A DNA stretch of 64,000 nt from a bacterium (GTDB taxonomy: Bacteria > Omnitrophota > Gorgyraeia > Aquiviventales > Aquiviventaceae), in contig DASWKB010000024.1 in assembly GCA_036396895.1 (NCBI GenBank), forward strand, positions 2,115 to 66,114. Reading direction: 5' to 3'. Positions within the stretch are counted from its first letter, which is position 1; each line of letters starts with the position of its first letter. Under the pieces are notes generated by a model. The model worked only from the letters and a program-made list of their open reading frames with translations. It ran no database searches and was not told the DNA's origin. A program made the position numbers and the translations under genes. This document shows, one piece after another, positions 1 through 64,000 of this stretch.

Positions 1-60
1 AATACCGAGTGAAAGTCGTCAAACACTATCGTGCGTGAGCACAACTCGAGCGTTGGCGAG

Positions 61-81
61 AGGCTGGAAGCTGGAATGATC
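61..81. repeat. hepta-2 tandem array (GCTGGAN orientation) with GATC-side cap
   Basis: Read directly: aggctgga-agctgga-atgatc. Confidence 0.6.
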
Positions 82-92
82 GGTGGCGACGA

Positions 93-128
93 TGCCAAAT
101 TCGGAATTCGGAATTGGGAATGCGGAAT
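93..128. repeat. hepta-1 tandem array (CGGAATN) with TGCCAAAT cap
   Basis: tgccaaat-tcggaat-tcggaat-tgggaat-gcggaat; identical 36-mer recurs at 6427-6462. Confidence 0.85.
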
Positions 129-130
129 GG

Positions 131-220
131 GTTATGTGCTGTCACGGGAACGCAGGTTTGTGCCGCAAAGGAAGATGACGCCTGTGCCTGTGTGGAGAGC
201 CTCCATTGTTGACGATTCAC
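131..220 (-). repeat. IGR-core element, alpha subfamily
   Basis: Reverse complement of the copy at 4435-4530. Ends in ccattgttgacgattca, the complement of the TGAATCGTCAACAA signature. Confidence 0.8.
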
Positions 221-234
221 AATTCACGGGAGGC

Positions 235-265
235 GAGAAGCTGAAAGCTGGAGGCTGGAACGATC
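235..265. repeat. hepta-2 tandem array
   Basis: gagaagctg-aaagctg-gaggctg-gaacgatc. Confidence 0.7.
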
Positions 266-330
266 ACGTGCCGCACGAACGATCAAGCGTGCATCTGTGC
301 ATAAGTGCAGGGCTATTGTTATTGACGACC
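262..330 (-). repeat. IGR-core element, beta subfamily (diverged)
   Basis: gatcacgtgccgcacgaacgatcaagcgtgcatctgtgcataagtgcag...ttgttattgacgacc aligns by eye to the reverse complement of the beta copies at 2721, 4322 and 7021. Confidence 0.7.
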
Positions 331-370
331 GTCATGCTCCGGCATCCTGCCCGTGTTCAGTCTCTTCAAT

Positions 371-424
371 AATCCGCAATCGGAAATCCGCAATCCGCAA
401 TTCACGATCCAGCCTCCAGCTTCC
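371..424. repeat. hepta-6 array (AATCCGC) followed by hepta-2 units
   Basis: aatccgc-aatcgga-aatccgc-aatccgc-aattcac-gat-ccagcct-ccagctt. The same composite recurs at 6813-6866. Confidence 0.8.
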
Positions 425-471
425 CGGTCGCCATCAACGGGCCAGGTATATCGGAAATTGGCTGGAAGGGC

Positions 472-1476
472 TCAGACAGGCAGCGCCACGCCGCGGAGGA
501 TCTGCGCGGCGTACTCGGGCGGAGTCGGGTTGATGTAGAATCCCGTGCCCCATTCGAAGCCGGCGACCCGCGTCAGCGCGGGGATGATCTCCAGGTGCCA
601 GTGATAGGTCTCGGGGTCCCTCAGCTGAAACGGCGCGGTGTGAATGACGAAGTTGTAGGGCGCGTTCTTGAGCGCTTCCCGCAGCCGCCCGAGAACCTCG
701 CGGACGATCCGGGCGAAGTCCGTCACCGTCTCCTGCGTCGCCAGCGCGAACTCCGGAAGATGCTCCTTCGGCAGCACCCACATCTCGAACGGGAACCGCG
801 ACACGTAGGGGCACACGGCCAGGAACGCCCGGTTCTCGCACACGACGCGCTCATCCTCGAGCAGCTCCTGCGAGGCGATGTCGCAGAAGACGCAGCGCTC
901 CCGCGCCTCGAAATACCGCTCGGCGCCCCGCAGCTCTTCCTCCACCCGCTTCGGCACGATCGGCAGCGCGATCAGCTGGGAATAGCTGTGCGTCAGCGTG
1001 GCGCCAGCCACCAGCCCCGAGTTTTTGAACACGAGGCCGTACTTGAGCCTCGCGTCCGCGCGGAGCGCCTGGGTGCGCAGCTGGTACGACGTGATCACCT
1101 GCCTGAGCTCCTCCTGGCTGAGGTCCGCGAGCTGACGCTGGTGATCCGGAGTTTCCACGATGATCTCATGGACGCCGACGCCCGAGGATTGGTCGAACAC
1201 GCCGAGGCCGCGCCGGGTCAGCATGCCGGACGCGTCCAGCGCCGGAAACTTATTCGGCACGACGCGCAGCCGCCAGCCGGGGCCGTCGACGGCGCCCACC
1301 GCCGGGCGGAGCGCGTACACCTCGGGCGGGGTCATCGCCTCGTTCCCGGGGCAGAACGGACACGTCCCGCCGGCGGGCGTGTCCGTCTCCACCTCGAACA
1401 CCTCGGGGCCGGAGGGCTCCAGCGTCTCGATGATCGTCCATCGTCCGGTGATGGGATCGCGCCTCAGCTCGGACAT
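472..1476 (-). CDS. GalT-like HIT-superfamily nucleotidyltransferase (galactose-1-phosphate uridylyltransferase family), paralog 1
   Basis: 334-aa ORF with CPFCPGNE zinc knuckle, VVPNKFPAL, FKNSGLVAGA, and C-terminal YHWHLEIIP and GFEWGTGFYINP. The expected His-x-His nucleophile site reads THSYSQ. Confidence 0.8.
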   Translation of the reverse strand: MSELRRDPITGRWTIIETLEPSGPEVFEVETDTPAGGTCPFCPGNEAMTPPEVYALRPAVGAVDGPGWRLRVVPNKFPALDASGMLTRRGLGVFDQSSGVGVHEIIVETPDHQRQLADLSQEELRQVITSYQLRTQALRADARLKYGLVFKNSGLVAGATLTHSYSQLIALPIVPKRVEEELRGAERYFEARERCVFCDIASQELLEDERVVCENRAFLAVCPYVSRFPFEMWVLPKEHLPEFALATQETVTDFARIVREVLGRLREALKNAPYNFVIHTAPFQLRDPETYHWHLEIIPALTRVAGFEWGTGFYINPTPPEYAAQILRGVALPV

Positions 1477-1477
1477 G

Positions 1478-2551
1478 TCAGCGCCGCTCCACGGCCTGCG
1501 ACGCCGGCGCCGGCGGCGCCCCGGCCGCCGCTTCGCGGAGATAACGCGCGGCTTCCTCCGGCGGCGTCGGGTTGATGTAGAACCCCGTGCCCCATTCGAA
1601 CCCCGCCACCCTCGTGAGGCGCGGAATGAGCTCCAGGTGCCAGTGAAAGTCGTCTTCCAGCGTCTTCCAGTGACCGAGTCTTCCCCGCCCGCTGCGAAAC
1701 GGCGCCGTATGCAGCAGGTAGTTGTACGGAGGGTCCTCCAGCACGGTCTTCAGCCGCGACAGGACCTCTTTGAGCGCCACCGGCAGCTCCCGGATCTCCT
1801 CCTGGCGCATGCGCGCGAAGTCCGGACTATGGCGCTTCGGCAGAATGCACAGCTCGAACGGAAACCGCGAGGCGAACGGCGCCAGCGCGATGATGTGGGG
1901 GGACTCGAACACGACCCGCACGCCCGATTCGCGCTCCTGCTGGATGACATCGCACATCAGGCAGCGCTCCTTGTCCTCGTAATAGCGGCGGCTGCACAGG
2001 AGCTCTTCCTTCACGACCTTGGGCGTGACGGGCGTGGCGATAAGCTGGGAGCGCGTGTGATCGATCCGGCCCGCGCCGGCCACCCCGCCGTGATTCTTGA
2101 ACCACAGCACGTAGCGGAAGCGCGGGTCCCGCTCCAGATCCACGATCCGGTTTACGGTCGTCTGTACCACCAGCTGGAGCTGCTCGGCCGACAAGTCCGC
2201 GGCATTGCTGACGTGTTTGGGGCTCTCGATGATCATCTCGTGCGCGCCGATGCCGTCCATCACGTCGTAGATCCCCTTCGCCCGCCGGTTCAGCCGGCCC
2301 TCGATGCGCAGCACGGGATTCACGCTCGGGATCACGCGAACGGTCCAGCCGGGCTTATCGGCGCCCGGGCGGGCGCGCACGGCGAGGATCTCCCGCCGCG
2401 TGTCCGCCTCGTGTCCCTCGCAGAAGGGGCACTCGGCCGGATCCGCATGCGCATCGTGCGGAGGGAGGAAGTCCTCGGGCCCTTTCGCGCGCTCGGTGGC
2501 GATGATGACCCACCGCCGCGTCAGGGGGTCTTTCCGAAGCTCAGGCATCAC
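1478..2551 (-). CDS. GalT-like HIT-superfamily nucleotidyltransferase, paralog 2
   Basis: 357-aa ORF ending 1 nt before the paralog 1 start. Has CPFCEGHE, VIPSVNPVL, FKNHGGVAGA, FHWHLELIP and GFEWGTGFYINP. The nucleophile site reads DHTRSQ. Confidence 0.8.
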   Translation of the reverse strand: MMPELRKDPLTRRWVIIATERAKGPEDFLPPHDAHADPAECPFCEGHEADTRREILAVRARPGADKPGWTVRVIPSVNPVLRIEGRLNRRAKGIYDVMDGIGAHEMIIESPKHVSNAADLSAEQLQLVVQTTVNRIVDLERDPRFRYVLWFKNHGGVAGAGRIDHTRSQLIATPVTPKVVKEELLCSRRYYEDKERCLMCDVIQQERESGVRVVFESPHIIALAPFASRFPFELCILPKRHSPDFARMRQEEIRELPVALKEVLSRLKTVLEDPPYNYLLHTAPFRSGRGRLGHWKTLEDDFHWHLELIPRLTRVAGFEWGTGFYINPTPPEEAARYLREAAAGAPPAPASQAVERR

Positions 2552-2564
2552 GCCAGTCCATTGG

Positions 2565-2601
2565 TGCCAATTTCGGAGTTCGGAATTGGAAATGCGGAAT
2601 T
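2565..2601. repeat. hepta-1 tandem array with TGCCAAT cap
   Basis: tgccaattt-cggagtt-cggaatt-ggaaatg-cggaatt. Confidence 0.8.
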
Positions 2602-2602
2602 G

Positions 2603-2690
2603 GTCTTGTGCTCTCTCGGGAACGCAGGTTTGTGCCGCAACGGAAGATGACGCTTGCGCATGTGTGCAGAGCTTCCGAGGTTGACGCTAG
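2603..2690 (-). repeat. IGR-core element, alpha subfamily (diverged at the signature end)
   Basis: gtcttgtgctctctcgggaacgcaggtttgtgccgcaacggaagatgacgc... is collinear with 131-220. Confidence 0.75.
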
Positions 2691-2720
2691 AGAACCGGTC
2701 GGATGCTGGAGCATGGAATG

Positions 2721-2799
2721 TGAATCGTCAACAACGAAGGCTCTGCACTCATGCACAGATGCACGCGTGCTCGTTCGTGCGGCACTCGACCATTCCAGC
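2721..2799 (+). repeat. IGR-core element, beta subfamily
   Basis: tgaatcgtcaacaacgaaggctctgcactcatgcacagatgcacgcgtgctcgttcgtgcggcac...cattccagc. It is convergent with the alpha copy at 2603-2690. Confidence 0.85.
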
Positions 2800-2816
2800 G
2801 ACCAGCCTCCAGCTTC
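2795..2816. repeat. hepta-2 tandem array
   Basis: ccagcga-ccagcct-ccagctt. Confidence 0.75.
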
Positions 2817-2827
2817 TACCCGATTCG

Positions 2828-3763
2828 TCACGACGCCGGTGGCGTTTCGAAGCGGTCGCCCGCGGCGATGCCGCGGCCCGCGACGAACGCCGCCGCCGGC
2901 ATCCGCCGGCGGCCACCGGGCTGAACCTCGAGAACCTGAAGCTCCCCCTGGCCCGTCGCGACCGCGATCCCATCGGAGGACGCGCGGACCACCGTGCCGG
3001 GCGCCGCCCCGCTTCGCGCATCAGGACACGCGCTCGCCGCGAAGATTCTGAGCGGCTCGCCTCCGCGCCACGCGGTCGCCACAGGCCACGGCACGAACGC
3101 CCGCACCTGCCGCTCCAGCTCGCGGGCCGGGAGCCTCCAGTCCAGGGTCCCCTGCGCCTTCGTCAGCTTGGGCGCGAACGTCGCTTCCTCGTCCCGCTGC
3201 GGCGTTTCCTTCGCCGTGCCGGCTGAGAGCTGATGCAGCGCTTCGATGAGCGCCTCCGCCCCCAGCGTCGAGAGCCGCGCGCTTAGGCCTTCGGATGTCT
3301 CCTCCGGCGCGATCGGCATGATCCGCCGGATGAGCACCGGCCCGGCATCCAGCGCTTCGACGAGCCGGTAAATGCAGACCCCCGTTTCCGGCTCGCCGTT
3401 CAGAATCGCCCACGGCACCGGCGCCGCCCCGCGGTACTTGGGCAGCAGCGACGGGTGAACGCCGAGCAGGCCGAACCGCACTGCCTCGAGCAAGTCGCGC
3501 CGCAACAGCTGTCCGTACGCGACCACCACGCCCACATCCGCCTCAAGCGGCGCGATCGCGTCGGCGCGCGGACGCTCCGGCTGCTGCACGATGAGACCCA
3601 GGCGCTCCGCCGCGGCTTTGACCGGCGACGGCGCCGGCTTGAGCCCCCGGCCCTGCGGCCGGTCCGGCCGCGACACGCACGCGACGACGCGGTGGTCCGA
3701 ATGGGCCAGCCGTTCGAGCACCGGGACGGCATACGCTGACGTGCCGAAATACACGACGCGCAT
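2828..3763 (-). CDS. fmt: methionyl-tRNA formyltransferase
   Basis: MRVVYFGTSAYAVPVLERL N-terminus, HPSLLPKYRGAAP motif and an Fmt C-terminal domain. The ATG at 3763 overlaps the def stop (TGATG). The track ORF extends to 3808. Confidence 0.9.
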   Translation of the reverse strand: MRVVYFGTSAYAVPVLERLAHSDHRVVACVSRPDRPQGRGLKPAPSPVKAAAERLGLIVQQPERPRADAIAPLEADVGVVVAYGQLLRRDLLEAVRFGLLGVHPSLLPKYRGAAPVPWAILNGEPETGVCIYRLVEALDAGPVLIRRIMPIAPEETSEGLSARLSTLGAEALIEALHQLSAGTAKETPQRDEEATFAPKLTKAQGTLDWRLPARELERQVRAFVPWPVATAWRGGEPLRIFAASACPDARSGAAPGTVVRASSDGIAVATGQGELQVLEVQPGGRRRMPAAAFVAGRGIAAGDRFETPPAS

Positions 3764-4251
3764 CAGCGCACGCGGCGCCGGAGCCTGAGCCGCAGGCGTG
3801 CCGGCCACGAGAGCCGGTCGACGAACAGCCGCCCGTCAAGGTGATCGCACTCGTGCTGGAGGATGATCGCCAGCAGGCCCTCGGCCTCGATCCTGAACGG
3901 ATTGCCGTTCCGGTCCTGGGCCGCGACGCGCACCCACGCCGAGCGCTTCACCTTCGCCCACGCACCCGGAAGGCTCAGGCACCCCTCCGTCAGCGCCGCG
4001 CGGCCGTGTTGGGCCTCGATCACCGGATTGGCCAAGAGGAGCTCCTCGCCACGCCGCTGCGTATGGCCGACGACGCAGAGCCTGAGCGATTCGCCGACCT
4101 GCGGCGCCGCCAGCCCCACGCCGTCGTTGGCGTGCATCGTCTCGATCATCTCCGCCGCCAACCGGCGCAGGGCCTCCGCGAACTCCGTTACCGGCTCCGC
4201 GCGCCGGCGCAGGGCCGGCGCCGGCGCGAAGGTCAACACGCGCGCGCCCAT
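3763..4251 (-). CDS. def: peptide deformylase
   Basis: The three deformylase motifs are all present: GVGLAAPQVG, EGCLSLPG, QHECDHLDG. Classic def-fmt gene order. Confidence 0.92.
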   Translation of the reverse strand: MGARVLTFAPAPALRRRAEPVTEFAEALRRLAAEMIETMHANDGVGLAAPQVGESLRLCVVGHTQRRGEELLLANPVIEAQHGRAALTEGCLSLPGAWAKVKRSAWVRVAAQDRNGNPFRIEAEGLLAIILQHECDHLDGRLFVDRLSWPARLRLRLRRRVR

Positions 4252-4262
4252 ATCTTATGCGT

Positions 4263-4290
4263 ATTCTATCGTCGCCATCCCAAAAAGCAA
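4263..4290 (-). promoter_or_regulatory. sigma70-like promoter candidate upstream of def-fmt
   Basis: On the minus strand: TTGCTT, a 16-nt spacer, TAGAAT, then 12 nt to the def ATG. Lies in a locally AT-richer stretch. By-eye match only. Confidence 0.35.
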
Positions 4291-4321
4291 GTGATGCACG
4301 TCATCCGAGCAACCGGCAAGT

Positions 4322-4400
4322 TGAATCGTCAACACCGAAGGCTCTGCACCCGTGCACAGATGCACGCGTGATCGTTCGTGCGGCACGTGATCATTCCAGC
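4322..4400 (+). repeat. IGR-core element, beta subfamily
   Basis: tgaatcgtcaacaccgaaggctctgcacccgtgcacagatgcacgcgtgatcgttcgtgcggcacgtgatcattccagc. Confidence 0.85.
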
Positions 4401-4423
4401 TTCTCGCGTCCAGCTTCTCGCCT
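4396..4423. repeat. 14-nt direct repeat x2 (hepta-2-derived linker)
   Basis: ccagcttctcgcgt-ccagcttctcgcct. The same linker is seen at 6994-7011 and 7108-7124. Confidence 0.8.
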
Positions 4424-4434
4424 CCCGTGAATTA

Positions 4435-4530
4435 TGAATCGTCAACAACGGAGGCTCTCCACACAGGCACAGGCGTCATCTTCCTTTGCGGCACAAACCT
4501 GCGTTCCCGTGAGAGCACATAACCCATTCC
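4435..4530 (+). repeat. IGR-core element, alpha subfamily
   Basis: tgaatcgtcaacaacggaggctctccacacaggcacaggcgtcatcttcctttgcggcacaaacctgcgttcccgtgagagcacataacccattcc. Confidence 0.85.
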
Positions 4531-4548
4531 GAATTCCGAAGTTGGCAT
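4526..4548. repeat. hepta-1 array (ATTCCGN orientation) with cap
   Basis: attccga-attccga-agttggcat. Confidence 0.7.
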
Positions 4549-4567
4549 CTATCCAATCTCGCACTTC

Positions 4568-5752
4568 TCACAGGAAACACGCCACCACCATGGCCACGAC
4601 CGCGAGGACGCCGCCCGCCGTGTACGGCGCCTGCCCCAGCATCCCCGCGGAGCGAAGGGCATCGGCGTGCAGCAGCCACCCGCCGAGCACGGGGCCCGCG
4701 ATCCGCGCCAGACTCGCGGCCGACTGCATGACGCCCAGCACCCGCCCCTGAGACTGAGAGCCGGCGCTCCGGGACGCGAGCCCGTTCAGCGGGGCCAGGA
4801 TCAGGCTGTGCCCGACGGCGATCCCCGTCGTCACCGACAGCAGGCACGCCAACGTCACGCTGGATGGCAACAGGAACAGGCTTGCGGCGAGGAGCGCCGT
4901 GCCGGCGATGATCAGCTTCTTATCGCCGAACATTCTCACCAGCCAGCCGAGCATGCCGCCCTGGATGACGGCGCCGATGAGTCCCTGCCCCGCGAAAATG
5001 TATCCGTTCTGGGCCGCCGAGAGTCCGAACCGCCGCTCGGTGAACAGCGCGTAGGTCGCCGTGAGAAGCGAAAACGCCGCGGTCGAGAAGAAATACGCCA
5101 GGAGAATCACGCCGAACGGCCGCCGGCGCAGCGACCGGAACGACTCGCCGAACGAGGAGCGTTCCCGTGCATGGCCGCGCTGCTCGGGCGGCAGGCTCTC
5201 CGGCAGCAGCCAAAAGATCGCCACGGCCGTGACCGCGGCCAGGAACGCCGCGAACAGAAACGGTGCCGCAAGCGACACGTGGCTCAGCAGTCCGCCGATG
5301 GCCGGGCCGAAGATGAATCCCAGCCCGAACGCCGCGCCGATCAGGCCCATCCCGCGCGAACGCTGCTCCGGCGGCGTGATATCGGCGATGTAGGCCTGCG
5401 CCGTCGAGATATTGCCGCCCGTGGCGCCGTCGATGATGCGTGCGACGAACAGGAGCGGCAGCGTGTGCGCGACGCCCATGAGGAGAAATCCGGCCGCCGT
5501 GCCGATCACGCTGAGCAGGAGGACCGGCCGCCTGCCCACGCGGTCCGACAGCCGGCCGAGAAGCGGGGCGCAGACGAACTGCATGGCGGAGTAGACCGCC
5601 AGCAGCAGCCCGACGACGAACGGCGACGCGTCGAACTGCTCCGCGTAGATGGGCAGGACGGGGATCACGATCCCGAAGCCGACCAGATCGAGAAACACGA
5701 TCCCGAAGATCAGGAAGTACGGCGACCGCCGGCTGGAACGGGCGTGATCCAT
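4568..5752 (-). CDS. MFS transporter (drug/H+ antiporter-like)
   Basis: 394 aa, hydrophobic throughout with about 12 spans by eye, and an MFS motif-A-like GRLSDRVGRRPVLL. Confidence 0.85.
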   Translation of the reverse strand: MDHARSSRRSPYFLIFGIVFLDLVGFGIVIPVLPIYAEQFDASPFVVGLLLAVYSAMQFVCAPLLGRLSDRVGRRPVLLLSVIGTAAGFLLMGVAHTLPLLFVARIIDGATGGNISTAQAYIADITPPEQRSRGMGLIGAAFGLGFIFGPAIGGLLSHVSLAAPFLFAAFLAAVTAVAIFWLLPESLPPEQRGHARERSSFGESFRSLRRRPFGVILLAYFFSTAAFSLLTATYALFTERRFGLSAAQNGYIFAGQGLIGAVIQGGMLGWLVRMFGDKKLIIAGTALLAASLFLLPSSVTLACLLSVTTGIAVGHSLILAPLNGLASRSAGSQSQGRVLGVMQSAASLARIAGPVLGGWLLHADALRSAGMLGQAPYTAGGVLAVVAMVVACFL

Positions 5753-5759
5753 GCGGACG

Positions 5760-6077
5760 CTAGCGCCGGAGCAACTCGGCCAGGACCGATCCGAGCGCGG
5801 CGGCGCTGAAGAGCACCATCAGCGCGTCGGGCATGACGCGGCGTTTGGCTTTCCAGGTGCCGAGAAACCTCACGGCCAGCGCCAGCGCGATCAGGAGACT
5901 CAGGACGGACCCTGCCGTGCGGCCTTCCAGTATCCAGGAGGCGCAGAGCAGCAGGATCCCGCCCAATCCGACGCCCGCGATCAGGGAGGGGACGCTGCGC
6001 GCTTTGACATATCCGATGATGCCGCCCAGGATGGTGAATGTCCCGTAGGCGGCGACGATTGTTGCCGTGTATGACAT
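5760..6077 (-). CDS. TMEM14/UPF0136-family small membrane protein
   Basis: MSYTATIVAAYGTFTILGGIIGYVKARSVPSLIAG matches the family pattern GGxxGYxKxxSxxSLxAG. ATG at 6077. The track ORF starts at a GTG at 6104. Confidence 0.7.
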   Translation of the reverse strand: MSYTATIVAAYGTFTILGGIIGYVKARSVPSLIAGVGLGGILLLCASWILEGRTAGSVLSLLIALALAVRFLGTWKAKRRVMPDALMVLFSAAALGSVLAELLRR

Positions 6078-6142
6078 CCTGCTATTGTCGGGCAAGCTCA
6101 CCACTCACGCCAGCATAAAATCCGGGCCGGAGGCCAACGGCC

Positions 6143-6177
6143 GCGTAACGTGAAACGCGTAACGCGTAACGTGATCG
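6143..6177. repeat. hepta-3 tandem array
   Basis: gcgtaac-gtgaaac-gcgtaac-gcgtaac-gtgatcg. Confidence 0.8.
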
Positions 6178-6180
6178 CGT

Positions 6181-6285
6181 GTCTTGTGCCGTGACGGACG
6201 ATGAGGATTGTACAGTGACGACAGATGACGCCTGTGCATTTGTGCAACGCCTTGTTTGTTGGTGCCCGAACTGAATGAGTCATAA
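6181..6285 (-). repeat. IGR-core element, degenerate copy
   Basis: gtcttgtgccgtgacgg...agatgacgcctgtgcatttgtgcaacgccttgtttgttgg...ctgaatgagtca keeps blocks of the alpha core. Confidence 0.5.
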
Positions 6286-6340
6286 GTGAGAGGCTTGAAG
6301 GTAGCGCCTGGAATGCGGGGGCGGATCATGCTTGGAACAT

Positions 6341-6368
6341 GGGACGGGGGACAGGGGACGTGGACGGA
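6341..6368. repeat. hepta-4 tandem array
   Basis: gggacgg-gggacag-gggacgt-ggacgga. Confidence 0.8.
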
Positions 6369-6384
6369 ATCAGAGATCCGTGGC

Positions 6385-6415
6385 GAGAAGCTGGAGGCTG
6401 GAAGCTGGAATGATC
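6385..6415. repeat. hepta-2 tandem array
   Basis: gagaagctg-gaggctg-gaagctg-gaatgatc. Confidence 0.8.
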
Positions 6416-6426
6416 AGCCGCGACGA

Positions 6427-6462
6427 TGCCAAATTCGGAATTCGGAATTGGGAATGCGGAAT
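6427..6462. repeat. hepta-1 tandem array with TGCCAAAT cap
   Basis: Identical to 93-128. Confidence 0.85.
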
Positions 6463-6464
6463 TG

Positions 6465-6549
6465 GTCTTGTGCTGTCACGGGAACGCAGGCTTGTGCCGT
6501 CATAGAAAGTCACGAGTGTGCATAAGCGAAACGTCTTCGTTGTTGACGG
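6465..6549 (-). repeat. IGR-core element, alpha-like
   Basis: gtcttgtgctgtcacgggaacgcaggcttgtgccgtcatagaaagtcacgagtgtgcataagcgaaacgtcttcgttgttgacgg. Confidence 0.75.
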
Positions 6550-6583
6550 GTCGGGAACCGGTCGGAAGCTGGAGCGTGAAATC

Positions 6584-6696
6584 GAATCGTCAACAACGGA
6601 GGCTCTGCACACATGCACAATCGTCATCGTGCATCGCGGCACACACCTGCTCTCCCGGTACGGCACAAGACCCATTCCGCATTCCGCACCATGCTC
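6584..6696 (+). repeat. IGR-core element, gamma subfamily
   Basis: 113 nt identical by hand comparison to 7135-7247. Starts gaatcgtcaacaacggaggctctgcacacatgcacaatcgtcatcgtgcatcgcggcac. Confidence 0.9.
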
Positions 6697-6812
6697 GCGC
6701 GTGACACGTTACGCGGCATGTCATGCTCATCACGCTCCAGTTCCGTATGCCTCCCCTGTCCCAAGCGTGGCTCGCCTATGACTCCGATCCTCCCGGTCTG
6801 CTCAAGTCTTTC

Positions 6813-6866
6813 AATCCGCAATCCGAAATCCGCAACCCGCAATTCACACGGAGCCTCCAGCTTCAG
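6813..6866. repeat. hepta-6 array followed by hepta-2 units
   Basis: aatccgc-aatccga-aatccgc-aacccgc-aattcac...gagcctccagcttcag. Paralogous to 371-424. Confidence 0.8.
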
Positions 6867-6896
6867 TCCTGCAACACGACACAACCCCTGACGCCG

Positions 6897-6960
6897 CCGT
6901 GACGCGTTTCGCGTTACGCGGGCCCGCAAGTCGGGGGTCCCCTCGGGGGCTGTCCCCCTT
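6897..6960. repeat. hepta-3 units followed by G5/C5-rich hepta-4-like palindromic stretch
   Basis: ccgtgacgcgtttcgcgttacgcgg...tcgggggtcccctcgggggctgtccccc. Confidence 0.6.
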
Positions 6961-6971
6961 GGACCAGACTA

Positions 6972-7011
6972 CTTCCAGCCTCCAGCCTCTAGCGTCCAGC
7001 TTCTCGCCTCC
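6972..7011. repeat. hepta-2 tandem array plus conserved linker
   Basis: cttccagcctccagcctctagcgtccagcttctcgcctcc. Confidence 0.8.
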
Positions 7012-7020
7012 CGTGATGTT

Positions 7021-7100
7021 TGAATCGTCAACAACGAAGGCGCTGCACTCATGCACAGATGCACGCGTGATCGTTCGTGCGGCACGTGATCATTCCAGCC
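7021..7100 (+). repeat. IGR-core element, beta subfamily
   Basis: tgaatcgtcaacaacgaaggcgctgcactcatgcacagatgcacgcgtgatcgttcgtgcggcacgtgatcattccagcc. Confidence 0.85.
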
Positions 7101-7124
7101 TCCAGCGTCCAGCTTCTCGCCTCC
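7091..7124. repeat. hepta-2 tandem array plus conserved linker
   Basis: cattccagcctccagcgtccagcttctcgcctcc. Confidence 0.8.
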
Positions 7125-7134
7125 CGTGATGTTT

Positions 7135-7247
7135 GAATCGTCAACAACGGAGGCTCTGCACACATGCACAATCGTCATCGTGCATCGCGGCACACACCTG
7201 CTCTCCCGGTACGGCACAAGACCCATTCCGCATTCCGCACCATGCTC
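7135..7247 (+). repeat. IGR-core element, gamma subfamily
   Basis: 113 nt identical to 6584-6696. Confidence 0.9.
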
Positions 7248-7281
7248 TCACGTTACACGTTCCACGTTTCACGTGACACGC
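7247..7281. repeat. hepta-3 tandem array directly downstream of the priA stop
   Basis: ctcacgtta-cacgttc-cacgttt-cacgtga-cacgc. Confidence 0.8.
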
Positions 7282-7282
7282 A

Positions 7283-9319
7283 TTATGAAGGATCAACATC
7301 CACCGCGACAGGAAGCCCCGCGAACCGGCGCCCCGGCTGCAAGGTGTGCCGGATGAGCTCCACGATGGGCTCGACGCTCTTGTGCTTGAGGAGCACACAC
7401 ATCCGGTACGTGCGGCGCATCTTCGGGATGCGGTGCGGGGCCGGACCGATGATCTCGATCTTCGAACCCGCCGCGCGCTTCCGGAGCGCGTCCGCCAGGT
7501 CAGCGGCGGTCTGCTCCGCGCGGTCCTGCTTCCCGGCGCGGACGGTCAGCTCCGCCAGATGGCAGAACGGCGGGAGGCGAAGGCGCCGGCGCATCTTGAG
7601 TTCCTCGCGGTAAAAGCCCACGTAATCGTGCTTGGCCGCCGCGGTGATGGCGTAATGGTCCGGATGGAATGTCTGCACGAGCACCCGGCCCGGTTGCGCT
7701 CCGCGGCCGGCCCGCCCGGCCACCTGCGCCAGGAGATCGAAGGTGCGCTCCCCCGCCCTGAAATCCGGCAGATTGAGCGCGGTGTCGGCCGAAATGACGC
7801 CGACCAGCGTGACCTCGGGGAAGTGCCAGCCCTTCGCGATCATCTGCGTGCCGACCAGGACCCCGATCTTGCCCGACTTCATCCCTTCGTAGAACTCCTC
7901 GTGGCTGGTCCGGGCCTTCGTGGTGTCGGTGTCCATGCGCGCGATCGACGCGCCCGGGAACACCCGGTGCAGTTCCGACTCGACGCGCTCGGTGCCGGTA
8001 CCCCGGAATCTGACGGCGCCCTTCTTGCAGTGCGCGCACACCTCGGGCGGCGGCTCGCGGTGGTTGCAGTAATGACAGACCATCCCGCCCTCGGCGGCGT
8101 GGTAGATGAGCGGGACCGAGCAGCGGGGACACAGCGCAGAGGCTCCGCACTGCAGGCACTGCGCGATCCGGGCGAACCCTCGGCGGTTAAGCAGGAGCAG
8201 CGCCTGCTCGCCTCGCCCCGTCACCTGCTCGAGCGCCAGCTGGAGCCTGAGCGAGAGCGGAGCGCTTCGCCTGCCGCGGCCGGCCTCGCGCATGTCGACG
8301 ATGGAGACCTTCGGCATCGCGCGCCCCTCGACCCGCTCCGGAAGCTCAAGCAGCATGCCCCCCCGCCGGCGCGCGGCGTAGGCGCTTTCCATCGAAGGGG
8401 TCGCGCTGCCGAGGATGACGAGCGCGCCGGTCACGCGCGCCCGGGCGAGGGCCACGTCGCGGGCGTGATAGCGCGGAGCGTCCTCCTGTTTGTAGGTCTG
8501 CTCGTGCTCCTCATCCAGCACGATGACCCCGAGCCGGCGGATCGGGGTGAAGACGGCGGAACGGGCGCCGATCACGATCCGGGAACGCCCGCAGCTCATG
8601 GCCTGCCAGGCGGCCGACCGCTGGCGCGCAGTCATGCGGCTGTGCCAGACGGCGACCGTGTCGCCGAAACAGCCCCGGAACCGCTCGATCGTCTGGGGCG
8701 TGAGCGCGATTTCCGGTATCAGGCAGATCGCTCCCTGCCCCCGCCTGAGCGCCCGGTCGATCACGCGAAGGTACAGCTCCGTTTTTCCCGATCCGGTCAC
8801 GCCGTGGAGCAGCGCCGCGCGCGCGCGCCCGGCCTCGAGCGCCGCGAAGAGACGTCCGAGCGCCAGGTCCTGGTGGGATGTCAGCACGTGGGTGAAGGGC
8901 GCGACGGCGCCCCGGACCGGCTCATCCGGCGCGTCAGGCTCCGCCGGACCGACGCGAAGCGCCGCCGGGACCATGACGCCGAAGGCTTCGCCGAGACTGC
9001 ACCCGTAGTAGCCCGAGAGCCACTCGGCCAGCCGCCAGCGGTCCTCCGACACGACGGGCTGCGGATCGAGGACGCGCCGGATGGCCTTCAGGCCGGGAAA
9101 CGGAGCAACCCCGCTGCGCCGGAGGATGAAGCCCTGGCGTTCCCTGCGGCCGAACGGGGCGGCCACGCGCGTGCCCGGCACGGCGGCCTGCTGCAATGCC
9201 CCTGGCACGGCATAGTGGAACGGGTGCTCGATCGGCAGGCTGAACACGACTTCGGCGTACGGGAGCGCGGCGTCCGCCGTGGCGTCATCAATGCGCACTC
9301 GCCTTGGAGCAGAACTCAT
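7283..9319 (-). CDS. priA: primosomal protein N' (replication restart helicase PriA)
   Basis: GVTGSGKTELYL Walker A, LDEEHE, and paired CxxC zinc motifs (CLQCG, CPRC, CHYC, CAHC). ATG at 9319. The track ORF starts at a TTG at 9346 inside the hepta-1 cap. Confidence 0.9.
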   Translation of the reverse strand: MSSAPRRVRIDDATADAALPYAEVVFSLPIEHPFHYAVPGALQQAAVPGTRVAAPFGRRERQGFILRRSGVAPFPGLKAIRRVLDPQPVVSEDRWRLAEWLSGYYGCSLGEAFGVMVPAALRVGPAEPDAPDEPVRGAVAPFTHVLTSHQDLALGRLFAALEAGRARAALLHGVTGSGKTELYLRVIDRALRRGQGAICLIPEIALTPQTIERFRGCFGDTVAVWHSRMTARQRSAAWQAMSCGRSRIVIGARSAVFTPIRRLGVIVLDEEHEQTYKQEDAPRYHARDVALARARVTGALVILGSATPSMESAYAARRRGGMLLELPERVEGRAMPKVSIVDMREAGRGRRSAPLSLRLQLALEQVTGRGEQALLLLNRRGFARIAQCLQCGASALCPRCSVPLIYHAAEGGMVCHYCNHREPPPEVCAHCKKGAVRFRGTGTERVESELHRVFPGASIARMDTDTTKARTSHEEFYEGMKSGKIGVLVGTQMIAKGWHFPEVTLVGVISADTALNLPDFRAGERTFDLLAQVAGRAGRGAQPGRVLVQTFHPDHYAITAAAKHDYVGFYREELKMRRRLRLPPFCHLAELTVRAGKQDRAEQTAADLADALRKRAAGSKIEIIGPAPHRIPKMRRTYRMCVLLKHKSVEPIVELIRHTLQPGRRFAGLPVAVDVDPS

Positions 9320-9340
9320 CCGCCGCCCACCAGCACATGA

Positions 9341-9428
9341 TGCCAAATGCGGAATTCGGAATCGGGAATTCGGAATCGCGCGTTCGGGCCTTCATTCCGC
9401 ATTCCGAATTCCGCATTCCGAATTTGGC
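9341..9428. repeat. inverted hepta-1 arrays forming a long imperfect hairpin
   Basis: Left arm tgccaaatgcggaattcggaatcgggaattcggaat, loop of about 17 nt, right arm attccgcattccgaattccgcattccgaatttggc. Mismatches fall at the variable heptad position. Confidence 0.85.
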
Positions 9429-9481
9429 TTCACTCCCCACTCTCCTCGAGACGCTCCACACTTGGCATAGCGTCGCGTGAC

Positions 9482-9509
9482 GTGCCCCCTGCCCCCCGCC
9501 CCTTGCCCC
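9482..9509. repeat. hepta-4 tandem array (NNGCCCC orientation)
   Basis: gtgcccc-ctgcccc-ccgcccc-ttgcccc. Confidence 0.85.
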
Positions 9510-9557
9510 AGACCTGACGGATAGACGAATGAGACGAATTGGGTGACATCGGGAGTG

Positions 9558-10241
9558 TCAACGCGTTCGGGTCTTCGTCGGCGGTTCCCGCCCGAGCACC
9601 TTGAGAACGACCTGCAGATCCTCCCACGCCTGCGGCTTGGCGGCCGGATTGCGCAGGAGATAGGCGGGATGGTACGTCGGCACAAGCGGCACGCCTTCAT
9701 ACTCCTTGACCGAGCCGCGGACCCGGCTGATGGCGATGTGCGGCCCGAAGAGCGCCTTCACCGCCACCGCCCCCAGCGTGCAAATGACCTTCGGCCGGAT
9801 GATCTCGATCTGCTCCAGCAGGTACGGCAGGCACGCGTCGACTTCGGACGGCTCCGGCGTGCGGTTGTTCGGCGGACGGTCTTTCAGGATGTTGCAGATG
9901 TAGACCTGCTCGCGATGCAGTCCCATGGCTTCGATCATCTTCGTCAGCAGCTTGCCCGCGGCCCCGACGAACGGTTTGCCCTGCAGGTCCTCGTCCCTCC
10001 CGGGAGCTTCCCCGATGAACATCAGCTCCGCATCCTGGCTGCCATCGCTGACGACCGCGTGCGTGCGGGTCCTGTACAGGGGGCACTTCCGGCACTGCTC
10101 GACCGCCCGCGCCAGCGCCGCAAGCCGCTCGCTTCGACCTCCGCGATCACCTCCGCGCGGCAGTGCCTCCAGCCCCATCAGCTTCAATCCCTCGGCGTGG
10201 AGCCGCGCCGCCTTCGCGAGTGCTCGTCGCTCGTCATTCAT
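9558..10241 (-). CDS. family-4 uracil-DNA glycosylase
   Basis: [39 protein letters not shown]. Start placed at MNDERR (10241). The longer track ORF (to 10394) translates heptad repeats at its N-terminus. Confidence 0.85.
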
Positions 10242-10346
10242 GGGTTCACCCTGCGATTGGGGCAACGGGCGGGAGGCACGGGACATGAACCGTAAGTCCA
10301 TTGATCGTGGACCGTGTAACGTGTCCTGTAGGAACACATGCACATA

Positions 10347-10381
10347 GGTTCCAGGTTCCAGCTTCCACCTTCCAGCATCCG
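10347..10381. repeat. hepta-2-like tandem array
   Basis: ggttcca-ggttcca-gcttcca-ccttcca-gcatccg. Confidence 0.8.
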
Positions 10382-10391
10382 ACCGAAACCC

Positions 10392-10423
10392 CACGTTACA
10401 CGATACACGTTACACGTTACGCG
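10392..10423. repeat. hepta-3 tandem array spanning the stop codon of the 10410 gene
   Basis: cacgtta-cacgata-cacgtta-cacgtta-cgcg. Confidence 0.85.
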
Positions 10424-11576
10424 GCGTGAGAAGCGGTTCGACGACCTGCTCGATGATATCGTTCGCCGCGTTCGGCCGGCCGGCGTCGCGCGCGCCCGTT
10501 CTGAGCTTCGCCATGAGCTCGGGCGAAGAGGCGCAGTGCCGCACGAACTCCGCGGCCGCCTCCGGGCCCAGCGCGATCACTCCCGCCCCCTGCCGCGCGA
10601 CGTACCGCGCATTCGATTCCTCCTGCCCAGGAATCGCGTGATAGAAGACCAGGGGCAGCTCGCACGCCAGCGCCTCGGCCACCGTCAGGCCACCCGCCTT
10701 GGCCACGGCCAGATCCGCCGTTCCCATCAAGTCCAGCATATTGTGCACGAATCCGAAGACCCTCGCGGGCATCGGCGCCGCCGCAGCCGCCGCCTCAAGG
10801 CGCGCCGTCGTGCGGGCGTCATCCCCGCAGACGACGATGAGCTGCAGCCGCCCTGGCACCATGGCCTCGAGTCTCAACAGCCGCTCGACGAGGTCTGCGA
10901 ACCGGCCGACGGTGGTGCCGCCGCTCGTGACCAGCACGGTCAGCCGGTCGTGCGCAAGACCGAGCGATTCCCTGAGCGCCCGCCGGCGCGTCTCGGTGAG
11001 CGGCGCCGCGGCGACCGTCGGAATCCCAAGCGCCGCCACGCGCTCGCGCGGCACGCCGAGCTCCACGCAACGGTCCGCCCCCGCCTGATTCGCCACGACC
11101 ACCGCGTCCGGACGGGCGCCGAGCCACAGCCGGTGCGGATGCCAGTCGGTGACGACGACCACGACCGGCGCCCGCAGCCGCCCCGCGGTCCGCGCAGCCC
11201 CCAAGAGGTCGGCCGGGAAAAAGTGCGTCAGGACCGCCACGTCCGGCTGCTCCGCGAGCAGGACGGCCGGCATGCGGTATCCGATCAGCCGGTTCCAGGC
11301 GCGCCGGAACGGCTGGATGCACCGGAACACCGCCGCCTGATCCAGCGCGCGATACGAAAACTTCCAGCACATCGGCAGCGCGCGCACCAGGAACAAGTAC
11401 AGGCGGGCGTACCCGCTCCGATACCAGCCCGGAGTCCATGCCAGGGCGTCCAGACAGCGAACGTCGGCGTCCGGCCAGCGCCGCCGCGCCGCGTCCGCCA
11501 GCGCTTCAGCCGCCCGGCGATGTCCGGCCCCGGCCGTCGCGTACGCAATCAGAATCCGAGGTCTTGATGAATCCAT
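10410..11576 (-). CDS. GT28-type glycosyltransferase (MGDG synthase / UgtP-like diacylglycerol glycosyltransferase)
   Basis: 388 aa. N-terminal ILIAYATAGAGHRRAAEAL and C-terminal AVAKAGGLTVAEALACELPLVFYHAIPGQEESNA are typical of the MGDG_synth plus Glyco_tran_28_C architecture. Confidence 0.8.
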   Translation of the reverse strand: MDSSRPRILIAYATAGAGHRRAAEALADAARRRWPDADVRCLDALAWTPGWYRSGYARLYLFLVRALPMCWKFSYRALDQAAVFRCIQPFRRAWNRLIGYRMPAVLLAEQPDVAVLTHFFPADLLGAARTAGRLRAPVVVVVTDWHPHRLWLGARPDAVVVANQAGADRCVELGVPRERVAALGIPTVAAAPLTETRRRALRESLGLAHDRLTVLVTSGGTTVGRFADLVERLLRLEAMVPGRLQLIVVCGDDARTTARLEAAAAAAPMPARVFGFVHNMLDLMGTADLAVAKAGGLTVAEALACELPLVFYHAIPGQEESNARYVARQGAGVIALGPEAAAEFVRHCASSPELMAKLRTGARDAGRPNAANDIIEQVVEPLLTPRNV

Positions 11577-11585
11577 CCGCCATCG

Positions 11586-11664
11586 GGAAGCTTGAAGCTA
11601 GAAGCTCGATGATGGAACGAGCGATCCGATCATTCCAGCTTCAAGCTTCCAGCCTCCAGCTTCC
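11586..11664. repeat. inverted hepta-2 arrays with a perfect 14-bp stem
   Basis: ggaagcttgaagct (11586-11599) is the exact reverse complement of agcttcaagcttcc (11637-11650). Further CCAGCNT units run to 11664. Confidence 0.8.
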
Positions 11665-11673
11665 GCCCAGAGG

Positions 11674-12384
11674 TCAATTCGGCTTCTCAAGCCGCCGGAA
11701 CGCGTCATAGTAGCCGCTCAGCTTGGCCCGCATCAGAAGGGGATGCGCGTCGCGGTCGGTCACTTTGATGCGGCGCAGCGCGTAGCGGTCCAGCGGGCCT
11801 TGCAAGGCGACGCGGTTGGTCGTGCACGCGCCGCGGTAGCCAGCCGATTTGGCGATCTCCTGAATTTTCGAGGAGTAGCCGCCGATCGGGTAGCTCAGCC
11901 AGTCGGCCGCCATCCCGATCCGCTCCTCGATCGCGCGCTTGGAGCCGGCCAGCTCTTCCTCGAGCCGGGACTCCTCCAGGATCGGCAGATACTGATGATG
12001 CATGGTGTGGCTGCCGATGGTCACGCCGCCGTTCGCCATCGCGCTCACCTGCTCCCAGCTCATGAACCCCGGCAGCCCGATCTCCCCGGAGGAGATGAAC
12101 ACGGTCGCGGGCAGATTGAAGCGCTTCAGAATCGGCCATGCGATGCTCCAGGTCTCCTCATAGCCGTCATCGAAGGTGATGACCGCGCTCCGGCGCGGCA
12201 TCGCGCCGTCGCGTTTCACGAGCTCGCCCAGCTCACCCAGCGGCAGAACCCGGAGGCCGCTGCGCGCGAGACTCCCCATCTGCTGTTCGAACGCCTCCGC
12301 AGAGACGGTCGGCACGTGATCCCCCCGCATCCCGCCGACCCTGTGATAGGCCAGGATCGGGACGTAGTACCTCCACTGGTTCAT
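11674..12384 (-). CDS. polysaccharide deacetylase (CE4 family)
   Basis: ITFDDGYEETWSIAWPILKRFNLPATVF and GSHTMHHQYL NodB-type motifs. GGGAGG Shine-Dalgarno 9 nt upstream of the ATG. Confidence 0.85.
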   Translation of the reverse strand: MNQWRYYVPILAYHRVGGMRGDHVPTVSAEAFEQQMGSLARSGLRVLPLGELGELVKRDGAMPRRSAVITFDDGYEETWSIAWPILKRFNLPATVFISSGEIGLPGFMSWEQVSAMANGGVTIGSHTMHHQYLPILEESRLEEELAGSKRAIEERIGMAADWLSYPIGGYSSKIQEIAKSAGYRGACTTNRVALQGPLDRYALRRIKVTDRDAHPLLMRAKLSGYYDAFRRLEKPN

Positions 12385-12429
12385 ATCGAGTCACCTCCCA
12401 TGCACGCTTCCCCTACCATCCGCCTGGTC

Positions 12430-12514
12430 GGAAGCTGGACGGTGGAGGCTGGAAGCTGGAACGGGTATCGTTGGGCTTCCACCTGAATGATCTAACGTCC
12501 AGCTTCGAGCTTCA
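12430..12514. repeat. hepta-2 arrays in inverted orientation
   Basis: ggaagctggacggtggaggctggaagctggaac ... gtccagcttcgagcttca. Confidence 0.75.
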
Positions 12515-13480
12515 GACCGATGAAGACGACAACGCCGCTTCCGCGCGGGCCAGGACGCGCGTCACATCGAGGGCCAATGCCGTGCCGAAGTGCTCGCGCG
12601 GCCCCCCGCGCAACCCCCGGACGAAGTACCTGAGCATTTCCTCCATCGGCAGCCGGCCCGGCTCCAGCGCGACGGGGCCGCGCGGCGCCGGAGCGCCGGA
12701 GCCGCGATCGTCGAACGCGAACGGACCGGCGCTCACGCGCTTCGCGTCCAACTCGTCGAACGCCACGAGGCGCCGAGAGGTAAAGACACTGAACGTCCGC
12801 CGGTCGAAGGGCGAGAGGCGGCCGATGTGGATCCACGCCTGCGCGCCGCCTGAAAACCCCAGCCGCATGCAGGCCTGTTCCGCCGCCTGCGCACCGCCCT
12901 CTGGCTTCAGGCCCAGCGCCTCGACGGACTCGGGCGGACGACCCATGAGGTCGAGACAGAGGCTCACGTCGTGCGCGCCCCAGTCCCAGACCGCGGGCGT
13001 CTCCGGGCGGAACGGTCCCAACCCCACGCCTTCGGAGAGGATCAGGCGCACCGGCGTGCCGTCGCGCCGCACCGACTCCCTGAGCGCGACATAGCCGGGG
13101 TTGAAGAGGTACGTGTGGTTGACCAGCACGGGCGCGCCCGAGGCGGTGACGCGGGCGTGCACGCGCTCGGCCGTCTCCACGTCGAGGCACAGCGGCTTCT
13201 CGACGATGCAGGGCATGCCGGCCTCCACGCAGGCCTCCACGATGTCCGCATGCGCGGGCGCAGGCGTCGCGATGATGAGCGCGTCGCAGCCGGCCGATAG
13301 CAGCGCCCGCCAGTCGCGCTCAACGCGCACGCCCTCGGGGAGCGCCGCGGCGTTCTCCGGCCGGCTTGTCGCCGCGTGCGTGAGGCGGGCGAACTCCGGC
13401 CCGACGGCGCGGAGGGTCTTCACGTAGACCTTCCCCCACCGCCCGACGCCGATCAAGCCGAACCGCACGGGGCCCGTCAT
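12512..13480 (-). CDS. Gfo/Idh/MocA-family NAD(P)-dependent sugar oxidoreductase
   Basis: VRFGLIGVGRWGKVY Rossmann N-terminus and CIVEKPL motif. Confidence 0.85.
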   Translation of the reverse strand: MTGPVRFGLIGVGRWGKVYVKTLRAVGPEFARLTHAATSRPENAAALPEGVRVERDWRALLSAGCDALIIATPAPAHADIVEACVEAGMPCIVEKPLCLDVETAERVHARVTASGAPVLVNHTYLFNPGYVALRESVRRDGTPVRLILSEGVGLGPFRPETPAVWDWGAHDVSLCLDLMGRPPESVEALGLKPEGGAQAAEQACMRLGFSGGAQAWIHIGRLSPFDRRTFSVFTSRRLVAFDELDAKRVSAGPFAFDDRGSGAPAPRGPVALEPGRLPMEEMLRYFVRGLRGGPREHFGTALALDVTRVLARAEAALSSSSV

Positions 13481-13483
13481 CGC

Positions 13484-14566
13484 TCACACGATCGGCGCGC
13501 CGCTGTAGCGCTGCTCGGCCCAGCGCATGAACCGCGTGAGCCCCTCCAGCAGCTCGACCCGGGGCCGGTAGCCGACCTGCCGGGCCGCCTTGGCGATATC
13601 GGGGCAGCGCCGCTGCGGCTCATCGGCCGGGTAGGCGTCGGGGTATTCGATGAGGCGCATCTCCAGCGGACGCCCCGCCACCTGCTCCATGAGTGTCGCA
13701 AGCTCCTTCATCGAAATCTCGGGCACCGGATTACCGATGTTGTAGGCCTGCCCGGAGATCCCGTCCAGCAGGACCTTGAGGAACCCCGTGATGGCGTCCG
13801 TGATGTAGCAGAAGGTCCTGGTCTGCGTGCCCTGCCCGTACACCGTGAGCGGCCGGCCCCCGATGATCCGGCTGGCGAAGTTCGGCAGCACGCGGTAGTC
13901 CGTCTCCTGCATGCCGGGCCCATACACGTTGAACGGACGCACGATCTTCGCGGGCACCCCGAAGCGTTCATGGAAGACCGCGCAGAGCGTTTCGCCCAGC
14001 CGCTTCGATTCGTCATAGCAGGCCCGCGGGCCCAGGCAGGACACGTTGCCCCGGTACGATTCGCCGGTCGGCACGTGGCGCGGGTCGGGGTCGCCGTAGA
14101 TCTCGCTCGAGCTGAAGAACAGGAACCCCTGCAGCGGATGCGCCCGGCCCAGCGTGAGCATGTTCCGCGTCCCGCTGATCGCCACCTCGAGCGTCTCCAG
14201 CGGGTACTTCCGATAATAATACGGGCTGGCGATCCCCGCCGCCTGAATCACGTAATCGGCGGGTTCCTCGAGCGCGAGGGGGGCGATGATGTCGTGCCGG
14301 ATGAAGCGGATGCCGTTCTGCACTTTCCAGTCCGCGCCGAGCTCTCCGCTCGTGATGAGGTTATCGTAGACGAGCACCCGGCAGGGTGTCTTGAGCACGC
14401 GGTCATTCAGGTGCGCGAAGACCGACGTGAAATACCGGCCGAGAAAACCCGCGCCTCCGCAGAGCACGATATGCCGGCCCGCGAAGCGCTGCGCGTCCTC
14501 GCCCAGCCCCTCGGCGATCTCCGCGATGTCCGACTCGAGGCAGTGCCCCCCCGCCTTCCCGCTCAT
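13484..14566 (-). CDS. SDR-family NDP-sugar dehydratase/decarboxylase (UXS/ArnA-C-like)
   Basis: VLCGGAGFLGRY, SSSEIYG, YDESKR. ATG at 14566 forms an ATGA overlap with the upstream stop. The Arg-rich 5' extension in the track (to 15130) is rejected. Confidence 0.85.
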   Translation of the reverse strand: MSGKAGGHCLESDIAEIAEGLGEDAQRFAGRHIVLCGGAGFLGRYFTSVFAHLNDRVLKTPCRVLVYDNLITSGELGADWKVQNGIRFIRHDIIAPLALEEPADYVIQAAGIASPYYYRKYPLETLEVAISGTRNMLTLGRAHPLQGFLFFSSSEIYGDPDPRHVPTGESYRGNVSCLGPRACYDESKRLGETLCAVFHERFGVPAKIVRPFNVYGPGMQETDYRVLPNFASRIIGGRPLTVYGQGTQTRTFCYITDAITGFLKVLLDGISGQAYNIGNPVPEISMKELATLMEQVAGRPLEMRLIEYPDAYPADEPQRRCPDIAKAARQVGYRPRVELLEGLTRFMRWAEQRYSGAPIV

Positions 14567-15858
14567 CGGGTCCGCTCCCGCGCGGGCGTGAGATCGCCCG
14601 CCGCGCCCCACAGGCGCACCTCCGGCAGCGGCACGATCATCTTCCCGCCCGCTTCGAGGAATCCCCGGTGCTGCTTCATGATCGGCTCCGCGAAGTTCCA
14701 GGCCAGGATGACCAGCACGTCCGGGCGCCGCGCGGGGTCCTGGAGCACCGACGCCGGCACGACCGGGATGTGCAGTCCCGGGCTGAACAGGCCCTGCTTC
14801 AAGGGACTCTCGTCCACGATGTACTCGAGCGTCTCCGCTCCGAGCCCGAACTGGTACATGAGCGTGGTCGCCTTCGCCGGCGCGCCGAACCCCGCGAAGC
14901 GGGCGCCGGAGGCCTTCAGCTCGGACAGGAGCGCCGTGAGCTCGGCGCCCCGCCGCTCGATGCGGCTCATCAGCTCGACGAACGCCTCGGAGCCGTGCAG
15001 GCCCATCCGCCGCTCGAGCGCCACCAGCTCCTCCACCCGGGGCGACGCCGCCGGGTGGGCGGCCGCGGGCCGCGCCACGCCCCGCAGGGACCCGCCGTGC
15101 GGATCGACCCGGAGCGCGTCCGTCAGGCACAATCCGTGGCGCGCGAAAAACCCGATGAGGGGCTTCACGCTGTGGTAGCTCAGGTGCTCGTGGTAGATCG
15201 TATCGAAGAGGGTCTTCTCGTAGACATCCACGAGATACGATACCTCGAAGACGAACGCCCCGTCAGGCGCGAGCAGGTCCGCGACGCCTTCCGCGATGCC
15301 GTGCAAATCGTCCGCGTGCGCGAAGACGTTGTTGGCCGCGATCAGCTTCGGCCGCCGGCCCTCCGCGGCAAGGCGCGACGCCAGAGCCTGATCGAAGAAC
15401 TCGGGCCGCGTCTCGATGCCCCTGGCCGCCGCCTGCTCCGCGATCGCCCGCGCCGGGTCCACGCCGAGCACCTTCAGGCCCGCCTCCTTGAAGAACCCGA
15501 GGAACGTCCCGTCGTTGCTGCCGATTTCAAGGACTTCATCGCCAGGCGCCAGCCCCAGGTCCCGGATGCAGGCGGCCGCGTAGCGGCGGAAATGCTCGAC
15601 GAAGACCGGCGAGGTGCCCGAGACGTAGACGTAGTTGCGGAACAAGAGCTCCGGATCCACGACGTCGAGCAGCTGCGCGTGGCTGCACTCGCGGCACAGC
15701 CGCACGTCCAGGGGAAAGCGCTCCTGCTCCCGTCCGCGCGCCGAGGCGTCCACGAACGCGTTCGCCGGCGGGGTCGCGGCGAGAGAGAGCACCGGCTCCA
15801 CTCGACGGGAGCCGCACAGGCGGCAGTCCGTCCGGCGCCGGCAGCGCGGGCCGCTCAT
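14563..15858 (-). CDS. NDP-hexose C-methyltransferase (TylCIII-like; zinc-ribbon, SAM-MT and C-methyltransferase C-terminal domains)
   Basis: CRLCGS...CRECSHAQL zinc pair, LEIGSNDG SAM motif, FDTIYHEHLSYHS. Confidence 0.8.
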   Translation of the reverse strand: MSGPRCRRRTDCRLCGSRRVEPVLSLAATPPANAFVDASARGREQERFPLDVRLCRECSHAQLLDVVDPELLFRNYVYVSGTSPVFVEHFRRYAAACIRDLGLAPGDEVLEIGSNDGTFLGFFKEAGLKVLGVDPARAIAEQAAARGIETRPEFFDQALASRLAAEGRRPKLIAANNVFAHADDLHGIAEGVADLLAPDGAFVFEVSYLVDVYEKTLFDTIYHEHLSYHSVKPLIGFFARHGLCLTDALRVDPHGGSLRGVARPAAAHPAASPRVEELVALERRMGLHGSEAFVELMSRIERRGAELTALLSELKASGARFAGFGAPAKATTLMYQFGLGAETLEYIVDESPLKQGLFSPGLHIPVVPASVLQDPARRPDVLVILAWNFAEPIMKQHRGFLEAGGKMIVPLPEVRLWGAAGDLTPARERTR

Positions 15859-16277
15859 GGGGCCGTGCCCTCCCCCGGCACGCCGGGGATGCGGACGCGC
15901 ACCGTGTCCTCCTCGTAGCGCTCCATCTGGCGGCTGTTGCGCGCGAACACCAGCATCACGGAGTCCTTCGTGAACACCATGGCGTGCTCATGCATCGGGG
16001 GCGTGAAGAAGACCTGCCCCGCCGAGATGCGCCAGCGCTGCGCCGGACCGGTTTCGCCGACCGGGCGCTGGAAGTAGTGCATCTCGCCCTCCTGGAGCCA
16101 GCAATAATGGTAATCCGTCTTGTGGTAATGCTGGGCGCGCACGGCGCCCGCGACCGACCGGATGACGACGGCGCTCGCAAAGACCGCTTCGATCAGGTTG
16201 AGGATTTCTCCCCGCTCGTCCACGAACGGCGGCCGGAGCGGCACCAATGGCTCATCGGCGTGCGGCATCGCCCACAC
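15855..16277 (-). CDS. cupin-fold sugar isomerase/epimerase-like protein
   Basis: 140 aa with cupin motifs RAQHYHK and PPMHEHAMVF. Overlaps both neighbours. Confidence 0.6.
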   Translation of the reverse strand: MWAMPHADEPLVPLRPPFVDERGEILNLIEAVFASAVVIRSVAGAVRAQHYHKTDYHYCWLQEGEMHYFQRPVGETGPAQRWRISAGQVFFTPPMHEHAMVFTKDSVMLVFARNSRQMERYEEDTVRVRIPGVPGEGTAP

Positions 16278-17328
16278 CGTTCGCCGATTCCTCCGGAACC
16301 TCCCGCGCCCCGTCCGCCGCCGGTAGGGATGCCTTCACATGGAGCAGAAAGTTCCCCCCGTGCTTCAACCGCGGTGCAATGCGGATCCCTGCAACCGCGT
16401 ACCGCCATCCGCAGGCGCGCAGCAAACGAGAGAGACGATTGGGTTTGAGCTGACCCGCGAATCGGAACCCGCATCGCGCCATCAGACCGTTGAAGGTGTT
16501 CACATCGTCGTAGCAGGCATGCTGCGCGAGATGGATCGCCTCATGCGGACTGCCCGAGGTGGCAAACGTGGATTTGCTGATACACAGGCCATCTGAACGC
16601 AACATCCCGTGGATCGTTCCCAGCGCCTCCTCCAAGTCGAACAGGTGCTCAAGGACGTCCCAGGCGAAGATCGCGTCATAGGATCCATCACGCCGCTGTC
16701 CGGAACCGGCGGCATCCACCATCCTCACCGCCACGCCATGCCGCGCGAAGCGCCACGACGCATACTCGAAGGTTTTCCCGGCGACATCCAGATACGCGCA
16801 CGGAATTCCGCACCGGTTCAGGGTGAGCGCCGTCCCTCCGACCCCCCCGCCGAAATCCAGAACGCGGCCGCACTTGAATCTGCGGCACGCCAGAGCCGCC
16901 ACCCGCAGCCAGGCCTGCTTGTCCAATGACGCCTCCCAGTAGCTCAGCTCGTAGAGATAGTGCGGCGTCGCCGCATAATAGGCCAACACGTCCGCGGGAT
17001 TGGTCGCGTTAGCCACGCGCTCCTGCGCGGACCGGTCTGCGCCCTCACGGTATGCCCAATACTCCCGGGCGATCTCCTCGATCGGTTGTCGCAGATACTC
17101 CGTGAGATCCCCAAACACCAGGGGGACCGCGCCCCGATCCAACCCTCCAAGGCTGAGCTCCTGCTCGAGCCTCCGGTCATAGAACCGCGTGATGGTCAGG
17201 CCCTCCTCCGGCTTCCTGCAACGCCTTGGACGGACGAGGCGCTCCGGACGCGAAGCCCTCCACGCGTTCGAAGTACTTGGCCCATTCCAGAAAGTGCACC
17301 CATGCAAAGAGGCCGGCGAAGACCACAC
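16252..17328 (-). CDS. class I SAM-dependent methyltransferase
   Basis: VLDFGGGVGGTAL and DAIFAWDVLEHL. The true start is probably internal because the first ~150 nt overlap the upstream GT2 gene. Confidence 0.7.
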   Translation of the reverse strand: MWSSPASLHGCTFWNGPSTSNAWRASRPERLVRPRRCRKPEEGLTITRFYDRRLEQELSLGGLDRGAVPLVFGDLTEYLRQPIEEIAREYWAYREGADRSAQERVANATNPADVLAYYAATPHYLYELSYWEASLDKQAWLRVAALACRRFKCGRVLDFGGGVGGTALTLNRCGIPCAYLDVAGKTFEYASWRFARHGVAVRMVDAAGSGQRRDGSYDAIFAWDVLEHLFDLEEALGTIHGMLRSDGLCISKSTFATSGSPHEAIHLAQHACYDDVNTFNGLMARCGFRFAGQLKPNRLSRLLRACGWRYAVAGIRIAPRLKHGGNFLLHVKASLPAADGAREVPEESANGVGDAARR

Positions 17329-18016
17329 CGTGCATCCCCTCCCGGAAGCCCTGCTTCTTCACCAGGAACTTCCAGAACAGCTTCCAGGGCTTCCAGATGA
17401 GATGCTCCCGCACCCGCGGCACCAGTCCCGGCCCCTGTTCCTCGTACCATTCCCGGGCCTGGTCGGAGCTGTACCGGTTCTGCCGGCTGATGAACTGCTC
17501 CAGACTGCGAAACGGGCGATGCTCCACCTCCCCGGACAGCCGGCCCACCGCCCCCTGCACTTGCGGCGTGTGATGCACGCGCCCCGCAAAACGCGTCCCG
17601 TCCCGCCGAAACAGCCGCAGGATATCGTGATACCATCCTCCGTAGCGCATGCGATGTCCGAGGAAAAAGTTCAGCCGCTTGTAGGTGAAACCCCGGCAGA
17701 CGGTGGGCTGCTGCAGCATCCGGAGAATCTCATCGCGCAGCGCGGGAGTGACCCATTCGTCCGCGTCCAGCGCCAACACCCAGTCCCCCTGGATGTGGTC
17801 CAGTCCGAAGTTTCCCTGACTGGAGAAATCATCGAAGGCCCGCCGCACCACCCGCGCGCCAGACCGGCGCGCGAGCTCCGCGGTGCGATCGGTGCTCATG
17901 TCATCCACCACGACGATGTCGTCCGCCCACTGCACGCGCTCCAAACAGGACGCGATCCGCGCCTCCTCATTCCGCGCGAGCACCAGGACCGACAGCGTGC
18001 TCCGCGCGGCCGTCAT
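17177..18016 (-). CDS. GT2-family glycosyltransferase
   Basis: LSVLVLARNEE, VVVDDMSTDRT, LALDADE. Confidence 0.85.
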   Translation of the reverse strand: MTAARSTLSVLVLARNEEARIASCLERVQWADDIVVVDDMSTDRTAELARRSGARVVRRAFDDFSSQGNFGLDHIQGDWVLALDADEWVTPALRDEILRMLQQPTVCRGFTYKRLNFFLGHRMRYGGWYHDILRLFRRDGTRFAGRVHHTPQVQGAVGRLSGEVEHRPFRSLEQFISRQNRYSSDQAREWYEEQGPGLVPRVREHLIWKPWKLFWKFLVKKQGFREGMHGVVFAGLFAWVHFLEWAKYFERVEGFASGAPRPSKALQEAGGGPDHHAVL

Positions 18017-18768
18017 TCAGCTCTCCACATCCACACGCGCGCCGCTTCCGGGCGGGAGGCGATCGGCCCGCGTCGACAGACGTACAGGAGCGACCAGCTC
18101 AACGCCGTCGGGCAGCACGCGGACATCAGGCGGCTGGCGAGGAACTTGCGAAGCGACCTGAGCTTTCCGTTCCTGCACAGCGGCGGCCGCTTCACGTAGC
18201 CCCGCACGCGCACCACGTTGAAGCCCTGCGCCTCCAACAAGTTCCGCCACTGGCCGATGGTCGCCACGCGCTCCACGTGCTGGAAGGGGACCTGCTCCTC
18301 CTTTCCGGCGCAGACGCTCACAATGTCCCCCAGCCAGAATTTATTCGGCATCATCACGCACAGCCAGCCGTCGCCGGTCAGCACCCGGCGCATTTCCGCC
18401 AGGGCCGGCGCCATCTGTTCGAAATTCTCCAGACTCCCGAAGCACGTGACGGCGTCAAACGCGCCCTCGGCGAACGGCAGCTGTTCCGCGCTGGCGACAA
18501 GGACCCGCCCCGGCCCGCCTGCGGAGGGGATCCGGCTCACGGCGTTGAACGCGATATCCACTCCCCACACGTCGCGTCCGAGCTCGGCGCCGGCCATCAG
18601 CACGCCCCCTTCCCCGCACGCCACATCCAGGACGCGAGCCCCCTTCTGCAGCGGGAACTGGCGCAGCGCCCAGCGGTAGAAGCCGCGCTCATCGTGGAGC
18701 CCTGACGACGCGTAGAGCCGCTCGTAGGAGCTTCGGTGCGCCTGTGGATCCGTCGCGACCTTCGTCAT
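18013..18768 (-). CDS. class I SAM-dependent methyltransferase
   Basis: VLDVACGEGG, FDAVTCFGSLENF. ATG at 18768 forms an ATGA overlap with the upstream stop. The track ORF runs to 18981. Confidence 0.8.
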   Translation of the reverse strand: MTKVATDPQAHRSSYERLYASSGLHDERGFYRWALRQFPLQKGARVLDVACGEGGVLMAGAELGRDVWGVDIAFNAVSRIPSAGGPGRVLVASAEQLPFAEGAFDAVTCFGSLENFEQMAPALAEMRRVLTGDGWLCVMMPNKFWLGDIVSVCAGKEEQVPFQHVERVATIGQWRNLLEAQGFNVVRVRGYVKRPPLCRNGKLRSLRKFLASRLMSACCPTALSWSLLYVCRRGPIASRPEAARVWMWRAE

Positions 18769-19550
18769 CGGCCAGGCCCCGAGGCGGACTGATGAGCCTG
18801 CTGCTGCAGCTCCCAATACTTCGCAAAGCTCACGAACTGGTACATCCCCGCCATGACCGCCAGCACGTACCCCAGCATGCCGTCCCGGAAGCCGCGCTTG
18901 CCGATCAGGGCCCTGAGGAAACGGTCGAGCGACCGCCACAGGGCTTTTCCGACCGTCATCGTTCGGCGATCCGCCATCCATTTCGCCGCCTCGAGGCTGG
19001 TCTGGCGGTTCATTTTCTCGACGAAATCATGAAGATCGCGGTAGCTGTAATGGAGAATGTCGCCGCGCAGCAACACCGATGGGCGATCGGAGATGGCGCG
19101 TGGATGGACCGTCGTCTCTTCCCAGCGGAACACGGTGCGCTTGAACAATTTGATCTGAGGACTCGGATACCAGCCCCCGTATCGCACCCAGCGCTCCCCG
19201 ACGAAATTCCGCCTGGGAATGGCGAAGACTTCCCCCGCGGGAACGGCGCTGAGCAGGGTGCCGATCTCATCAGCCAATTCGGGCGTCACCCGCTCATCCG
19301 CGTCAAGACTGAGGATCCAATCGTGCTTGGCCTGCGCGTGGGCCCAGTTGCGATGCCGCCCTTCGAGATCCATCGCGCGCGACACGACCCGCGCGCCCAG
19401 GGTCTTCGCGAGGCTCGCGGTGCCGTCCGTGCTCTCATCGTCCACCACCAGCACCTCGTCCGCCCACGAGACGCTCCGGATGCACTCGGCGAGCCGGGCC
19501 GACTCGTTCTTGGCGAGAATGACGACGCTCAGCGGGACCGCCGCGCCCAT
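18765..19550 (-). CDS. GT2-family glycosyltransferase (paralog of 17177-18016)
   Basis: LSVVILAKNES, LVVDDESTDGT, LSLDADE. Confidence 0.85.
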   Translation of the reverse strand: MGAAVPLSVVILAKNESARLAECIRSVSWADEVLVVDDESTDGTASLAKTLGARVVSRAMDLEGRHRNWAHAQAKHDWILSLDADERVTPELADEIGTLLSAVPAGEVFAIPRRNFVGERWVRYGGWYPSPQIKLFKRTVFRWEETTVHPRAISDRPSVLLRGDILHYSYRDLHDFVEKMNRQTSLEAAKWMADRRTMTVGKALWRSLDRFLRALIGKRGFRDGMLGYVLAVMAGMYQFVSFAKYWELQQQAHQSASGPGR

Positions 19551-20692
19551 GCCGCTGTCAGTCCTGCCTCATCGTCCTGCCGCACCACCTCCGCGCCGTG
19601 CGCCCACCGCAACAGGCGCATCGCCCGCACCCACCCCTCGCCCGGCGCCGCGATCACGTCGTAGCGCTTCTTGCGCCGCTTGAGGACCCGCGCCGCCGCC
19701 GCCACACTCCCCCCGCGCGCCGGGACGCGCATCCAATGGATGTCCGCGTGAGGAATCTGCCCCACGGAGCGCATCATCGCCTGCGGCGTCAAACCGGACG
19801 GCAGCGGGGCGAACACGTACACGTGCGTGCGCCGCCGGGCCCACGCGAGCACGCGCGCCAGCCACGCCTTGAGCTCCTCCGACTCCGGCGCGCCGCTCTC
19901 ACGCTGCGGCCACGCGATGCGGATCCGTCGGCCCCACTTCTCGTCGCACCATCGCTGGTTGCGACGGAACAAGGCTTCCCGCTCGGGCATCTTCTTCACC
20001 GTCTTGTGCTCGGCATGGAACACGTACGCCCCTTCGGCGACGACGCAGCGGAACCCCGCCCGCTGGGCGCGCATGCAGAAGTCCTCGTCCTCGAAAAAAA
20101 TCCGCTCAACCTCTTCGCTCAACCCCCCCGTCCGGTCCAGGACCGAGCGCTTGATGAGCATGCAGAACCCGATGCACATCCCGACCTCGGTGTACGTCCC
20201 CCTGCGCCCGGCGCGCACCGCCGCGTGCTCGTCCAGCGACACGCCCCGCGCCGGCACGTCGCCGAAGGTGCTGCTGCCGGGATTGACGACGCCCACGTCC
20301 TGGTTCACCGCCGCGACAGCGACCATTTCGTCCAGCCATCCCGGGGTGAAGCGCAGGTCGTTATTCAGCAGGACCACGTACGGGGCGCGCGAGGCGCGGA
20401 TGCCCCGGTTCATGCCCTTCGGAAAGCCTTCGTTCGTCTCGTTCTGCAGCAGCACGACGTCGGTGATCGCGCCCTGCGGCCGCACGCCCGCGAGAAACTC
20501 CCGCACGGGCGCGTCGCTCCCGTTGTCCACGATGAGGAGCCGGCTGGGAACCCTGGTCGTCGCGAAGAGGCTCTCGAGGCACGGCCGCGTTTCCTCGAGA
20601 TGGTTCCAGCTCAGCAACACCAGATCACACGCCACCCCAGGTCCACTGTCCACAGACGACGGTCCACTGACCACAGCGTCACCGGGCATCAC
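19529..20692 (-). CDS. GT2-family glycosyltransferase
   Basis: LVLLSWNHLEETRPCLESL, IVDNGSDAP, LLNNDLRFTPGW. Start uncertain (20692, 20689 or a GTG near 20635) because the first ~15 codons are a hepta-5 array. Confidence 0.8.
   Translation of the reverse strand: MMPGDAVVSGPSSVDSGPGVACDLVLLSWNHLEETRPCLESLFATTRVPSRLLIVDNGSDAPVREFLAGVRPQGAITDVVLLQNETNEGFPKGMNRGIRASRAPYVVLLNNDLRFTPGWLDEMVAVAAVNQDVGVVNPGSSTFGDVPARGVSLDEHAAVRAGRRGTYTEVGMCIGFCMLIKRSVLDRTGGLSEEVERIFFEDEDFCMRAQRAGFRCVVAEGAYVFHAEHKTVKKMPEREALFRRNQRWCDEKWGRRIRIAWPQRESGAPESEELKAWLARVLAWARRRTHVYVFAPLPSGLTPQAMMRSVGQIPHADIHWMRVPARGGSVAAAARVLKRRKKRYDVIAAPGEGWVRAMRLLRWAHGAEVVRQDDEAGLTAAWARRSR
20638..20677. repeat. hepta-5 tandem array (GTCCACN)
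   Basis: caggtccactgtccacagacgacggtccactgaccacagc. Confidence 0.75.
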
Positions 20693-20825
20693 AACGTCTT
20701 TCGCAGTCCCTGAATCATCCTGACCAGCACCTCGGCATGCTCGTAGTGCTGCCGAAATTCCTGCTTTTCAAACTTGAATCCCATTATCCCTCGTCGCGTG
20801 CTCAAGCACCAACTTCGCGTGTCAG

Positions 20826-20866
20826 GCTGTGGTCTGTGGACAGTGGACTGTGGACTGCGTGTGGAC
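20826..20866. repeat. hepta-5 tandem array, inverted orientation (TGTGGAC)
   Basis: gctgtggtc-tgtggac-agtggac-tgtggac-tgcgtgtggac. Abuts the stop of the 20866 gene. Confidence 0.8.
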
Positions 20867-21987
20867 TAGTCGCCGCGTGTCAGACCGTGCTGTTCCAGCT
20901 CGCGGGTCGCGGCCTCGACGCGGTCGACGGCGTGCTGGGTCTCTCCCCAGGCGGCGAGGTCCGCCAGCCCCTCCTCCAGGCCGACGCGGGGGGCGAACCC
21001 GAGCGCGCGGATGCGCGAGATGTCCGCCACGCAGTGCCGGATGTCGCCCGCGCGGAACTTCTTCGTGATCTCCGGCTCCACCGAAACCCGGTAGAGCGTC
21101 CCGAGCGCCTGCGCGATTCCGGCGACCGTCGTCGGAGCGCCCGTGCCCACGTTGAGCGCCCGCCCGTTCGCGCCCGCCTCGCGCAGGACCAGGAGGTTGG
21201 CCGCGACGATATCGCTCACGTGCACAAAGTCGCGCGACTGCCGGCCGTCCTCGAAGAGGATCGGCGCGTGCCGGTTCTTGATGCGGGCGGAAAAGATCGC
21301 GCAGACCCCCGTGTAGGGATTCGAGAGCGCCTGGCGCGGCCCGTAGACGTTGAAGTAGCGGAGCGCGACCGCCGGGATGCGATAGCCGTGCCCGACCGAG
21401 AGGCACAACTCCTCCTGGTCGCGCTTCGTCACCGCGTAGACCGAGGTGGGGGCGAGGGGCTTCTCCTCGGGCGTCGTCTCCGGGGAGGCGCCGGCGCCGC
21501 AGGACGGGCAGCGCATCTCCCACTCCCCACCGGCCAGCTGCGACTCCGGGCGCAGACTCGGATGCACCGGGCCGCACGCGGGACAGCGGTACCGCCCTTC
21601 CCCGTAAATGCTCATGGAGCTTGCCACGACCAGTTTCGCCAGGTCGCGGCGGGCGCGGATGACGGCCTCGAGCAGCACGGCGGTCCCCAGCACGTTCGCG
21701 GCGGCATACCGCTCGATCTGGTACATGGACTGTCCGACGCCGACGGCGGCGGCTTCATGGAATACGGCTTCGATGCCGTGCAGCGCCGTCTCCACGGCCT
21801 TCGGATCGCGGACGTCTCCCCAACGGTATTCCGCGCCGGCGTTGAGGTAGTCGGGCTGCTTGCCCTCGTGCACCTGCGGGTCCAGGCTGTCCAGCACCCG
21901 GACCCGGTGCCCGTCGCGCACCAGGGCGTCCACCAGGTGGGAACCGATGAATCCCGCGCCCCCCGTCACCAGAATCCTCATTCGCAT
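20866..21987 (-). CDS. SDR-family NDP-sugar epimerase/dehydratase with an inserted CxxC...CxxC zinc-ribbon
   Basis: MRMRILVTGGAGFIGSH, SSMSIYGEG, YAVTK. AAGGAG Shine-Dalgarno 5 nt upstream of the ATG at 21987. Confidence 0.85.
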   Translation of the reverse strand: MRMRILVTGGAGFIGSHLVDALVRDGHRVRVLDSLDPQVHEGKQPDYLNAGAEYRWGDVRDPKAVETALHGIEAVFHEAAAVGVGQSMYQIERYAAANVLGTAVLLEAVIRARRDLAKLVVASSMSIYGEGRYRCPACGPVHPSLRPESQLAGGEWEMRCPSCGAGASPETTPEEKPLAPTSVYAVTKRDQEELCLSVGHGYRIPAVALRYFNVYGPRQALSNPYTGVCAIFSARIKNRHAPILFEDGRQSRDFVHVSDIVAANLLVLREAGANGRALNVGTGAPTTVAGIAQALGTLYRVSVEPEITKKFRAGDIRHCVADISRIRALGFAPRVGLEEGLADLAAWGETQHAVDRVEAATRELEQHGLTRGD

Positions 21988-22066
21988 TCGGCTCCTTCTA
22001 TCGCCCGCTATCCTGTCTCTCCAGGATGTGGCATCACACCGCCGCATCCTCCCGCCACGTCGATCG

Positions 22067-22150
22067 TGCCAAATGCGGAATCCGGAATTGGGAATTCGGA
22101 ATTATTGCGGACCGTGGAGATTCCGCATTCCGCATTCCGCATTCCGAATT
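22067..22150. repeat. inverted hepta-1 arrays forming a hairpin
   Basis: tgccaaatgcggaatccggaattgggaattcggaatt, loop of about 16 nt, attccgcattccgcattccgcattccgaatt. Confidence 0.85.
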
Positions 22151-23010
22151 ACCGTATTCTTCAGAGGATTGGCGAGGCCGAGACGCGATTCGGCCAGTTC
22201 CAGCAGCCGCCTCAGCCGGTGGGCGTACGTGTGGCGCTCCAGAACGAGCGAGGAGCCCGCGCGGGCGATCTCCGTGCGCGCCGGCTCATCCGCCAGATAC
22301 CGATCGATGACCTCGAAGAGCTCCTCGGGCCGCCGGTACGTGACCAGGTGCTCACCGGGCTCCAGGCCCAGCGCTTCCATCTCCCCGTTGTCCAGCGCGT
22401 TCGTGACCAGGAGCGCGCCCGCGGCCATCACTTCGAACATCCGCATGTTGACGTCATTGGCGATGGAAAAGTTGAAGCCGACCCTGGCCCGCCCGTAAAT
22501 GTGCGCCAGGTCCGTGTGGGGAGCTCGCCCAATCCGGCTGGACGGATAGCGCTCGCGCAAGGCCTGCAGGATGAATTTGCGCGGCACGCCGCCGTCATTG
22601 CCGACGAACGCGACGTCCCAGACGGCACCCTGCGGCGGCGCGGCGTGCACCCGGGGGTCGCAGGCCACCGGAAGCCACTCGGCCCCTGGCAGCCGTTCCG
22701 CCCCCGAGAGATGGCACGACAGAAGGAGATCGTAGCGTCCCGCCGTCCGGCGGATCTTCCTGAAACTGTGCGGCAGGTGCGTATCAATTGCGTAGAACAC
22801 CGCGGGTCGCAGCATCTTCGGCAGCGGCACCTCGTAATCGTCCCCATGGTCCACCCGAAGATACAGATCGTACTCTGGAGGCGGAGGAATGCGCGCCGCC
22901 TCGCTCAGGCTCCAATGATCATGCGCCACGCCCAGTGCGTCGCAGGCGCGCTCGAGATACCCGCCGGTGGTGTCCGGCCTCGTCGTGTTGAAAATGAGCG
23001 CAATCTTCAT
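22102..23010 (-). CDS. CgeB-family / Glyco_trans_1_2-type glycosyltransferase-like protein
   Basis: MKIALIF N-terminus. VGFNFSIANDVNMRMFEVMAAGALLVTN resembles the CgeB family. Alternative ATGs at 23019 and 23025. The last ~12 codons translate the hepta-1 hairpin (IRNAECGMRN). Confidence 0.6.
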   Translation of the reverse strand: MKIALIFNTTRPDTTGGYLERACDALGVAHDHWSLSEAARIPPPPEYDLYLRVDHGDDYEVPLPKMLRPAVFYAIDTHLPHSFRKIRRTAGRYDLLLSCHLSGAERLPGAEWLPVACDPRVHAAPPQGAVWDVAFVGNDGGVPRKFILQALRERYPSSRIGRAPHTDLAHIYGRARVGFNFSIANDVNMRMFEVMAAGALLVTNALDNGEMEALGLEPGEHLVTYRRPEELFEVIDRYLADEPARTEIARAGSSLVLERHTYAHRLRRLLELAESRLGLANPLKNTVIRNAECGMRNLHGPQ

Positions 23011-23086
23011 TGGAGCCATGCGCATGCACCCGGCCGCTGAGGGACCCCCGGCCCGCGCAGGGCCGCCTCCCGACCCCTCAACCGCG

Positions 23087-23551
23087 TCATCGCGCGGACA
23101 CCGGACCCGCGCCTGCATCCGCCGGCGGGACGGCGACTCCGAGCGTCCGCACCCAGGCCTCGCGCTCGACCGGCCCGGCTCCTGCGGCGAGCTCGTACCC
23201 GCCGCGCACCTCGCCGATGAAGGCGATCCGCACGCCGGCGCGTTCCCAGAACCCGGGCCAGCCATCGAAACGGCGGCGGGAGCGTTCGTTGTCCACCAGC
23301 ACTCCTGCCAGCCGTCCCGAAGCGGACAGCACTCCCAGCAGGCTCCACACCGCCGGCCAGAACCAGCCGCGCGGCACGTCCCAGATCCGCACGTGCGGCT
23401 TCGGCGCGATCAGCGAACGCACCCCGCGCCCGAGCCGGCCTTTCACCACGTGGATGATCTCGACGCCCGCATCCTCCAAATCCAGCGAGCACTTCCGAGC
23501 CGGCCCCCACCCGCGCTCGACCAGCGACAGGACCACGCGAGGCCGGCTCAC
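23087..23551 (-). CDS. hypothetical protein
   Basis: 154-aa ORF with balanced composition, unlike the overlapping Arg-rich ORFs. GTGA overlap with the upstream stop. No motif recognised. Confidence 0.4.
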   Translation of the reverse strand: MSRPRVVLSLVERGWGPARKCSLDLEDAGVEIIHVVKGRLGRGVRSLIAPKPHVRIWDVPRGWFWPAVWSLLGVLSASGRLAGVLVDNERSRRRFDGWPGFWERAGVRIAFIGEVRGGYELAAGAGPVEREAWVRTLGVAVPPADAGAGPVSAR

Positions 23552-23870
23552 GGGCGGGGTCCCCGGACGCGGACCGGAGTTCCGGCCACGTCGTCGCCGA
23601 TCCGGCAGCCGTCATCCACCGTCGAGTGGCTCCAGATCCAGCAGCGGTCCCCGATGACCGTCTCGTCCCGGACTACGACGTGGTGGCCCGACTCGCACCG
23701 CCCGCCGATATCGGTCTCACCATGCACGACCGTCTCGCTGCGCAGCCGGGCTCCCCGGCCGATCTTTGCCGGCTCTCGCGCGATCAGCCGGCCGGATGCG
23801 ACCCCGAGCTCGACGCCTTCGCCAATCACGCACTCGGGCCCCACCTCGACCCATGGTGATGTCCTTGCTG
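23548..23870 (-). CDS. left-handed beta-helix (hexapeptide-repeat) acyltransferase, unusually short
   Basis: Hexapeptide-like periodicity in IGEGVELG, IGRGARLR, IGGRCESG, IGDRCWIW, CRIGDDV. Only 107 aa from the ATG at 23870. Confidence 0.55.
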
Positions 23871-23889
23871 ACGTGCTCATTGCCGCTCG

Positions 23890-23979
23890 TGCCAAATTCG
23901 AAATTGGGAGTTCGGAATGCGAAATTGCATGTGCGGATCTGATATTCCGCGTTCCGCATTCCGCATTCCGCATTTGGCA
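23890..23979. repeat. inverted hepta-1 arrays forming a hairpin
   Basis: tgccaaattcgaaattgggagttcggaatgcgaaat, loop of about 18 nt, attccgcgttccgcattccgcattccgcatttggca. Confidence 0.85.
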
Positions 23980-24003
23980 AGGTTCATGCTCGGCTCACGT
24001 CAC

Positions 24004-24024
24004 GCGCCCCTCGCCCCGTGCCCC
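24004..24024. repeat. hepta-4 tandem array (NNGCCCC orientation)
   Basis: gcgcccc-tcgcccc-gtgcccc, immediately downstream of the DegT-family stop. Confidence 0.75.
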
Positions 24025-24026
24025 GT

Positions 24027-25202
24027 TCATGCCCGAGACGCCTGCTTGCGTTTGAGGCGCACGTCGCGCGACGGCGCCAACCCGTAGATCTCAAGCAGCT
24101 CGCCCGTCTGCTCCACCACTTCTGCGACCTGCTCGCGCGTCAGTTGTGGATGCAATGGAAGGGCTAAAATCTCATCCGCGATCCGCTCGGCGGCGGGAAG
24201 GTCGCCCCGCTTCAGCGGCTGGCCCTCGTACATGGAGCCCAGATGGATGGGCCGAGGATAATGCGTCATCGCCTGAATCCCTCGCGCGCGCAAATCGGCG
24301 AGCATCCGGTCGCGCTCCGGCACGCGGACGCTGAAGAGGTGATAGACATGCTCGCGCCCCGGCAGCTCCGCCGGCAACCCGACGCGCTCCAGCCCCTCCG
24401 CGGCGAACGAGTCCCGGTACCACCCCGCGCGCTCGCGCCGGGCGGCGTTCCAGGGTTGGAGGTATTTCAATTTGACCAGCAGGATCGCCGCCTGGAGCTC
24501 ATCGAGCCGGCTGTTCCGGCCGTATCCGGAATAGGTCATCTTGTCCTTGGTGCCGTAGTTGCGAAGCAGGCCGAGCCGCTCGGCGACGCCGGGATCGCTG
24601 GTGACGATCGCGCCCCCGTCCCCGACCGCTCCCAGGTTCTTGGTCGGATAGAAGCTGAAGCAGCCCGCCTGGCCGAAGCTGCCCACCGGCCGCCCGCGAT
24701 AGCGCGCGCCGATCGCCTGCGCGCAGTCCTCGATCACCGCGAGTTTGTGCGCCTTCGCCAGCGCCAGCACGCCGTCGAGATCGCACGGCTGCCCGAAGAG
24801 GTGCACGGGGATGATCGCTCGCGTGCGCGAGGTCACGCGGCGCGCGGCATCCTCGAGGTCGATGCCGAAATCGTCCTCCCGCACGTCTGCGATCACGGGA
24901 ATCCCCCCGATCGTGGTCACTGCCAGCGGAGTAGCCATGAACGTCAGGGCCGGCACGATCACCTCGTCCCCCCGGCCCACGCCGCACGCGCGAAGCGCCA
25001 GCTCAAGCGCATCCGTGCCGGAATTGACGCCGACGGCCATGTCGCAGTCGCAGCGCTCCGCCAGCGCCCGCTCGAACGCCTGGAGGTACTGCCCCAGGAT
25101 GTACTGCCCGCTCGCGAGGACCGTTTTCACGGCGCGGTCGATCTCGCGCTGGATCGAGCGATACTGCCCGGCCAGATCAATCAAGGGAATGTGATATTTC
25201 AT
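24027..25202 (-). CDS. DegT/DnrJ/EryC1/StrS-family PLP-dependent sugar aminotransferase
   Basis: IPLIDLAGQY, VNSGTDALELAL, FYPTKNLGA. Confidence 0.9.
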   Translation of the reverse strand: MKYHIPLIDLAGQYRSIQREIDRAVKTVLASGQYILGQYLQAFERALAERCDCDMAVGVNSGTDALELALRACGVGRGDEVIVPALTFMATPLAVTTIGGIPVIADVREDDFGIDLEDAARRVTSRTRAIIPVHLFGQPCDLDGVLALAKAHKLAVIEDCAQAIGARYRGRPVGSFGQAGCFSFYPTKNLGAVGDGGAIVTSDPGVAERLGLLRNYGTKDKMTYSGYGRNSRLDELQAAILLVKLKYLQPWNAARRERAGWYRDSFAAEGLERVGLPAELPGREHVYHLFSVRVPERDRMLADLRARGIQAMTHYPRPIHLGSMYEGQPLKRGDLPAAERIADEILALPLHPQLTREQVAEVVEQTGELLEIYGLAPSRDVRLKRKQASRA

Positions 25203-25218
25203 GGCTCCTCACTACGCC

Positions 25219-25354
25219 GCGTCACGTGAAACGCGTAACGCGCCTTCATGTTGGACATGAGCCTCGCCCCACCGTTCCGGCCATCTGACTCGTCTTCAAT
25301 CATGATCGCGCTCGTTTGCTTCCCACGTTTCGCGTTACGCGTTACGCGTGACGC
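25219..25354. repeat. inverted hepta-3 arms around an ~80-nt loop
   Basis: gcgtcacgtgaaacgcgtaacgcg ... cacgtttcgcgttacgcgttacgcgtgacgc. The right arm spans the stop of the 25335 gene. Confidence 0.8.
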
Positions 25355-26447
25355 GATCCGCGGTTGTCGCCATGACCTCGTCGCAGGCCGCCAGGACATC
25401 CTCCACGCTGAGCTCCCTGAGGCACGCCCGGTCGTACGGACACGGCGGGAACCGGAACCGGTGATAGCACGGCCGGCAAGGCAAGCCCTGGATGTGCACC
25501 GCGCGGCGGCTCGGGCCGGGCGGATACGGCCCGTACACCCTGGGGTCGACCGGCCCGAAGATCGCCACGGTCGGGACCGACTGCGTGACCGCCAGGTGAA
25601 CCGGACCGCCGTCGTTCGCGAGCACGAGGCGACACCGGCTCAAGATCGCCACGAACTCCCCGAGCGTCGTGCGGCCGCTCGCATCGAGGGCCCCCTCGCC
25701 GATGGCGCGCGTCATGGCCGCGCAGACCGTGCGGTCGGCCTCTTCGCCCAGCACCAGCACCGCATAGCCGCGCCGCGCGAATTCCCTCCCGGCCGCGGCG
25801 AAATGCGCTTGGGGCCAGCGCCGGTACTGCGCCTCGGCCCCCCAGCTCACTCCGCCCGCGGGCATGAGCGCCACGCACGGCTTCCCCTCCGGAGTGCCCA
25901 TCTCTCGCAGCCGCGCATCCGCCCGCCGCCGATCCTCATCGGTGAGACTCAGCTCCATCCGCCGGTCGTCGAGCTTGAACCCCAGCGCCGCCATCAGCGA
26001 CGCGTGATGCTCAATCACGTGGCGGCCGTCGAAGCCCGCGATGCGCATCCGGCGCGTCAGAAACCGGCCGCGCCGCCGGTACGCGTAGCCCATCCGGCGA
26101 CGCACGCCCAGGAGCGACAGGATGAAGCTGTACTGCTCCACCAGCGACAGATCAAGCGCGAGATCGACGCGCGCGCGACGGATGCCGATGAGCAGGCGCC
26201 CCAGCGCGCCCAGCGCCGCGAGCGGACGCGACTTCCACAGCGCGTCCAGCTCGTCCTTTTCGTACACGAAGAGCTGATCAAGATGCGGATTGCGCCGGAG
26301 CACCGCTTCGGTCCGGCGATTGCAGAGGTAACTCAACCGCGCGCGGGGAAACGCCGCGCGCAGCGCCCGGATCACCGGCGTGGAGAACAGGACGTCGCCG
26401 ATCCCGAACGGGTTGATGATGAGAATGCTCGACACCGCCGAGGGCAT
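25335..26447 (-). CDS. GT9-family glycosyltransferase (heptosyltransferase-like)
   Basis: ILIINPFGIGDVLFSTPVIRAL and ANDGGPVHLAV. Confidence 0.85.
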   Translation of the reverse strand: MPSAVSSILIINPFGIGDVLFSTPVIRALRAAFPRARLSYLCNRRTEAVLRRNPHLDQLFVYEKDELDALWKSRPLAALGALGRLLIGIRRARVDLALDLSLVEQYSFILSLLGVRRRMGYAYRRRGRFLTRRMRIAGFDGRHVIEHHASLMAALGFKLDDRRMELSLTDEDRRRADARLREMGTPEGKPCVALMPAGGVSWGAEAQYRRWPQAHFAAAGREFARRGYAVLVLGEEADRTVCAAMTRAIGEGALDASGRTTLGEFVAILSRCRLVLANDGGPVHLAVTQSVPTVAIFGPVDPRVYGPYPPGPSRRAVHIQGLPCRPCYHRFRFPPCPYDRACLRELSVEDVLAACDEVMATTADRVTRNA

Positions 26448-26459
26448 GGCGAATCCGGC

Positions 26460-27443
26460 TCACGTCCCCGCGGGACTGTGCCCGGCCAGCAAATTCAGGG
26501 CTGCCGACAGCACTTCATCGGTCGCCAGCGCCTCCAGCGGCTGGTGCAGCACCACGTGCTCCGTGCCCCACGGCCCCCACCGCTTCGGGTGCGAGCCCGC
26601 ATTGCTCGTGCCGAAGAGCGCCACGACCGGCGTGCCGACGGCGGCGGCGACGTGCATGGGGCCGCTGTCGTTGGTCACCAGGCAGCGGCTGCGGGACAGG
26701 AGCGCCGCGAGCTGCTGGAGATTGAGGCGCCCGGTCAGGTTGATGACGGTGCCCCCGGGTCCGATCAGCGCCTGCGCTCGGGCGGTCTCCTCCGCGCCGC
26801 CGATGACGGCGACCCGGCGCCCTGACGATGCCAGGTGCTCGATCAGCGCACGGAACCGTTCGGCGGGCCACTCCTTGAAGCGGCGCGCGGACCACGGATG
26901 CACCACGATGAGCGCGTCGTCAGGCCGAAGCCCCTCGGCCGCCAGGAGATCCGTCACCGCGCTCAGGTGCTCCGGCGGGCATGTGAGACGCCAGCTCGAC
27001 GCGTGCACGTCGATGCCGAGCGTGCGGACCAAGTCAAGATTATACTCGACTTCGTGGCGGCCGCCAAGACGGTTGCGCCCCGGCACTCGGTGCGTCAGCA
27101 GCCAGCGTCCCCATTTTCTCGCGTACCCCACGCGCGTCGGGATGCCCGCGAGCCACGCGGCCAGATGGTAGTCTTTCTGCGGATTTGAGATCACGATCGC
27201 ATCGGCCCGTTCCGCTCTGAAGGCGTCCGCCAGCACCCGCACGCGCCGCAGCCAGAAGCCCGCCGGGCGCGGCTCCGGAACGGCTCGCCATGGCCCCGCC
27301 TGCTTCAGGAGCTCGATAAGCGCGGGATCCATGATCCAGGTGACGGCGGCGCCGGGATACGCCGCGTGCAGCGCGAGCACCGCCGGGATGTTCAGAATTG
27401 TTTCTCCCAGGCGGTCCGTCCTGACATACAGAATGCGCTTCAC
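26460..27443 (-). CDS. GT9-family glycosyltransferase (heptosyltransferase-like)
   Basis: ILYVRTDRLGETILNIPAVLAL and TNDSGPMHVAAAVGTPVVALFG. Confidence 0.85.
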   Translation of the reverse strand: MKRILYVRTDRLGETILNIPAVLALHAAYPGAAVTWIMDPALIELLKQAGPWRAVPEPRPAGFWLRRVRVLADAFRAERADAIVISNPQKDYHLAAWLAGIPTRVGYARKWGRWLLTHRVPGRNRLGGRHEVEYNLDLVRTLGIDVHASSWRLTCPPEHLSAVTDLLAAEGLRPDDALIVVHPWSARRFKEWPAERFRALIEHLASSGRRVAVIGGAEETARAQALIGPGGTVINLTGRLNLQQLAALLSRSRCLVTNDSGPMHVAAAVGTPVVALFGTSNAGSHPKRWGPWGTEHVVLHQPLEALATDEVLSAALNLLAGHSPAGT

Positions 27444-28675
27444 GATGCGCCTTTCTCACCGACCGGACCCGTGTCCGCCAGCACAACCGACGCGCGCCCG
27501 CACGCCAGACCCGCCAGGATCCAAAAGAGCGCCGCGTGCCTGAGCGCGTAGAAGTTCGTGTCGAACACCGCATGCAGCATGAACGCCACCAGCCCCGCCG
27601 CCGTGCCCGCCAGCATGGGCCGCTCCACCACATCGCGCCCCATCCGGATCGCGCGCGCCCAGAGCCGAAGCATCCCGCTCAGCAGCCAGCCGACCGCCGC
27701 CAGTCCCGCCAGTCCGGTCTCCGCCCAGATCTGGAGATAGCAGTTATGCGCGTACCGCGGCATGCGTTCCCCGCCGACGCAGAACGCCAGATAATTATCC
27801 ATGAACGTATTGAGCCCATGGCCGAGGAACGGACGCGTCTTGATCATTTCCCAGGCCGTGCCCCACATGTACGCGCGATCCTGGATTCCACCTGTCTTGA
27901 ACGTCAGGAGCGACGCCAGATAGCCCGTGCGCACCAGCGGCACCAGCGCCGCGGCACCGAAGGCGGCGCCCGCCCAGGCGATCGGGACCCGCAGTCGCCT
28001 GTCGACCACCGCGAGAAAGAGCAGGCCGGCCGAAAGCGCGACCCAATTCCCCTCCGCGCGTGTCTCGATCAGGCACCAGCCGAGAAATCCCACGATGACC
28101 CAGCGCGCGACCCGCACAATCCGCGGCCCGCTCCAGCGCTGCGCCAGCACAATGGGCAGGACCGTCATGAGATAGACCGCGAGATCGATGGGATTTTCAT
28201 ACGGGCCCTGCATGTCCTGATAATTGTGCGAACGCATCCCCCGCAGCGGGTCGGCGCCGAGGTACTGCCCAACCGCGCCGTCCAGGCCCACGACCACGGC
28301 CGACATGGCGAGAACGATTCCGCACCGCGTGGCCACGCCGGGCCGCCGCGCCACGTCCGCCACGAAGACCGTGAACAACGCGTACTCGAGCGTCTTGCCG
28401 ATCCAGCCGTCGATCGAGAGCGCCGGGTTGGTGCTCCACAGCCACGAGAGGCCGCAGATCACGACGTAGGCCGCCAGCGCCAGCGCCACCGGGCGCACCG
28501 GACTCCGGCGATGGAGGAAGAGGGGACGCTCCCCGCCCGCGTGCTCGAGCAGCCACCCGGCCAAGAGCAGGCCGAAACCGACTTCGACCGCCGACTTGGA
28601 GAACGGCAGCATGAAGAGCACGACGTACAGCGTGCCCTCTTGCAGGCGCCGGCCCACTCGCCGAGATCCGCTCAT
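27440..28675 (-). CDS. O-antigen ligase / Wzy_C-domain membrane protein
   Basis: Polytopic membrane protein with YAHNCYLQIWAETGLAGL, typical of the Wzy_C loop. ATG at 28675 forms an ATGA overlap with the upstream stop. Confidence 0.8.
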   Translation of the reverse strand: MSGSRRVGRRLQEGTLYVVLFMLPFSKSAVEVGFGLLLAGWLLEHAGGERPLFLHRRSPVRPVALALAAYVVICGLSWLWSTNPALSIDGWIGKTLEYALFTVFVADVARRPGVATRCGIVLAMSAVVVGLDGAVGQYLGADPLRGMRSHNYQDMQGPYENPIDLAVYLMTVLPIVLAQRWSGPRIVRVARWVIVGFLGWCLIETRAEGNWVALSAGLLFLAVVDRRLRVPIAWAGAAFGAAALVPLVRTGYLASLLTFKTGGIQDRAYMWGTAWEMIKTRPFLGHGLNTFMDNYLAFCVGGERMPRYAHNCYLQIWAETGLAGLAAVGWLLSGMLRLWARAIRMGRDVVERPMLAGTAAGLVAFMLHAVFDTNFYALRHAALFWILAGLACGRASVVLADTGPVGEKGAS

Positions 28676-30492
28676 ACGGGACTTTCCAGCCCGCTCGACA
28701 CCACGCGCCAGGCGACGCCCCGCGGCTCGCAACCGCGCCGGATGTGCTCGAGGAGATCCGCCGGCGGGTCCGCGATCGCGACGAATACCGTTTGAACCCT
28801 CCATGCACTGATCGCCTGCTCGAGGTCCTCGCGCGACCCCAGCACCGGGACGCCGTGAATGCGGCTCCCCAGCTTGTCCGGATCGTCATCCAGCACCCCC
28901 ACCACGCGCAGGCCTCCCGGTCCTTCGTGCAGCGACCGGAGCGAGCGCAGCATCGCCGCGCCGACGTCCCCCGCGCCGACGACGAGGACAGGCGTCCCGC
29001 CCGAGGCGGCGCGCCGGATCCATTCATCCAGCAGCCGCTCCGTGACGCGCGCGCCCGCCACCGCCAGCAGCGTGATCATCCAATCAATGACGAAGACCGC
29101 CCTGGAGTAGCCCTCGAAACGCCAGAGGAACAGCACCGCCAGCGCCGAGAGCATGGACGCGAGCGTCACCGTGCGGACCAGCCCCACAAGGTCCGCGAGA
29201 CTGACGTACCGCCACAGCCCCCGGTAGAGGCCGCAGACCGCGAAGCAGGCGATTTTGATCACCAGAATCAGCGGGAGCGACTGCGCGATCTGCCTCGACA
29301 GCGGCGGGTTCAGCCCCCCCTCGAACCGCAGGAGATACGCCAGCACGTACGCCGCGCTGAGCAGCAGGAAATCCGCCAGAATCTCGAACAACCGGCGCTT
29401 GTGCAGGAGGATGGTGTCGATGCGGGTGACCCGGACCGCGCGAGCCTCGGCGGGCACCGCGGCGCCGGCGGCGATCCGGTACACCTTGACCCGCGAGAGA
29501 TACCGCCCGAGCAGCAGCAGCACGGCGATCGTGAATAGGCCCAGCGCGAGCACCGGCAGCGCGTTCAGAAGCCCGGCGAGAATACTGAGCGCGCCCAGGC
29601 TGGCACTCAGGAGGTACAGGACGCCCATCGTCTGCCTCGTCGACAGACCAAGAATCGCCAGCCGGTGGGAGACATGGTCCGTGCCGCCGACGAACGGATG
29701 CTGCCCGTGCCGCAGCCGTTGAATGGTGACGAACAGGGTGTCGAAAATCGGCACGGCGAGCACCAACACCGGCACCGCGAGCACGCTGAGCAGCTGGGCG
29801 GAAGGCTGCCATGTTCCCATGACCGAGAGTGCCGCAAGCACAAGGCCGAGCACGTGGCTTCCGGAATCGCCCATGTAGATTTTCGCGGGCGGCAGATTGT
29901 ACTGCAGGAAGCCGAGCGCGGCGCCGAACAGGACGGCGCTGTAGCCGACGAGCGTCCAGTCCCCCAGCAGCCAGGCGTGGACGGCGCAGAAGCCCGCGGC
30001 CATGCCGCCGATTCCGGCGGCGAGCCCGTCCATGTTGTCCAGCAAATTGAACGCGTTCATCACGAAGACGAACCACAGCACCGACAGCGGAATGGAGAGC
30101 CACGGCGCCTGGTCGAGCTCGATCCGAAGCCCCGCGAGGACCATCAGGCAGCCGATCAGGAGCTGGACCACCAGCTTCACATACGGCCGCATGCGCCTAA
30201 GATCATCGCCGAGCCCGAGCAGAAAGACGGCCCCGGCCCCGGCCATCAGCACCCCGCCGGCTCCCCGCAGGGGCAGCCACAGCACCGCGCCCGCAAGGAA
30301 TCCGAAAAAGATGGCGACGCCGCCCAGGCGCGCCACCGCCCTCCGCCCCCATCGGTCCTGCACGGGCCGCGACACCAATCCCGCGCGCACTGCGGCCATG
30401 CGCACAAGCGGCGTGAGCACGAGTGTCGCCACGAAGGCCGTCAGGCTCGCCGCGAGCGGCGTCCAAGCGTGTTCGAGTCCCTCCACCGTCAT
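28672..30492 (-). CDS. WecA/MraY-family polyprenyl-phosphate HexNAc-1-phosphate transferase fused to a CapD/WbpM-N-terminal-like membrane and Rossmann module
   Basis: N-terminal half has NAFNLLDNMDGLAAG and YMGDSGSHVLG. C-terminal half has 4 hydrophobic spans, then VLVVGAGDVGAAMLRSL and VVGVLDDDPDKLGSRIHGVPVLG. Start placed at MTVEGLEH (30492). Confidence 0.8.
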   Translation of the reverse strand: MTVEGLEHAWTPLAASLTAFVATLVLTPLVRMAAVRAGLVSRPVQDRWGRRAVARLGGVAIFFGFLAGAVLWLPLRGAGGVLMAGAGAVFLLGLGDDLRRMRPYVKLVVQLLIGCLMVLAGLRIELDQAPWLSIPLSVLWFVFVMNAFNLLDNMDGLAAGIGGMAAGFCAVHAWLLGDWTLVGYSAVLFGAALGFLQYNLPPAKIYMGDSGSHVLGLVLAALSVMGTWQPSAQLLSVLAVPVLVLAVPIFDTLFVTIQRLRHGQHPFVGGTDHVSHRLAILGLSTRQTMGVLYLLSASLGALSILAGLLNALPVLALGLFTIAVLLLLGRYLSRVKVYRIAAGAAVPAEARAVRVTRIDTILLHKRRLFEILADFLLLSAAYVLAYLLRFEGGLNPPLSRQIAQSLPLILVIKIACFAVCGLYRGLWRYVSLADLVGLVRTVTLASMLSALAVLFLWRFEGYSRAVFVIDWMITLLAVAGARVTERLLDEWIRRAASGGTPVLVVGAGDVGAAMLRSLRSLHEGPGGLRVVGVLDDDPDKLGSRIHGVPVLGSREDLEQAISAWRVQTVFVAIADPPADLLEHIRRGCEPRGVAWRVVSSGLESPV

Positions 30493-30526
30493 CCCTCCCC
30501 TGCCGACTCCTTCCCTCCGGCCGCCC

Positions 30527-31522
30527 TCACCGGGCCGCGGCGCCCGACGCGGCCAGGCGCGCTCGCGTATCCTCGACGACGTTCTCGATGATCTCGTCGA
30601 GCCCGAGCGTCGGCTCAAAGCCGATGAGGTCCCGGATCTTGCTGATGTCCGGCACGCGGCGGGGCATGTCTTCGTACCCTTCCTCGTACGCTTCCGCGTA
30701 CGGAATGTACTCGATCGGCGACGCGCTGCCCGTCGCGCGGATCACCCGCTGGGCGAGTTCTTCGATCGTCACTTCCTCCTGGCTGCCGATATTGAACACC
30801 TGTCCGACCGCTCGAGGGTGCTCGATCAGCTCCAGCAGCGCCTCAACCAGATCGCGCACGTGCAGAAAACAGCGGGACTGTCCGCCATCCCCGTGCACCT
30901 GCAGCGGCTCCCCTGCGAGCGCCCGCGCAACGAACCGGGGGATGACCATCCCGTACGCGCCCGATTGCCGCGGGCCGACCGTGTTGAACAGCCGCCCGAT
31001 CACCGTTGGCACGCCCTTCTCCTTCCAGTACACGTACGCGAGGATTTCATCCACCGCCTTTGAGGTCGAATAGCTCCAGCGCGTCTTGAGCGGCGAGCCC
31101 AGGACGCGGTCGGTCTCCTCGCGCAGGGGTCCGGTCGAGTTCTTACCGTAGATTTCCGACGTGGAGGTGATGAACACCTTCTTCCGGTACCGGTGCGCCA
31201 TCTCGAGCACGATCTCGCTGCCCCGGATATTGGTCATGAGCGACTCCAGGGGCCGCTTGATGATGAGCTCCACGCCGACCGCCGCAGCCAGGTGGAAGAT
31301 CACGTCGGCCCGCTCCGCGAGCTTATCGACCAGATGCTCGTTCAGGATGCTGCCGATGACGATCTGGAAATCCCCGTGGCCGTCCAGGTGCGCCACGTTC
31401 TCGTACCGGCCCGTCGAGAGATCATCCAGCACCGTCACCTGATCTCCCCTGGCCACCAGCGCCTCCGCCAGGTGCGATCCGATGAACCCCGCCCCGCCCG
31501 TAATCAACGCCCTCATGCGCAC
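30527..31522 (-). CDS. SDR-family NDP-sugar epimerase/dehydratase
   Basis: [29 protein letters not shown]. Confidence 0.9.
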   Translation of the reverse strand: MRMRALITGGAGFIGSHLAEALVARGDQVTVLDDLSTGRYENVAHLDGHGDFQIVIGSILNEHLVDKLAERADVIFHLAAAVGVELIIKRPLESLMTNIRGSEIVLEMAHRYRKKVFITSTSEIYGKNSTGPLREETDRVLGSPLKTRWSYSTSKAVDEILAYVYWKEKGVPTVIGRLFNTVGPRQSGAYGMVIPRFVARALAGEPLQVHGDGGQSRCFLHVRDLVEALLELIEHPRAVGQVFNIGSQEEVTIEELAQRVIRATGSASPIEYIPYAEAYEEGYEDMPRRVPDISKIRDLIGFEPTLGLDEIIENVVEDTRARLAASGAAAR

Positions 31523-32781
31523 AGCTCCTCATACACGCGCTCCAAGTCGCCCACCAGGCGCGCGGCGGCATACCGCCCGGCGACGAACGCCCGTCCCGCC
31601 GAGCCCATCCGCCTCCGCTCGCCTCCGTAGGTGGCCAGGTAGCGCAGCCCCTCACACAACCCCTCCACGTCCCCCGTCCGGACCAGCATCCCATGCGCCA
31701 TCCTCAGGCAGTGCCCGTGGGTCTCCCCCGGACCCGGCCCCAGCAATTCAGCGACCCCGCCCACGTCCGTCGCCAGCACCGGCCGCCCGGCAGCCATCCC
31801 TTCGATCAGCGACACCGGCGTGCCCTCGTTGCGCGACGTCAGGCACACCACGTCCATCCGCCCATACAGCCGACGGGTGTCCTGCTCCCACCCCGTGAAC
31901 AGGACGCGATCCGCCACGCCCAGCCGGCGCGCCTCCGCTTCGAGCTCGCCGCGCAACTCCCCGTCCCCGACGATCTCGAATTGCACCCGCGACAGGACCG
32001 GATCGCGCTCACTAACCTTGATGGCCTCCAGGAACATCCGGTGGTGCTTAATCGGCACGAGGCGGCCGATGAGCCCCACGCGGATTTCTTCGCCGTCCTC
32101 CGGCGCCTGGGGCATCGCGAGCAGCTCCTCCAGCGGAAGCCCGAGCGGCACGACGAGAATCTGTTCCGGCCGTCCGATCCGGCGCCGCAGGAGGTCCTGG
32201 CGCACGGCCTCGCTGACCGCGATCAGCCGGTCGCTGCCTCGCGCCAGCAGCCGTTCGATCTGAATGAACGCGTTCGTCCGCGCCGGGCTGAAATAGCCTT
32301 CCAGCACGTGCCCGTGAAACGTATGCACCACCCGGCACCGGCGCCCCCCGCGCCCCCAGAGGGCGTTGTAAACGATCGCGGCGGTGCGTCCGAGCGCGCC
32401 GGCCTTGGACGTGTGCGTATGCACGATCCGGGGCCGCTCCTGGATCATCAGCGAGAGAATCTGCCACCAGGCCCGCAGGTCCGCCAGCGGCCGCACGGCG
32501 CGGCCCATCGCCGGCACGACGGCCACGCGCACGCCCCGCCGGATCGCCGTGAGTCTGAGATCCCCCTCGTGAGGCTCGGCGACCCCGGTCACCAGCAGCG
32601 ACTCGTACCTCGGCCCCCTGAACCCTTCGCCCAGCACGATCGCGTGGACCGCGGGCCCCCCGATGTTCATGCGCGCGAGGATCCGCATGATGCGCAGGGG
32701 CTCCGCGGCCGGCGCCGCGCGCAGCGCGCTGCGGCGCTGCGGCACGGTCTGCCGAATGAGCCACTCCTCCGCCGGAGTCAT
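31513..32781 (-). CDS. GT4-family glycosyltransferase
   Basis: C-terminal SRNEGTPVSLIEGMAAGRPVLATDVGG (E-x7-E region). Confidence 0.8.
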   Translation of the reverse strand: MTPAEEWLIRQTVPQRRSALRAAPAAEPLRIMRILARMNIGGPAVHAIVLGEGFRGPRYESLLVTGVAEPHEGDLRLTAIRRGVRVAVVPAMGRAVRPLADLRAWWQILSLMIQERPRIVHTHTSKAGALGRTAAIVYNALWGRGGRRCRVVHTFHGHVLEGYFSPARTNAFIQIERLLARGSDRLIAVSEAVRQDLLRRRIGRPEQILVVPLGLPLEELLAMPQAPEDGEEIRVGLIGRLVPIKHHRMFLEAIKVSERDPVLSRVQFEIVGDGELRGELEAEARRLGVADRVLFTGWEQDTRRLYGRMDVVCLTSRNEGTPVSLIEGMAAGRPVLATDVGGVAELLGPGPGETHGHCLRMAHGMLVRTGDVEGLCEGLRYLATYGGERRRMGSAGRAFVAGRYAAARLVGDLERVYEELCA

Positions 32782-34700
32782 GCGTCAGCTCCCGCGTGCG
32801 CCCAGACGCGCCGAGCCTTCCGGCGAGCCGCCGTCTGCCTGAGCCAGAGCTCAGTCGTCAGCCACACCCACAGCGCCCCGCCCGCATCCACCCGGCCGCG
32901 GCAATGCGCGTCAAGCAGCGCGAGCAGCCCGGCGCGATTCGCATAGCGCGACACTTCGGCCTGGCCCGAACCCAGGAGGTCCTGCACTGCGTCGCGCCAA
33001 CTCCCGCGGAACCAGGCACCGACCGGCACGCCGAATCCGGCTTTGCCGCGGCCGGCCGTCTCCGGCGGGATGAGATCCGCGCATGCGCGGCGCAGGAGCC
33101 ACTTGGTCCGGCCCGCCCTGATGCGCATCCGATCCGGCAGTGCCGCCGCAAATTCGATCAGCGCCGTATCGAGCATCGGGGAGCGCAGCTCAAGGCCGTG
33201 GGCCATGCTGCAGCGATCGGCCTTCACCAGCAGCTGCGACGGCAGGTAGTGGGTGAAATTCAAATGCAGGAGCCGTCCGAGCGTCGTGCACCCCGCCGAT
33301 TCGGCCCAGCGCTCGCGGACCATGCCGGACAAGCCGCCGCGAGTTCCGACCGAATCCAATCCTTCGGCGAGCCATGCCCACGGATCTCGCACGTACGCGG
33401 TCCATTCCAAATACGCCTCCGGAAGCGAACGCTCCGCAGAGCGGGCGAAACGCTTGACCCTGGCCGCAAGGCTGCGTTCGTGTCCGTCAGGCAGCAGACG
33501 CGCCGCCCGCGCCGCCAACCGGGCCATCGCGCGCGGCATCCGTTCGGCCCACAGCGCCGCCCGCATCCGGTCGTATCCGGCGAAGAGCTCATCGCCGCCG
33601 TCGCCGGTCAGCGCCACCGTCACGTGCCGCCTGGCCAGCTCCGAGAGCAGATACAGCGGGAGCGCCGCCGTGTCGCCGAAGGGCTGATCGTACTGCCGCA
33701 CGAGCCGCTCCACCAGCTCGATGGGCTGCGGACCGACCGGGAACGTGGTATGGAGGGCGCCCACCCGTCGCGCGGCCGCCTCCGCATACCGGCTTTCATC
33801 GTATCGCGGATCGTCCGGAAAGGCGATGCTGAACGTCCGCACCGGGCGTGCCGGCTCAGCTGAGCTCATGAGCGCCGTCACGATGCTGGAATCCACTCCC
33901 CCGCTCAGGAACGCCCCGACCGGCACGTCAGCCACCAGGCGGCGGCGCACCGCCTCCGCGAGCAGCTCCCGAAGACGCCCCGCGGCCTCTTGATCGGTCA
34001 CCGGTCCGCGGGTCTTCCACTCGAGCCGCCAATACCGCTCCAGAACCGGCTCGGACGCCCCGGGCCCGAATCGCGCCATGGTCGCCGGCGGAACTTCCCG
34101 GATGCCTCGATAGGCGGTGCGCGGCTCGGGCGCGTGCCCGAACGCCAGCACCCCCGGCAGCGCCGACTCATCGACGTCGCACGGCACGTGGGCATGCGCG
34201 AGAAGCGCCTTGATTTCGGAGCCGAACGTCAGGCACGTGCCGTCCGTCCAATAGAACAGCGGCTTCTTGCCGATCCGGTCTCGGGCGAGCAGCAGCGTGC
34301 GACGCCCTCCATCCCAGACGGCCAGCGCGAACATGCCATCCAGCCGCCGCACGACGTCCGGTCCCCACTGGAGGTACCCCCGCAGCACGACCTCGGTATC
34401 CGACGCGCTGTGGAATCGATGCCCTCGAGCGGCGAGCTCCGAGCGTAGCTCGCGGAAGTTGTAGATTTCTCCGTTGTAGACCAGCCAGACCTTGGAGTCT
34501 GTGTCCGCCATCGGCTGCCGCGCCGCGTCACTCAAGTCGATGACTTTCAAGCGGGCATGCGCCAGGGCGATGCCGGGTTCCGGCGATGCCGCCACGCGCT
34601 CATCAGGGCCACGATGGCGCAAGATGTCCGCCATCGCCGCCGGGTCATCCGGCGGGATCGGCTCCGCATCCCAATGCACCATGCCTGCAAAACCGCACAT
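32778..34700 (-). CDS. asparagine synthase-family glutamine amidotransferase (AsnB-type), copy 1
   Basis: MCGFAG N-terminal nucleophile Cys, GEIYNF, and SGGVDSS PP-loop. Confidence 0.9.
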   Translation of the reverse strand: MCGFAGMVHWDAEPIPPDDPAAMADILRHRGPDERVAASPEPGIALAHARLKVIDLSDAARQPMADTDSKVWLVYNGEIYNFRELRSELAARGHRFHSASDTEVVLRGYLQWGPDVVRRLDGMFALAVWDGGRRTLLLARDRIGKKPLFYWTDGTCLTFGSEIKALLAHAHVPCDVDESALPGVLAFGHAPEPRTAYRGIREVPPATMARFGPGASEPVLERYWRLEWKTRGPVTDQEAAGRLRELLAEAVRRRLVADVPVGAFLSGGVDSSIVTALMSSAEPARPVRTFSIAFPDDPRYDESRYAEAAARRVGALHTTFPVGPQPIELVERLVRQYDQPFGDTAALPLYLLSELARRHVTVALTGDGGDELFAGYDRMRAALWAERMPRAMARLAARAARLLPDGHERSLAARVKRFARSAERSLPEAYLEWTAYVRDPWAWLAEGLDSVGTRGGLSGMVRERWAESAGCTTLGRLLHLNFTHYLPSQLLVKADRCSMAHGLELRSPMLDTALIEFAAALPDRMRIRAGRTKWLLRRACADLIPPETAGRGKAGFGVPVGAWFRGSWRDAVQDLLGSGQAEVSRYANRAGLLALLDAHCRGRVDAGGALWVWLTTELWLRQTAARRKARRVWAHAGADA

Positions 34701-35642
34701 TCAGCACTGCTCCCGATCAGCATTGGCGTTCACTGTCTCAGCCGCGTCCCAAGCGCAAGGTCCGGGGCCCGCGCCGATGGCGCTGCCATTGCGGAACGCG
34801 AGCGTATCCAGCATGACACCGTAGCGAAGCAGCGGGGCGATCAGCCGGCGCAGCACCGGGCGCCGCATGAAGGCGTGCAGGAGGTTCCGCAGCCGCTGGG
34901 GGCCGTCATAGAACTGCGTCGGATTGTAGTCCAACACCCGCTCAAGCGTCACATCCTCGTAGCGGTCATAGTAACGCCCGAGCATGCGCAGATGAAACCC
35001 CGGCGAGCGGAATGAGAGCAGCTCGTCCAAATACGCCGCGTCCCGCCCGATCATCGCGTACAGTCGACGGCGCAACGCACGCGGGAAATAATGGATGAGC
35101 CACGTCTGCGAATGCGAATCGTAGGGGATCGAGCGATGGGGCACCTGGTGCAGACAGGCTCCGCCGGGCGCCAGCACGCGGGCGCCCTCCCGGTAATACG
35201 CGTGGAGGTAATCCGCCTTCACGTGCTCGAGCACCTGCTCACTGTAGATGAAGTGGAACACGCCGGAGGGAAAGGGGAGCGTCAGACCGTCGTACTGGAA
35301 AAAGCGATCACCCTCGACGCCGAACAGCTCGCGGGCGATCCGGTTCTGCTCAGCCATCGGGTGCAGATCCACACCGTACGTGTCGAGATACCCGAGCGCC
35401 AACAGCGAGAATGCCGTCGCGCCCACTCCGCAGCCGTAATCGAGCACTCTCACCTGCTCCCGCGGAACATGTCCCGCATGCCGCAGCAGCTTCTTCATGA
35501 CATTGCGGTGCCCATAGACCAGGCAGTTCGCTGCCACCTCTCGCCGATAGTCCGCAACCAATTCGCGCGCGCAAGAAAGGCCTCCAGGCCGCCGCGCCTG
35601 CTCCAGGATCCTGACGAACTGTTGATCGATCGGATCAGCCAT
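34701..35642 (-). CDS. class I SAM-dependent methyltransferase
   Basis: VLDYGCGVGATAF and FIYSEQVLEHV. Confidence 0.75.
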   Translation of the reverse strand: MADPIDQQFVRILEQARRPGGLSCARELVADYRREVAANCLVYGHRNVMKKLLRHAGHVPREQVRVLDYGCGVGATAFSLLALGYLDTYGVDLHPMAEQNRIARELFGVEGDRFFQYDGLTLPFPSGVFHFIYSEQVLEHVKADYLHAYYREGARVLAPGGACLHQVPHRSIPYDSHSQTWLIHYFPRALRRRLYAMIGRDAAYLDELLSFRSPGFHLRMLGRYYDRYEDVTLERVLDYNPTQFYDGPQRLRNLLHAFMRRPVLRRLIAPLLRYGVMLDTLAFRNGSAIGAGPGPCAWDAAETVNANADREQC

Positions 35643-37059
35643 CGGCCCCTGCCCCTCGCCCGACCGCGGGCCGCGACCGCCCTGCCCACCAGGCCGCCAA
35701 GGTCGCGGTCGCCGGCATGCCGATGGCTAACCAGAAGGGGTACCGGATGCGGTACAGCGCCCCCACGTTCGCCACGACCAGCCCGAGCAGCAGCATCCCG
35801 CCGAGCGCAAACGCCGTCAGCATCCACACGCCGGGCCTCGTGCGCGCGCGGACCAGGCTGATGCCGGTGAGCAGCAGCAAGCCGTACATCAGCGCCGTCT
35901 CGGCCCCGGCCAGCATCCGGCCGAGCCGTCCGGTTTCCCGGCCGCGCTCGAACCAACTGCCCGGAAAGGGCGCAAGCAGGCCGATCTGCAGGGCGCGCGG
36001 CATGTATCGCAGCACATCGGAGGCACGGGTGAAATGCACTTCCCGGTCGATATTGGACCCCGCGTAAGGAAAGAACGTCGTGAAGTCATTTCGCGCGTGG
36101 GCAATGGCCACCAGCACACCACTGAACCGCCCTCGCGTGTAGGCGAGACGCTCGGCGAATACAGGCTGTCCATCGGACGTATACCAGATCCGCTGGTTCG
36201 CGGGCAGCGCGTCTTCAGATATGCCCTTGGAGCGCATCTCAAGTTCCCGCTCGGACATCACAAGGCTCTCCGGAATCGGTGGCACCCCCGACGCCTTGTT
36301 TCGCTCGAACCAGACCGTGGCGGTGCCGAACGCGAACAGGAGCGCCGCCCCCGCTAGGCACGACCGCCAGGGCAATGCCCGGCGGCGCCATGAGACGCCG
36401 AGCAGCGTCAGGCACGCGAGTCCCCAGATCATGCAGTTGTACTCGCTCATGTACCCGCGGACTGCGCTGGCCATGAAGAACCCAGCCACGACCCAGACGC
36501 TGATGCGCACGATGCGCCCTTGGCGGTCTTCGCGAGTCTCGACCAGCAGGACGGCCGCGTAACAGACCGCGAGCTCGCCGGCGATGAACCAGGGGTCCTT
36601 GATGAGTTGCGTCAAGTGCAGGAGAAGCGACGGCCACAGCCCCACGATCAGCGCAGCCAGCCATCCCGCACGCGGACCGAACAGCTCCCCCGCCAGACGG
36701 TTCGCCATCCACACAAGCAGGAGATACATGGCGGTCAACAGCGGGAGTATGCTCAGGCGTGAGTCGCCGAACACCGCCATCAGCAAGGAGGCCGCCCGGC
36801 TGTGAATCGGCGCCTGTCTGGCCATCCACGACCGCCACCCATCCTCGCCAAGCACGCGCCGCAGCGCCGCTGCTTCGTGCTGCGCATCACTGGCATCGAT
36901 CGCAAAGTTCCAATATCCGTTTTGATTCCGCAAATCCGGGCGCCATTCCGAGCGCGCCAGCGCCCACATGCCAACCGTCGCGACCATGTGCACGCCGGCC
37001 AGAATCAACAGGAGCTTCGCGAGTGATGGTCGCCGTTCTCTCGCCAATGCCCGGCTCAT
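35635..37059 (-). CDS. polytopic membrane protein (possible GT-C-fold glycosyltransferase or polymerase)
   Basis: 474 aa with many hydrophobic spans by eye. No catalytic motif confidently recognised. Confidence 0.55.
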   Translation of the reverse strand: MSRALARERRPSLAKLLLILAGVHMVATVGMWALARSEWRPDLRNQNGYWNFAIDASDAQHEAAALRRVLGEDGWRSWMARQAPIHSRAASLLMAVFGDSRLSILPLLTAMYLLLVWMANRLAGELFGPRAGWLAALIVGLWPSLLLHLTQLIKDPWFIAGELAVCYAAVLLVETREDRQGRIVRISVWVVAGFFMASAVRGYMSEYNCMIWGLACLTLLGVSWRRRALPWRSCLAGAALLFAFGTATVWFERNKASGVPPIPESLVMSERELEMRSKGISEDALPANQRIWYTSDGQPVFAERLAYTRGRFSGVLVAIAHARNDFTTFFPYAGSNIDREVHFTRASDVLRYMPRALQIGLLAPFPGSWFERGRETGRLGRMLAGAETALMYGLLLLTGISLVRARTRPGVWMLTAFALGGMLLLGLVVANVGALYRIRYPFWLAIGMPATATLAAWWAGRSRPAVGRGAGADG

Positions 37060-37850
37060 ACGCCCCGTTCCTGTTCAGCGCCTTTGCGCGCAGTGACAAT
37101 CAGGTGAGTGGCCATGTCTCGCAGGCCGGGGAGATCGCTCACGCGATCATCCGTCCGCTCCCACCGCCGCAGCGCGCCCGGCAGCAGCGTTGGAGCCAGC
37201 TTCTCCAGATAGATGAACGGGCCGAAGAAGCGGCCGGTGACGCTGATAGCCGAAAACCCCGCCGCCGCGAAGGCCCGGCGCAGGCCGAGGCTCGTGTCGA
37301 ACCGCTGGGGGAGCTTGGGAAACGGCAGGCCAGGAATGCGCGAGCACAGCGTGTTGTAGAGCCCGTACCCCGACGCGGCCATCAACGGGGCGGCGGTGAT
37401 AAAGCACACCCCGCCGTCATCCAAGACGCGCCAGACCTCCCGCAGCGCCGGTTCCAACCGGTCAAGATACCGGATGACTTCGATGGAGACGACGACATCG
37501 AAGCTCCGGTCCCGGCACGGAATCGCCCCAAGCTCTCCACGAAAGATGGGACACTCCGGGACAGCCCGTTTCGCCCGCGCGGACATGTCCGCGGACGCGT
37601 CCAGCCCGACCGCCCGATGCCCCATCGCCCGAAACCGGGCCAGATTGAATCCCGTGCCGCATCCGGCGTCCAGAATCCGCTGAGGCGCCGGCCGTGTCCG
37701 GAGCATCTCCTCCAACGCCTGTTCGATCTTCATGCGGCCGTATGAAAACACGCTCCCGTAGGGGTTCTCCCGGTAGACGTCGTAGCGGCGCTCGAAGAGC
37801 CCCACGTGCCGCGAATGATACTCGATGGCCTGTGTCTCGACGTCCTTCAT
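37056..37850 (-). CDS. class I SAM-dependent methyltransferase
   Basis: ILDAGCGTGFNL and FDVVVSIEVIRYL. Confidence 0.8.
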   Translation of the reverse strand: MKDVETQAIEYHSRHVGLFERRYDVYRENPYGSVFSYGRMKIEQALEEMLRTRPAPQRILDAGCGTGFNLARFRAMGHRAVGLDASADMSARAKRAVPECPIFRGELGAIPCRDRSFDVVVSIEVIRYLDRLEPALREVWRVLDDGGVCFITAAPLMAASGYGLYNTLCSRIPGLPFPKLPQRFDTSLGLRRAFAAAGFSAISVTGRFFGPFIYLEKLAPTLLPGALRRWERTDDRVSDLPGLRDMATHLIVTARKGAEQERGV

Positions 37851-40093
37851 CCCGCCGCTCCAGCGGCCACCACTTCCCTGGATTCGGCCGCAGGCTGCCC
37901 GAATCGCCTCGCCGCCTCAGACATCGTGAGGATGTCAAGCGTCCCCTCGCGACGACGCCGGTCGGCGTACTCGAGAATCCGCTCGAATCCCCAGAGCAGG
38001 CGGTCCTGTTCCACTCCCAGCGTGCAGGGATGCGTCCACAGGTGGAACACCGCTCCCTCACGAATCGCCGCATCGATCCCCCGCCGGGCGCGGGCCACCC
38101 GCGCCCGCACAGGGATCAGACGCCGCCACCCGAACATGAACTGGTACATCATGCTGCCCGGAAGCTCCCACAGGCCCGGCAGCACCTCATGCGCCACGAC
38201 AGGCTCGGGCGTCCGGGCCAGCACGTCCTGCAGCACGTGGCGGAGCTTTCCTGCCCATCGGAGGCGCGCGTCCCGGAAGAGCTCGCGGGTCGGGCCGCGA
38301 TACACACAAAACCCCGCTTCGCGGGCCAGCGCCAGGTGGCCGATCCGGTCGCGGGGGTACACCAGCGCCCGCAGCTCGGCACCGAACCGCGCGGCCGCGT
38401 CACGCGCCGCGCGGAACTCGTCCCGCGCGAGCTCCGGCGCGCACCCGTCCTCGCTGAGTTCGACATGAGAAAAGCCGTGGCAGCCAAGCTCCTGAGGCAC
38501 GCGGCACGCGAGAATGCGCCTGACGAGGTCCGGTGCGTACCAGAGCGGCGCCGCGCTCCATCGCGTGCAGGGATCGAACACGTACCAGTCGCTCCCATCG
38601 GGCAGGCGTCCGTGCTCCAGATCCTGATGCGCCTCCCCGTCCGTCCGGGCGCACGTATCCAGACAGAGGTGCCCCGTCACGGCCCACGTCGCGGACACCC
38701 CGTAGCGGGCCAGCAGCGCAAGGAGCTCCTCCGACGCGCTCCGCCCGGCCAGCAGCGCGCCCGCGCGCCGCCGAAACCACATCCGGTGGAGCGTGCCCCA
38801 CGCAAGCTCAAGATCGAGGGAAATGACCATCACGCCTCGCGCATGGCTCTTGCTGACGGGAGCAGCCCCCGTTGAGGCGGATGACGTCGAGCGACGCGCG
38901 GTGCGGCCTGCTCGACCACGACGAGTTCGCGGTGTGTCGGCAAGCTCCGTGTAGAGTGCCTCATACTGCGCCGTGATCTGCGCGATGCTGAAGTGCTCGA
39001 TGATTCGCGCCCTGGCCGCTTCACCCAGGCCGCTCCGGGCCGCCGGGTTCATCCGAACAACGTGGGCGATGGCCGCCGACAGCGGCGCGATCTGCCCCGC
39101 CGGCACCACGAGGCCGGTCTGCCCGACCAGCGCCGGCGCGTCCCCGACATCGCTCACGATGCACGGGACACCGCAGGCCATGGCTTCCCCCACCGCGTTC
39201 GGGCAGCCCTCCCCATACGTCGATGCAGAGCAAAGCACGTCCATCCCGGCCATCAACGCGCCGACGTCGCCGCGCTCCCCGAGCAGCGCCAGTCGCGATC
39301 GCCACTCGCCGCCGGGCAGCATCGCCCTGAGCGCGCGATTCTCGTCCTCGAGCCCCGCCCCAATCGCCACCACGTGCAAGCCGGGCATCAGCCTCGCCGC
39401 CTCCGCGACGGCGCGAAAGAACACCCCATGCCCTTTCATGGGATGCCAGCGCGCCACGATACCGACGATGGCGGCGGACTCCGGCCAGCCGAGCCAATCC
39501 CGCAACGCCGCTCCGGCATCCGGATCCGGGCGGAACGCGTCCGTGTCGAATCCGTTCGGGATGACGCGCATGCGCGCCGTCTCGTACCCCATCTTGGCGT
39601 GCACCGCCTTCCCGCGATGGGAATTCACGACGATCGCATCCACCCTCCGCGAGAGCCGCGCGTTCGCCGCGACGATGAGACGCGTCAGCAGCGAGCCCTC
39701 CGACAACCGCATGTCGGAACAACGCAGATTCCAAACCAGCGCGGGCCCGCGAACCAGCCGCGCCACGGCGAAGCCCGCGAGATCCGCGTGGTACAGCCAC
39801 GTCTGGATCACATCGGGCTCCATCGCCCGCGCGATGCCCGCCAGGCGCCGCAGCACCCTCGGCCCCGCCGGCCGCCCCCGCCGCAGCCCGAGCGCGTGGA
39901 CGCGGAACCCCGCCCGCTCGAGCCGCTCGCCCACGGGACCGGCCCGGGTGAGCGAGACGATCTCGGTCTCGAACCGCGCGGGGTCCATGCGGAGCGCGAG
40001 CTTCTCGAGCATGCGCTCCGCCCCCGCGGTCTCGAGATCCGTGCTGATGTGGAGGCAGCGGACCGCGCGGCGGCTCATGCCGGTTTTCCGCAT
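37847..40093 (-). CDS. fusion protein: GT4 glycosyltransferase (N) plus polysaccharide-deacetylase-like domain (C)
   Basis: N-terminal half has EGCPNAVGEAMACGVPCIVSDVG. C-terminal half starts VMVISLDLELAWG and has HGFSHVEL, resembling the CE4/deacetylase fold. Confidence 0.75.
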   Translation of the reverse strand: MRKTGMSRRAVRCLHISTDLETAGAERMLEKLALRMDPARFETEIVSLTRAGPVGERLERAGFRVHALGLRRGRPAGPRVLRRLAGIARAMEPDVIQTWLYHADLAGFAVARLVRGPALVWNLRCSDMRLSEGSLLTRLIVAANARLSRRVDAIVVNSHRGKAVHAKMGYETARMRVIPNGFDTDAFRPDPDAGAALRDWLGWPESAAIVGIVARWHPMKGHGVFFRAVAEAARLMPGLHVVAIGAGLEDENRALRAMLPGGEWRSRLALLGERGDVGALMAGMDVLCSASTYGEGCPNAVGEAMACGVPCIVSDVGDAPALVGQTGLVVPAGQIAPLSAAIAHVVRMNPAARSGLGEAARARIIEHFSIAQITAQYEALYTELADTPRTRRGRAGRTARRSTSSASTGAAPVSKSHARGVMVISLDLELAWGTLHRMWFRRRAGALLAGRSASEELLALLARYGVSATWAVTGHLCLDTCARTDGEAHQDLEHGRLPDGSDWYVFDPCTRWSAAPLWYAPDLVRRILACRVPQELGCHGFSHVELSEDGCAPELARDEFRAARDAAARFGAELRALVYPRDRIGHLALAREAGFCVYRGPTRELFRDARLRWAGKLRHVLQDVLARTPEPVVAHEVLPGLWELPGSMMYQFMFGWRRLIPVRARVARARRGIDAAIREGAVFHLWTHPCTLGVEQDRLLWGFERILEYADRRRREGTLDILTMSEAARRFGQPAAESREVVAAGAAG

Positions 40094-41022
40094 ACCAGGG
40101 TATACCAGGTCACAGATAATTCCTCCTCAGGCATCGCAGCATACGGGGCCGTCAGGCGCTCGCGGGCGAAGCCTGCTCCGAACGGCTCCCGAACCGCGTG
40201 GTCCCTCATCAAGGCGAGCCCGCACTCCTCGATGAGGGTCCGCCACTCGGACGCGCGGAGCCGGTTCGCCCATGAGCTTCGCCGGCTCGTCATCAGCTCC
40301 CAGAGACGCGGCGAGTATCGCAGGAAGCGCAGCCAATCCATGCCGGGATTCAGATGGTAATGGTCGCGCAGGTCGATGATGTGGCACATCACGCCGCCGG
40401 GCCGCAAGACCCTCGCCAGCTCCTTGAAGACCGCCCGGGGATCCTTCACGTGCTCCAGCACGCTCTTCGACCAGATCACGTCGACGGAATCCGGCTCGAG
40501 CGGAAGCCGCGTCCCGTCGTAGAGATCGAGATGCAGCACGTCGGGCGGAATCGGGCCAGACGGATCCAGCCGCTCCGGGCGGCACGTACCCGCGCCCGGC
40601 AGCGCCCCGCGCTCCAAGGCGTCCGCGAGCCACCGCCGGGTCCCGGCGTACGTGCCCGGATCGCGCGCGGAGCCGTCGAGGTACGGCGCGACATCCATGG
40701 CGACCGCTTTCGAGGCCCCCAGGAGCAGCGCCGCCACGAGCATGTCGGGCGTCTGTCCCGGCCCCAGCTCAAGGACCGTCTTCCCGGCTGGCGCTCCCGT
40801 GCCCTCCAGCAGCGCGCGCAGCACCGGCAGAATCTTCTCCGGCGACCGGCCCATCCCGGTATGATGAAATCGCCGCGCCGCGCGTTTGACGCCCGGCACT
40901 GCCATGCACGCGTTCTGCACGACATGGCGCACGGGTGAGTCCATGACGGCCTCCCACACACCGGCACGATCCGTGCGCGCTGATTCGCGGTTCACCTGCT
41001 GATCCATTTGCCCCTTGCGCAT
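40075..41022 (-). CDS. class I SAM-dependent methyltransferase
   Basis: VLELGPGQTPD and IWSKSVLEHVKDPRAVFKELARVLRPGG. Confidence 0.75.
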   Translation of the reverse strand: MRKGQMDQQVNRESARTDRAGVWEAVMDSPVRHVVQNACMAVPGVKRAARRFHHTGMGRSPEKILPVLRALLEGTGAPAGKTVLELGPGQTPDMLVAALLLGASKAVAMDVAPYLDGSARDPGTYAGTRRWLADALERGALPGAGTCRPERLDPSGPIPPDVLHLDLYDGTRLPLEPDSVDVIWSKSVLEHVKDPRAVFKELARVLRPGGVMCHIIDLRDHYHLNPGMDWLRFLRYSPRLWELMTSRRSSWANRLRASEWRTLIEECGLALMRDHAVREPFGAGFARERLTAPYAAMPEEELSVTWYTLVCGKPA

Positions 41023-41036
41023 TCACTGCGATGCCA

Positions 41037-41140
41037 GGGGTGGGACATGGGACGCGGGACCGGGAACATGTCTCCGCGCCTCAACGCTCGTCCTCTCCCT
41101 GCGCCACGTCCCCTGTCTCAAACGTGAGCCCTGTCCACGC
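41037..41140. repeat. hepta-4 array plus partial inverted copy
   Basis: gggacat-gggacgc-gggaccg-ggaacat ... cacgtcccctgtctc...gccctgtcc. Confidence 0.65.
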
Positions 41141-41152
41141 GTTTCCCGCTCC

Positions 41153-41173
41153 CACGTGACACGTGACACGTTG
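41153..41173. repeat. hepta-3 tandem array just downstream of the 41187 gene stop
   Basis: cacgtga-cacgtga-cacgttg. Confidence 0.8.
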
Positions 41174-41186
41174 CGCTCATCTTCCG

Positions 41187-42359
41187 TTAACACGGAACAG
41201 GCGCCATTTCGATCCGGCGGCGCGACGGCGGAGGCACCCGCCCGCCCAGCGCGAGCTCCGTAAAGAGCGCGTCGTACTCACCCGCCACGGCGCCGACGTC
41301 GAAGCGTTTGGCGGTTTCCGTTGCGCGCGAGCTCAGCCGCCGCCGGAGCTCGGGGTCGCCCGCCAACGCACGGATCGAATCGGCCAGCGCCGCGGGCGAC
41401 TCCGGTTCGCACAGGAGGCCGTCCTCTCCGTGCGTGATGATTTCATCGGGGCCGGCGGGGCACCGCGCGGCAATGACCGGCGTTCCGCAAGCCATGCCCT
41501 CGACGATCACGTGACCGAAGCCCTCCCAGCGCGACGGCACGACGAGCATGTCCGCCTGCGCCATCCAGGGATACGGGTTCTCGGACCACCCGAGAAATGT
41601 CACGCGGTCCAGAAGGCCGAATTCAGCCGCCATCCCCTCAAGCGCCCGCCGCTCCGGCCCGTCGCCGAGCACGGTCAGCCGCACGGGGAGGTCCGGCAGG
41701 CTCCGGCAGGCATGCAGCAGGATGTCGATGCCCTTTTGACGGATGAGCCGCGCGACGGCGACGATCCGGAGCCCTTCGCGCCCGCGCAGCGCCGGCTGCG
41801 CGGCGTGCCGCAGCGACGCGATGCGCTTCAGATCGATCGGGTTGTAGATGGTGCGCACGCGCTCCGGCGGAACGCCGTAGCGCGCCCGGATGTCCGCCTC
41901 CACGCCGCGCGAGAGCGCCACCACGCGGTCCGCCTGCCGGTACGCCCAGCCGAGCAGCCGGTCGAAGGGCCCGCGCTTCAGGCGCCCTTCCGCGCTGCGG
42001 TGGTTCGATTCCCGAAGGACCAGCGCGCACGGCCGGCCCGCCAGACGCCACGCCGCCGTGAGCGCGAGATCGGCGTCCGGCATCGGCGCGAACGCGACCG
42101 CCGGCTTCGCTCGCCGCAGGATGCTCGCGAGCGGCAGCACCGCGTGCCGCACTCGCCGCGCGCGCAGCGGAATCTTGCGGACGTCGGCGGAGAGCTCCGC
42201 CGCGAACGGCCCGCCCGTGCCGAGGGCCAGCAGCACCTGCCATCGCCGGCGGTCGAGCCCGTTCGCCAGCGTCAGTGTCGTGCGCTGGGCGCCTCCGATC
42301 GCGAGCGACGGCAGGAAGATGAGGAGCCTCATGGCGCCTCCGGAAGACGCGAGCGGCAC
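41187..42359 (-). CDS. GT4-family glycosyltransferase
   Basis: MRLLIFLPSLAIGGAQR and PSRWEGFGHVIVEGMACGTPVIA. Confidence 0.85.
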   Translation of the reverse strand: MPLASSGGAMRLLIFLPSLAIGGAQRTTLTLANGLDRRRWQVLLALGTGGPFAAELSADVRKIPLRARRVRHAVLPLASILRRAKPAVAFAPMPDADLALTAAWRLAGRPCALVLRESNHRSAEGRLKRGPFDRLLGWAYRQADRVVALSRGVEADIRARYGVPPERVRTIYNPIDLKRIASLRHAAQPALRGREGLRIVAVARLIRQKGIDILLHACRSLPDLPVRLTVLGDGPERRALEGMAAEFGLLDRVTFLGWSENPYPWMAQADMLVVPSRWEGFGHVIVEGMACGTPVIAARCPAGPDEIITHGEDGLLCEPESPAALADSIRALAGDPELRRRLSSRATETAKRFDVGAVAGEYDALFTELALGGRVPPPSRRRIEMAPVPC

Positions 42360-42988
42360 ACGAAGAACTGGTGGTACGGGTTTTCCCTAGGGCGGAACTC
42401 GCGCGCGATCCGGAACCGGCGCGCGATCATCCCGCGCACCCGTGTCTCGGAATAGCCCCGCCGGTTGATTTCCCACTGATGCTTGCGGTCATGCGGGTGC
42501 CGGCGCGTCTTGAGAAACGGCACAGGCAGCCTTCCCGCCCAGCGGACCTTGGGCAGACGCGCTTCCAACTGCACATAGAACCCGCCGTGAGGCAGCGAGA
42601 GGATGAGTTTCCCGCCGGGACGGAGCACGCGGGCCAGCTCCGCCAGCGCCGCGTCGAGCTCCGAAAACGGCAGGTGCTCCAGCACCTGGCAGCAAAACGC
42701 GATATCGGCACACGCCGTCGCCAGCCCCAGTGCCGTCACCGACGTCAGCACCTCCGGGCTTCTCGCGGGATCAATATCCACATCAAGAAACCGGCCCCGG
42801 CACCCGAGCCGCCCGGCGTACCAGGGAATGAAGCCCGCGCCCGTGCCCACGTGCACGATGAGCGACGCGTCCGCGAGCTCCGGCATCGCGGCCTGGATCT
42901 GATAGTGGTACGACGCCAGCCGCTGGGGGGTCTCGTACCGCAGCGGGTGGAATCCCGCTTCGATCTCAGCGGCCGTCTCGCCGGCCAT
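42329..42988 (-). CDS. class I SAM-dependent methyltransferase
   Basis: HVGTGAGF and FCCQVLEHLPFSELDAALAELARVLRPGG. Confidence 0.7.
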   Translation of the reverse strand: MAGETAAEIEAGFHPLRYETPQRLASYHYQIQAAMPELADASLIVHVGTGAGFIPWYAGRLGCRGRFLDVDIDPARSPEVLTSVTALGLATACADIAFCCQVLEHLPFSELDAALAELARVLRPGGKLILSLPHGGFYVQLEARLPKVRWAGRLPVPFLKTRRHPHDRKHQWEINRRGYSETRVRGMIARRFRIAREFRPRENPYHQFFVCRSRLPEAP

Positions 42989-44897
42989 CCGCCGTCACTC
43001 CTCCCACATGCATCACATACTCCGCATCGATCGTGCGGCAGCCCGCTTCGGCCAGCAGGGCCTTGGCCGCGGCTTCCCGCCCCTGGCGCGGAAGCTCGAC
43101 CGCGGCGCGTATGCACCGCGCGAACGCGTCCGGTGCGGGGTCGGCGGTGTATCCGTTCACGCCGGAGTGGATCCACCGGTCCGTAATTCCGGGCAGCCGG
43201 CTCGCGACGACCGGCACCCCGCAGCACAGCGCCTCCAAGAGCGGAGTGCCGAGCCCGTCATGCACCGATGGGAACACGAACACGTCCGCCAGGCGATAGT
43301 ACGCTTCCGGGCGCTCCACAAAGCCCTCCTCGAACAGGACCCGCGAGCCGAGTCCGAGCTCCTCCGCCAACCCCTTCAGATCATCGATCAGCGGCCGATC
43401 CGGATCATCGACCGGCCCGCTGACCAGCAATCGAAACCGGTCTGGCAGATGGCGCATCGCGCGGATCGCCAGCGCCTTGTTCTTGCCCCTGATGTACTTC
43501 GACATTTCAACCAGCACGATGTCCTCCGCGCCGAAGCGCCCATCGGAGGCCCGAGCGGCTTCGCGCAGTGTCCAATCCACGTAGAACCTCCGCTCATCGA
43601 CCGGATTCGGCCGGCACCAGATCCTGCGGAACCCAAGTGCGGCCGCCCGCTCGGCCAGGCGGGGGGAAATCGCGACGATGAGACTCCGCGTCCGCTTGAG
43701 CACCGGGCCGACAAGCCAGCGCATGCCCGCGGGATCATCGGGCCGGCTGTCCATCGTCACCACCTCCCGCACGATAGTCCGGCCCGTGAGACCGGCCCAG
43801 ATGACGGCCGTGCCGCACACCCAGGATGAGCCGAGGACGTGAACGGCCCGCCATCGGCGTCCGAACCGGACGAGCCACAGCGCAGTCCGCGCGCATTCAT
43901 CGAGCCCCGACAGGGCGTACCACCAACGGCGGATCCACCGCGGAGGCCTCCCTTCGCGCCAGCCCACCCAGCGCTTGAATGGGCTGGAAATCTTGGCGAC
44001 GCGAACTCCATCCAACACGTAGCGGCGCGTCCGCCAGGACCATTCGAACGCCGAACTCGCCAGCACGGCCGTCTCGATTCCGTACTGCGCTTTGAGTCGC
44101 GCATACAGCCGGTGCATCCGCAATCCGGAGCCCGCATATTCCGGCGGGTACTTGCTGCTGACGACCAGCACGCGCGCGGCGCCGGGCTGCGGCGCCCGCG
44201 CCTGGACTGCCACGCGATAACGAAGCAGATACCACAGCGCCTTGATTCCATCGCTCATCCGGATCTTCTTTCCCTGCTTCCGAGTCCGCGGCGCGTAGCG
44301 CACCGGCACTTCCCTGGGGCGGATGCCCCGTCGCAGGAGCTTCGCCGTCATCTCGACTTCGAATTCAAACCCATGCGCGCCGACCGCCAACGTCTCAAGC
44401 GTGCCCCGGCGCACCGCTTTGTAGCACGTCTCCACATCGGACACCCGGGCGCCGTAGAGCAGCGTGGCCGTCAGGCTGATCATCTGATTCCCCAGCCGCC
44501 ACAATGCCGGCATCTCCGCGGCTCGGAAATCCCGCCGCCCGTACACCGCCTCCACGGCTGGATCCGAAAACGGCTCGAGGAGCGCCGGGTAGTCCTCCGG
44601 AAAGAGCTCGAGGTCCGCGTCCTGCACCAGGCACACATCACCCGTGGCGCGCCGATATCCCAACCGAACCGCGGCGCCCTTCCCCCGGTTGCAGTCGGCA
44701 TGCGCGACCACGATCTCCGCGCCCCCGCGCTCGCCTGCCAGCGCGTCCGCGGCTTCCCGCGTGCCGTCCGTGGAGCCGTCGTTCACGATGATGATCTCGC
44801 GCTCCCACCCTGGAAGCGCGACGCGCGCCACGCGCTCGACCACCGCCGAGAGGGTGTCTCGTTCGTTGAACACCGGAATGATCACGCTGAGCTTCAT
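42966..44897 (-). CDS. fusion protein: GT2 (DPM1-like) glycosyltransferase (N) plus GT4 glycosyltransferase (C)
   Basis: N-terminal half has MKLSVIIPVFNE, IVNDGSTDGT, QDADLE. C-terminal half has FPSVHDGLGTPLLEALCCGVPVVAS. ATG at 44897 forms an ATGA overlap with the upstream stop. Confidence 0.8.
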   Translation of the reverse strand: MKLSVIIPVFNERDTLSAVVERVARVALPGWEREIIIVNDGSTDGTREAADALAGERGGAEIVVAHADCNRGKGAAVRLGYRRATGDVCLVQDADLELFPEDYPALLEPFSDPAVEAVYGRRDFRAAEMPALWRLGNQMISLTATLLYGARVSDVETCYKAVRRGTLETLAVGAHGFEFEVEMTAKLLRRGIRPREVPVRYAPRTRKQGKKIRMSDGIKALWYLLRYRVAVQARAPQPGAARVLVVSSKYPPEYAGSGLRMHRLYARLKAQYGIETAVLASSAFEWSWRTRRYVLDGVRVAKISSPFKRWVGWREGRPPRWIRRWWYALSGLDECARTALWLVRFGRRWRAVHVLGSSWVCGTAVIWAGLTGRTIVREVVTMDSRPDDPAGMRWLVGPVLKRTRSLIVAISPRLAERAAALGFRRIWCRPNPVDERRFYVDWTLREAARASDGRFGAEDIVLVEMSKYIRGKNKALAIRAMRHLPDRFRLLVSGPVDDPDRPLIDDLKGLAEELGLGSRVLFEEGFVERPEAYYRLADVFVFPSVHDGLGTPLLEALCCGVPVVASRLPGITDRWIHSGVNGYTADPAPDAFARCIRAAVELPRQGREAAAKALLAEAGCRTIDAEYVMHVGGVTADGRRDGR

Positions 44898-46084
44898 GCC
44901 TCGTGTCCCCCGCCCGCCGGCCGCATCGCCCGGTCCAGCATGAGCCAGGCGCTGATGATCCACACGGGAGTCCAGACGATGAGGTACCGCGCGTCGGAGT
45001 CGACATGCGTCAGCGTATGGAACGCGCCAGCGGACAGCAGGATCGCGCCGCCGGCCCACGCCGCAGGAGGCAGTGCCGACAGACGCCGCCGGAAGCCGCG
45101 CCCGCGCAGCAGCCAGCCCGCGCCAATCACGGAAAGCAGCGAGAGGCTTCCGAAGTACACGGCGTTAAACGCCCGGTGACGGGAGGAATATTTCGGATAG
45201 ACCGGCACGAAATAGGCTCCCAGTTTTGCCGCAACATACCGCGCGCAATAGGCGGGATATGCCCCGCAGAGCTCGCCGACCGAGCGGTCTTTGGCCTCCC
45301 GTTCCGAAAACGGCACGTCGAGCGGCACCCCCATGTGCGGGTTCTGCAGGAGGTGTCCTCCCACGAATGTCCGCCGGGCGATGTCGGCGTGCTCCGCATG
45401 CTTGACCTGGCCTGCCGCCAGCCAACAGCCTACCCAGGCCCCGAACCCCGCGCACAAGGCAAGCAACCCCCAGCGCACCCGCCGGTCCCGGCTCGCGAGC
45501 GCAAACGCCGCCACGCCGGGAAACACGAGCAGTCCCGTCGGGCGCGTGTAGACCACGCTGTACAAGAGCGCCGCCACCGAGACCCACCAGAGAGCCGAAG
45601 CGCGCGCGGCGGCGAGCAGGGCCAACAGCAGCGCCACTTGGATGAGAAAGAGCCCGTCGCTCAGCACGAACCACGCCCACTTGTATAGCTCGGGGTTCGC
45701 TCCGATGAATGCCAGCGCCCCCAGGCGCGCCCACGGGCCGGCCCCGGAGCGCCGAAGGACCGAGTCCGATAGCCACGGCAGCAGCGCAGTCAAGGCCACC
45801 GTTGCCGCCACGAACCCGCGCGGGCCGAGCCATCGCATCCACACCGTCGTCATGTGCGCGCCCTGGTAGCGCGGCTGGTAGAGGCTCTCGAAGGACATGG
45901 CCTGCCGGCCCACCTGCTCGACGCGGATCAGGTAGTCCTTCGTGTCTCCGCCGCTCCGGATGCCGCGGTAATAGCTCCCGATGGCCATCGTCCAGGCGAC
46001 ACCCACCGCCAGCGCAACCCACGGCAGGCCGCGCCCAAGCGGATGGTCCCGGCGTCCGAGCCCGCTCACGCGACGCCCGCCCAT
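44894..46084 (-). CDS. polytopic membrane protein of unknown function
   Basis: About 10 hydrophobic spans by eye. Start ambiguous (ATG at 46084 or GTG at 46069). No motif recognised. Confidence 0.5.
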   Translation of the reverse strand: MGGRRVSGLGRRDHPLGRGLPWVALAVGVAWTMAIGSYYRGIRSGGDTKDYLIRVEQVGRQAMSFESLYQPRYQGAHMTTVWMRWLGPRGFVAATVALTALLPWLSDSVLRRSGAGPWARLGALAFIGANPELYKWAWFVLSDGLFLIQVALLLALLAAARASALWWVSVAALLYSVVYTRPTGLLVFPGVAAFALASRDRRVRWGLLALCAGFGAWVGCWLAAGQVKHAEHADIARRTFVGGHLLQNPHMGVPLDVPFSEREAKDRSVGELCGAYPAYCARYVAAKLGAYFVPVYPKYSSRHRAFNAVYFGSLSLLSVIGAGWLLRGRGFRRRLSALPPAAWAGGAILLSAGAFHTLTHVDSDARYLIVWTPVWIISAWLMLDRAMRPAGGGHEA

Positions 46085-48120
46085 GTCTCGAACAGCCGGT
46101 CCCAGCGCTCCATGACCGGAAACACCCGCAGCCGCCGCCATCCCGGATGATGCAGCATGAGCGGCGCCGCATCCGTCAGCTGGCGGACCCACCACATGAA
46201 CACAAGCGGCTCCCGCCACGCCTGATTGAGGCCGAGCCGGTCGAGGTGATCCGCCCACAGCGCCGCAACCGGCCCATCGAGAAACATCTCAGGGTAGCCC
46301 GGGAACTTCACCCCCGCGGGGTCGATGCCGCGCGCGCGCAGCGCGGCGGTCACGTCGGGGCGGAACGCGCATCCGAGGAACGTCACCGCGTCCAGCCCCG
46401 GCAGTCCCTCGGGCTCGAACAGCTCCCAGTCATGGACCGACAGCAGCCGCCCGCTCCCGCGTTCGACCAGGCAGTTCTCCGGCACGAAGTCGCCGTGCCT
46501 CGGCGCAACACGAATCGGCAGCCCCAGCATGCGCGCGCGCATCCAGGCGAGCCGGTCCTCGAACCATCCTCGCCGGCGGTCCCACTCCTCGGCGGTGAAC
46601 CACATCCTCAGCGACGCGACCGGCTGCGCGACGGCGCGCTCGAAGGCCCGCTCGTCCATCGGGCGCATCCCGCCGGGGACCGCCGCGCTCAGCGTTTCGA
46701 GGAATTCAAGCGCGTCCGCGCACAGCCGCCGGCGCGTCCGCATGGACCGGATCACGTCCCCTCCGCCGGATCCGCTCGCGCAGAGTTCCACGCCGTACAC
46801 GAGTCCGTCGTGCTCGCCCACTCGTTCCGCCTGTGGCAGCCGCGAGGCCACGAGCTCCGGCCACACCCGCGCGCGCATCCACTCCAGGGCGTCATGATGA
46901 GCCCGGATCCATCTGCCCGCCTGCGGGACGAGGCCGATGCGGACGATTCGGCGCGGCCCCCGCCGCGGGCGCACGCGCACGACCGCCTTGCCCGTTGAGG
47001 TCACGCGGAAGAGCGCGCCGTCCAGCCGCCAGTCCCCCCCGCCGCCGCACGCGCGCCGCAGCACGCCGAGAAGCGGGGACTCCCGAGGCACCCGCGAGCC
47101 GGTGATGCCGAACGCCGGCGCAAACCATCGTCCCGGCCGCCGCGCAGCCGGGTGCCGACTCGACACGGGCGTCTCCGGGCGCGCGTCCGCCGGCCAGACC
47201 GCGACGATCGAGCCGTAGTGCGGCCAAGTGACGTACCAGCGCCCCCGGTCGAATCCCGCCTGCTGCAGCAGCTTCCGGTACCCCCGCACGCTGTACGTGT
47301 ACTGCCGGAACGGCGTTCCGCGGCGCCGCCTCAGGTACCAGTCGGTCACCGCCCGCGGAAGGAGCGCCGCGAAGCGCATCCGGACGTGCCCTTCCGGCAC
47401 GCCGAGGAAATATTTGTAATTGATGCGGTTCTCGATGCCGATGTAGACCGAGCCGTCAGGACGCAGGACCCGGGCCACTTCGCGAAGAAAACGGCGCTGA
47501 ATGTCTTCAGGGTCCCCCTCCGCGTGCGTGGCGATCCACTCGAACACGCCGTTCAGAATGACGGTGTCGAATGACTCATCCGGGAACGGCAGAGCCGCGC
47601 GCTCGCCGCCCTGAACGACGCGGAGCGTCTCCAGGCCCCGTTCGCGGGCCGACCCGCGAACCCACCGCACGTGCATCGGCGCCTGATCCAGCGCGGTCAC
47701 GAGCGCGCCCCGCTCTGCCAGGTGCAGCGAGATCGTGCCCCACCCGCACCCGACATCCAGCACCCGCGTCCCGGGCCCCGTCTGCACGAGGAGCTCAAGC
47801 GCCAGGCGGCGCACCCCGAGCGTACGCTGCCAGATGAGCTCGGCTTCCCGCAGCGGCACGTCGTCGCAGAGGCGGAACATGGCATCCCGCCATCCGAGCA
47901 CGTCGGCTTCGTGCGCCATGCGCGCCATCCGGGCGGCCGGCACTCCCCAGTCGAACACGCGCGAGGGCTCCCCGAACATCGGCACCCCGTCTGCGACCGG
48001 ATAGATCCTGGCGCATCCGGCGCAGGTCAACGACGCCGCGTCGTCCCAGGCCACGGCGCCGTGGCAGGACGGACAGGCCAGCTCAGTTGGCGAGAACGGG
48101 TTCAGCGAGGTCTCGAGCAT
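46066..48120 (-). CDS. WbdD-like bifunctional protein: Trm112-like zinc ribbon, SAM methyltransferase and APH/protein-kinase-like phosphotransferase
   Basis: CPSCHG...CAGCARIYPVADGVPMF, VLDVGCGWGT, then HGDFVPENCLV and VHDWE kinase catalytic motifs. Confidence 0.75.
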   Translation of the reverse strand: MLETSLNPFSPTELACPSCHGAVAWDDAASLTCAGCARIYPVADGVPMFGEPSRVFDWGVPAARMARMAHEADVLGWRDAMFRLCDDVPLREAELIWQRTLGVRRLALELLVQTGPGTRVLDVGCGWGTISLHLAERGALVTALDQAPMHVRWVRGSARERGLETLRVVQGGERAALPFPDESFDTVILNGVFEWIATHAEGDPEDIQRRFLREVARVLRPDGSVYIGIENRINYKYFLGVPEGHVRMRFAALLPRAVTDWYLRRRRGTPFRQYTYSVRGYRKLLQQAGFDRGRWYVTWPHYGSIVAVWPADARPETPVSSRHPAARRPGRWFAPAFGITGSRVPRESPLLGVLRRACGGGGDWRLDGALFRVTSTGKAVVRVRPRRGPRRIVRIGLVPQAGRWIRAHHDALEWMRARVWPELVASRLPQAERVGEHDGLVYGVELCASGSGGGDVIRSMRTRRRLCADALEFLETLSAAVPGGMRPMDERAFERAVAQPVASLRMWFTAEEWDRRRGWFEDRLAWMRARMLGLPIRVAPRHGDFVPENCLVERGSGRLLSVHDWELFEPEGLPGLDAVTFLGCAFRPDVTAALRARGIDPAGVKFPGYPEMFLDGPVAALWADHLDRLGLNQAWREPLVFMWWVRQLTDAAPLMLHHPGWRRLRVFPVMERWDRLFETWAGVA

Positions 48121-49927
48121 CCGACTTCTCCGGCATCGCGCCGGTCACAAACGCCTCCAGGATCGCCAGGCGCACGGCGATCAGCTGCCAGCCGTGCTCT
48201 GACCGGCGCGCCCACACGGCACGCGCGGACGCGGGATCGACGCCCGGCGGGCGCGGAGGGCGCTGCGGTCCGTCCGCCAGAAGCCGCGCGGGCGGATACA
48301 TGAAACCCGACTTCGGGAATTCCGTCAGCCGCGAGGGCACGTACCGCGCAAGCAGGCGCCGCAGCACCGATTTCTGTCCGAAGGCCGCGAACGCGCGCTG
48401 ATCCTCCGCCGAGACGGTTTCGAGGAGCGCCCGGCTCAGGAACGGCGTCCGCACCTCGAGGCTTGCGCGCATGCTCCCCCGCTCCATGGCGGGGATGTAG
48501 CTGCCCGGCATGGTGCAGTCGAGATCGAACTGTCTCGCCGCAACCATGAGCGGCTGCCGCGAGTCGGGAAACCAGCGCTGGGCCATCGTTTCGAATCCCG
48601 GCTGAGTCCGCAGCCACGGCGCCGTGCGTCCGTGTTTCACCGCCAGCACGCGGGCAGCATCGCCGGCGCCGAGCAGCGCCGAGGCCGTCCTGAGCGTCCC
48701 GGACCGCGCGAGCGGCCCGCGGACCATGCCGCCGAGCGCCTGCCTAAGCGCCGCGGGCAGGGCCAGGGCCGCGCGCATGCGATAGAGCACCTGATAGCGC
48801 CCGTACCCGTAGAAGAGCTCATCGCCGCCCATGCCGCACAATGCGACCGTCATGCGCGACACCGCCGCCGAGGCGATCTGATGCACGGACGCCGCCGTCA
48901 GGTTATCGTTCAATTCCCCGTACAGCGCGAGCACCGATGCGCCCGAGGCGCGGAACCGCTCCGCACGGCTGTCCACGATTTCGTGCGGCGTCTCGAGATG
49001 CCGCGCGATCGCCGCCGCGCGCGCCGACTCATCCCGGCCGTCCGGAAACGCCACGGTCAGCGCCAGCGGGCGCAGCTTCAGCTCCCGCACGGCGAGCGCG
49101 GCCACGAGGGCGGAATCGACGCCCGCCGAGAGAAAGATGCCCAGCGGCACGTCGGCGTACACCCGCCGCCTGAGCGACGCAACGAGCGCGTCTGCGATCC
49201 GGTCCAGCGTCCGTTCCGGCAGCGGCCGAACGGGGCCGCGCCCCCAGAGCGGCTCAGGCGCCCGCCAGTACCGCCGCCGGCTGACGAGGGCCCCGCGTTC
49301 GATGACGACGTGCATCCCCGGGCCCAGCCGCTCCAGGCCCGCGTACCCCGTCCCCGGCGGCGGCACGAAGCCCAGGCACAGGTACGCCGTCGTCTCCTCG
49401 GCCGACAGGCGCTTCGGCAGGCCGAGCCGCGCCGCGAGCGGCCCCGGTTCCGATGAGACATGGACGCCCTCGGGCGTTTCGGCAAGATACAAGGGCTTCT
49501 CCCCGAAGGGGTCCGTGACCAGGTGCACCCGGCGCCCGTCGAAGAGCGCGAACGCCATCATGCCGTCGAAGCGCTCCAGCGCCTCCGGGCCCCAGCGCCG
49601 CCATGCCTCCAGGACGACTTCCGTGTCGCCCGTCGTCGAGCAGCGCACGCCCTGCGCGGCCAGCTCCTCACGGAGCTCGCGGAAGTTGTACAGCTCGCCG
49701 TTGTACGCGAGCGCCCAGCCGTCGCGCACGAACGGCTGGCGGCTTGCAGGCGACGGGTCGATCACGGCGAGGCGGGCGTGCCCGAACACGACGCCCGAGT
49801 CGCGGTCGGCCCATTCGCCCGCATCGTCCGGCCCCCGATGGCGCAAGGCGGCGATGCCCGCGCGCGACGCCCTGAGGTCCGCCTCCTCGAGCGGACGCCT
49901 GAGCATGAGGCCCACGATCCCGCACAT
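48083..49927 (-). CDS. asparagine synthase-family glutamine amidotransferase (AsnB-type), copy 2
   Basis: MCGIVG from the ATG at 49927, GELYNF, and SAGVDSA PP-loop. Confidence 0.9.
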   Translation of the reverse strand: MCGIVGLMLRRPLEEADLRASRAGIAALRHRGPDDAGEWADRDSGVVFGHARLAVIDPSPASRQPFVRDGWALAYNGELYNFRELREELAAQGVRCSTTGDTEVVLEAWRRWGPEALERFDGMMAFALFDGRRVHLVTDPFGEKPLYLAETPEGVHVSSEPGPLAARLGLPKRLSAEETTAYLCLGFVPPPGTGYAGLERLGPGMHVVIERGALVSRRRYWRAPEPLWGRGPVRPLPERTLDRIADALVASLRRRVYADVPLGIFLSAGVDSALVAALAVRELKLRPLALTVAFPDGRDESARAAAIARHLETPHEIVDSRAERFRASGASVLALYGELNDNLTAASVHQIASAAVSRMTVALCGMGGDELFYGYGRYQVLYRMRAALALPAALRQALGGMVRGPLARSGTLRTASALLGAGDAARVLAVKHGRTAPWLRTQPGFETMAQRWFPDSRQPLMVAARQFDLDCTMPGSYIPAMERGSMRASLEVRTPFLSRALLETVSAEDQRAFAAFGQKSVLRRLLARYVPSRLTEFPKSGFMYPPARLLADGPQRPPRPPGVDPASARAVWARRSEHGWQLIAVRLAILEAFVTGAMPEKSDARDLAEPVLAN

Positions 49928-49929
49928 CC

Positions 49930-51753
49930 TCACGACCCCCTGAAGAACTCGTTCAGCGTCACCACCGTCGCCATGAGATCGCCGCCGCCCGCGGGCGCCT
50001 CGAGCCGCCGCTCGAGATCCGCGCCCAGCACGGCGAGATCCAGAAACGGCGCGTGCGCGGCCAGCACCTCCGAGCGCGCGGCGTCACGGACGGCCCGCCG
50101 CAGGCGGGGATCCTCGCGGAACAGGCGGTCGCGGTCCGGCCAGGTCCGGTCCGCCGCCTGCGGGTGCCGCGCGCCCCGCAGCCGCCGCCAAGCGTGCGCC
50201 GCGGTCAGCGACAAGGGCGAGCTGTCGATCCGGAGCCCCGTGTTCGCGCTCGGCAGCGCGGCCAGTCTCGCATCGAGCCGCCGGAGCGCCCGGCGCAGCA
50301 CGCGCGCCGCAAGCCGGTACCGCTCGGGCATCGAGAGGTACAGCGCGAACACGTCGTTGTCGAACGTGAGCGTGCGCTGCTCGCCGCAGGTGCCGATGCT
50401 GGACACGTTCGGGTTCGTGTAGTGCCGCGAGAGCGCGTGCATCAGCAGGTACTCCCACAGGTCGAAGGGCGTGCGCGCCCACGGGCGCGCGCGCGCGATG
50501 ACGTCCTCGACCGACTGCCGCAGCGCATCCGTCAAGCGGGCCCTCCAGGCGGGACGGACATAGCGCAGCAGATCCGTCCGCTTGAGCCGGTAGCTGATCC
50601 GGCGCAGGAACGCCTCCGCGAGATCGCCGCGGGGCGCCTCGAGCCGCCGGATGAACGTCCGGCGGCCGAACGCCTCCAGATACCGCACAGGCAGATACAT
50701 GCCCTGGAACATGTAATCCAGCCCGTGGCCATGCAGCACGACGTCGGCGAGCGGCGCGACCTGATCGCGCAGGCCGAGAAACAGCGCGTGGTCGAACGCG
50801 TACATGCCTCCGCAGAGCTTCGACGCGTCATCCAGGATGCGGCCGTAGTGGCCGACCGGAAGGACGATGAGCGTGTGCGGCGCCCCGCGAGCCGCGGCCA
50901 CGGTCCGCGCGATCTCGCCCTCCCGGTTCTCCGAAAACGCGACCGTCACGCATGAGACCGTCCGCGCCCCGCAGGCCGCCAGCACCGTGCGCGTGTCCAT
51001 CCCGCCGCTGAGGAACAGGCCCAGCCGCGGCCCGTCGCTTGTCTTTCGCTCAAGCGCCCGCGCCAGGCGCCCGATCAGCGCGTCGGCCGCCGCGTCGAGC
51101 GACGGGTAGGCCGTCTTCGCGAAGTCGGGCCGCCAATACGCTTCGAGCGTCGTGGCGGCCCCGTCTGCCGTCAGCAGCGTCGCCGCAGGGAGGAACCGAG
51201 AAGCCGAATCATAGGTCTTCTCCCCCAGCAGGCGCTGCAGCCACATGAACTCGAAAACCGACTCTTCCCGGGTCCGCCTGGCCCCGGCCTCGCCGAGCGC
51301 GAGCCACAGATCGGCATAGGCAAGCGAGCCCAGCAGGCGCTCTCCCAGCCGCGCGTAGTAAAACGGGATGGAGGCGTACCGGTCGTTCACGACGCGAAGG
51401 CGCCGCCGGGTAAGGTCCGCGTGCACGATGAGAAACTCGCCGTTCAACTCCGCGAGGTCCCGCGACGGATGCTCACGCGACAGGAACCACCGGGCGGCGC
51501 CGGCGCGGTCGATCCGCTCTCCCAAGACGGGATTGCCGAATACCAGGACGACATCCGTCCCGGCTTCGACGATCGCGGGCGCGGGCCGGCACCCGCGCCA
51601 GTGCATCGCGAGCCCGCCGGCCGGCCGGGGCCAATCGCCCCGTTCGACGATCTCAACCTCCGCGCCCGCGGGGGACCAGCCGAGCTGGACCTGCGGGCGA
51701 AGCACGTGCGTGTCAGGTCGCGCAGGCGCGCCGGCCTCCGCCGTCGTGATCAT
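49930..51753 (-). CDS. AsnB-like synthetase-domain protein lacking the N-terminal Cys nucleophile, copy 3
   Basis: SGGMDTR PP-loop and glutaminase-domain remnants (NGEFLIV, NDRYASIPFYY), but it starts MITTAEAG. ATG at 51753 forms an ATGA overlap with the ABC gene stop. Confidence 0.75.
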   Translation of the reverse strand: MITTAEAGAPARPDTHVLRPQVQLGWSPAGAEVEIVERGDWPRPAGGLAMHWRGCRPAPAIVEAGTDVVLVFGNPVLGERIDRAGAARWFLSREHPSRDLAELNGEFLIVHADLTRRRLRVVNDRYASIPFYYARLGERLLGSLAYADLWLALGEAGARRTREESVFEFMWLQRLLGEKTYDSASRFLPAATLLTADGAATTLEAYWRPDFAKTAYPSLDAAADALIGRLARALERKTSDGPRLGLFLSGGMDTRTVLAACGARTVSCVTVAFSENREGEIARTVAAARGAPHTLIVLPVGHYGRILDDASKLCGGMYAFDHALFLGLRDQVAPLADVVLHGHGLDYMFQGMYLPVRYLEAFGRRTFIRRLEAPRGDLAEAFLRRISYRLKRTDLLRYVRPAWRARLTDALRQSVEDVIARARPWARTPFDLWEYLLMHALSRHYTNPNVSSIGTCGEQRTLTFDNDVFALYLSMPERYRLAARVLRRALRRLDARLAALPSANTGLRIDSSPLSLTAAHAWRRLRGARHPQAADRTWPDRDRLFREDPRLRRAVRDAARSEVLAAHAPFLDLAVLGADLERRLEAPAGGGDLMATVVTLNEFFRGS

Positions 51754-53609
51754 CGCGCGGCCGTCTCCTGCGCCGGCAAACCCGGATCCGACCAGCCCAT
51801 CACCCGCGCGTACCACTCATCGCCGCGCATCAGCGCCTCATGCGTCCCTTCCTCCACCAGCCGCCCCTCTTCGAGCACCACGATGTACTCCGCCTGGCGA
51901 ATGGTCGACAGCCGGTGCGCGATGACGATGATCGTCGTCCGGCGGTCCCGCCGGAGCGCTTCGAGGGAGGCCTGGATGCTGCGCTCGGTCTCCACGTCCA
52001 GCGCGCTCGTCGGCTCATCCAGAATCAGAATCGAGGCGCCTTTCAGGAGCGCACGCGCCAGCGTAATGCGCTGGCGCTGCCCGACCGACAACCGGGAGCC
52101 CCGTTCCCCGAGCGGCTCGCCGTAGCCGCCCGGCAAGCGCCGGATGAACTCGTCCGCGTGTGCCTGGCGCGCCGCCGCCTCCACCTCGGCGTCCGCGGCT
52201 TCAGGACGCTCATAGCGGATATTGTTCGCCACGGTGTCGTCGAACACGATCCCCTCTTGCGGCACGAACGCGATCCCGCGCCTGAGGCTCTCCAGCGAAT
52301 ACTCCGAGAGCGGCGCCCCGTCGGCGCTGATCATCCCCGAGACGGGCTCGATCAGCCGCGGAATCAGATCGATGAGCGTGGACTTACCCGCGCCTGAGGG
52401 GCCCACGATGGCGATGAGCTTCCGGGCGGGCAGCCGGAGCGTCACCCCGTGCAGCGCGTCCCGGTCGGCGCCGTCGTACCGGAACCGCACGACCGAGAAG
52501 TCCAGCTCCGCATCTAACCCCAGGAACGCCCGCGCGCCTCCACGGATCGTCGGCGCCGTCTCCACCCGGCTGATGAGGCGACGGACGTGATCAAGACTGG
52601 GCCCCCAGCTGGACATGGATTGCCTCGCGTGGATGGCGTCGCGAATGAGCGGCACCACCCGCACGATCACGAGACAAAACAGCGCCACCTCCGCCAGCGA
52701 GAGCGCGAGCCAGGTAGTCGACACCGTCAGCAGGCCCAGCGTGGCCAGCACGGCGATCGGCTCCGCGAGCGCCTGAATTTTCGAGCCCATCAGCGCCACC
52801 GCGATCTTCCGGTCCCGCAGGCCCGTCACGGTCTCCGACAGGCGTTCCGCCTCCGCGCGCTCCCGGCCCGCAAGCTTGATGAGCCGCAATCCGCTCAACC
52901 GCTCGACCAGCGCGTGCGCCAGCAGCCCGTTCAGCTCGGCCACCTGTTCGCCCTGCCGCCGGCTCCAGGCCATGAGCCACCGCACGAAGAGCTGCGCCGC
53001 CAAGACGCCGAATCCAACGACGAGCGCCGCCGGGGGGGCGACGGCGCACAACACCGCCGCGTACACGGCCACCAGCGACCAGATCGAGGCCAGATCGATG
53101 AAGAACAGGAGCGCCGTGCCGGCCCGTTCAGCGTCCATCGTCAGCGCCGCCACCAGAGTGCCGACTCCCTGCCGCTCCGCGAACCGGAAGTCCGCCTGCA
53201 CCGCGGCCGCGAATCCCCGCTGCTGAAGCCCCGACACCACCCCCTCCTTGAGCCGATAATTCAGCCTCTGCCTGAGGTAGCTGCACCCCTGCCGGCCCAT
53301 CGTCAGAACGAACACGAGCCACAGCAGGTTGGCCAGGGTGAGCGGCATCTGCACGCGGTCAAACAGGCCTGTCAGCGTGCGCCAGAGCAGCGAGCCTCCG
53401 ACGGCGCCAGGATCGCCGCCCGCCTGCATCAGCTCAAGCACGGGCAGGAGCATTGACACGCCCGCGCCCTCGAACATGGCCGTGACAAGACTCAGCACAA
53501 CCAGAAGCACCAGACTCCGCCAAGAGACGCCGAGCCAGCGGAGATGGCCGAAAAAGGAGCGTGGCTCAGCTCGCGACTTCACATACGCGTGCCGCCGCCG
53601 CTCAGACAT
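51750..53609 (-). CDS. fused TMD-NBD ABC exporter (MsbA/PglK-type)
   Basis: Six N-terminal hydrophobic spans, GPSGAGKST Walker A, LSVGQRQR signature, ILILDEPTSALD Walker B. Confidence 0.9.
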   Translation of the reverse strand: MSERRRHAYVKSRAEPRSFFGHLRWLGVSWRSLVLLVVLSLVTAMFEGAGVSMLLPVLELMQAGGDPGAVGGSLLWRTLTGLFDRVQMPLTLANLLWLVFVLTMGRQGCSYLRQRLNYRLKEGVVSGLQQRGFAAAVQADFRFAERQGVGTLVAALTMDAERAGTALLFFIDLASIWSLVAVYAAVLCAVAPPAALVVGFGVLAAQLFVRWLMAWSRRQGEQVAELNGLLAHALVERLSGLRLIKLAGRERAEAERLSETVTGLRDRKIAVALMGSKIQALAEPIAVLATLGLLTVSTTWLALSLAEVALFCLVIVRVVPLIRDAIHARQSMSSWGPSLDHVRRLISRVETAPTIRGGARAFLGLDAELDFSVVRFRYDGADRDALHGVTLRLPARKLIAIVGPSGAGKSTLIDLIPRLIEPVSGMISADGAPLSEYSLESLRRGIAFVPQEGIVFDDTVANNIRYERPEAADAEVEAAARQAHADEFIRRLPGGYGEPLGERGSRLSVGQRQRITLARALLKGASILILDEPTSALDVETERSIQASLEALRRDRRTTIIVIAHRLSTIRQAEYIVVLEEGRLVEEGTHEALMRGDEWYARVMGWSDPGLPAQETAAR

Positions 53610-55248
53610 CCCGCGCCCCGTTCATCAACAAGCTGTCCGCCAGCGCGCGGTCCGGTTCGGTGACCGGTCCGTGCAAGCTCGCCGCCAGCCGGTCAAAGTC
53701 CGCCTGGAGCCGGTTGTTCTGATCGAACGCGGCCGGGACGATGGTGCAGCGCCGCGCCGCCAGCGCGCGTGCGTCCTGATGCCACGGATGCCGTCCGTGG
53801 TCGACCCAAACCACCGGTTTGCGCGTGCAGAGCGCGTGCGCGAATGCCGTCGTTGCCAAGTAATCGAACACGAACGCGTCCGCGTCGTTCCACGCGGACT
53901 CGAACGCGTCGTATCGAAATTCGCACTGGTCGATGTACCGCAGCGGACGCCCCTTCAACAAGCCTTCTGGATGCGGCTTGCAGATGACGCGGAATCCCGC
54001 CCCGCAGAGGGCGCCGACCAGCCTGGCCTGCCAGTCCAGGTACGCCATATCGTCGAGTAGGAGCAGGTTGTTCACCTGCTTTTCTCCGCGGAACACGGTG
54101 GGGACGTACATCACCGTGCGCACCCGATCCGGCTTCGCCCGCGCCCGCTCGCGCATGATCAGCGAGCGAAGCGGATGCCGGCTTCCAGGCGCGGGACCAC
54201 GAACGACGGGGGGCCGCAGTCCGAGCGGCCACTCCGCCGCATCGCGCTGGTACAGGGAGGCCGCCGCGTCCGTGTAGGCCACGAACTCATCGGCCCAGAG
54301 CCCGTCCATGTAGTACAGCGTGCGCGTCTGGTGGAGCGCCCAGGCGCTGGACCCGCCGTGATCAAATCCGGTCACGCTGCCGCCCTGGGCCCGGGTGACC
54401 GCGCGGGCGATCCGCACCCAGTAGTGGCCCCCGCTGCCGGTCCACAGCTCGCGAGGCCACGTGCGCTCCCAGCGCCGCGTCACGTTCATGAGGTCTCGCG
54501 CCGCCTGCTCAAGCAGCCGCTCCGTCAGCGCACGCACGTACTCACGCAAGGGCGTTCCTGCCTTCCAGCCGCGCGCGCTGAGCACCTCAGCCAGCATGGA
54601 CGCCAGACGCTCGCCGAGCTCCGTCACCTTCGGAGGATCCTCCCCGCGCGCCTGGGTCATCAGCGCTTCCGGACCCAGGCAGTACACGGCGCGCGCGCGC
54701 GAGGCCAACTCCGCCCGCAACAGGTCATTCGGCGCAAGGACGCACACCGTCTCCGGCCCGTCGATCCGGCGTGTCAGCATCCCGCGGAGTCCGCCCCATT
54801 GAGCTTGCCGGCCGACACGCCGGATGATGCGTTCGATCCGCGTCCCCGGCCCCGTTCGCCGGCCCCGCTTGAGGTGAAGCGGCGCCACCCCGTCCCCGTA
54901 CGGAACGCCTCGCTCGGCGAGTCCGCGCAGCATCGGATACTCATCGGACAGCACGAGGCGCTGCCCGCGTTCGCGCGTGCGCGCGATGAGTCCGCAGCCT
55001 TGCGCGAGCGAAAGGTATTCCACCAGCAGCCACTTCAACACGACGATCGCAGCCGTCCGGAGATCCGGCTCGCGGCACTCTTCCAGAACCCTGATCAGCC
55101 CACGCTCGATGGCGTCTTTCAGCGCCTCGACTTCTTCCATCGACATCGGCCAGCTGAACAGCGCCGACTCATACGGCAACGCCGCCGCGAAGAGGCTCGC
55201 GGGCACATCGCGAGTATCGCGCTGCGTCAGCGTTGCCGTCTCGCTCAT
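53602..55248 (-). CDS. hypothetical protein (candidate glycosyltransferase)
   Basis: 548 aa from the ATG at 55248 (ATGA overlap with the pseI stop). No family recognised. Contains VICKPHPEG and FVFDYLATTAF near the C-terminus. Confidence 0.6.
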   Translation of the reverse strand: MSETATLTQRDTRDVPASLFAAALPYESALFSWPMSMEEVEALKDAIERGLIRVLEECREPDLRTAAIVVLKWLLVEYLSLAQGCGLIARTRERGQRLVLSDEYPMLRGLAERGVPYGDGVAPLHLKRGRRTGPGTRIERIIRRVGRQAQWGGLRGMLTRRIDGPETVCVLAPNDLLRAELASRARAVYCLGPEALMTQARGEDPPKVTELGERLASMLAEVLSARGWKAGTPLREYVRALTERLLEQAARDLMNVTRRWERTWPRELWTGSGGHYWVRIARAVTRAQGGSVTGFDHGGSSAWALHQTRTLYYMDGLWADEFVAYTDAAASLYQRDAAEWPLGLRPPVVRGPAPGSRHPLRSLIMRERARAKPDRVRTVMYVPTVFRGEKQVNNLLLLDDMAYLDWQARLVGALCGAGFRVICKPHPEGLLKGRPLRYIDQCEFRYDAFESAWNDADAFVFDYLATTAFAHALCTRKPVVWVDHGRHPWHQDARALAARRCTIVPAAFDQNNRLQADFDRLAASLHGPVTEPDRALADSLLMNGARDV

Positions 55249-56351
55249 GCGGCCTTCCGCGACCCGGCTGTCTCGCCAGCCCCGGATCCCGTCACGAGGT
55301 CCCACGTCAAGGGTGTCCCCCGCGCGATGTCCCGGCTCGCCCTCCGGCCGAGGATCTGCCGCAAATAGCGCGGCGCGAGGCCCGCGCCTGGACGGATCGA
55401 GCGGACGTTGCGTGCCGTCAAGGCCTCCCCCGCCCGGACCGCCTTGACGACGAAGAGCGACCGCCGGAACACCCGGCTCTTGGACTCCTCAGGTCCCGGG
55501 CCGAACCGGGAGCTGCCGAGCGCGCGCTCGACCTCGCGCACCGCGTCGACCATGCGGCGGAACTCCTCGGGCGTTTGCGAAAACGCCTGATCCGCGCTCG
55601 GGGCCTCGCGCGAGAGCGTCAAGTGCTTCTCCAACATGCACGCGCCCAGCGCAACCGCCGCCACCGCGGCCGTCGCCCCAAGCGTATGGTCCGACAGTCC
55701 GATCGGAACCCGAAAGGTTTCGGCCAGCGTCCTGATGGCTCTCAGATTCATTTCATCCGAAGGCGCCGGATACGCGCTGGTGCACTTGAGGAGCGCCAGC
55801 GGCCCGGCACCAGCCCGGGACGCCGTTTCGACCGCCTCGGTGATCTCCTCGATCGTCGCCATGCCCGTAGACAGGATCAGCGGTTTGCCCGTGCGGGCGA
55901 GGCGCTCAATCAGCGCCAAATCCACCAGCTCGAACGAAGCCGCCTTGTGAATCGGAACTCCCAGCCGCTCCAGAAATTCGACGGCGGACTCGTCGAACGC
56001 GGTCGAGAAGCAATCGAGCTCCTCCTCTACCGCCACGCGCATGAGCTTCGGATGCCACTCCCATGGGGTCGCGGCGTCCGCGTAGAGCTCGTACAGCGTC
56101 CGGCCGTCCCAGAGCGTCCCGCCGGCGATCTTGAACGGGGGCGCGTCGCAGCAAATCGTCAGCGTGTCCGGAGTGTACGTCTGCAGTTTGATCGCGTCGG
56201 CTCCGGCCGCTTTGGCCGCGCGGACGATGCGCACGGCGGTGTCGAAGTTGCCGCCGTGGTTCGCCGACATCTCTGCCACGATGTACGTCGGGCGGCCGGG
56301 TCCGACCTTCCGGCCGTTGATCTCGAACTCCCGCACCGGCTCGCCGTTCAC
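55245..56351 (-). CDS. pseI: pseudaminic acid synthase (NeuB family with C-terminal SAF domain)
   Basis: YIVAEMSANHGG, AIKLQTY, YELY...TPWEWH, HKAASFELVDL, GKPLILSTGMAT. Confidence 0.88.
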   Translation of the reverse strand: MNGEPVREFEINGRKVGPGRPTYIVAEMSANHGGNFDTAVRIVRAAKAAGADAIKLQTYTPDTLTICCDAPPFKIAGGTLWDGRTLYELYADAATPWEWHPKLMRVAVEEELDCFSTAFDESAVEFLERLGVPIHKAASFELVDLALIERLARTGKPLILSTGMATIEEITEAVETASRAGAGPLALLKCTSAYPAPSDEMNLRAIRTLAETFRVPIGLSDHTLGATAAVAAVALGACMLEKHLTLSREAPSADQAFSQTPEEFRRMVDAVREVERALGSSRFGPGPEESKSRVFRRSLFVVKAVRAGEALTARNVRSIRPGAGLAPRYLRQILGRRASRDIARGTPLTWDLVTGSGAGETAGSRKAA

Positions 56352-57112
56352 GAGCGTCCTTGCTCCTCGTCTCCGTACTCAAGCCCCAGCGACAGATACA
56401 CCCGCCGGCCGCCGACCTCGATGAACGCCCCGCGGAAGGGTGGAAAGGTCCGCGCCCGAAGGATATTGAGCAACTCGCCCGCGGCGTACTGCCGGGTGAC
56501 GTCAATGCGGTCCATCGCGTCCACGTCCCGGATTCGGTGCGTCGCGCCGATGCCTGCCGGCTGAGGCGTGCGAGGTGCCCGGCCGTCTCGGATGGCCGGC
56601 CACAGCTCCTGGAACAGCTCGACCGACGCCCGCTCGAGCCTCCGGTAAAGCGTTTCGCCGGTGTCCACGGGCTCCACGGCCACGACCCGCTGGGCGATCA
56701 GGTCTCCGGCATCGAGGCGATCATCGACGTAGTGCAGCGACACCCCCGCAGGAGTCCCCTCGATGATGCTCCAGACGTTCGGGTACGCCCCCCGGTTATG
56801 CGGCAACAGCGATGGATGCACATTGATGACGCCGGCGGGAAACCCGCGCAGGAGTTCCCGGCTCAGGACGTACCCGAACATGAGCGACACTCCCAAGTCG
56901 GGTTTGAGCGCGAGCACGGCGTCTCTCACCTCGGGCTGAGCAAGCCGGGACCCCTCGAAGACGGCCTCCCGGGGCACCCCGGCAGCCTTGAGGATCTCCC
57001 GGACGTGCCGCTGCCGCTCCGGCGGGTGAATGACCACGGCCGCGATGTCCTCTTCGCGCTCCCGCAGCCATCCGACAATCTGCCAGCCGACCCAGTTGTT
57101 CGCGAAGCACAC
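56348..57112 (-). CDS. Fmt-like sugar N-formyltransferase
   Basis: VINVHPSLLPHNRG and SLHYVDDRLDAGDLI. Start is a GTG at 57112. An in-frame ATT at 57121, 8 nt after a GGAGGG, would give xRIVCFANN. Confidence 0.8.
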   Translation of the reverse strand: MCFANNWVGWQIVGWLREREEDIAAVVIHPPERQRHVREILKAAGVPREAVFEGSRLAQPEVRDAVLALKPDLGVSLMFGYVLSRELLRGFPAGVINVHPSLLPHNRGAYPNVWSIIEGTPAGVSLHYVDDRLDAGDLIAQRVVAVEPVDTGETLYRRLERASVELFQELWPAIRDGRAPRTPQPAGIGATHRIRDVDAMDRIDVTRQYAAGELLNILRARTFPPFRGAFIEVGGRRVYLSLGLEYGDEEQGRS

Positions 57113-57136
57113 GATGCGAATCGCAGGATCCCTCCG

Positions 57137-58183
57137 TTACCGCGAGCCGTTGGCCAGCTCGGCCGCCACGTGCGAGGCGCCTTCCCCCGACACGAGCGCC
57201 CGCCCTCGGGCCGACATCCCGCGCCGCCGCGCCGCATCCCCCAGAAGCGCGCCGGCCGCCCCGGCGACGGCCTCGCCGGTCAGGGTGTCCGCCAGGCCCA
57301 GGTTCAGCGCGACGCCGGCCGCCTCCAGCCGCTCCGCGATCGGCGCCTGGTTCTCCGCCAGCACGATGAGCGCGGCCGGGAGACCCATGAACGCGAGCTC
57401 CCACACGGTGCTGCCCGCGGCCGACACGGCGAGGTCCGCCCACGACATCAGCTCCGGCATCTTCGCCGGCTGCCGCTCGAGGCGCACGGCGGCCTTCGCG
57501 CCCTTGGAGAAGCGCTCAAGCTCCGCCGCGTGCGGATTGGCCGGACCGGCGACCGCCACCGTTTCGAGACGGCCCGGCAAGGCCTCGAGCGCTTCCAGAA
57601 CCCTCGCGGTGACGTTGTCCGGATCCCCGCCCCCCATCGTGACCAGCACGCGCGGCGTCCGGGCGGGGAACTCCCGCGTCCATTCGTTCCACTGAAGGAA
57701 CTCCCGCCGCAGCAGGGCGTATTGCGGCCCCAGCAGGAGGCGGGTGTCCGGCTCCCGGGCCGCGTACAGCGACTCCTCGGCGTGCGGGTTCTGGTTCAGT
57801 ACCACGTGCGCGTAGTAATGCTCCGCGTGGCGGCCGTCATCGATCACGAGCAGCCGGAACCGGCTGCGCCGGATCGCGAGCTGATAGGCGCTGCCGAAGC
57901 GGTAGCCGTCGGCCACGATCCAGGCCGCGCCTGCGCGCCGGGCCGCGCCGATGGTGAGCTTCGCGTCCTCCGGGTCGCCCGGTTCGGCGGGCATGGCCGC
58001 GACCGGAATCCCTTCGCGGATGAACCGGGTCCGGACCGCCTCCGGCACCGCGGCCGCCAGGAGCGCCGCCCCCCCGCCGTGGTGACGCCACGCCTGCGCG
58101 AGCGCCAGGCACCGCATCAGGTGCCCGGTGCCGATCGCGGCATTCCCGTCGGCGCGGATGAGCAGCGCGGGCGCCTTCGCCAT
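57137..58183 (-). CDS. pseG: UDP-2,4-diacetamido-2,4,6-trideoxy-beta-L-altropyranose hydrolase
   Basis: LLIRADGNAAIGTGHLMRCLALA N-terminus and C-terminal AAGSTVWELAFMGLPA. Start placed at MAKAPALL (58183). Confidence 0.8.
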   Translation of the reverse strand: MAKAPALLIRADGNAAIGTGHLMRCLALAQAWRHHGGGAALLAAAVPEAVRTRFIREGIPVAAMPAEPGDPEDAKLTIGAARRAGAAWIVADGYRFGSAYQLAIRRSRFRLLVIDDGRHAEHYYAHVVLNQNPHAEESLYAAREPDTRLLLGPQYALLRREFLQWNEWTREFPARTPRVLVTMGGGDPDNVTARVLEALEALPGRLETVAVAGPANPHAAELERFSKGAKAAVRLERQPAKMPELMSWADLAVSAAGSTVWELAFMGLPAALIVLAENQAPIAERLEAAGVALNLGLADTLTGEAVAGAAGALLGDAARRRGMSARGRALVSGEGASHVAAELANGSR

Positions 58184-58184
58184 G

Positions 58185-58920
58185 CTAGACGGGCTTCTGC
58201 GCCACGTGGGCGTTGAGCCGGCTCCAGTCGGGATGCGCCGCCAGCACCTCCAGGACGTCCCGCCACTCGAACGTGTCGCGTCCGAAATGCCCGTAAATCC
58301 GCCGGAGGAGCTCCAAGTCATCGGCGGTGTCCACCGTCCAGCGGTGTCCCGAGTGATCGTCGCCCAGGCGGACCGGCACCAGCGTAAAGCGCTCCGGGTG
58401 ACGCCAGATGTAGGGCGTCACATGCTCCCGCCAGGCTGGATCGCGGTCCTCTTCCCAGGCGCGACGCAGCGCCCCCGCGGCGATGACTTCCGTGTCGAGC
58501 CCGCGCGGAAACGTCCGCGGCGGCAGGATGTTGCTCGCGTAATCGGCCGCGCCCGAGCGCCGGAACTCCCGCACCACCAGGTCGATCACGCCGGGGTCGA
58601 TCATCGGGCAGTCCGCCGTCACGCGCACGACGGCCGATGCCCGCAGCGCGAGGGCCGCCTGGTAATAGCGGTCCAGCACGTCCGCCTCGCTGCCGCGCAC
58701 GCACGTCCATCCGCGGGACGCGCACAGCGCCGCGACCGGGTCGTCCTGCGGCGCGAGCGTCGTCGCGACGCACACGCCGTCCACGCGCGCCGCCCGCGCG
58801 GTCCGCGCGACGACACGCGCCAGCATCGGCTCACCCGCGAGATCCTTCAGCACCTTGCCCGGCAGCCGCGCGCTTCCCATGCGCGCCTGAATCACGGCGA
58901 CGACGCGCATCCTCGCTCCC
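58185..58920 (-). CDS. SpsF/PseF-type nonulosonate cytidylyltransferase
   Basis: MRVVAVIQARMGSARLPGKVL and RVTADCPMIDP. The Arg-rich 5' extension in the track is rejected. Confidence 0.78.
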
Positions 58921-59554
58921 GCTTCCTGAGCAGAAACATCGCGTCCTCGAGCGGCTCCGTCCGGTACGGAAGCCGCTCCTCCCGCACGAGCTCCAGATCC
59001 GGGCAGGCCGCGCGGTACAGCGCCGCGTAGTCCGCCTTCCAGAGTAAATTCGCGCGGCCCCGGTAGGGCACGCCGGTCAGCTCCGGCGCGAAGTACTCCA
59101 GCCCCAGAATGCCGCGGCGCGAACAACGGTGGATCTCGCGCATCGCCGTCGCGAGATCCGCCGGAGCCAGATGGATCAGCACCCCGGAGGTGAACACCAG
59201 ATCGAAGGACCCGTCCCGGAACGGCAGGCCCGTTGCCGAGCCCTGAATCAGCGTGACACCCGGCAGGCGGCTCCGGGCGCGCGCGACCGCGTACGCCTGC
59301 AGCTCGATCCCGTAGAGCCGGGTGAATCCCTGCCGCCTGAGGCACCCCAGCTGAGTACCCACGTTCGTGCCGACTTCCAGGATCCGGGCCCCGCGGTCGA
59401 CGCCGTCCAGGAACCGCGCGTTGAGCGCGCTGCGCGTGACTCCGTAGCGCGACTCGTACATCGCGTCCAGCTCCTCAATCGTGAGGTCGTTCCGGTCGGT
59501 GTACGACCGGCCGAACGGGCCGCTCCACACGGCGGCCTGCGGCGTCTCAGGCAT
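58892..59554 (-). CDS. pseudaminic-acid-biosynthesis-associated methylase-like SAM methyltransferase
   Basis: ILEVGTNVGTQL and DLVFTSGVLIHL. Its position between pseC and the cytidylyltransferase matches the Pse-associated methylase family. Confidence 0.72.
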   Translation of the reverse strand: MPETPQAAVWSGPFGRSYTDRNDLTIEELDAMYESRYGVTRSALNARFLDGVDRGARILEVGTNVGTQLGCLRRQGFTRLYGIELQAYAVARARSRLPGVTLIQGSATGLPFRDGSFDLVFTSGVLIHLAPADLATAMREIHRCSRRGILGLEYFAPELTGVPYRGRANLLWKADYAALYRAACPDLELVREERLPYRTEPLEDAMFLLRKRERGCASSP

Positions 59555-60719
59555 CGCGGCTCCTCCCGCTCGGCGCCGGGCGCGGCGCGAGCCGTTCCAG
59601 CGCCGAGACGACGCGCCTGATGTCCCCATCCGTCATGCCCGGAAACATCGGCAGCGATACGATACGCTCGTAGGCGGCCTCCGCGGCCGGACACAAGCCG
59701 GGCCCCGTGCCCAGGCGCGTCCGGTACAACGGCTGCAGGTGCACCGGAATGTAGTGCACGTTCACGCCGATCCCCTCCTCATGAAGCCGCCGGAAGGCTT
59801 CCGCCCGGTCCAGGCCCAGCCGGTCCCGGTCGAGCCGGACGACGTACAGATGATACGCGTGCTCGACGCCGGGCCGGACCTCGAGCGGCGCGATCCCCTC
59901 AAGCGTCCCGCAGGCGCGGTCGTACGCCGCGGCGACGGCGCGCCGGCGGGCGAGACTCGCCTGGAGCTTCGCGAGCTGGCTCAAGCCCAGCGCGCACTGG
60001 AAGTCCGAGATCCGATAATTCAGGCCGGGCTCGGCGATCTCGTACACCCACGTGCGCGCCGCCAGGCGGCGGTGCGGATCCGCGTCGATGCCATGGTTGC
60101 GGAAGCGGCGCGCGCGGGCCGCCAGCGCCTCGTCGTCCGTGACCAGCATGCCCCCTTCCCCCGTCGTGATGTGCTTCGCGGGGTGGAAACTGAACGCCGT
60201 CGCGTCGGCGAGCGTCCCCACCGGGCGCGCCGCATCGGACGCGCCCAGCGCGTGGCAACCGTCCGCCAGCAGGCGGATGCCCCGCTCCGCCGTGACCGCC
60301 CGGAGCCGCGCGTAGTCGCACGGCTGACCCGCGTAATCGACGGCGATCACCGCTTTGGTCCTCGGCGTCGCCCGCGCCGCCACGCTCGCGGGGTCGATAA
60401 GCAGCGTCTTCGGGTCCACGTCCGCGAACACGGGACGGGCGCCCTGCAGCAGCACGACCGTGGCCGTCGAGGCGAACGTGATCGCCGGCACGATGACCTC
60501 GTCTTCCGGCCCGATCCCCAGCGCCGCCACGGCCGCGTGGAGCGCGGCAGTCCCGCTGGAGACCGCGACGCCGTGCCGCGCGCCGGTCCGCGCCGCCACC
60601 GCGCGCTCGAACCGCTCAATCAGCGGGCCGCCGGTCAGCCAGGCCGACCGCAGCGCCTCCGCCACCGCGGCGGCGTCCGCGTCATCGATCGAATGCCGCG
60701 TGTACGGCAACAGGTCCAT
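59547..60719 (-). CDS. pseC: UDP-4-amino-4,6-dideoxy-N-acetyl-beta-L-altrosamine transaminase
   Basis: [46 protein letters not shown]. The ATG at 60719 overlaps the pseB stop (TGATG). Confidence 0.88.
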   Translation of the reverse strand: MDLLPYTRHSIDDADAAAVAEALRSAWLTGGPLIERFERAVAARTGARHGVAVSSGTAALHAAVAALGIGPEDEVIVPAITFASTATVVLLQGARPVFADVDPKTLLIDPASVAARATPRTKAVIAVDYAGQPCDYARLRAVTAERGIRLLADGCHALGASDAARPVGTLADATAFSFHPAKHITTGEGGMLVTDDEALAARARRFRNHGIDADPHRRLAARTWVYEIAEPGLNYRISDFQCALGLSQLAKLQASLARRRAVAAAYDRACGTLEGIAPLEVRPGVEHAYHLYVVRLDRDRLGLDRAEAFRRLHEEGIGVNVHYIPVHLQPLYRTRLGTGPGLCPAAEAAYERIVSLPMFPGMTDGDIRRVVSALERLAPRPAPSGRSRDA

Positions 60720-61777
60720 CACGCGTCGCTCAGGCACGGCTCCGAGAGACCCAGCAGGTCCCGCAGCTCCTCGGGGGTCAGCCGCGCGGGATTCGTGTCG
60801 CTCGCGTACCGGAATCCCGGCGGCAGCGGACGCCCGTCCGTCCAGCGCTCGCTTCTCCACCACGCGTGCGCCGGGCGGATGACGTACATGTCGTCCAGCT
60901 CCACGGCCTGCCGCGCCTCGTCCTCCGAGACCAGGACTTCGTGGATCTTTTCCCCGGGCCGGATCCCGATTTCCTCGATGCGGCAGTCCGGCGCCAGCGC
61001 TTTGCACAGATCAAGAATGCTCATGCAGGGGATCTTCGGCACGAAGATCTCCCCGCCGTGCATCGACGTCAGGCAGCGGATGACGAAGCGGACGCCCTGG
61101 TCGAGCGTCAGCCAGAAGCGCGTCATGCGCGGGTCCGTCACCGTCACCGTGCCGCCGGCCCGCTGGGCGAGAAACAGCGGGACGACGCTGCCGCGGCTGC
61201 CGACGACGTTGCCGTACCGGGCGCACGCGAAGCGCGTCCCGCCGGCGCCGGCGTAGGCGTTGCCCTGCACGAAGAGCTTTTCGGCGCACAGCTTCGTCGC
61301 GCCGTAGAGGTTGATGGGGTTCACCGCCTTGTCGGTGCTCACCGCCAGGACCCGCTTGACGCCGCAGTCGATCGCGGCGTCGATCACGTTCTTCGCCCCG
61401 ATAATGTTCGTCTGCACGGCCTCGAACGGGTTGTACTCGCACGCCGGCACCTGCTTGAGCGCCGCCGCGTGCACCACGAGGTCCACCCCGTGCATCGCCC
61501 TCCGGAGCCGATCAAGATCGCGCACGTCGCCGATGAAGTAGCGCACCGGCGATCCGGGGCCGTCGGGCACGCGCTGGCGCATCTCGTGCTGCTTGAGCTC
61601 GTCCCGGCTGAAGATGATCAGCTTCTTGGGGCGCGCGGAGGCCAGCACCGCCTCCGTGAACTTCTGCCCGAACGATCCCGTGCCGCCCGTGACGAGGATC
61701 GTCGATCCGTCCAACGACAAGGATTCGCGCATTGTCTCCGTCCCTCCCGGCGCCTGAGGCCCTCGCCGGGCGCTCAT
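60719..61777 (-). CDS. pseB: UDP-N-acetylglucosamine 4,6-dehydratase (inverting)
   Basis: [36 protein letters not shown]. Start at 61777 (ATGA overlap) or 61732. Confidence 0.9.
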
Positions 61778-62712
61778 GTCCGCTCCAGTTGCGTGCGAAA
61801 CCACGCGATCGTCTTGGTCAGCCCCTCCGCGAGGGCGGTCTTCGGCTGCCAGCCGAGCACCCGCGACGCGGCGCCGATATCGGGGCAGCGCTGTTTGGGG
61901 TCGTCCTGCGGCAGCGGCCGCGATTCGATGCGGCTGGGGCTCTTCGTCATGCGGATGATCTCCTCCGCGAGCTGCCGCACCGTGTACTCCCCTGGGTTGC
62001 CGATGTTCATCGGCTCGTCGTAGTCGGAGTGCATCAGCCGCACGATCCCTTCGATGAGATCGTCCACGAAGCAGAACGAGCGGGTCTGGCTGCCGTCCCC
62101 GAACACCGTCACCGCCTCGCCGCGCAGCGCCTGGGTGATGAACGCCGGGATCGCCCGCCCATCGTGCATTCTCATTCTCGGCCCGTAGGTGTTGAAGATC
62201 CGGACAATGCGCGTATCCACGCCGTGGCTGCGGTGATACGCCATCGTGAGCGCCTCGGCGAAGCGCTTCGCCTCGTCGTAGACCCCGCGAGGGCCGACGG
62301 GGTTCACGTGCCCCCAGTAGGACTCCGGCTGCGGGTGGACCTGGGGATCGCCGTAGACTTCCGAGGTGGACGCCAGGAGGAACTTCGCGCCCTTGGCCTT
62401 CGCCATGCCGAGCGTGTTGTGGGTGCCCAGCGCGCCGACCTTGAGCGTCGGGATCGGGTGCTTGAGGTAATCGATGGGACTCGCCGGCGAGGCGAAATGC
62501 AGGATGAAGTCGATGGAGCCGTCCGGCGTGTACGGGCGGCTGACGTCATGGACGACGTGCGTGAAGCGCGTCTGTCCCAGGAGGGCGGCGATGTTGTCCG
62601 GGTTGGCCGTGATCAGGTTGTCCACGCAGATGATCTCGTGGCCGTCACGATGCAATCGCTCGCACAGGTGCGAGCCGAGGAACCCGGCTCCGCCGGTAAT
62701 GAGCATCCGCAT
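61774..62712 (-). CDS. UDP-glucuronate decarboxylase-like SDR (UXS family)
   Basis: [35 protein letters not shown]. Confidence 0.9.
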
Positions 62713-62966
62713 CAGGTGGCCTCCAGGAGTGGCATGGCCGGCTGCACGGCCGGCTTGGGATCGGGGGCCCGCTTCAACAGGAAGATTCCCCGGTGCTTGT
62801 GCTGACGCCGCCGGATGAACCCCTTGCGCTCAAGGGCGGTCAAGCGGTCGATGGCTGACTTGTAGGAGACGATGCGGCAGCCGGCCTGGACTTCCCGGAT
62901 CAGCGGAGCCCGGCTGTGCTCGCGCACGTAGTCCTCGATAAATATCAGGACACTGCGCTGTTTCAT
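62712..62966 (-). CDS. stand-alone LexA-N-terminal-type winged-helix DNA-binding protein
   Basis: 84 aa. [45 protein letters not shown] parallels the LexA DNA-binding domain. No S24 peptidase domain. Its stop overlaps the start of the next gene. Confidence 0.6.
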
Positions 62967-63030
62967 GGTGAGCTGAGATCTGGCCAGGACTGACTCCTAT
63001 CCACCGGCGTGAACACGCTCTATCCAGTCA

Positions 63031-63078
63031 AAGGGAAATATTACTATAACTGAATCAAGGGGATTAGCAAGAAAAACC
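63031..63078 (-). promoter_or_regulatory. AT-rich island upstream of the supercluster (possible promoter region)
   Basis: aagggaaatattactataactgaatcaagggattagcaagaaaaacc stands out in GC-rich DNA. The minus strand reads TTGCTA, 15 nt, TATAGT. Spacing is suboptimal and this is a by-eye match only. Confidence 0.25.
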
Positions 63079-63096
63079 TGAACGATTTCGAGCCAC

Positions 63097-63126
63097 ATGC
63101 GGAATTCGGAATGGGGAATGGGGAAT
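63097..63126. repeat. hepta-1-like tandem array
   Basis: tgcggaat-tcggaat-ggggaat-ggggaat-t. Confidence 0.75.
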
Positions 63127-63198
63127 TACTGACGGACCAGCGTGTCGCGCGGCATGCAAGAGTGGGAGATTCCGGTACGCTACGTGATGTCGCTGTTC

Positions 63199-63230
63199 AT
63201 TCCAGCTTCCAGCATTTAGCGTCCAGCTTC
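63199..63230. repeat. hepta-2 tandem array
   Basis: ttccagcttccagcatttagcgtccagcttcg. Confidence 0.7.
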
Positions 63231-63248
63231 GGACCGGCCGTGTCCGCT

Positions 63249-63297
63249 CACACGTGACACGTGACGCGTTTCACGTTTCACGTTACACGTTACGCGG
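63249..63297. repeat. hepta-3 tandem array (about 7 units) spanning the stop of the 63290 gene
   Basis: cacacgtga-cacgtga-cgcgttt-cacgttt-cacgtta-cacgtta-cgcgg. Confidence 0.85.
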
Positions 63298-64000
63298 ATG
63301 TGCGGTGGTGCCGGAACCAGGCGGCGGTGCGCTCGAGGCCCTCGGCGAACTTGATGTGCCCTTCCCAGCCGAGCAGGCGCTTCGCCTTGGACGAGTCCGC
63401 CAGGGTCCGGCGGACGTCTCCGGGCCTGGGCGGCACGAAGGCCGGCTTGATGGACGTGCCGAGAATGCGATTCAGCTCGTTCAGGAGGTCCAGGACCGAG
63501 TGCTCTTCCCCAAGCGCGAGATTGAACACCTCCCCGCTCACGCCCGGCGCCTGGGACGAGCGGATCGTGCCGTCAACGACGTTCTGGACATAGGTGAAGT
63601 CCCGCGACTGCTTCCCGTCGCCGTAGACCGGCGGGGACTCCCCGCGCAGGAGGCAGACGATGAACTTCGGGATGACGACCGCGTACTCGTTCTCCAGGCT
63701 CTGCCTGGGCCCGAACACGTTGAAGTACCTGACGCAGACCGTCTCCAGGCCGAAGCCGCGCGAGAACATCTGGCAGAGCAGCTCATCCGCCAGCTTCGAG
63801 GCCGCGTAGGGCGAGACCGGCGCCGCCGGGTCGTCCTCCCGCTGGGGCACCCGGTCCGTTTCACCGTACACGGAGCTGGAGGACACGCAGACCACGCGCT
63901 TCACCTGCTCCGCCGCCGCGCGCTCCAACAGGCCGGCGGTCGCGAGCACGTTGACCTCGATATACCCGTAGGGGTCCGACATCGACTTCGGCACGCTGCG
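63290..64000 (-). CDS. SDR-family NDP-sugar epimerase (C-terminal part; gene continues beyond the window)
   Basis: SSSSVYG, YAASK, RYFNVFGPRQ. The reading frame is open to the window edge. Confidence 0.85.
   Translation of the reverse strand, partial: RSVPKSMSDPYGYIEVNVLATAGLLERAAAEQVKRVVCVSSSSVYGETDRVPQREDDPAAPVSPYAASKLADELLCQMFSRGFGLETVCVRYFNVFGPRQSLENEYAVVIPKFIVCLLRGESPPVYGDGKQSRDFTYVQNVVDGTIRSSQAPGVSGEVFNLALGEEHSVLDLLNELNRILGTSIKPAFVPPRPGDVRRTLADSSKAKRLLGWEGHIKFAEGLERTAAWFRHHRTSA

Follow-up and report, generated by a model that had tools for sequence, protein, structure and literature searches.

Heptanucleotide repeat arrays anchored at stop codons in the intergenic DNA of an uncultured GC-rich bacterium

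The window, i.e. the whole 64,000-nt stretch of DNA that was analysed, comes from an uncultured GC-rich bacterium of a PVC-group lineage related to 'Candidatus Omnitrophica' MAGs and consists of a ~60-kb glycan gene cluster with one transcription direction. In positions 1-13000, sigma-70-like promoters were not found and canonical terminators were not in excess. Tandem Repeats Finder returned ~40 period-7 rows in the window, at the places named in the first-pass annotation, and the number of strict period-7 arrays was 25-27 (25 in our own period scan). The same scan gave 0-3 arrays for each other period from 2 to 13 and 16 for period 14, a multiple of 7, and composition-matched windows from 100 second-order Markov simulations contained 0.56 period-7 arrays on average and never more than 3. 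With three or more units and 12/14 or more matches as a strict criterion, period 7 accounts for 16.6% of the 4,059 intergenic bases versus 0.17% of the rest of the window; the latter share is mostly array overhang into gene termini, and 32712-32733 is the only such stretch within a gene body. The arrays and their intergenic placement are therefore as first described, with this one exception, and their period and placement show that they are not coding-derived. The earlier count of about 45 arrays is fair once those of 2-3 copies are included (43 listed), and the statement that every gap longer than 100 bp contains arrays holds for nearly all gaps: in two (2549-2827 and 4252-4567) the arrays are all short or degenerate, with 2-2.5 copies, and none lies in 59346-59546, a putative gap in a stretch of uncertain gene calls. 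Positions 1-11682 match an ENA metagenome contig at 100% identity, and the sequencing reads are longer than every array.

All six unit families named at first pass were found in the window (Table 1): h1 CGGAATN, h2 CCAGCNT, h3 CACGTNA/CGCGTAA, h4 GGGGACN, h5 GTCCACN and h6 AATCCGC, the last being the reverse complement of h1 bar one base. The G-rich family comprises several different units (GGGGACN, GGGGGCA, GGGGCRN and GGGACNT), a few h1 units read CGGGAAT, and the adjoining contig sequence contains more units (GGACGCT, TGGAAGA). Variation at a single unit position, as had been stated, applies to h1 (48% minor bases at position 7, at most 15% elsewhere) and h2 (40% at one position versus at most 17% elsewhere) but not to h3, where it extends over three positions. 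The short tandemly repeated repetitive (STRR) sequences of heterocystous cyanobacteria, with the units CCCCAGT, TTGGTCA and CAACAGT for STRR1-3, likewise comprise several tandem heptanucleotide families in the intergenic DNA of one genome, whereas the present host belongs to another phylum and has a GC-rich genome and different units. None of the published units (STRR1-3 as given here, GGGAATC, GGGGAYT and TAACTGA) occurs in tandem in the window, and the unit set has no match in the searchable literature, which upholds the first impression that it is distinct from STRR and unfamiliar.

Table 1 Arrays and mosaic modules in the window
Positions	Strand	Feature	Remarks
61-77	+	h2 array (GCTGGAR)	
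98-128	+	h1 array (CGGAATK) x4.4	cap TGCCAAAT in front
117-218	+	~100-nt mosaic core, copy 1 of 7	between h1 array and h2 array
237-260	+	h2 array x3.4	
260-328	-	second core (C2), copy 1 of 4	
371-401	+	h6 array (AATCCGC) x4.4	
405-424	-	h2 array	GCTGGAR strand is transcript sense; 47 nt past stop at 472
2570-2587	+	h1 array	degenerate, capped
2591-2686	+	mosaic core, copy 2	
2721-2817	+	C2 copy and short h2 array	array 2802-2816, 11 nt past stop at 2828
4322-4418	+	C2 copy	
4395-4425	-	h2-derived array	14-nt super-period
4440-4540	-	mosaic core, copy 3	
4526-4545	-	h1 array	transcript sense; 22 nt past stop at 4568
6142-6171	+	h3 variant array (CGCGTAA) x4.3	
6181-6261	+	mosaic core, diverged copy	65-72% identity
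6337-6359	+	h4 array (GGGGACN) x3.3	
6387-6410	+	h2 array x3.4	
6432-6463	+	h1 array x4.6	capped
6451-6548	+	mosaic core, copy 4	
6584-6685	-	mosaic core, copy 5	opposite orientation to copy 4
6673-6688	-	h1 array x2.3	
6812-6843	+	h6 array x4.6	
6898-6920	-	h3 variant array x3.3	
6974-7011	-	h2 array x5.4	
7021-7117	+	C2 copy	
7094-7124	-	h2 array x4.4	
7139-7236	-	mosaic core, copy 6	98% identity to copy 5
7224-7239	-	h1 array x2.3	
7249-7280	+	h3 array (CACGTNA) x4.6	2 nt past PriA stop at 7283
9346-9378	+	h1 array	3' arm, capped hairpin
9393-9424	-	h1 array	5' arm, hairpin 9340-9432 (-44.9 kcal/mol, z -5.35)
9483-9509	-	G-rich array	transcript sense GGGGGCA; 48 nt past stop at 9558
10346-10380	-	h2 array x4.6	
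10392-10420	+	h3 array x4.1	overlaps stop codon at 10410
11587-11606	+	h2-like array	3' arm, hairpin 11577-11673
11633-11664	-	h2 array	5' arm, 9 nt past stop at 11674; hairpin -53.4 kcal/mol, z -5.92
12430-12461	+	h2 array	3' arm, hairpin 12425-12511
12498-12511	-	h2 array, short	abuts stop at 12512
20641-20674	+	h5 array (GTCCACN), weak	at annotated 5' end of ORF 19529-20692
20827-20857	-	h5 array x4.4	8 nt past stop at 20866
22072-22103	+	h1 array	3' hairpin arm
22120-22159	-	h1 array x5.6	5' arm; in final ~19 codons of ORF 22102-23265
23892-23937	+	h1 arm	degenerate, capped
23944-23974	-	h1 array x4.4	5' arm, hairpin 23888-23980
24003-24026	-	G-rich array	transcript sense GGGGCRN; abuts stop at 24027
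25228-25243	+	h3 variant array, short	
25326-25362	-	h3 variant array x4.3	overlaps stop at 25335
41040-41054	+	GGGACNT array, short	
41153-41171	+	h3 array x2.7	15 nt past stop at 41187
63097-63126	+	h1 array x4.3	
63200-63230	-	h2 array x4.4	
63250-63293	+	h3 array x6.3	overlaps stop at 63290

The first-pass annotation had missed that the arrays lie within longer mosaic repeats, pair as hairpins and are anchored at stop codons. They are building blocks of longer, dispersed repeats: a ~100-nt core is present in seven copies in the window with h1 and h2 arrays at its flanks, a second core (C2) in four copies, and an h1 hairpin unit of ~90 nt in three copies of 77-80% identity, two of which have both caps (GCCAAAT...ATTTGGC) and one the left cap only. 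These conserved caps and cores indicate that the arrays were copied as units rather than arising in place. The ~100-nt core exhibits neither a conserved fold nor covariation. Sense and antisense arrays pair as long hairpins with a mismatch at about every seventh base; for five regions with inverted arrays the folding energies are -34.6 to -53.4 kcal/mol (z -3.8 to -5.9), and none of 200 shuffles folds as well. The variable unit position is paired in only 21/33 cases compared with 195/198 for the constant positions, and therefore the arms are not kept complementary by compensation. Since the hairpins have no U-tract, classical intrinsic terminators are ruled out. Meanwhile, the first array behind a gene usually starts 0-22 nt past the stop codon: in the window, 12 arrays begin -11 to +22 nt from the upstream stop, and at five stop codons an h3 array overlaps or adjoins the codon.

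Related genomes keep the gene order with gaps of 0-130 nt, smaller than the syntenic gaps in the window. In four of six, period-7 arrays with unrelated units stand at the same gene junctions, and in the other two no such arrays were found there; the repeat units are thus lineage-specific, and this rapid turnover and absence are as compatible with a neutral or selfish element as with a functional one. Beyond these relatives, CGGAATK (h1) arrays turn up in over 12 phyla as well as in viral contigs, again with four copies, mixed T and G, and abutting stop codons. In other phyla, about half of them stand without a partner, so that a hairpin cannot explain everything.

Repeats of this kind have been described before, and the window is a high-density case. 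According to the 2007 survey of Mrazek, Guo and Shah, as cited in PMC4679880 and PMC4692102, most prokaryotic genomes have heptanucleotides as their commonest long-unit simple repeats, which are mostly non-coding, occur in scattered phyla and have GC-rich carriers including Burkholderia, Actinobacteria and Xanthomonas, so the novelty for a GC-rich lineage implied at first pass does not hold. The surveyed repeats, with polymerase slippage as their proposed cause, share the over-represented period of 7 with our arrays, whereas the h1 arrays, being T/G-mixed, fixed in length and capped, look more like a copied motif. The Xanthomonas GGGAATC and Nostoc GGGGAYT repeats (Rehm et al. 2015, PMC4692102) resemble the present arrays in their tandem 7-nt units, strong intergenic bias, preference for about four copies, G-rich strand on the coding strand 0-50 nt from or overlapping a stop codon, convergent inverted pairs that can form stem-loops, and variation of sequence and length among related genomes; their transcription is on record, and, as here, no link to gene function was found. 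The GGAAT core of h1 is common to GGGAATC, but the window differs in its other units, at least six families together, a single strong G-quadruplex prediction, larger mosaic repeats and an uncultured PVC-group host. TAACTGA repeats of marine Beggiatoaceae, cyanobacteria and Bacteroidetes parallel CGGAATK as one heptamer in short intergenic arrays in distant phyla between which no transfer mechanism is known, yet they lie directly upstream of start codons, where they seem to replace the Shine-Dalgarno sequence, and not downstream of stops (PMC4679880). Enterobacterial REP/BIME elements likewise combine imperfect palindromes and conserved linkers in mosaic intergenic units, in many diverged copies behind stop codons within operons. 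They are not made of 7-nt tandem units, however, and their conserved GTAG head and cognate RAYT transposase were not seen in the window. E. coli REPs within 15 nt of stop codons affect translation and mRNA stability.

The best explanation, to which we assign a probability of roughly 0.45, is that the arrays belong to the heptanucleotide class of cyanobacterial STRR and Xanthomonas/Burkholderia heptameric SSRs and serve as REP-like 3'-end punctuation of mRNA. We infer their origin and any function as follows: First, 7-nt units may have been duplicated or slipped in the short spacer behind stop codons, seeding arrays. Second, these arrays would have been copied genome-wide as mosaic palindromic modules (cap-array-loop-array-cap, array-core-array). 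Third, in the transcript, an array just past the stop and its inverted partner would form a long imperfect hairpin, which most likely acts like REP/BIME elements and would be a block to 3' exonucleases, dampen read-through, or uncouple adjacent cistrons.

It is somewhat unlikely that the arrays are functionless, neutral or selfish by-products of a replication slippage that favours 7-nt units, tolerated only in the few non-coding bases behind stops, although heptamers are the commonest long SSR class with slippage as the proposed cause (Mrazek 2007, via PMC4679880 and PMC4692102), the neighbouring genes have ordinary functions, and relatives carry wholly different units or no arrays. Viral contigs contain arrays of arbitrary control heptamers too, but these behave as ordinary slippage repeats (32/32 homogeneous, 4-18 copies), whereas CGGAATK arrays mix T and G in 71/146 cases in genomes and 29/63 in viral contigs and show a sharp peak at four copies. 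Furthermore, of the arrays at most 10 nt from a stop, 49 have their G-rich strand in the sense orientation of the upstream gene versus 10 in antisense, and the caps and cores point to copying as units. Slippage expansion, as first proposed, is thus by itself a poor fit to h1.

The sense-strand bias, the constraint on six of seven unit positions in h1 and h2, and the conservation in the clade of the period but not of the unit sequence would also suit a platform for a single-stranded RNA- or DNA-binding protein, one per 7-nt unit, such as the cold-shock-domain proteins; Bacillus CspB is reported to bind direct repeats of heptamers, each of which takes up a single protein (PMC4679880, section 17). 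Binding behind the stop would melt or stabilise the hairpin, tuning termination, decay or translational coupling. We consider this improbable given the weak sequence specificity of cold-shock proteins, and no RNA-binding factor is encoded in the window, nor was a candidate found.

Array-core-array and capped palindromic units in several diverged copies, the enlarged syntenic gaps and the arrangement 5'-CGGAATK...MATTCCG-3' in 10/10 strict pairs are what would be expected of terminal inverted repeats of MITE-like or REP/RAYT-like miniature elements mobilised in trans. This origin is nevertheless quite improbable: target-site duplications were not seen in the sequence at three capped hairpins, no transposase, RAYT or reverse transcriptase is encoded in the 64 kb, array pairs in other phyla have mutually unrelated interiors, and the ~100-nt core is absent from JGI metagenomes. 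Least probable by far are G-quadruplex elements, as proposed for the G-rich heptamers of Xanthomonas and Nostoc, for although the four G-tracts needed match the four-copy preference (PMC4692102), the only strong prediction is at 9483-9509 in transcript sense (-32.5 versus -4.0 kcal/mol), h1, h2 and h6 contain GG runs only, for which a stable quadruplex is not predicted, and h3 has no G-run on either strand.

Since the kind is known from cyanobacteria, Xanthomonas and others, the arrays add a further case to a long-standing puzzle, for which the recurrence of CGGAATK across phyla is the most interesting lead.

A self-match scan of the window returned 25 arrays of period 7 and 16 of period 14, a multiple of 7, against 0-3 for each of the other periods from 2 to 13, and 100 second-order Markov simulations yielded a mean of 0.56 and a maximum of 3 period-7 arrays per window. 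Gene calls were based on long ORFs with high third-position GC, on Pfam hits and on the calls for the identical public contig; they left 6.4% of the window non-coding, and all 25 arrays lay inside or overlapped that fraction. When 3 or more units and a match of 12/14 or better were required, period-7 DNA covered 16.6% of the intergenic bases versus 0.17% of the remaining bases, with a single strict segment within a gene body (32712-32733). The intergenic period-7 arrays described in the first-pass annotation were thus borne out, and Tandem Repeats Finder, which it had proposed as a check, gave ~40 period-7 rows on the window, coinciding in position with its arrays. The gaps that it listed as array-bearing generally are so, with two of them holding only arrays of 2-2.5 copies, and its count of six families is a lower bound, as the flanking contig carries further units. 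An assembly artefact is implausible because each array is shorter than one sequencing read; we rejected it, together with adaptor contamination, also on the grounds that the arrays are internal with real genes on both sides, that a second assembly is identical (window 1-11682 has 100% identity to the ENA metagenome contig ERZ27256989 k141_2930132), and that arrays are found in long-read MAGs from other phyla.

The families have the units CGGAATN, CCAGCNT (GCTGGAR on the other strand), CACGTNA/CGCGTAA, GGGGACN, GTCCACN and AATCCGC, the last being one base away from the reverse complement of the first. Strict arrays of the first three hold 3-6 units, mostly 4. Variation at a single unit position, as first proposed, applies to CGGAATN (minor bases make up 48% at position 7 and at most 15% at each other position) and to CCAGCNT (read as GCTGGAN, 40% at position 7 and at most 17% elsewhere), and fails for CACGTNA/CGCGTAA, where variation is distributed across three positions. 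As the variable base of CGGAATN, 24 units had T, 17 had G, 4 had C and 1 had A. The G-rich family (GGGGACN, GGGGGCA, GGGGCRN, GGGACNT) is heterogeneous. On the window's own contig (L001, 13571-13786), 1.9-2.1 kb outside window position 1, a convergent-gene gap holds four more arrays, including the units GGACGCT (x4.4) and TGGAAGA (x5.6), which are absent from the window.

By Pfam and ORF calls, nearly all of the window is one minus-strand cluster encoding glycosyltransferases, sugar epimerases and dehydratases, aminotransferases, methyltransferases, asparagine-synthase-like enzymes, NeuB, an O-antigen ligase-like protein and an ABC exporter; the low-coordinate end encodes PriA, uracil-DNA glycosylase (UDG), peptide deformylase, the formyltransferase Fmt and two GalT-like proteins. 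Two ORFs of the glycan cluster, 53602-55305 (567 aa) and 15855-16277 (140 aa), had no Pfam match at E <= 1e-5. In a domain search, none of the ~50 window proteins came out as a transposase, a reverse transcriptase or an RNA-binding regulator, and a tRNA/tmRNA scan of the window found none. Rfam 15 gave 0 hits at gathering score over the whole window; at an E-value threshold, over 1-12600 and 18 array-bearing loci of other phyla, no family fell on the arrays, and the sole hit was at chance level (E = 0.4). There were 0 sigma-70-like promoter sites in 1-13000, and canonical terminators were not enriched in the scan.

Tabulated against the stop codons, another check proposed at first pass, the arrays are placed non-randomly: in 12 cases the array that comes first after a gene, followed in the direction of transcription, has its start -11 to +22 nt from the stop codon. 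Arrays of CACGTNA/CGCGTAA overlap or abut five stop codons (7283, 10410, 25335, 41187 and 63290), and where the first array after a stop contains a G-run, the G-rich strand is the sense strand in 7/8 cases by hand tally, 0-48 nt from the stop. At 22102-22159, a Glyco_trans_1_2 ORF traverses a sense CGGAATN array and ends in a hairpin loop; the final ~19 codons come from the repeat, and the native C-terminus of the protein may have been replaced.

Within the first 7.3 kb of the window, a dispersed ~100-nt core with the conserved blocks TGTGC..CGGGA..GCAGG..TGTGCCG..GATGACG..GTTGACG joins the arrays into mosaic units, every copy having a CGGAATN array on one side and a CCAGCNT array or its remnant on the other. 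A second core, in four copies, has its final ~40 nt in common with the first, and on their outer side the CGGAATN arrays have a conserved cap, TGCCAAAT.

Positions of the mosaic core in the window and of period-7 arrays at gene-order-sharing loci of related genomes
Feature	Sequence	Positions	Remark
Mosaic core	window	117-218	one of 7 copies
Mosaic core	window	2591-2686	one of 7 copies
Mosaic core	window	4440-4540	one of 7 copies
Mosaic core	window	6181-6261	one of 7 copies
Mosaic core	window	6451-6548	one of 7 copies
Mosaic core	window	6584-6685	one of 7 copies
Mosaic core	window	7139-7236	one of 7 copies
Period-7 arrays	L122	7176-10049	'Ca. Omnitrophica' genome
Period-7 arrays	L126	8976-9992	'Ca. 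Omnitrophica' genome
Period-7 arrays	L127	2303-12033	'Ca. Omnitrophica' genome
Period-7 arrays	L128	5728-18416	'Ca. Omnitrophica' genome

Several functional readings of these modules were rejected. The core would make a poor structured RNA, its consensus folds being weak (-11.4 and -5.7 kcal/mol) with essentially no covariation on either strand; its TTGACG, taken as a promoter element, has no correctly spaced -10 box that we could see; and the GGAGG of sense CCAGCNT arrays at 10346-10380, 11633-11664 and 4395-4425, taken as a Shine-Dalgarno sequence, lies too far (56-143 nt) from the next start. A search of JGI metagenomes with the mosaic core gave 0 hits.

The CGGAATN arrays also build a ~90-nt hairpin unit (array, loop, inverted array), present in three copies of 77-80% mutual identity, two with both caps and the 22066-22156 copy with the left cap only. 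Predicted folds of inverted arrays reach -34.6 to -53.4 kcal/mol, with z-scores of -3.8 to -5.9, and the clearest of them (9340-9432) is a series of 6-bp helices with one mismatch, at the variable position, between each and the next. Over 11 hairpins from the window and other phyla, this position was paired in 21/33 cases versus 195/198 for the constant positions; the arms therefore do not co-vary, and compensatory pairing at the variable position is not supported.

The window's PriA is 100% identical to one NCBI entry, and the next-best matches (59-63% identity) are mostly labelled Candidatus Omnitrophica/Omnitrophota; the assembly of one relative is labelled Planctomycetales. The order deacetylase - MGDG synthase - UDG - PriA - (...) - def - fmt - GalT - GalT - GAPDH is retained at six related loci, where the junction gaps are mostly 0-130 nt versus 97-1205 nt in the window. 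Period-7 arrays occupy these junctions in 4/6 relatives and are absent from the other 2, and arrays of other periods were not found there. Their units (GCAGCGA, GAGTGRC/CACTCAC, AGTCCRT, CTATGTG, AGCAAAT, CCGTAGW, GACAGGA and others) are unrelated to those of the window and among themselves, and the arrays often overlap stop codons. Because the same junctions carry unrelated units, it is the period and the placement that recur in this clade, not the sequence. Several of the relatives' units contain a stop codon (ATAGTCC, CCGTAGA, ATAGCAA); since 7 = 1 mod 3, three copies of such a unit show the stop in all three frames. The priA-def junction is remodelled: in the window (4568-6104) it holds a Tmemb_14-family gene, an MFS transporter gene and a 1.2-kb repeat-filled gap, and in relatives (L122, L123, L125, L127 and L128) an opposite-strand TPR gene or merely 64 nt.

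By about 1990 intergenic heptanucleotide repeats were already known, and to our knowledge neither their function nor the cause of the 7-nt period has been explained so far. Those of heterocystous cyanobacteria, STRR1-3, have the units CCCCAGT, TTGGTCA and CAACAGT; none of these, nor GGGAATC, GGGGAYT or TAACTGA, has a tandem occurrence in the window. The STRR hosts also differ from the present one, which shares gene order with its nearest, omnitrophotan, PriA homologues. In most prokaryotic genomes, including GC-rich Burkholderia, Actinobacteria and Xanthomonas, heptanucleotides were found to outnumber the other simple repeats of long unit (Mrazek 2007, as cited in PMC4679880 and PMC4692102). 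The first-pass suggestion that such repeats would be new to GC-rich lineages is therefore not supported. In the literature searched, no paper connected heptamer repeats with Omnitrophota. As in a long simple sequence repeat (LSSR), the window's 7-nt copies run head to tail beyond the expectation from composition and are mostly non-coding, and its arrays very probably belong to this STRR or long-SSR class.

Our main reading, which we hold at a probability of roughly 0.45, adds to this class membership that arrays would be seeded behind stop codons, would spread as modules of mosaic palindromic units and, if they have any role, would most likely punctuate mRNA 3' ends as REP-like hairpins within a long cluster of one orientation. 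The likeness to REP/BIME elements lies in imperfect palindromes and linker motifs combined in mosaic intergenic units, with hairpins, and cores and caps recombined with arrays; unlike REP/BIME, the window has no RAYT (IS200/IS605-like) transposase among its ~50 proteins and no GTAG head at array ends.

The alternative that survives best, unlikely though by no means negligible, is that the arrays arise by slippage and are wholly neutral or selfish; for such repeats the proposed cause is slippage of a polymerase whose footprint spans 7 nt (Mrazek 2007, as cited in PMC4679880 and PMC4692102). It is improbable that the arrays are platforms on which a protein, for example a cold-shock protein, reads a 7-nt register. 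MacGregor, describing TAACTGA arrays common to Beggiatoaceae, cyanobacteria and Bacteroidetes, named as candidate readers cold-shock proteins, which are able to bind one per heptamer (PMC4679880). The domain search of the window found no RNA-binding regulator. MITE-like elements are a still more doubtful reading, as inverted arrays are present but no duplicated flanks were seen at 9340-9432, 22066-22156 or 23888-23980.

Rehm et al. reported GGGAATC repeats in Xanthomonas and GGGGAYT repeats in Nostoc, with no function identified (PMC4692102). The window's arrays resemble these in their preference for ~4 copies and in having the G-rich strand on the coding strand, near or overlapping the stop codon; they differ in unit, merely isolated CGGGAAT units occurring within CGGAATN arrays, and in G-quadruplex potential. 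The sole strong predicted RNA quadruplex (-32.5 vs -4.0 kcal/mol) is GGGGCAAGGGGCGGGGGGCAGGGGGCA, at 9483-9509 in minus-strand sense, 48 nt past the UDG stop codon; 6337-6359 and 6974-7011 gave marginal two-tetrad predictions, the tested CGGAATN and AATCCGC arrays and the CCAGCNT array at 11633-11664 gave none, and CACGTNA/CGCGTAA has no G-run. With a strong quadruplex predicted for one array only, it is scarcely credible that the arrays are G-quadruplex elements.

The CGGAATN unit was found far outside this lineage. A scan for four copies, with one genome per GTDB species, gave at least 120 loci in more than 12 phyla; carriers among the matches listed include Acidobacteriota, Planctomycetota, Chloroflexota, Oscillospiraceae and other Clostridia, Bacteroidota, Gemmatimonadota, Nitrospirota, Verrucomicrobiota, Myxococcota, Armatimonadota and others. 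The same scan of IMG/VR gave 56 viral contigs. The variable base was a T/G mixture in 71/146 genome arrays (among the matches listed) and 29/63 viral arrays, transition-type mixtures being rare, and exactly four strict copies were present in 120/146 (again among those listed) and 54/63, respectively. As controls we used two composition-matched heptamers (12 and 19 viral contigs) and CCAGCNT (18 contigs); their arrays were homogeneous in 49/50 cases with copy numbers of 4-18, and the control heptamers behave as expected for slippage repeats. Arrays of CACGTNA/CGCGTAA were rare in the same kind of scan.

Among the matches listed, a long ORF ends at most 10 nt upstream of 49/175 arrays read as CGGAATK versus 10/175 in the opposite orientation, and in 24 of these 49 the first AATKCGG unit shares bases with the stop codon or adjoins it without a gap. 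Partner ATTCC motifs, again among those listed, are enriched downstream (64/184 arrays) and not upstream (15/184), and 10/10 of the listed strict pairs are arranged 5'-CGGAATK...MATTCCG-3'. Flanks and interiors are unrelated from phylum to phylum; in some Oscillospiraceae loci the stop codon is followed by the array and then by a GC-rich hairpin with a T-run. Individual loci of other phyla include a Terriglobia MAG (L041, JBEKAD010000031.1) with eighteen period-7 arrays of ~ten units in 8 kb, similar to the window in density and diversity though of an unrelated phylum; a Saprospiraceae MAG (L062, 2022-2316) in which an inverted CGGAATK pair occupies the spacer of two tRNA genes; and a Bacteroidia MAG (L056, 2148-2257) with a CGGAATK array 24 nt from a SAM-II riboswitch. 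A full-text literature search for the CGGAATN string returned nothing beyond primers, and BLAST of the array against annotated plasmids and phages gave one unannotated hit each; that annotated plasmids and phages hardly carry the motif may be why it is so far undescribed. Because the contrast is with just two control units and the ORF positional test is crude at high GC, the CGGAATK pattern is a lead and not a result. We consider it doubtful, though worth stating, that (AATKCGG)n, with n ~ 4 and T/G-mixed, is a discrete undescribed motif rather than a slippage microsatellite. Its features would then suggest either spread across a broad host range or a widely conserved reader, for which the candidates would be the ribosome at termination, an RNase, or an RNA-binding protein of the OB-fold type whose footprint is 7 nt.

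The kind of repeat is thus already known, and the CGGAATK motif across phyla is the part that deserves follow-up. The window, from an uncultured lineage of the PVC group, is an extreme case, in which about 1/6 of the intergenic DNA is period-7 array of at least six families built into mosaic units; the lineage conserves the period and the place behind the stop and not the sequence, because the units of related genomes are unrelated at the same junctions. CGGAATK departs from the control heptamers in its fixed four copies, its T/G mixture and its sense orientation at stop codons. If this contrast is true, a vague class of 'simple repeats' would yield a definable motif, and Oscillospiraceae or Planctomycetota, for example, could offer cultivable carriers in which to test it.

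What the first reader, a model, noticed from the sequence alone, without database searches (positions are those of the whole stretch)
131..7247. About 12 copies of an 80-115 nt intergenic core element in three subfamilies, confined to the left 7.3 kb
All copies share the end signature TGAATCGTCAACAACGRAGGCTCTSCAC and an internal GCGGCAC. Alpha copies are at 131-220(-), 2603-2690(-), 4435-4530(+) and 6465-6549(-). Beta copies are at 262-330(-), 2721-2799(+), 4322-4400(+) and 7021-7100(+). Gamma copies are at 6584-6696(+) and 7135-7247(+). Degenerate copies are at 6181-6285 and possibly 8-50. Alpha and gamma align without indels over about 80 nt by hand. Each core is flanked by specific heptad arrays: hepta-1 at the ATTCCG end, hepta-2 plus a CTTCTCGCCTCCCGTGA linker at the signature end. 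None of the intergenic gaps inside the glycan supercluster carries a core; they have heptads only. The modular mosaic resembles E. coli BIME/REP organisation or a MITE/sRNA family, but I do not recognise the sequence.
Basis: seen in the sequence. Interest (0 to 1): 0.7.

Follow-up and report, generated by a model that had tools for sequence, protein, structure and literature searches.

The report
Mosaic intergenic repeat modules, uncultured bacterium
Eleven copies of a 70-95-base non-coding sequence, set among 7-base repeat arrays, have swollen four gene spacers in an uncultured bacterium; this is a new family of the known "interspersed intergenic repeat" kind, not an RNA gene or promoter.

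Summary
Profile searches find 11 copies, 7 long (~95 nt) and 4 short (~72 nt), all in window 126-7228. None occur in the other 57 kb or in 9.5 kb further left. The "8-50" copy is not supported; that stretch is the gap promoter.

The family is not a one-locus duplication. Two more head-to-head pairs lie in two other spacers on another contig of the same MAG.

The cores are non-coding, match nothing in Rfam, and fold no better than shuffled sequence. They lie in either orientation relative to transcription.

The nearest syntenic relative has the same gene order with spacers of 0-116 nt and has neither cores nor heptad arrays. The cores are therefore lineage-specific additions.

Copies move as 150-335-nt composite blocks of heptad arm plus core(s). 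These blocks are mosaics, and nearby copies are the most alike. I found no transposase, terminal inverted repeats or target duplications.

Best reading: DNA-level passenger modules of a heptad-hairpin repeat system, shuffled by recombination or gene conversion. The organisation is BIME/REP-dimer-like, but the cores are not REP or MITE members. Interest is moderate.

The parts
126..219 (-). long core a1 (alpha)
   Evidence: nhmmer E 6e-28; 98% identical to a3
262..332 (-). short core b1 (beta, most diverged beta)
   Evidence: nhmmer E 1e-23; 56-60/72 identical to the other betas
2598..2691 (-). long core a2 (alpha), head-to-head with b2
   Evidence: nhmmer E 3e-26
2692..2719 (.). conserved 28-nt spacer between head-to-head cores a2/b2
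   Evidence: 89% identical to 6555-6582 (family D16)
2721..2792 (+). short core b2 (beta)
   Evidence: nhmmer E 9e-25
4322..4393 (+). short core b3 (beta)
   Evidence: nhmmer E 4e-25
4414..4430 (+). linker CTTCTCGCCTCCCGTGA, the outer end of a CTGGAAG-type heptad arm
   Evidence: 4 exact copies at 224-240(-), 4414-4430, 7000-7016 and 7113-7129, against 0.4 expected
4435..4528 (+). long core a3 (alpha)
   Evidence: nhmmer E 7e-28
6177..6269 (-). degenerate long core d1, joined to CGTTACG heptads instead of ATTCCG heptads
   Evidence: nhmmer E 4e-20; 59-66% identical to other copies
6460..6553 (-). long core a4 (diverged alpha), head-to-head with g1
   Evidence: nhmmer E 8e-24
6555..6582 (.). 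conserved spacer between head-to-head cores a4/g1
   Evidence: family D16
6583..6676 (+). long core g1 (gamma)
   Evidence: nhmmer E 3e-27; identical core to g2
6425..6690 (.). ~260-nt imperfect palindrome: heptad arm + a4 + spacer + g1 + heptad arm
   Evidence: inverted repeat I8, 103-nt arms, 74% complementary; fold -137 kcal/mol, z -10.1
7021..7092 (+). short core b4 (beta)
   Evidence: nhmmer E 5e-26
7134..7227 (+). long core g2 (gamma)
   Evidence: nhmmer E 2e-27
114..328 (-). composite block m1 = beta + heptads + linker + alpha
   Evidence: 215-nt inverted repeat with 4326-4540, 90% (I1)
4321..4540 (+). composite block m2; direct repeat of m3, lying on the def side of the Tmemb_14-MFS gene pair
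   Evidence: 218 nt, 87% identical to 7020-7237 (D3); segment-wise mosaic
7020..7237 (+). composite block m3 (beta + heptads + linker + gamma), on the priA side
93..128 (+). TGCCAAAT + (KCGGAAT)n heptad arm attached to the non-signature end of a1; equivalent arms at 2565-2600, 4526-4547(-) and 6427-6463
   Evidence: the same arm forms core-less hairpins at 9341-9429, 22067-22141 and 23890-23979

Best explanation
The cores are non-coding, DNA-level repeat modules specific to this uncultured lineage. They are not independent units. Each is welded by one end to a heptad-array arm. Long cores join a TGCCAAAT-(KCGGAAT)n arm and short cores join a GGCGAGAAG-(CTGGANG)n arm. The same arms, without cores, form hairpin elements in most intergenic regions of this genome.

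What gets copied is a composite block of 150-335 nt (arm + core, or arm + core + core + arm), in either orientation and mostly over a few kb.

Proposed mechanism (inferred): the heptad hairpin elements colonise the space between a stop codon and the next promoter. Cores then spread and are reshuffled between such elements. This would happen by homology-driven recombination, gene conversion or template switching that starts in the heptad arrays.

Shown consequences: intergenic regions expanded from 0-116 nt to 276-1178 nt, one very long hairpin, and long direct or inverted repeats flanking gene blocks.

Shown: family membership, intergenic restriction, absence from the syntenic relative, mosaicism, the distance-similarity relation, lack of coding capacity, and no convincing conserved RNA fold.

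Inferred: the copying mechanism and the absence of a host function.
For: - Real family: 11 copies, E down to 1e-28.
- Same genome, other loci. Head-to-head pairs lie at L002 9322-9415(-)/9413-9505(+) and L051 8476-8569(-)/8567-8660(+). Protein accessions HEX9780115-168 (window) and HEX9780923-938 (other contig) fall in one block, and the ENA assembly and JGI sample are the same.
- All 15 copies are intergenic, in 7 spacers.
- The nearest syntenic relative (Fmt 59% identical) has MGDG synthase-UDG-PriA-Def-Fmt-GalT-GalT-Gap with spacers of 0-116 nt, no heptad arrays and no cores.
- The gap and def promoters are conserved with that relative and lie gene-proximal to the repeats.
- Non-coding: GC is 51-59% with no GC3 excess, against 0.8-0.9 GC3 in genes. 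There are stops in every frame in some copies, and no hit for the translated composite among 5.8 billion proteins.
- No evidence for a structured RNA: Rfam gives no hits at gathering score or at E<=1. Single-copy fold z-scores are -1.3 to +1.2. The consensus fold is -2.4/-3.5 kcal/mol. Orientation relative to transcription is 6:5.
- Mosaic: in the three composites the beta half groups m2 with m3 (74/80), and the alpha half groups m1 with m2 (94/97).
- Copied blocks end inside heptad arrays. The two 335-nt blocks differ by exactly one 7-nt unit.
- Near copies are the most alike: g1/g2 100% at 0.55 kb, a1/a3 98% at 4.3 kb, and the L002/L051 blocks about 95% at 5.2 kb. Between contigs identity is 55-77%.
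- No transposase, RAYT or integrase among about 58 genes of the window.
Against: - Only about 106 kb of the genome could be sampled, so copy number and any distant transposase are unknown.
- Recombination alone cannot explain the first arrival of repeats in spacers that are 0-23 nt in the relative. Some insertion mechanism is needed and was not identified.
- Conserved blocks persist in copies that are only 55-70% identical overall (CGTCAAC, TGCAC..TGCACA, CGTCAT, GGCACA, GGCACAAGAC). This could reflect selection for protein binding. Clustering of conserved columns is only marginal (p=0.05).
- Counts on the predicted consensus structures exceed shuffles, so a weak RNA constraint is not excluded. 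The structures were derived from the same alignment, which makes the test circular.
Confidence: 0.55

Rival explanations
1. Classical non-autonomous transposon (MITE or REPIN-like). The inverted doublet of arm + core is the mobile unit, moved in trans by a transposase encoded elsewhere. Singletons and tandems are decayed or rearranged doublets.
For: - Four head-to-head pairs among 15 copies.
- The a4/g1 doublet with its arms folds into a 260-nt hairpin, z -10.
- HH pairs have a conserved spacer, as in REP dimers (PMC3733652).
- Repeats were inserted into spacers that are near zero length in the relative.
- An ENA contig ends inside a copy, as expected for multi-copy repeats.
Against: - No target-site duplication at block borders.
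- Cores have no terminal inverted repeats.
- The other pairs fold weakly (z -2.1 and -2.65) and tandem composites not at all (z 0 and -1.5).
- No transposase in about 106 kb.
- The mosaic incongruence points to recombination rather than copy-and-paste of one unit.
Confidence: 0.2
2. Cis-acting DNA sites kept by selection. Each core would carry an array of binding sites (four GCACA-type motifs at about 9, 24 and 24-nt spacing, plus the CGTCAACAACG end) for a nucleoid-associated or regulatory protein. It would act as an insulator or regulatory module between transcription units.
For: - Short motif blocks are invariant across copies that are otherwise 55-70% identical.
- Function would be orientation-independent.
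- The cores sit between a stop codon and the next promoter.
- The signature end reads TTGACGA on the other strand, like the -35 box of the gap promoter.
Against: - The neighbouring genes have no coherent function.
- The cores are absent from the syntenic relative, where the same genes are tightly packed.
- Clustering of conserved columns is marginal (p=0.05).
- No sigma-70-like promoter is predicted in 1-7400.
- Most heptad-bearing spacers have no core.
Confidence: 0.12
3. A family of small regulatory RNAs or other structured RNA elements transcribed from the cores.
For: Intergenic location. Counts on the RNAalifold structures exceed shuffles: 93.5% and 85.2% of cells paired, 2 and 5 pairs with compensatory changes.
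Against: - No Rfam hit even at E<=1.
- Consensus energies are only -2.4 and -3.5 kcal/mol.
- No copy folds better than its shuffles on either strand.
- No promoter-like site in 1-7400, and only one core (b1, 294-311) carries a terminator-like match.
- Both orientations occur relative to transcription.
- The structures tested were derived from the same nine sequences.
Confidence: 0.08
4. Artefact or trivial local duplication: assembly error in repeat-rich DNA, or a single segmental duplication confined to this locus.
For: The sequence comes from a metagenome-assembled genome. Contigs break at or near the repeats. Copies cluster locally.
Against: - An ENA contig is 100% identical to window 1-11476.
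- JGI and ENA assemblies agree 100% over 7968 nt at the second locus.
- Most copies differ by 7-45%, which is too much for collapse artefacts.
- Copies occur on a second contig in unrelated gene contexts.
Confidence: 0.05

Closest known systems
E. coli BIMEs and REP dimers (HH/TT homo- and heterodimers; Di Nocera et al. 2013, PMC3733652)
   Same: Strictly extragenic and lying between co-directional genes. Mosaic of a few module types in alternating or tandem orientation. Head-to-head heterodimers (alpha/beta, alpha/gamma) have a conserved spacer. Dimers can fold into one large hairpin.
   Different: The unit is 72-95 nt and not a palindrome, whereas a REP is a 20-40 bp stem-loop with an unpaired GTAG or CGTC tag. 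A CGTC lies in the signature but not next to a stem. The units are embedded in heptad arrays. No RAYT was seen.
Streptococcus pneumoniae BOX elements and similar modular repeats (from my own knowledge)
   Same: Short non-coding modules combined in variable order and number in intergenic DNA.
   Different: Unrelated sequence. BOX A and C modules pair to form a stem-loop, whereas tandem composites here do not fold better than shuffles.
MITEs, including cyanobacterial MITEs associated with STRR heptamer arrays such as Nezha (from my own knowledge)
   Same: Small, non-coding and multi-copy. Associated with heptanucleotide arrays. Inserted in spacers that are empty in a relative.
   Different: No terminal inverted repeats on the core, no target-site duplication, and no related IS found.
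Intergenic heptamer arrays: cyanobacterial STRR and TAACTGA direct repeats of Beggiatoaceae, Cyanobacteria and Bacteroidetes (MacGregor 2015, PMC4679880)
   Same: Short arrays (2-9 copies) of 7-nt units confined to intergenic regions. Their mechanism of spread is unknown.
   Different: Here there are at least five unit types in a 67% G+C genome, usually as inverted pairs forming hairpins. The cores themselves are unique sequence, not arrays.

Membership tests
REP (repetitive extragenic palindrome) | Unit is a 20-40 bp imperfect palindrome (stem-loop) | tested here: not met
   Cores are 72-95 nt. Fold z-scores are -1.3 to +1.2 on both strands. The definition is taken from PMC3733652.
REP (repetitive extragenic palindrome) | Unpaired GTAG or CGTC tag at one end of the stem | tested here: not met
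   CGTC is present in the signature (CGTCAACAACG), but no adjacent stem exists.
REP / BIME | Extragenic, often as HH/TT dimers with conserved spacers, in mosaic combinations | tested here: met
   15 of 15 copies are intergenic. There are 4 head-to-head pairs. The 28-nt spacer is 89% conserved between two pairs.
REP / REPIN | Associated RAYT (Y1 transposase) gene flanked by the repeats | not testable with these tools
   None found in the 64-kb window or in the called genes of L001, L049-L052 and L055. The rest of the MAG could not be read.
MITE | Terminal inverted repeats | tested here: not met
   The two ends of a core (CGTCAACAACG... and ...GGCACAAGACC) are not complementary. Only whole doublets are inverted repeats.
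MITE | Target-site duplications | tested here: inconclusive
   No direct repeat at the borders of the 335-nt duplicated block. The borders lie in heptad arrays, and no empty site from a close relative was available.
MITE | Small size, no coding capacity | tested here: met
Any Rfam RNA family | Covariance-model match | tested here: not met
   0 hits at gathering score for the window, and 0 hits at E<=1 for 1-7400.
sRNA gene | Own promoter and terminator, conserved fold with covariation, strand consistency | tested here: not met
   No promoter-like site in 1-7400, and only one core (b1, 294-311) overlaps a terminator-like match. Consensus energy is weak. Covariation counts are weak and circular. 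Orientation is 6:5.
Heptamer arrays (STRR / TAACTGA type) | Tandem 7-nt units in intergenic DNA | tested here: met
   True of the flanks, not of the cores. The cores are therefore associated with this class, not members of it.
oriC / DnaA-box cluster | Enrichment of TTATNCACA, GC-skew switch, gene-orientation switch | tested here: not met
   8 matches against 6.5 expected. GC skew is negative in every 2-kb bin except the last (62-64 kb, +0.03), with no switch near the core cluster. All genes are on one strand.

The most novel reading that the evidence does not exclude
The cores and the heptad hairpins together are an undescribed self-propagating intergenic repeat system in a candidate-phylum bacterium. 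An unknown enzyme would seed and extend 7-nt arrays as inverted pairs. Unique 'core' cargo would then be carried between them. The system would actively remodel operons by splitting translationally coupled genes, bracketing a two-gene insertion with direct repeats, and bracketing a 5-kb menaquinone gene block with inverted repeats.
Probability: 0.15. Interest if true: 0.65.

Novelty: new variant of a known kind. Interest (0 to 1): 0.35.

Why it matters
If the reading holds, this lineage is a natural case in which compact operon spacers of 0-116 nt have been inflated to as much as 1.2 kb by layered repeats, while the nearby promoters were preserved. Its nearest named relatives are Candidatus Omnitrophica.

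It gives a clean comparison with a repeat-free syntenic relative. That comparison could be used to study how intergenic repeat systems invade, how heptad arrays act as recombination substrates, and how such repeats fragment metagenome assemblies. Contigs of this MAG break at or near them.

It does not open a new functional category. No evidence points to a new RNA, defence system or regulatory mechanism.

Tried and rejected
- Rfam: no hits at gathering score or at E<=1.
- Signature scans: no hits in GTDB representative genomes or viral contigs. blastn against plasmids and phages found nothing.
- Spurious-ORF trick: I searched the translated composite module against 5.8 billion proteins to find other copies. 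Nothing scored E<=10.
- Coding hypothesis: one reverse frame is open in 5 of 7 long copies. However, there is no GC3 bias, stops occur in other copies, and there are no homologues.
- oriC / DnaA-box idea: TTATGCACA occurs in b1 and a4, but there is no enrichment and no skew or strand switch.
- Outward promoter idea: TTGACG lies at the signature end, but no -10 box sits at 16-18 nt in any context, and the scan finds 0 promoter-like sites. The similarity to the gap -35 region explains the false '8-50' copy.
- Fmt relatives in GTDB: the best is 45% identical and none of 44 loci carries a core.
- Walking further along the MAG was blocked.
- Test for motif-level constraint by clustering of conserved columns: marginal, p=0.05.

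Full report

Yes. Profiles built from the copies recover 7 long copies (~95 nt) and 4 short copies (~72 nt), with E-values of 1e-20 to 1e-28. All lie between 126 and 7228. Nothing else in the window scores below E=1. Alpha and gamma align without gaps, and the repeat finder independently returns the same families.

The proposed copy at 8-50 is not detected. Read on the gene strand, that stretch is the gap promoter, TTGACG-N17-TACAAT, followed by a strong ribosome-binding site. "All copies share the signature" is an overstatement, because only 7 of 11 do within 3 mismatches.

**2. Source and neighbourhood**

The window's proteins are NCBI "MAG TPA ... [bacterium]" HEX9780115-168, on a 66-kb contig. 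An ENA contig (L001) is 100% identical to window 1-11476 and extends 9.5 kb further left. It has no further cores.

Nearly all of the roughly 58 genes I called are on the minus strand. GC skew is negative in every 2-kb bin except the last. Positions 9.5-62 kb hold a glycan-biosynthesis cluster with no transposase.

The closest Fmt homologues are 59% identical. Somewhat more distant homologues (53-54%) are named Candidatus Omnitrophica. GTDB representative genomes reach only 45%.

**3. Dispersed or local?**

The signature is absent from GTDB representatives. It hits one JGI metagenome contig, L002. That contig carries a head-to-head pair of long cores between an HhH-GPD glycosylase gene and a ferredoxin-reductase-like gene.

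Its proteins are HEX9780934-938, and it occurs in the same ENA assembly and JGI sample as the window. It is therefore the same MAG.

About 5.2 kb away, a second pair lies in another spacer (L051 8476-8660). The whole 335-nt block (heptads + pair + heptads) is about 95% identical to the first and inverted. The two differ by exactly one 7-nt unit. The ENA contig ends inside this repeat. A further 10 kb of that contig has heptad hairpins but no cores.

In total, 15 copies lie in 7 intergenic regions within about 106 kb sampled.

**4. What the cores are not**

- *Not coding.* GC is 51-59% with no third-position excess, against 0.8-0.9 in genes. Stops occur in every frame in some copies, and a translated composite finds nothing among 5.8 billion proteins.
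- *No evidence for a known or structured RNA.* Rfam gives no hits even at E<=1. Consensus folds are -2.4 and -3.5 kcal/mol. No copy folds better than its shuffles on either strand. Pair counts on the predicted structures exceed shuffles, but the structures came from the same nine sequences.
- *Not promoters.* The scan finds 0 promoter-like sites in 1-7400. Only one core (b1, 294-311) overlaps a terminator-like match, and the other copies lack it.
- *Not strand-specific.* Relative to the uniformly minus-strand transcription, six copies lie one way and five the other. This argues against any strand-specific RNA role.
- *Not an origin.* DnaA-box-like motifs are not enriched, and there is no skew or strand switch.

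**5. Anatomy**

Most intergenic regions of this genome contain inverted pairs of heptad arrays that fold as hairpins. There are at least five unit types. An example is 9338-9432, with z -4.1.

Long cores are always joined by their non-signature end to a heptad arm. This is usually TGCCAAAT-(KCGGAAT)n, and in d1 and L2b a CGTTACG/ACGTGTC-type array. Short cores are joined to a (CTGGANG)n arm. It also occurs in spacers without cores.

Two arrangements occur:
- Tandem composites [beta-heptads-linker-alpha/gamma] at 114-328(-), 4321-4540(+) and 7020-7237(+).
- Head-to-head pairs a2/b2 and a4/g1, which share an 89% identical 28-nt spacer, plus the two pairs on the other contig.

Only a4/g1 with its arms makes a strong hairpin (-137 kcal/mol, z -10.1). 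The other pairs fold weakly (z -2.65 and -2.1). Tandem composites do not fold better than shuffles (z 0 and -1.5). Hairpin formation is therefore not a conserved property of the cores.

**6. Comparative evidence**

A relative with the same gene order was found (L047/L048, 67% G+C). It has MGDG synthase-UDG-PriA-Def-Fmt-GalT-GalT-Gap with spacers of 0-116 nt, no heptad arrays and no cores.

In the window the corresponding spacers are 211, 1178 + 316, about 0, 276, 1 and 527 nt. The def and gap promoters are recognisably conserved and sit between the repeats and the start codons. The repeats therefore fill the space from a stop codon to the next promoter.

The relative lacks the Tmemb_14 and MFS genes. 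In the window, composite block m2 lies on the def side of this pair and m3 on the priA side (direct repeats, 87% over 218 nt).

**7. How they spread**

This section is inference. The copied units are composite blocks whose borders lie in heptad arrays.

The three composites are mosaics. The beta half groups m2 with m3 (74/80 identical), with m1 the outlier. The alpha half groups m1 with m2 (94/97), with m3 the outlier.

Similarity falls with distance. g1/g2 are 100% identical at 0.55 kb, a1/a3 98% at 4.3 kb, and the two 335-nt blocks about 95% at 5.2 kb. Between contigs identity is 55-77%.

There are no target-site duplications or terminal inverted repeats on cores, and no transposase in the sampled DNA.

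I therefore favour recombination, gene conversion or template switching seeded in the heptad arrays as the process that copies and reshuffles cores. The first colonisation of a spacer by heptad hairpins still needs an unidentified insertion mechanism. A trans-acting transposase (MITE/REPIN model) remains the main rival. Selection for protein binding at the conserved GCACA-type motifs is possible but only weakly indicated (p=0.05).

**8. Comparison with known systems**

In organisation the nearest analogues are BIMEs and REP dimers: extragenic, with head-to-head heterodimers and conserved spacers (PMC3733652). Modular BOX-type repeats are also similar.

Membership fails on the defining features. 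The unit is not a 20-40 bp palindrome with a GTAG/CGTC tag, and no RAYT was seen. MITE membership fails on terminal inverted repeats and is unresolved for target-site duplications.

The flanking arrays belong with intergenic heptamer arrays known from cyanobacteria and Beggiatoaceae (PMC4679880). They differ in composition and in their inverted-pair arrangement.

**9. Verdict**

This is a genuine, previously uncatalogued intergenic repeat family. It is best described as a new variant of bacterial interspersed mosaic repeats. Interest is moderate (0.35). The family is real and architecturally unusual, and it sits in a poorly known lineage. However, nothing indicates a new kind of function, and the mechanism cannot be settled from about 106 kb of one MAG.

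Noticed in passing
window 9338-9432, 11577-11673, 20620-20870, 22040-22170, 23860-24030, 25203-25370, 41023-41186, 62967-63300; also L001 13365-13580, L050 8630-8712, L055 535-977, 6660-7002 and 8128-8413: Most intergenic regions sampled from this genome carry inverted pairs of 7-nt tandem arrays that fold as hairpins. There are at least five unit types (CGGAATG, CTGGAAG, GTCCACA, CGTAACG, GGGGCAN). The syntenic relative L047 has none. This genome-wide heptad-hairpin system is more unusual than the cores themselves.
   Followed up: partly
window 4568-6104 with repeats at 4321-4538 and 7020-7237: The Tmemb_14 + MFS transporter gene pair is absent between PriA and Def in the syntenic relative. 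Here, composite block m2 lies on its def side and m3 on the priA side (218-nt direct repeats, 87% identical). This suggests insertion or rearrangement through the repeats.
   Followed up: partly
L002 ~9290-9650 and L051 ~8440-8800 (same MAG, another contig): Two 335-nt repeat blocks, about 95% identical and inverted, lie 5.2 kb apart. They flank a gene block that includes menaquinone (futalosine-type) biosynthesis genes, a second peptide deformylase and radical-SAM genes. The segment could be invertible.
   Followed up: no
window 335-432 and 6772-6872; L055 800-905: A further repeat module occurs in three intergenic regions: a conserved leader TCAAGTCTTTCAAT, then (CCGCAAT)x4, then TCAC.
   Followed up: partly
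window 1-60 (minus strand); L001 11440-11535: The gap promoter is TTGACG-N17-TACAAT, with a GAGGAGG ribosome-binding site. Its -35 region (TGTTTGACGACTTTCAC) resembles the core signature read on the other strand (GTTGTTGACGATTCAC). Whether it is coincidence or common origin is unknown.
   Followed up: partly
window 1-64000: Nearly all of the roughly 58 genes called are on the minus strand, and GC skew is negative in every 2-kb bin except the last. This is an unusually long co-directional stretch.
   Followed up: no
window 9558-62712: A roughly 50-kb glycan-biosynthesis supercluster. It has many GT2/GT4/GT9 glycosyltransferases, more than 10 SAM methyltransferases, three asparagine-synthase-like genes, NeuB, a CMP-sugar cytidylyltransferase, a sugar N-formyltransferase, a Wzy-type ligase and an ABC exporter.
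   Followed up: partly
window 62712-62966 (-): An 84-aa ORF matches only the LexA DNA-binding domain, with no peptidase domain. Its stop overlaps the start of the next sugar epimerase gene at the head of the glycan cluster.
   Followed up: no
window 6931-6960: A G+C-rich double palindrome (GGGGGTCCCC / GGGGGCTGTCCCCC) lies inside the 1178-nt spacer, next to a 59-aa ORF (6723-6902, +). That ORF was called as a gene in one assembly but has no Pfam match.
   Followed up: no
L050 end (11071-11147); window start: Assemblies break at or near the repeats. The ENA contig ends inside a core. The NCBI MAG places the DNA left of the window on a different contig (proteins HEX9781020-21 against HEX9780115 onward). 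Copy numbers estimated from MAG contigs will therefore be too low.
   Followed up: partly

What the first reader, a model, noticed from the sequence alone, without database searches (positions are those of the whole stretch)
6105..7282. 1.2-kb gene-free mosaic between priA and the TMEM14-like gene
This is the longest non-coding stretch in an otherwise tightly packed window. It consists of five core elements and at least a dozen heptad arrays drawn from five of the six unit families. The ORFs listed here only translate the repeats (e.g. FGIRNWECGM, LEAGSWN, RNSEFRI). Segments are paralogous to other gaps. 6425-6500 matches 91-165. 6813-6866 matches 371-424. 6972-7247 matches 4396-4530 in architecture. 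The region looks like a growth zone or nest for the repeat system, or a cluster of structured RNAs.
Basis: seen in the sequence. Interest (0 to 1): 0.6.

Follow-up and report, generated by a model that had tools for sequence, protein, structure and literature searches.

The report
Nested-palindrome nest of intergenic repeat modules
The 1.2-kb gap after priA holds no gene: it is a pile-up of short repeat modules (7-base-periodic boxes plus two related "core" segments) arranged as one large imperfect palindrome, a locally grown example of the widespread and still unexplained bacterial heptamer repeats.

Summary
Window 6105-7282 is the longest non-coding stretch. It contains five core copies (four long, one short) and about 14 heptad arrays from five of the six unit families. 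The three paralogy claims hold.

No protein gene or known RNA was found: no codon signal, and no Pfam, Rfam or homology hit.

New points:
- The region is a nested imperfect palindrome. Outer arms 6143-6260 pair with 7143-7281; inner arms 6451-6554 pair with 6582-6685.
- The heptad arrays are fixed-length boxes of about 32 nt, with conserved caps and units of five conserved plus two variable bases.
- All 11 core copies in 64 kb lie in four neighbouring gaps within 7.3 kb.
- Four Omnitrophota relatives keep the same gene order with short gaps. They lack TMEM14-MFS in the priA-def slot.
- The cores show no conserved RNA fold. Mismatches between palindrome arms are mostly non-wobble.

Best reading: a lineage-specific nest of non-autonomous, hairpin-forming repeat modules, BIME/REP/MITE-like, grown by local duplication and recombination. 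At most it acts as a transcript boundary.

"Growth zone" is supported; "cluster of structured RNAs" is not. Intergenic heptamer arrays are already known and unexplained, so interest is moderate.

The parts
6140..6180 (.). ACGYGWA heptad box; left outer arm of the palindrome
   Evidence: TRF. Inverted pair I6 with 7241-7280 at 80%. Outermost MFE helix 6143-6180 / 7242-7281.
6181..6261 (-). Degenerate long core (L') that pairs with the long core at 7143-7222
   Evidence: nhmmer E 7e-11. Helix of 58-61 bp. 71-76% identical to the other long cores.
6337..6362 (+). GGGGACA heptad array
   Evidence: TRF. Inverted partner at 6741-6762 (I12).
6382..6416 (+). GCTGGAA heptad box with caps GGCGAGAAG... 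and ...GGAATGATC
   Evidence: 94% complementary to 7087-7121 (I5). Helix of 33-34 bp.
6425..6465 (+). GGAATKC heptad box with GCCAAAT cap, joined to the long core
   Evidence: The same box with the same internal variants occurs at 91-130.
6446..6552 (-). Long core; left arm of the inner palindrome
   Evidence: nhmmer E 1.8e-29. I1 arms 6451-6553 / 6583-6685 are 74% complementary.
6553..6583 (.). Centre of symmetry (spacer). GC skew changes sign here.
   Evidence: GC skew is +0.31 to the left and -0.33 to the right. Inner helix.
6584..6688 (+). Long core with a 2.3-unit CATTCCG tail; right arm of the inner palindrome. Identical within the core to 7134-7239.
   Evidence: nhmmer E 3.3e-32. 100% core identity to 7134-7239. 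D1 duplication at 97.6%.
6698..6762 (.). Short CACGTTA array (6698-6717) and TGTCCCC array (6741-6762)
   Evidence: Inverted pairs I11 and I12.
6812..6866 (-). GCGGATT box (6812-6843) followed by a short TCCAGC run; paralogue of 371-424
   Evidence: TRF. 89% identity to 371-423.
6898..6920 (.). CGTTACG heptad array
   Evidence: TRF. I9 is 92% complementary to 6141-6164.
6972..7011 (-). GCTGGAR box (reads TTCCAGC on the + strand)
   Evidence: TRF. Part of the D2 duplication 6981-7057 / 7094-7170 at 95%.
7021..7094 (+). Short core (S). It shares its first 36 nt with the long core.
   Evidence: nhmmer E 9.6e-27. Alignment A1.
7094..7124 (-). GCTGGAR box that pairs with 6382-6416
7134..7239 (+). 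Long core with CATTCCG tail; pairs with 6181-6261
   Evidence: nhmmer E 2e-32. Helix.
7247..7281 (.). CACGTTA heptad box; right outer arm. It ends 2 nt from the priA stop codon.
7020..7237 (+). 218-nt S-L composite block. It is a direct repeat of 4321-4538 (87%) and an inverted repeat of 117-328 (86%).
4321..4540 (+). Second copy of the S-L composite, in the MFS-def gap. Together with 7020-7237 it brackets MFS, TMEM14 and the left part of the mosaic.
60..424 (-). Related mosaic in the GalT-GAPDH gap: GCTGGAA and GGAATKC boxes, a long core, a short core and a GCGGATT box
2565..2817 (.). Related mosaic in the fmt-GalT gap: GGAATKC box, a long core, an inverted short core and a TTCCAGC box
7283..9346 (-). 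priA (flanking gene, upstream in the direction of transcription)
   Evidence: Pfam. Closest homologues are 63% identical, all from Omnitrophota.
5760..6104 (-). Tmemb_14 family gene (flanking gene, downstream). Its start is probably the ATG at 6077.
   Evidence: Pfam E 5e-18. Gene call.

Best explanation
The gap is a lineage-specific nest of non-coding, non-autonomous repeat modules. The modules are ~32-nt heptad-periodic boxes plus two related core segments: a long core (L, ~105 nt) and a short core (S, ~74 nt).

Shown:
- The modules exist as discrete units with fixed ends.
- They have been copied between four neighbouring intergenic gaps.
- They have been duplicated again inside this gap.
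- Their orientations make the whole 1.14 kb an imperfect nested palindrome.

Inferred:
- Copying proceeds by recombination, template switching, or transposition in trans between the many short homologous boxes. Palindromic doublets are the propagating unit, as with REP doublets and MITEs.
- The priA-def junction tolerated the pile-up because it is a variable slot where gene content has changed.
- The RNA read through from priA would fold back on itself over about 1.1 kb. If the region has any effect, it is most likely as a transcript boundary or RNA-end stabiliser between priA and TMEM14-MFS, as described for REP/BIME elements. It is unlikely to act as a gene.
For: No gene:
- The codon-position GC profile is flat in all frames.
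- ORFs in the gap have no Pfam hit.
- A six-frame query from 6376-6700 and 6965-7100 had no hit among 5.8 billion proteins.
- The only ORF called by a pipeline (6723-6902) finds only itself, plus four weak hits to long repetitive proteins.
- No Rfam family matches.

Discrete modules:
- All eight GGAATKC boxes have four units after a GCCAAAT cap. The GCTGGAA and ACGYGWA boxes also have conserved caps.
- No array in the window is longer than 32 nt.

Copying:
- Blocks of 127-218 nt are shared at 80-98% identity within the gap and with gaps 1-471, 2549-2827 and 4252-4567.
- All 11 core copies lie within 7.3 kb. None lies in the other 57 kb of the window, nor in a further 5.4 kb of the same genome.

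Palindrome:
- MFE is -525.6 kcal/mol on the + strand (z = -14.9) and -550.5 on the - strand (z = -7.5), with nested long-range helices.
- GC skew flips at about 6560.

Lineage-specific expansion:
- Four Omnitrophota relatives keep the order MGDG synthase-UDG-PriA-(nothing, or an antisense TPR gene)-def-fmt-GalT-GalT-GAPDH.
- Their junctions are mostly 0-120 nt, the longest being about 290 nt. The window has repeats in almost every junction.

No trace elsewhere: the cores were not found in JGI metagenomes, viral contigs or plasmids.

Precedent:
- REPs lie close together in opposite orientation, downstream of coding regions, between unidirectional genes (PMC3733652).
- Pairs of 4-5 tandem heptanucleotides are scattered through Geobacter metallireducens (PMC2700814).
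Against: - No transposase, RAYT, integrase or reverse transcriptase is encoded in the 64-kb window. The last four ORFs (60719-64000) were not scanned, and the rest of the genome could not be examined.
- No target-site duplications are visible at hairpin ends.
- Within arrays, variation is confined to 2 of 7 positions. Unit similarity does not fall with distance. Both point to constraint on the boxes, which pure selfish spread does not explain.
- Heptad hairpins occupy the same junctions in two other Omnitrophota lineages. One box family (GCGGATT) sits in the same GalT-GAPDH junction in a genome whose PriA is 58% identical. This hints at function.
- The transcript-boundary role is inference only. 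No promoter was detected, and the one terminator-like site is no more than chance predicts.
Confidence: 0.6

Rival explanations
1. The heptad boxes are phased binding sites for an oligomeric DNA- or RNA-binding protein: four or five pentamer motifs spaced 7 nt apart. On this reading the mosaic is a dense cis-regulatory or nucleoid-organising platform rather than junk.
For: - Units consist of five conserved plus two variable positions in all three large families.
- Unit identity is the same at lags 7, 14 and 21.
- Box length is fixed and the caps are conserved.
- The modal length of about 31 nt recurs in unrelated phyla.
- Boxes occur at the same junctions in other Omnitrophota.
- Similar elements in Geobacter were annotated as putative global regulator sites (PMC2700814).
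Against: - At least six unrelated pentamers share the same architecture in one genome, so one sequence-specific protein cannot explain them.
- No candidate binding protein is linked to the boxes in the window.
- Boxes occur in either orientation and overlap gene ends.
- Two close relatives manage the same operon without any boxes.
Confidence: 0.2
2. The S-L composite blocks act as recombination (attachment-like) sites. The TMEM14-MFS pair would have been captured into the priA-def slot by recombination between two such blocks, leaving them as flanking direct repeats.
For: - 4321-4538 and 7020-7237 are direct repeats (87% over 218 nt). They bracket MFS, TMEM14 and the left part of the mosaic.
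- Relatives lack these two genes in this slot, whose content varies.
- No remnant of the relatives' TPR gene is present.
Against: - No integrase or recombinase is encoded in the window.
- The GC3 of the two genes equals that of their neighbours.
- The same blocks also lie between conserved core genes that were not moved.
- 87% identity shows the repeats are not recent.
- A simple duplication explains the pattern equally well.
Confidence: 0.08
3. The region encodes one or more structured non-coding RNAs.
For: - The whole-region folding energy is strongly negative relative to shuffles.
- Some simple array hairpins also fold well, for example 11577-11673 with z = -7.1.
Against: - No Rfam match, even at E <= 1 apart from one chance miRNA hit.
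- Seven long-core copies give no consensus fold and no compensatory support.
- Core-bearing gaps have z between -0.2 and -2.6.
- Arm mismatches are mostly non-wobble and show no strand bias.
- The folding signal comes from inverted copies of the same DNA.
Confidence: 0.07
4. The region is an assembly artefact: a mis-join or a mis-estimated copy number in a repeat-rich region of a short-read metagenome assembly.
For: - Internal repeats of 77-132 nt at 95-98% identity could confuse an assembler.
- Both available contigs come from metagenome assemblies.
Against: - Two contigs of different length (66 kb and 27 kb) agree base for base over 11.7 kb.
- The repeats are shorter than the final k-mer implied by the contig name (k141) and are not identical.
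- The same modules occur in many other gaps.
Confidence: 0.03

Closest known systems
Intergenic tandem heptamer repeats of prokaryotes. Examples: cyanobacterial STRR, Xanthomonas/Nostoc GGGAATC-type repeats, Beggiatoaceae TAACTGA, and Geobacter metallireducens elements with four or five tandem heptanucleotides in pairs.
   Same: - 7-nt period, 3-6 units, intergenic, often in inverted pairs, with several unit families per genome.
- Function unknown (PMC6344855, PMC4692102, PMC4679880, PMC2700814).
   Different: - Here the arrays behave as fixed-length boxes with conserved caps and a five-plus-two unit structure.
- They are fused to non-periodic core segments.
- They are stacked into a 1.1-kb nested palindrome.
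- G-quadruplex potential is absent for most families.
BIMEs (bacterial interspersed mosaic elements) and REP/REPIN doublets of Proteobacteria
   Same: - Mosaics of a few short module types in alternating orientation.
- They lie between co-directional genes just downstream of stop codons, are probably transcribed, and fold into larger hairpins.
- Proposed roles are termination and mRNA stabilisation (PMC3733652, plus established knowledge of BIMEs).
   Different: - The modules are not 20-40-bp palindromes with a GTAG or CGTC tag.
- No RAYT was seen.
- The cores are about 75-105 nt and not self-complementary.
- Core copies are confined to 7 kb rather than dispersed.
MITEs and ERIC-like imperfect palindromic intergenic elements
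   Same: - Non-coding, 80-250-nt units with inverted termini. Here the termini are array boxes, for example 20641-20857 and 25216-25355.
- Multiple copies and nested arrangements.
   Different: - No target-site duplications are visible.
- No related transposase was found.
- The termini are internally periodic.
Integron cassette arrays with attC (VCR-type) repeats
   Same: Imperfect-palindromic repeats between co-oriented genes, and direct repeats bracketing a lineage-specific gene pair.
   Different: - Most of the flanked genes are conserved core genes in conserved order.
- No integrase is present in the window.
- attC signature features were not examined.

Membership tests
Prokaryotic intergenic heptamer tandem repeats | Tandem units of 7 nt, more frequent than chance, in non-coding DNA | tested here: met
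   32 period-7 arrays against 1.8 in shuffles; other periods are at background. Nearly all lie in gaps, though a few ends overlap ORF termini.
Prokaryotic intergenic heptamer tandem repeats | Copy number varies by slippage (simple-sequence-repeat behaviour) | tested here: not met
   - Box length is fixed: all eight GGAATKC boxes have four units plus a cap, and no array exceeds 32 nt.
- Paralogous boxes differ by point changes, not by unit number.
- No population data were available.
REP / REPIN / BIME | 20-40-bp imperfect palindromic unit with an unpaired GTAG or CGTC tag | tested here: not met
   By inspection, boxes are direct 7-nt periodic arrays and cores are 75-105 nt. The long core has no stable consensus fold of its own. 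No tag search was run.
REP / REPIN / BIME | Units close together in opposite orientation, downstream of genes, between co-directional genes | tested here: met
   Inverted pairs I1-I12. 17 of 32 arrays have an inverted partner. All called genes are on the minus strand. The mosaic starts 2 nt after the priA stop.
REP / REPIN / BIME | Associated RAYT (Y1 transposase) gene in the genome | not testable with these tools
   None in the 64-kb window (the last four ORFs, 60719-64000, were not scanned).
REP / REPIN / BIME | High copy number dispersed over the chromosome | tested here: inconclusive
   Boxes are spread over the window, but all 11 core copies lie within 7.3 kb. Only 69 kb of the genome was seen.
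MITE | Terminal inverted repeats | tested here: met
   Array boxes form inverted termini at 20641/20857, 25216/25355 and 6140/7281.
MITE | Target-site duplications and empty-site polymorphism | tested here: not met
   No direct duplications flank seven hairpin elements, though register ambiguity in the arrays limits the test. No polymorphic or empty sites were available, because the two contigs are identical.
Structured ncRNA family (Rfam) | Match to a curated covariance model, or conserved structure with covariation | tested here: not met
Protein-coding gene | Codon-position composition, or a homologue | tested here: not met
Integron attC array | Integron integrase nearby; attC R/L boxes with GTTRRRY | not tested
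   No integrase family was found among the window proteins scanned. attC motif structure was not examined.

The most novel reading that the evidence does not exclude
The ~32-nt heptad-periodic boxes are not slippage products. They would be a cross-phylum class of phased cis sites: four to five pentamers at 7-nt spacing, with a fixed length of about three helical turns, usually in inverted pairs. An as yet unknown general factor or process would read them. On this reading the mosaic is a site where such boxes, with their core passengers, are generated or captured. It would give the long-noted excess of intergenic heptamer repeats in prokaryotes a concrete, testable architecture.
Probability: 0.12. 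Interest if true: 0.8.

Novelty: new variant of a known kind. Interest (0 to 1): 0.4.

Why it matters
Tandem heptamers are reported as the most abundant intergenic tandem repeat across prokaryotes, with "no clear clue" to their function (PMC6344855).

This window offers an unusually dense and well-structured case:
- six unit families;
- boxes of fixed length with caps;
- a five-plus-two unit structure;
- inverted pairing;
- fusion to core segments;
- a conserved operon whose relatives either lack the boxes or carry different ones at the same junctions.

That contrast makes the questions "selfish or functional?" and "DNA or RNA level?" approachable by comparative genomics and transcriptomics.

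For annotation, the practical message is that the 1.2-kb gap and the small ORFs called in it are repeat sequence, not genes.

Tried and rejected
- Exact-pattern scans for the core in JGI metagenomes (two patterns) and in viral contigs: 0 hits.
- blastn of the gap against plasmids: none.
- A six-frame concatenated peptide query, meant to recover repeat-derived ORFs from other contigs: none.
- PriA homologues: nothing closer than 63% identity except the source MAG itself. Strain-level synteny and length polymorphism could therefore not be checked. Look-up of the NCBI PriA product failed.
- Arrays built by 7 to 14 to 28 doubling: rejected, because identity at lag 14 is not higher than at lag 7.
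- A "G-rich arm first" rule for hairpins: rejected. This property is the same on both strands by construction, and L086 shows the opposite arrangement.
- CsrA-type GGA sponge: rejected. The ACGYG family has no GGA, and the GGA motifs lie in stems.
- Remnants of the relatives' TPR gene in the mosaic: none.
- Resemblance of the core 5' end to the GAPDH start or promoter: unconvincing.
- Sigma-70 promoter scan of 1-12,600: none found. Terminator-like sites are at or near chance level.
- Target-site duplications: none evident.
- Replication origin: considered, but there is no global GC-skew switch and all genes are co-oriented.
Full report
**1. What is there**

The window comes from a high-GC (about 68%) bacterium.
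- Its PriA is at most 63% identical to anything else in the databases, and all the best hits are Candidatus Omnitrophota.
- The source is an NCBI third-party MAG contig of 66 kb.
- A second contig, from an ENA assembly, is identical over 11,682 nt including the gap.

PriA occupies 7283-9346 and a Tmemb_14-family gene occupies 5760-6104 (probable start 6077). Both are on the minus strand.

Every gene I could call in the 64 kb is on the minus strand. Most encode surface-polysaccharide or nonulosonic-acid biosynthesis functions. No transposase, integrase or reverse transcriptase was found.

**2.

- Period-7 arrays number 32 in the window, against 1.8 expected from shuffles. Among periods 3-14, only 7 and its double stand out.
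- TRF finds 11 arrays inside 6142-7280. Three weaker ones appear as inverted partners.
- Five of the six unit families are present.
- A profile search finds five core copies in the gap: four long (L) and one short (S).
- The three stated paralogies are confirmed at 85-89% identity.
- The gap is the longest non-coding stretch. All other holes in a crude gene map are filled by minus-strand frames with the genome's coding GC3 > GC1 > GC2 pattern. No frame in the gap has that pattern.

**3. No gene, no known RNA**

- ORFs in the gap have no Pfam hit.
- A concatenated six-frame translation of the most repeated parts finds nothing among 5.8 billion proteins.
- The one ORF that a pipeline called (6723-6902) finds only itself, plus four weak hits to long repetitive proteins.
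- Rfam gives nothing at gathering thresholds. At E <= 1 it gives one chance miRNA hit.

**4.

(a) The heptad arrays are boxes, not free-running microsatellites.
- All eight GGAATKC arrays have four units after a GCCAAAT cap.
- GCTGGAA arrays run from GGCGAGAAG to GGAATGATC.
- ACGYGWA arrays start at CCGCGTA.
- No array exceeds 32 nt.
- Within units, five positions are conserved and two vary freely.
- Units are as similar at distance 21 as at distance 7.

(b) S and L are related. They share their first 36 nt (GAATCGTCAACAACGRAGGCKCTGCACWCATGCACA) and each hits the other's profile.

(c) Larger composite blocks recur.
- The 218-nt S-box-L block occurs at 7020-7237, at 4321-4538, and inverted at 117-328.
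- A box-L-spacer-core block occurs at 6427-6619 and 2565-2757.

(d) The gap contains recent internal duplications at 97.6% and 95% identity.

(e) The region as a whole is a nested imperfect palindrome.
- 6143-6180 pairs with 7242-7281.
- 6181-6260 pairs with 7143-7222.
- 6382-6416 pairs with 7087-7121.
- An inner hairpin joins 6451-6554 to 6582-6685.
- Folding energy is far below shuffles, with z = -14.9 on the + strand and -7.5 on the - strand.
- GC skew changes sign at the centre.

(f) All 11 core copies lie in four consecutive gaps within 7.3 kb. None lies in the remaining 57 kb or in a further 5.4 kb of the same genome.

**5. Is the folding functional RNA structure?**

Probably not.
- Seven L copies give no consensus structure and no compensatory support.
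- Core-bearing gaps fold little better than shuffles.
- Of 99 mismatches between inverted arms, 60 are non-wobble. The wobble-compatible ones split 23 to 16 between the strands.

The palindromy is thus what one expects from inverted copies of the same DNA.

**6. Comparative context**

Four Omnitrophota relatives (PriA 58-63% identical) share the order MGDG synthase-UDG-PriA-[nothing, or an antisense TPR gene]-def-fmt-GalT-GalT-GAPDH-PGK-TIM. Their junctions are short.

The window organism has the same order. The priA-def slot, however, holds the mosaic, TMEM14 and an MFS transporter. Almost every junction is swollen by repeats, to 123, 238, 1205, 316, 279 and 528 nt. No remnant of the TPR gene is present.

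Two relatives have no heptad arrays at all. Two others have arrays with different units, often as inverted pairs at the same junctions. One family, GCGGATT, lies in sense orientation in the GalT-GAPDH gap of both the window and L086.

Arrays of about 30-32 nt also occur near priA in unrelated phyla sampled by chance.

The core sequences were not found in JGI metagenomes, viral contigs or plasmids.

**7. Interpretation**

The best-supported reading is a lineage-specific nest of non-autonomous repeat modules. It grew by local copying and recombination at a junction where gene content is variable.

Shown:
- discrete modules;
- their copying between neighbouring gaps and within the gap;
- the nested inverted arrangement;
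- the absence of a gene;
- the absence of the expansion in relatives.

Inferred:
- the copying mechanism (recombination or template switching between short homologous boxes, or mobilisation in trans);
- any effect on expression.

A read-through transcript from priA would fold over about 1.1 kb. By analogy with REP/BIME elements (PMC3733652), a role as a transcript boundary or stabiliser is the most plausible. I found no direct evidence for it.

Against a purely selfish reading stand the five-plus-two unit structure, the fixed box length, and the recurrence at orthologous junctions. These keep a phased-binding-site model alive (confidence 0.2).

The direct S-L repeats bracketing TMEM14-MFS suggest a recombination-mediated insertion. 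That is a weaker reading (0.08).

**8. Relation to what is known**

Heptamer tandem repeats are recognised as the most abundant intergenic tandem repeat in prokaryotes, and are unexplained (PMC6344855, PMC4692102). Pairs of four or five heptanucleotides were catalogued in Geobacter metallireducens (PMC2700814), and TAACTGA arrays in Beggiatoaceae (PMC4679880).

The mosaic organisation resembles BIMEs and REP doublets. It fails their defining unit, a 20-40-bp tagged palindrome, and RAYT association could not be tested. It resembles MITEs in having inverted termini but shows no target duplications.

I therefore file it as a new variant of a known kind, not as a member of REP/BIME or MITE families.

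**9. Verdict**

This is a real, well-delimited, non-coding repeat nest. Its higher-order palindromic architecture had not been noticed. It is ordinary in kind and unusual in density and regularity. Interest is 0.4. The more novel reading, fixed-length phased-pentamer boxes as a general cis element, has a probability of about 0.12.

Noticed in passing
window 1-64000: Every gene-like frame in the window (about 53) is on the minus strand. Most of 11-62 kb is one large glycan or nonulosonic-acid biosynthesis cluster: NeuB, a cytidylyltransferase, three asparagine-synthase-like genes, and many glycosyl- and methyltransferases.
   Followed up: partly
window 370-401 and L086 16660-16693: A GCGGATT heptad box lies in sense orientation in the GalT-GAPDH gap of both this genome and another Omnitrophota MAG whose PriA is only 58% identical. 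In L086 it ends about 20 nt before the GAPDH start codon. Among the 86 fetched loci, the pattern occurs only in these two genomes.
   Followed up: partly
window 4321-4538 and 7020-7237: The 218-nt S-L composite occurs as direct repeats (87%). They bracket the MFS and TMEM14 genes, which relatives lack in the priA-def slot, together with the left part of the mosaic.
   Followed up: partly
L003, L054, L066, L072, L084, L086 (loci around priA in other bacteria): Period-7 arrays with lineage-specific units occur in Verrucomicrobiales, Acidobacteriota, Alkaliphilus, Clostridiales and other Omnitrophota. Many are inverted pairs. The modal length is about 30-32 nt, as in this window. Two other Omnitrophota loci (L082, L085) have none.
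   Followed up: partly
window 22102-22150: The reading frame of the glycosyltransferase-like gene 22102-23265 runs into a GGAATGC box. The box supplies its last ~14 codons (IRNAECGMRNLHGPQ), and the frame stops in the hairpin loop.
   Followed up: partly
L081 11654-11688 (about window 29 to the window start, minus strand): A close match to a sigma-70 promoter (TTGACG, 17 nt, TACAAT) lies between the repeat mosaic and the GAPDH start. GAPDH may therefore have its own promoter downstream of the repeats.
   Followed up: no
window 6115-6142, minus strand: A terminator-like hairpin with a T-run (GGCCGTTGGCCTCCGGCC CGGATTTTAT) sits at the TMEM14-proximal end of the mosaic. One such site is no more than chance predicts for the region.
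   Followed up: no
window 20641-20857 and 25216-25355: Two gaps hold inverted heptad boxes (GTCCACA and CGTAACG families). They flank about 150 and 90 nt of unrelated sequence, giving a MITE-like layout without visible target duplications.
   Followed up: partly
window 6723-6902, plus strand: An ENA gene call places a 59-aa protein inside the mosaic. It has no homologue other than itself and translates repeat boxes, so it is very probably a spurious call.
   Followed up: yes
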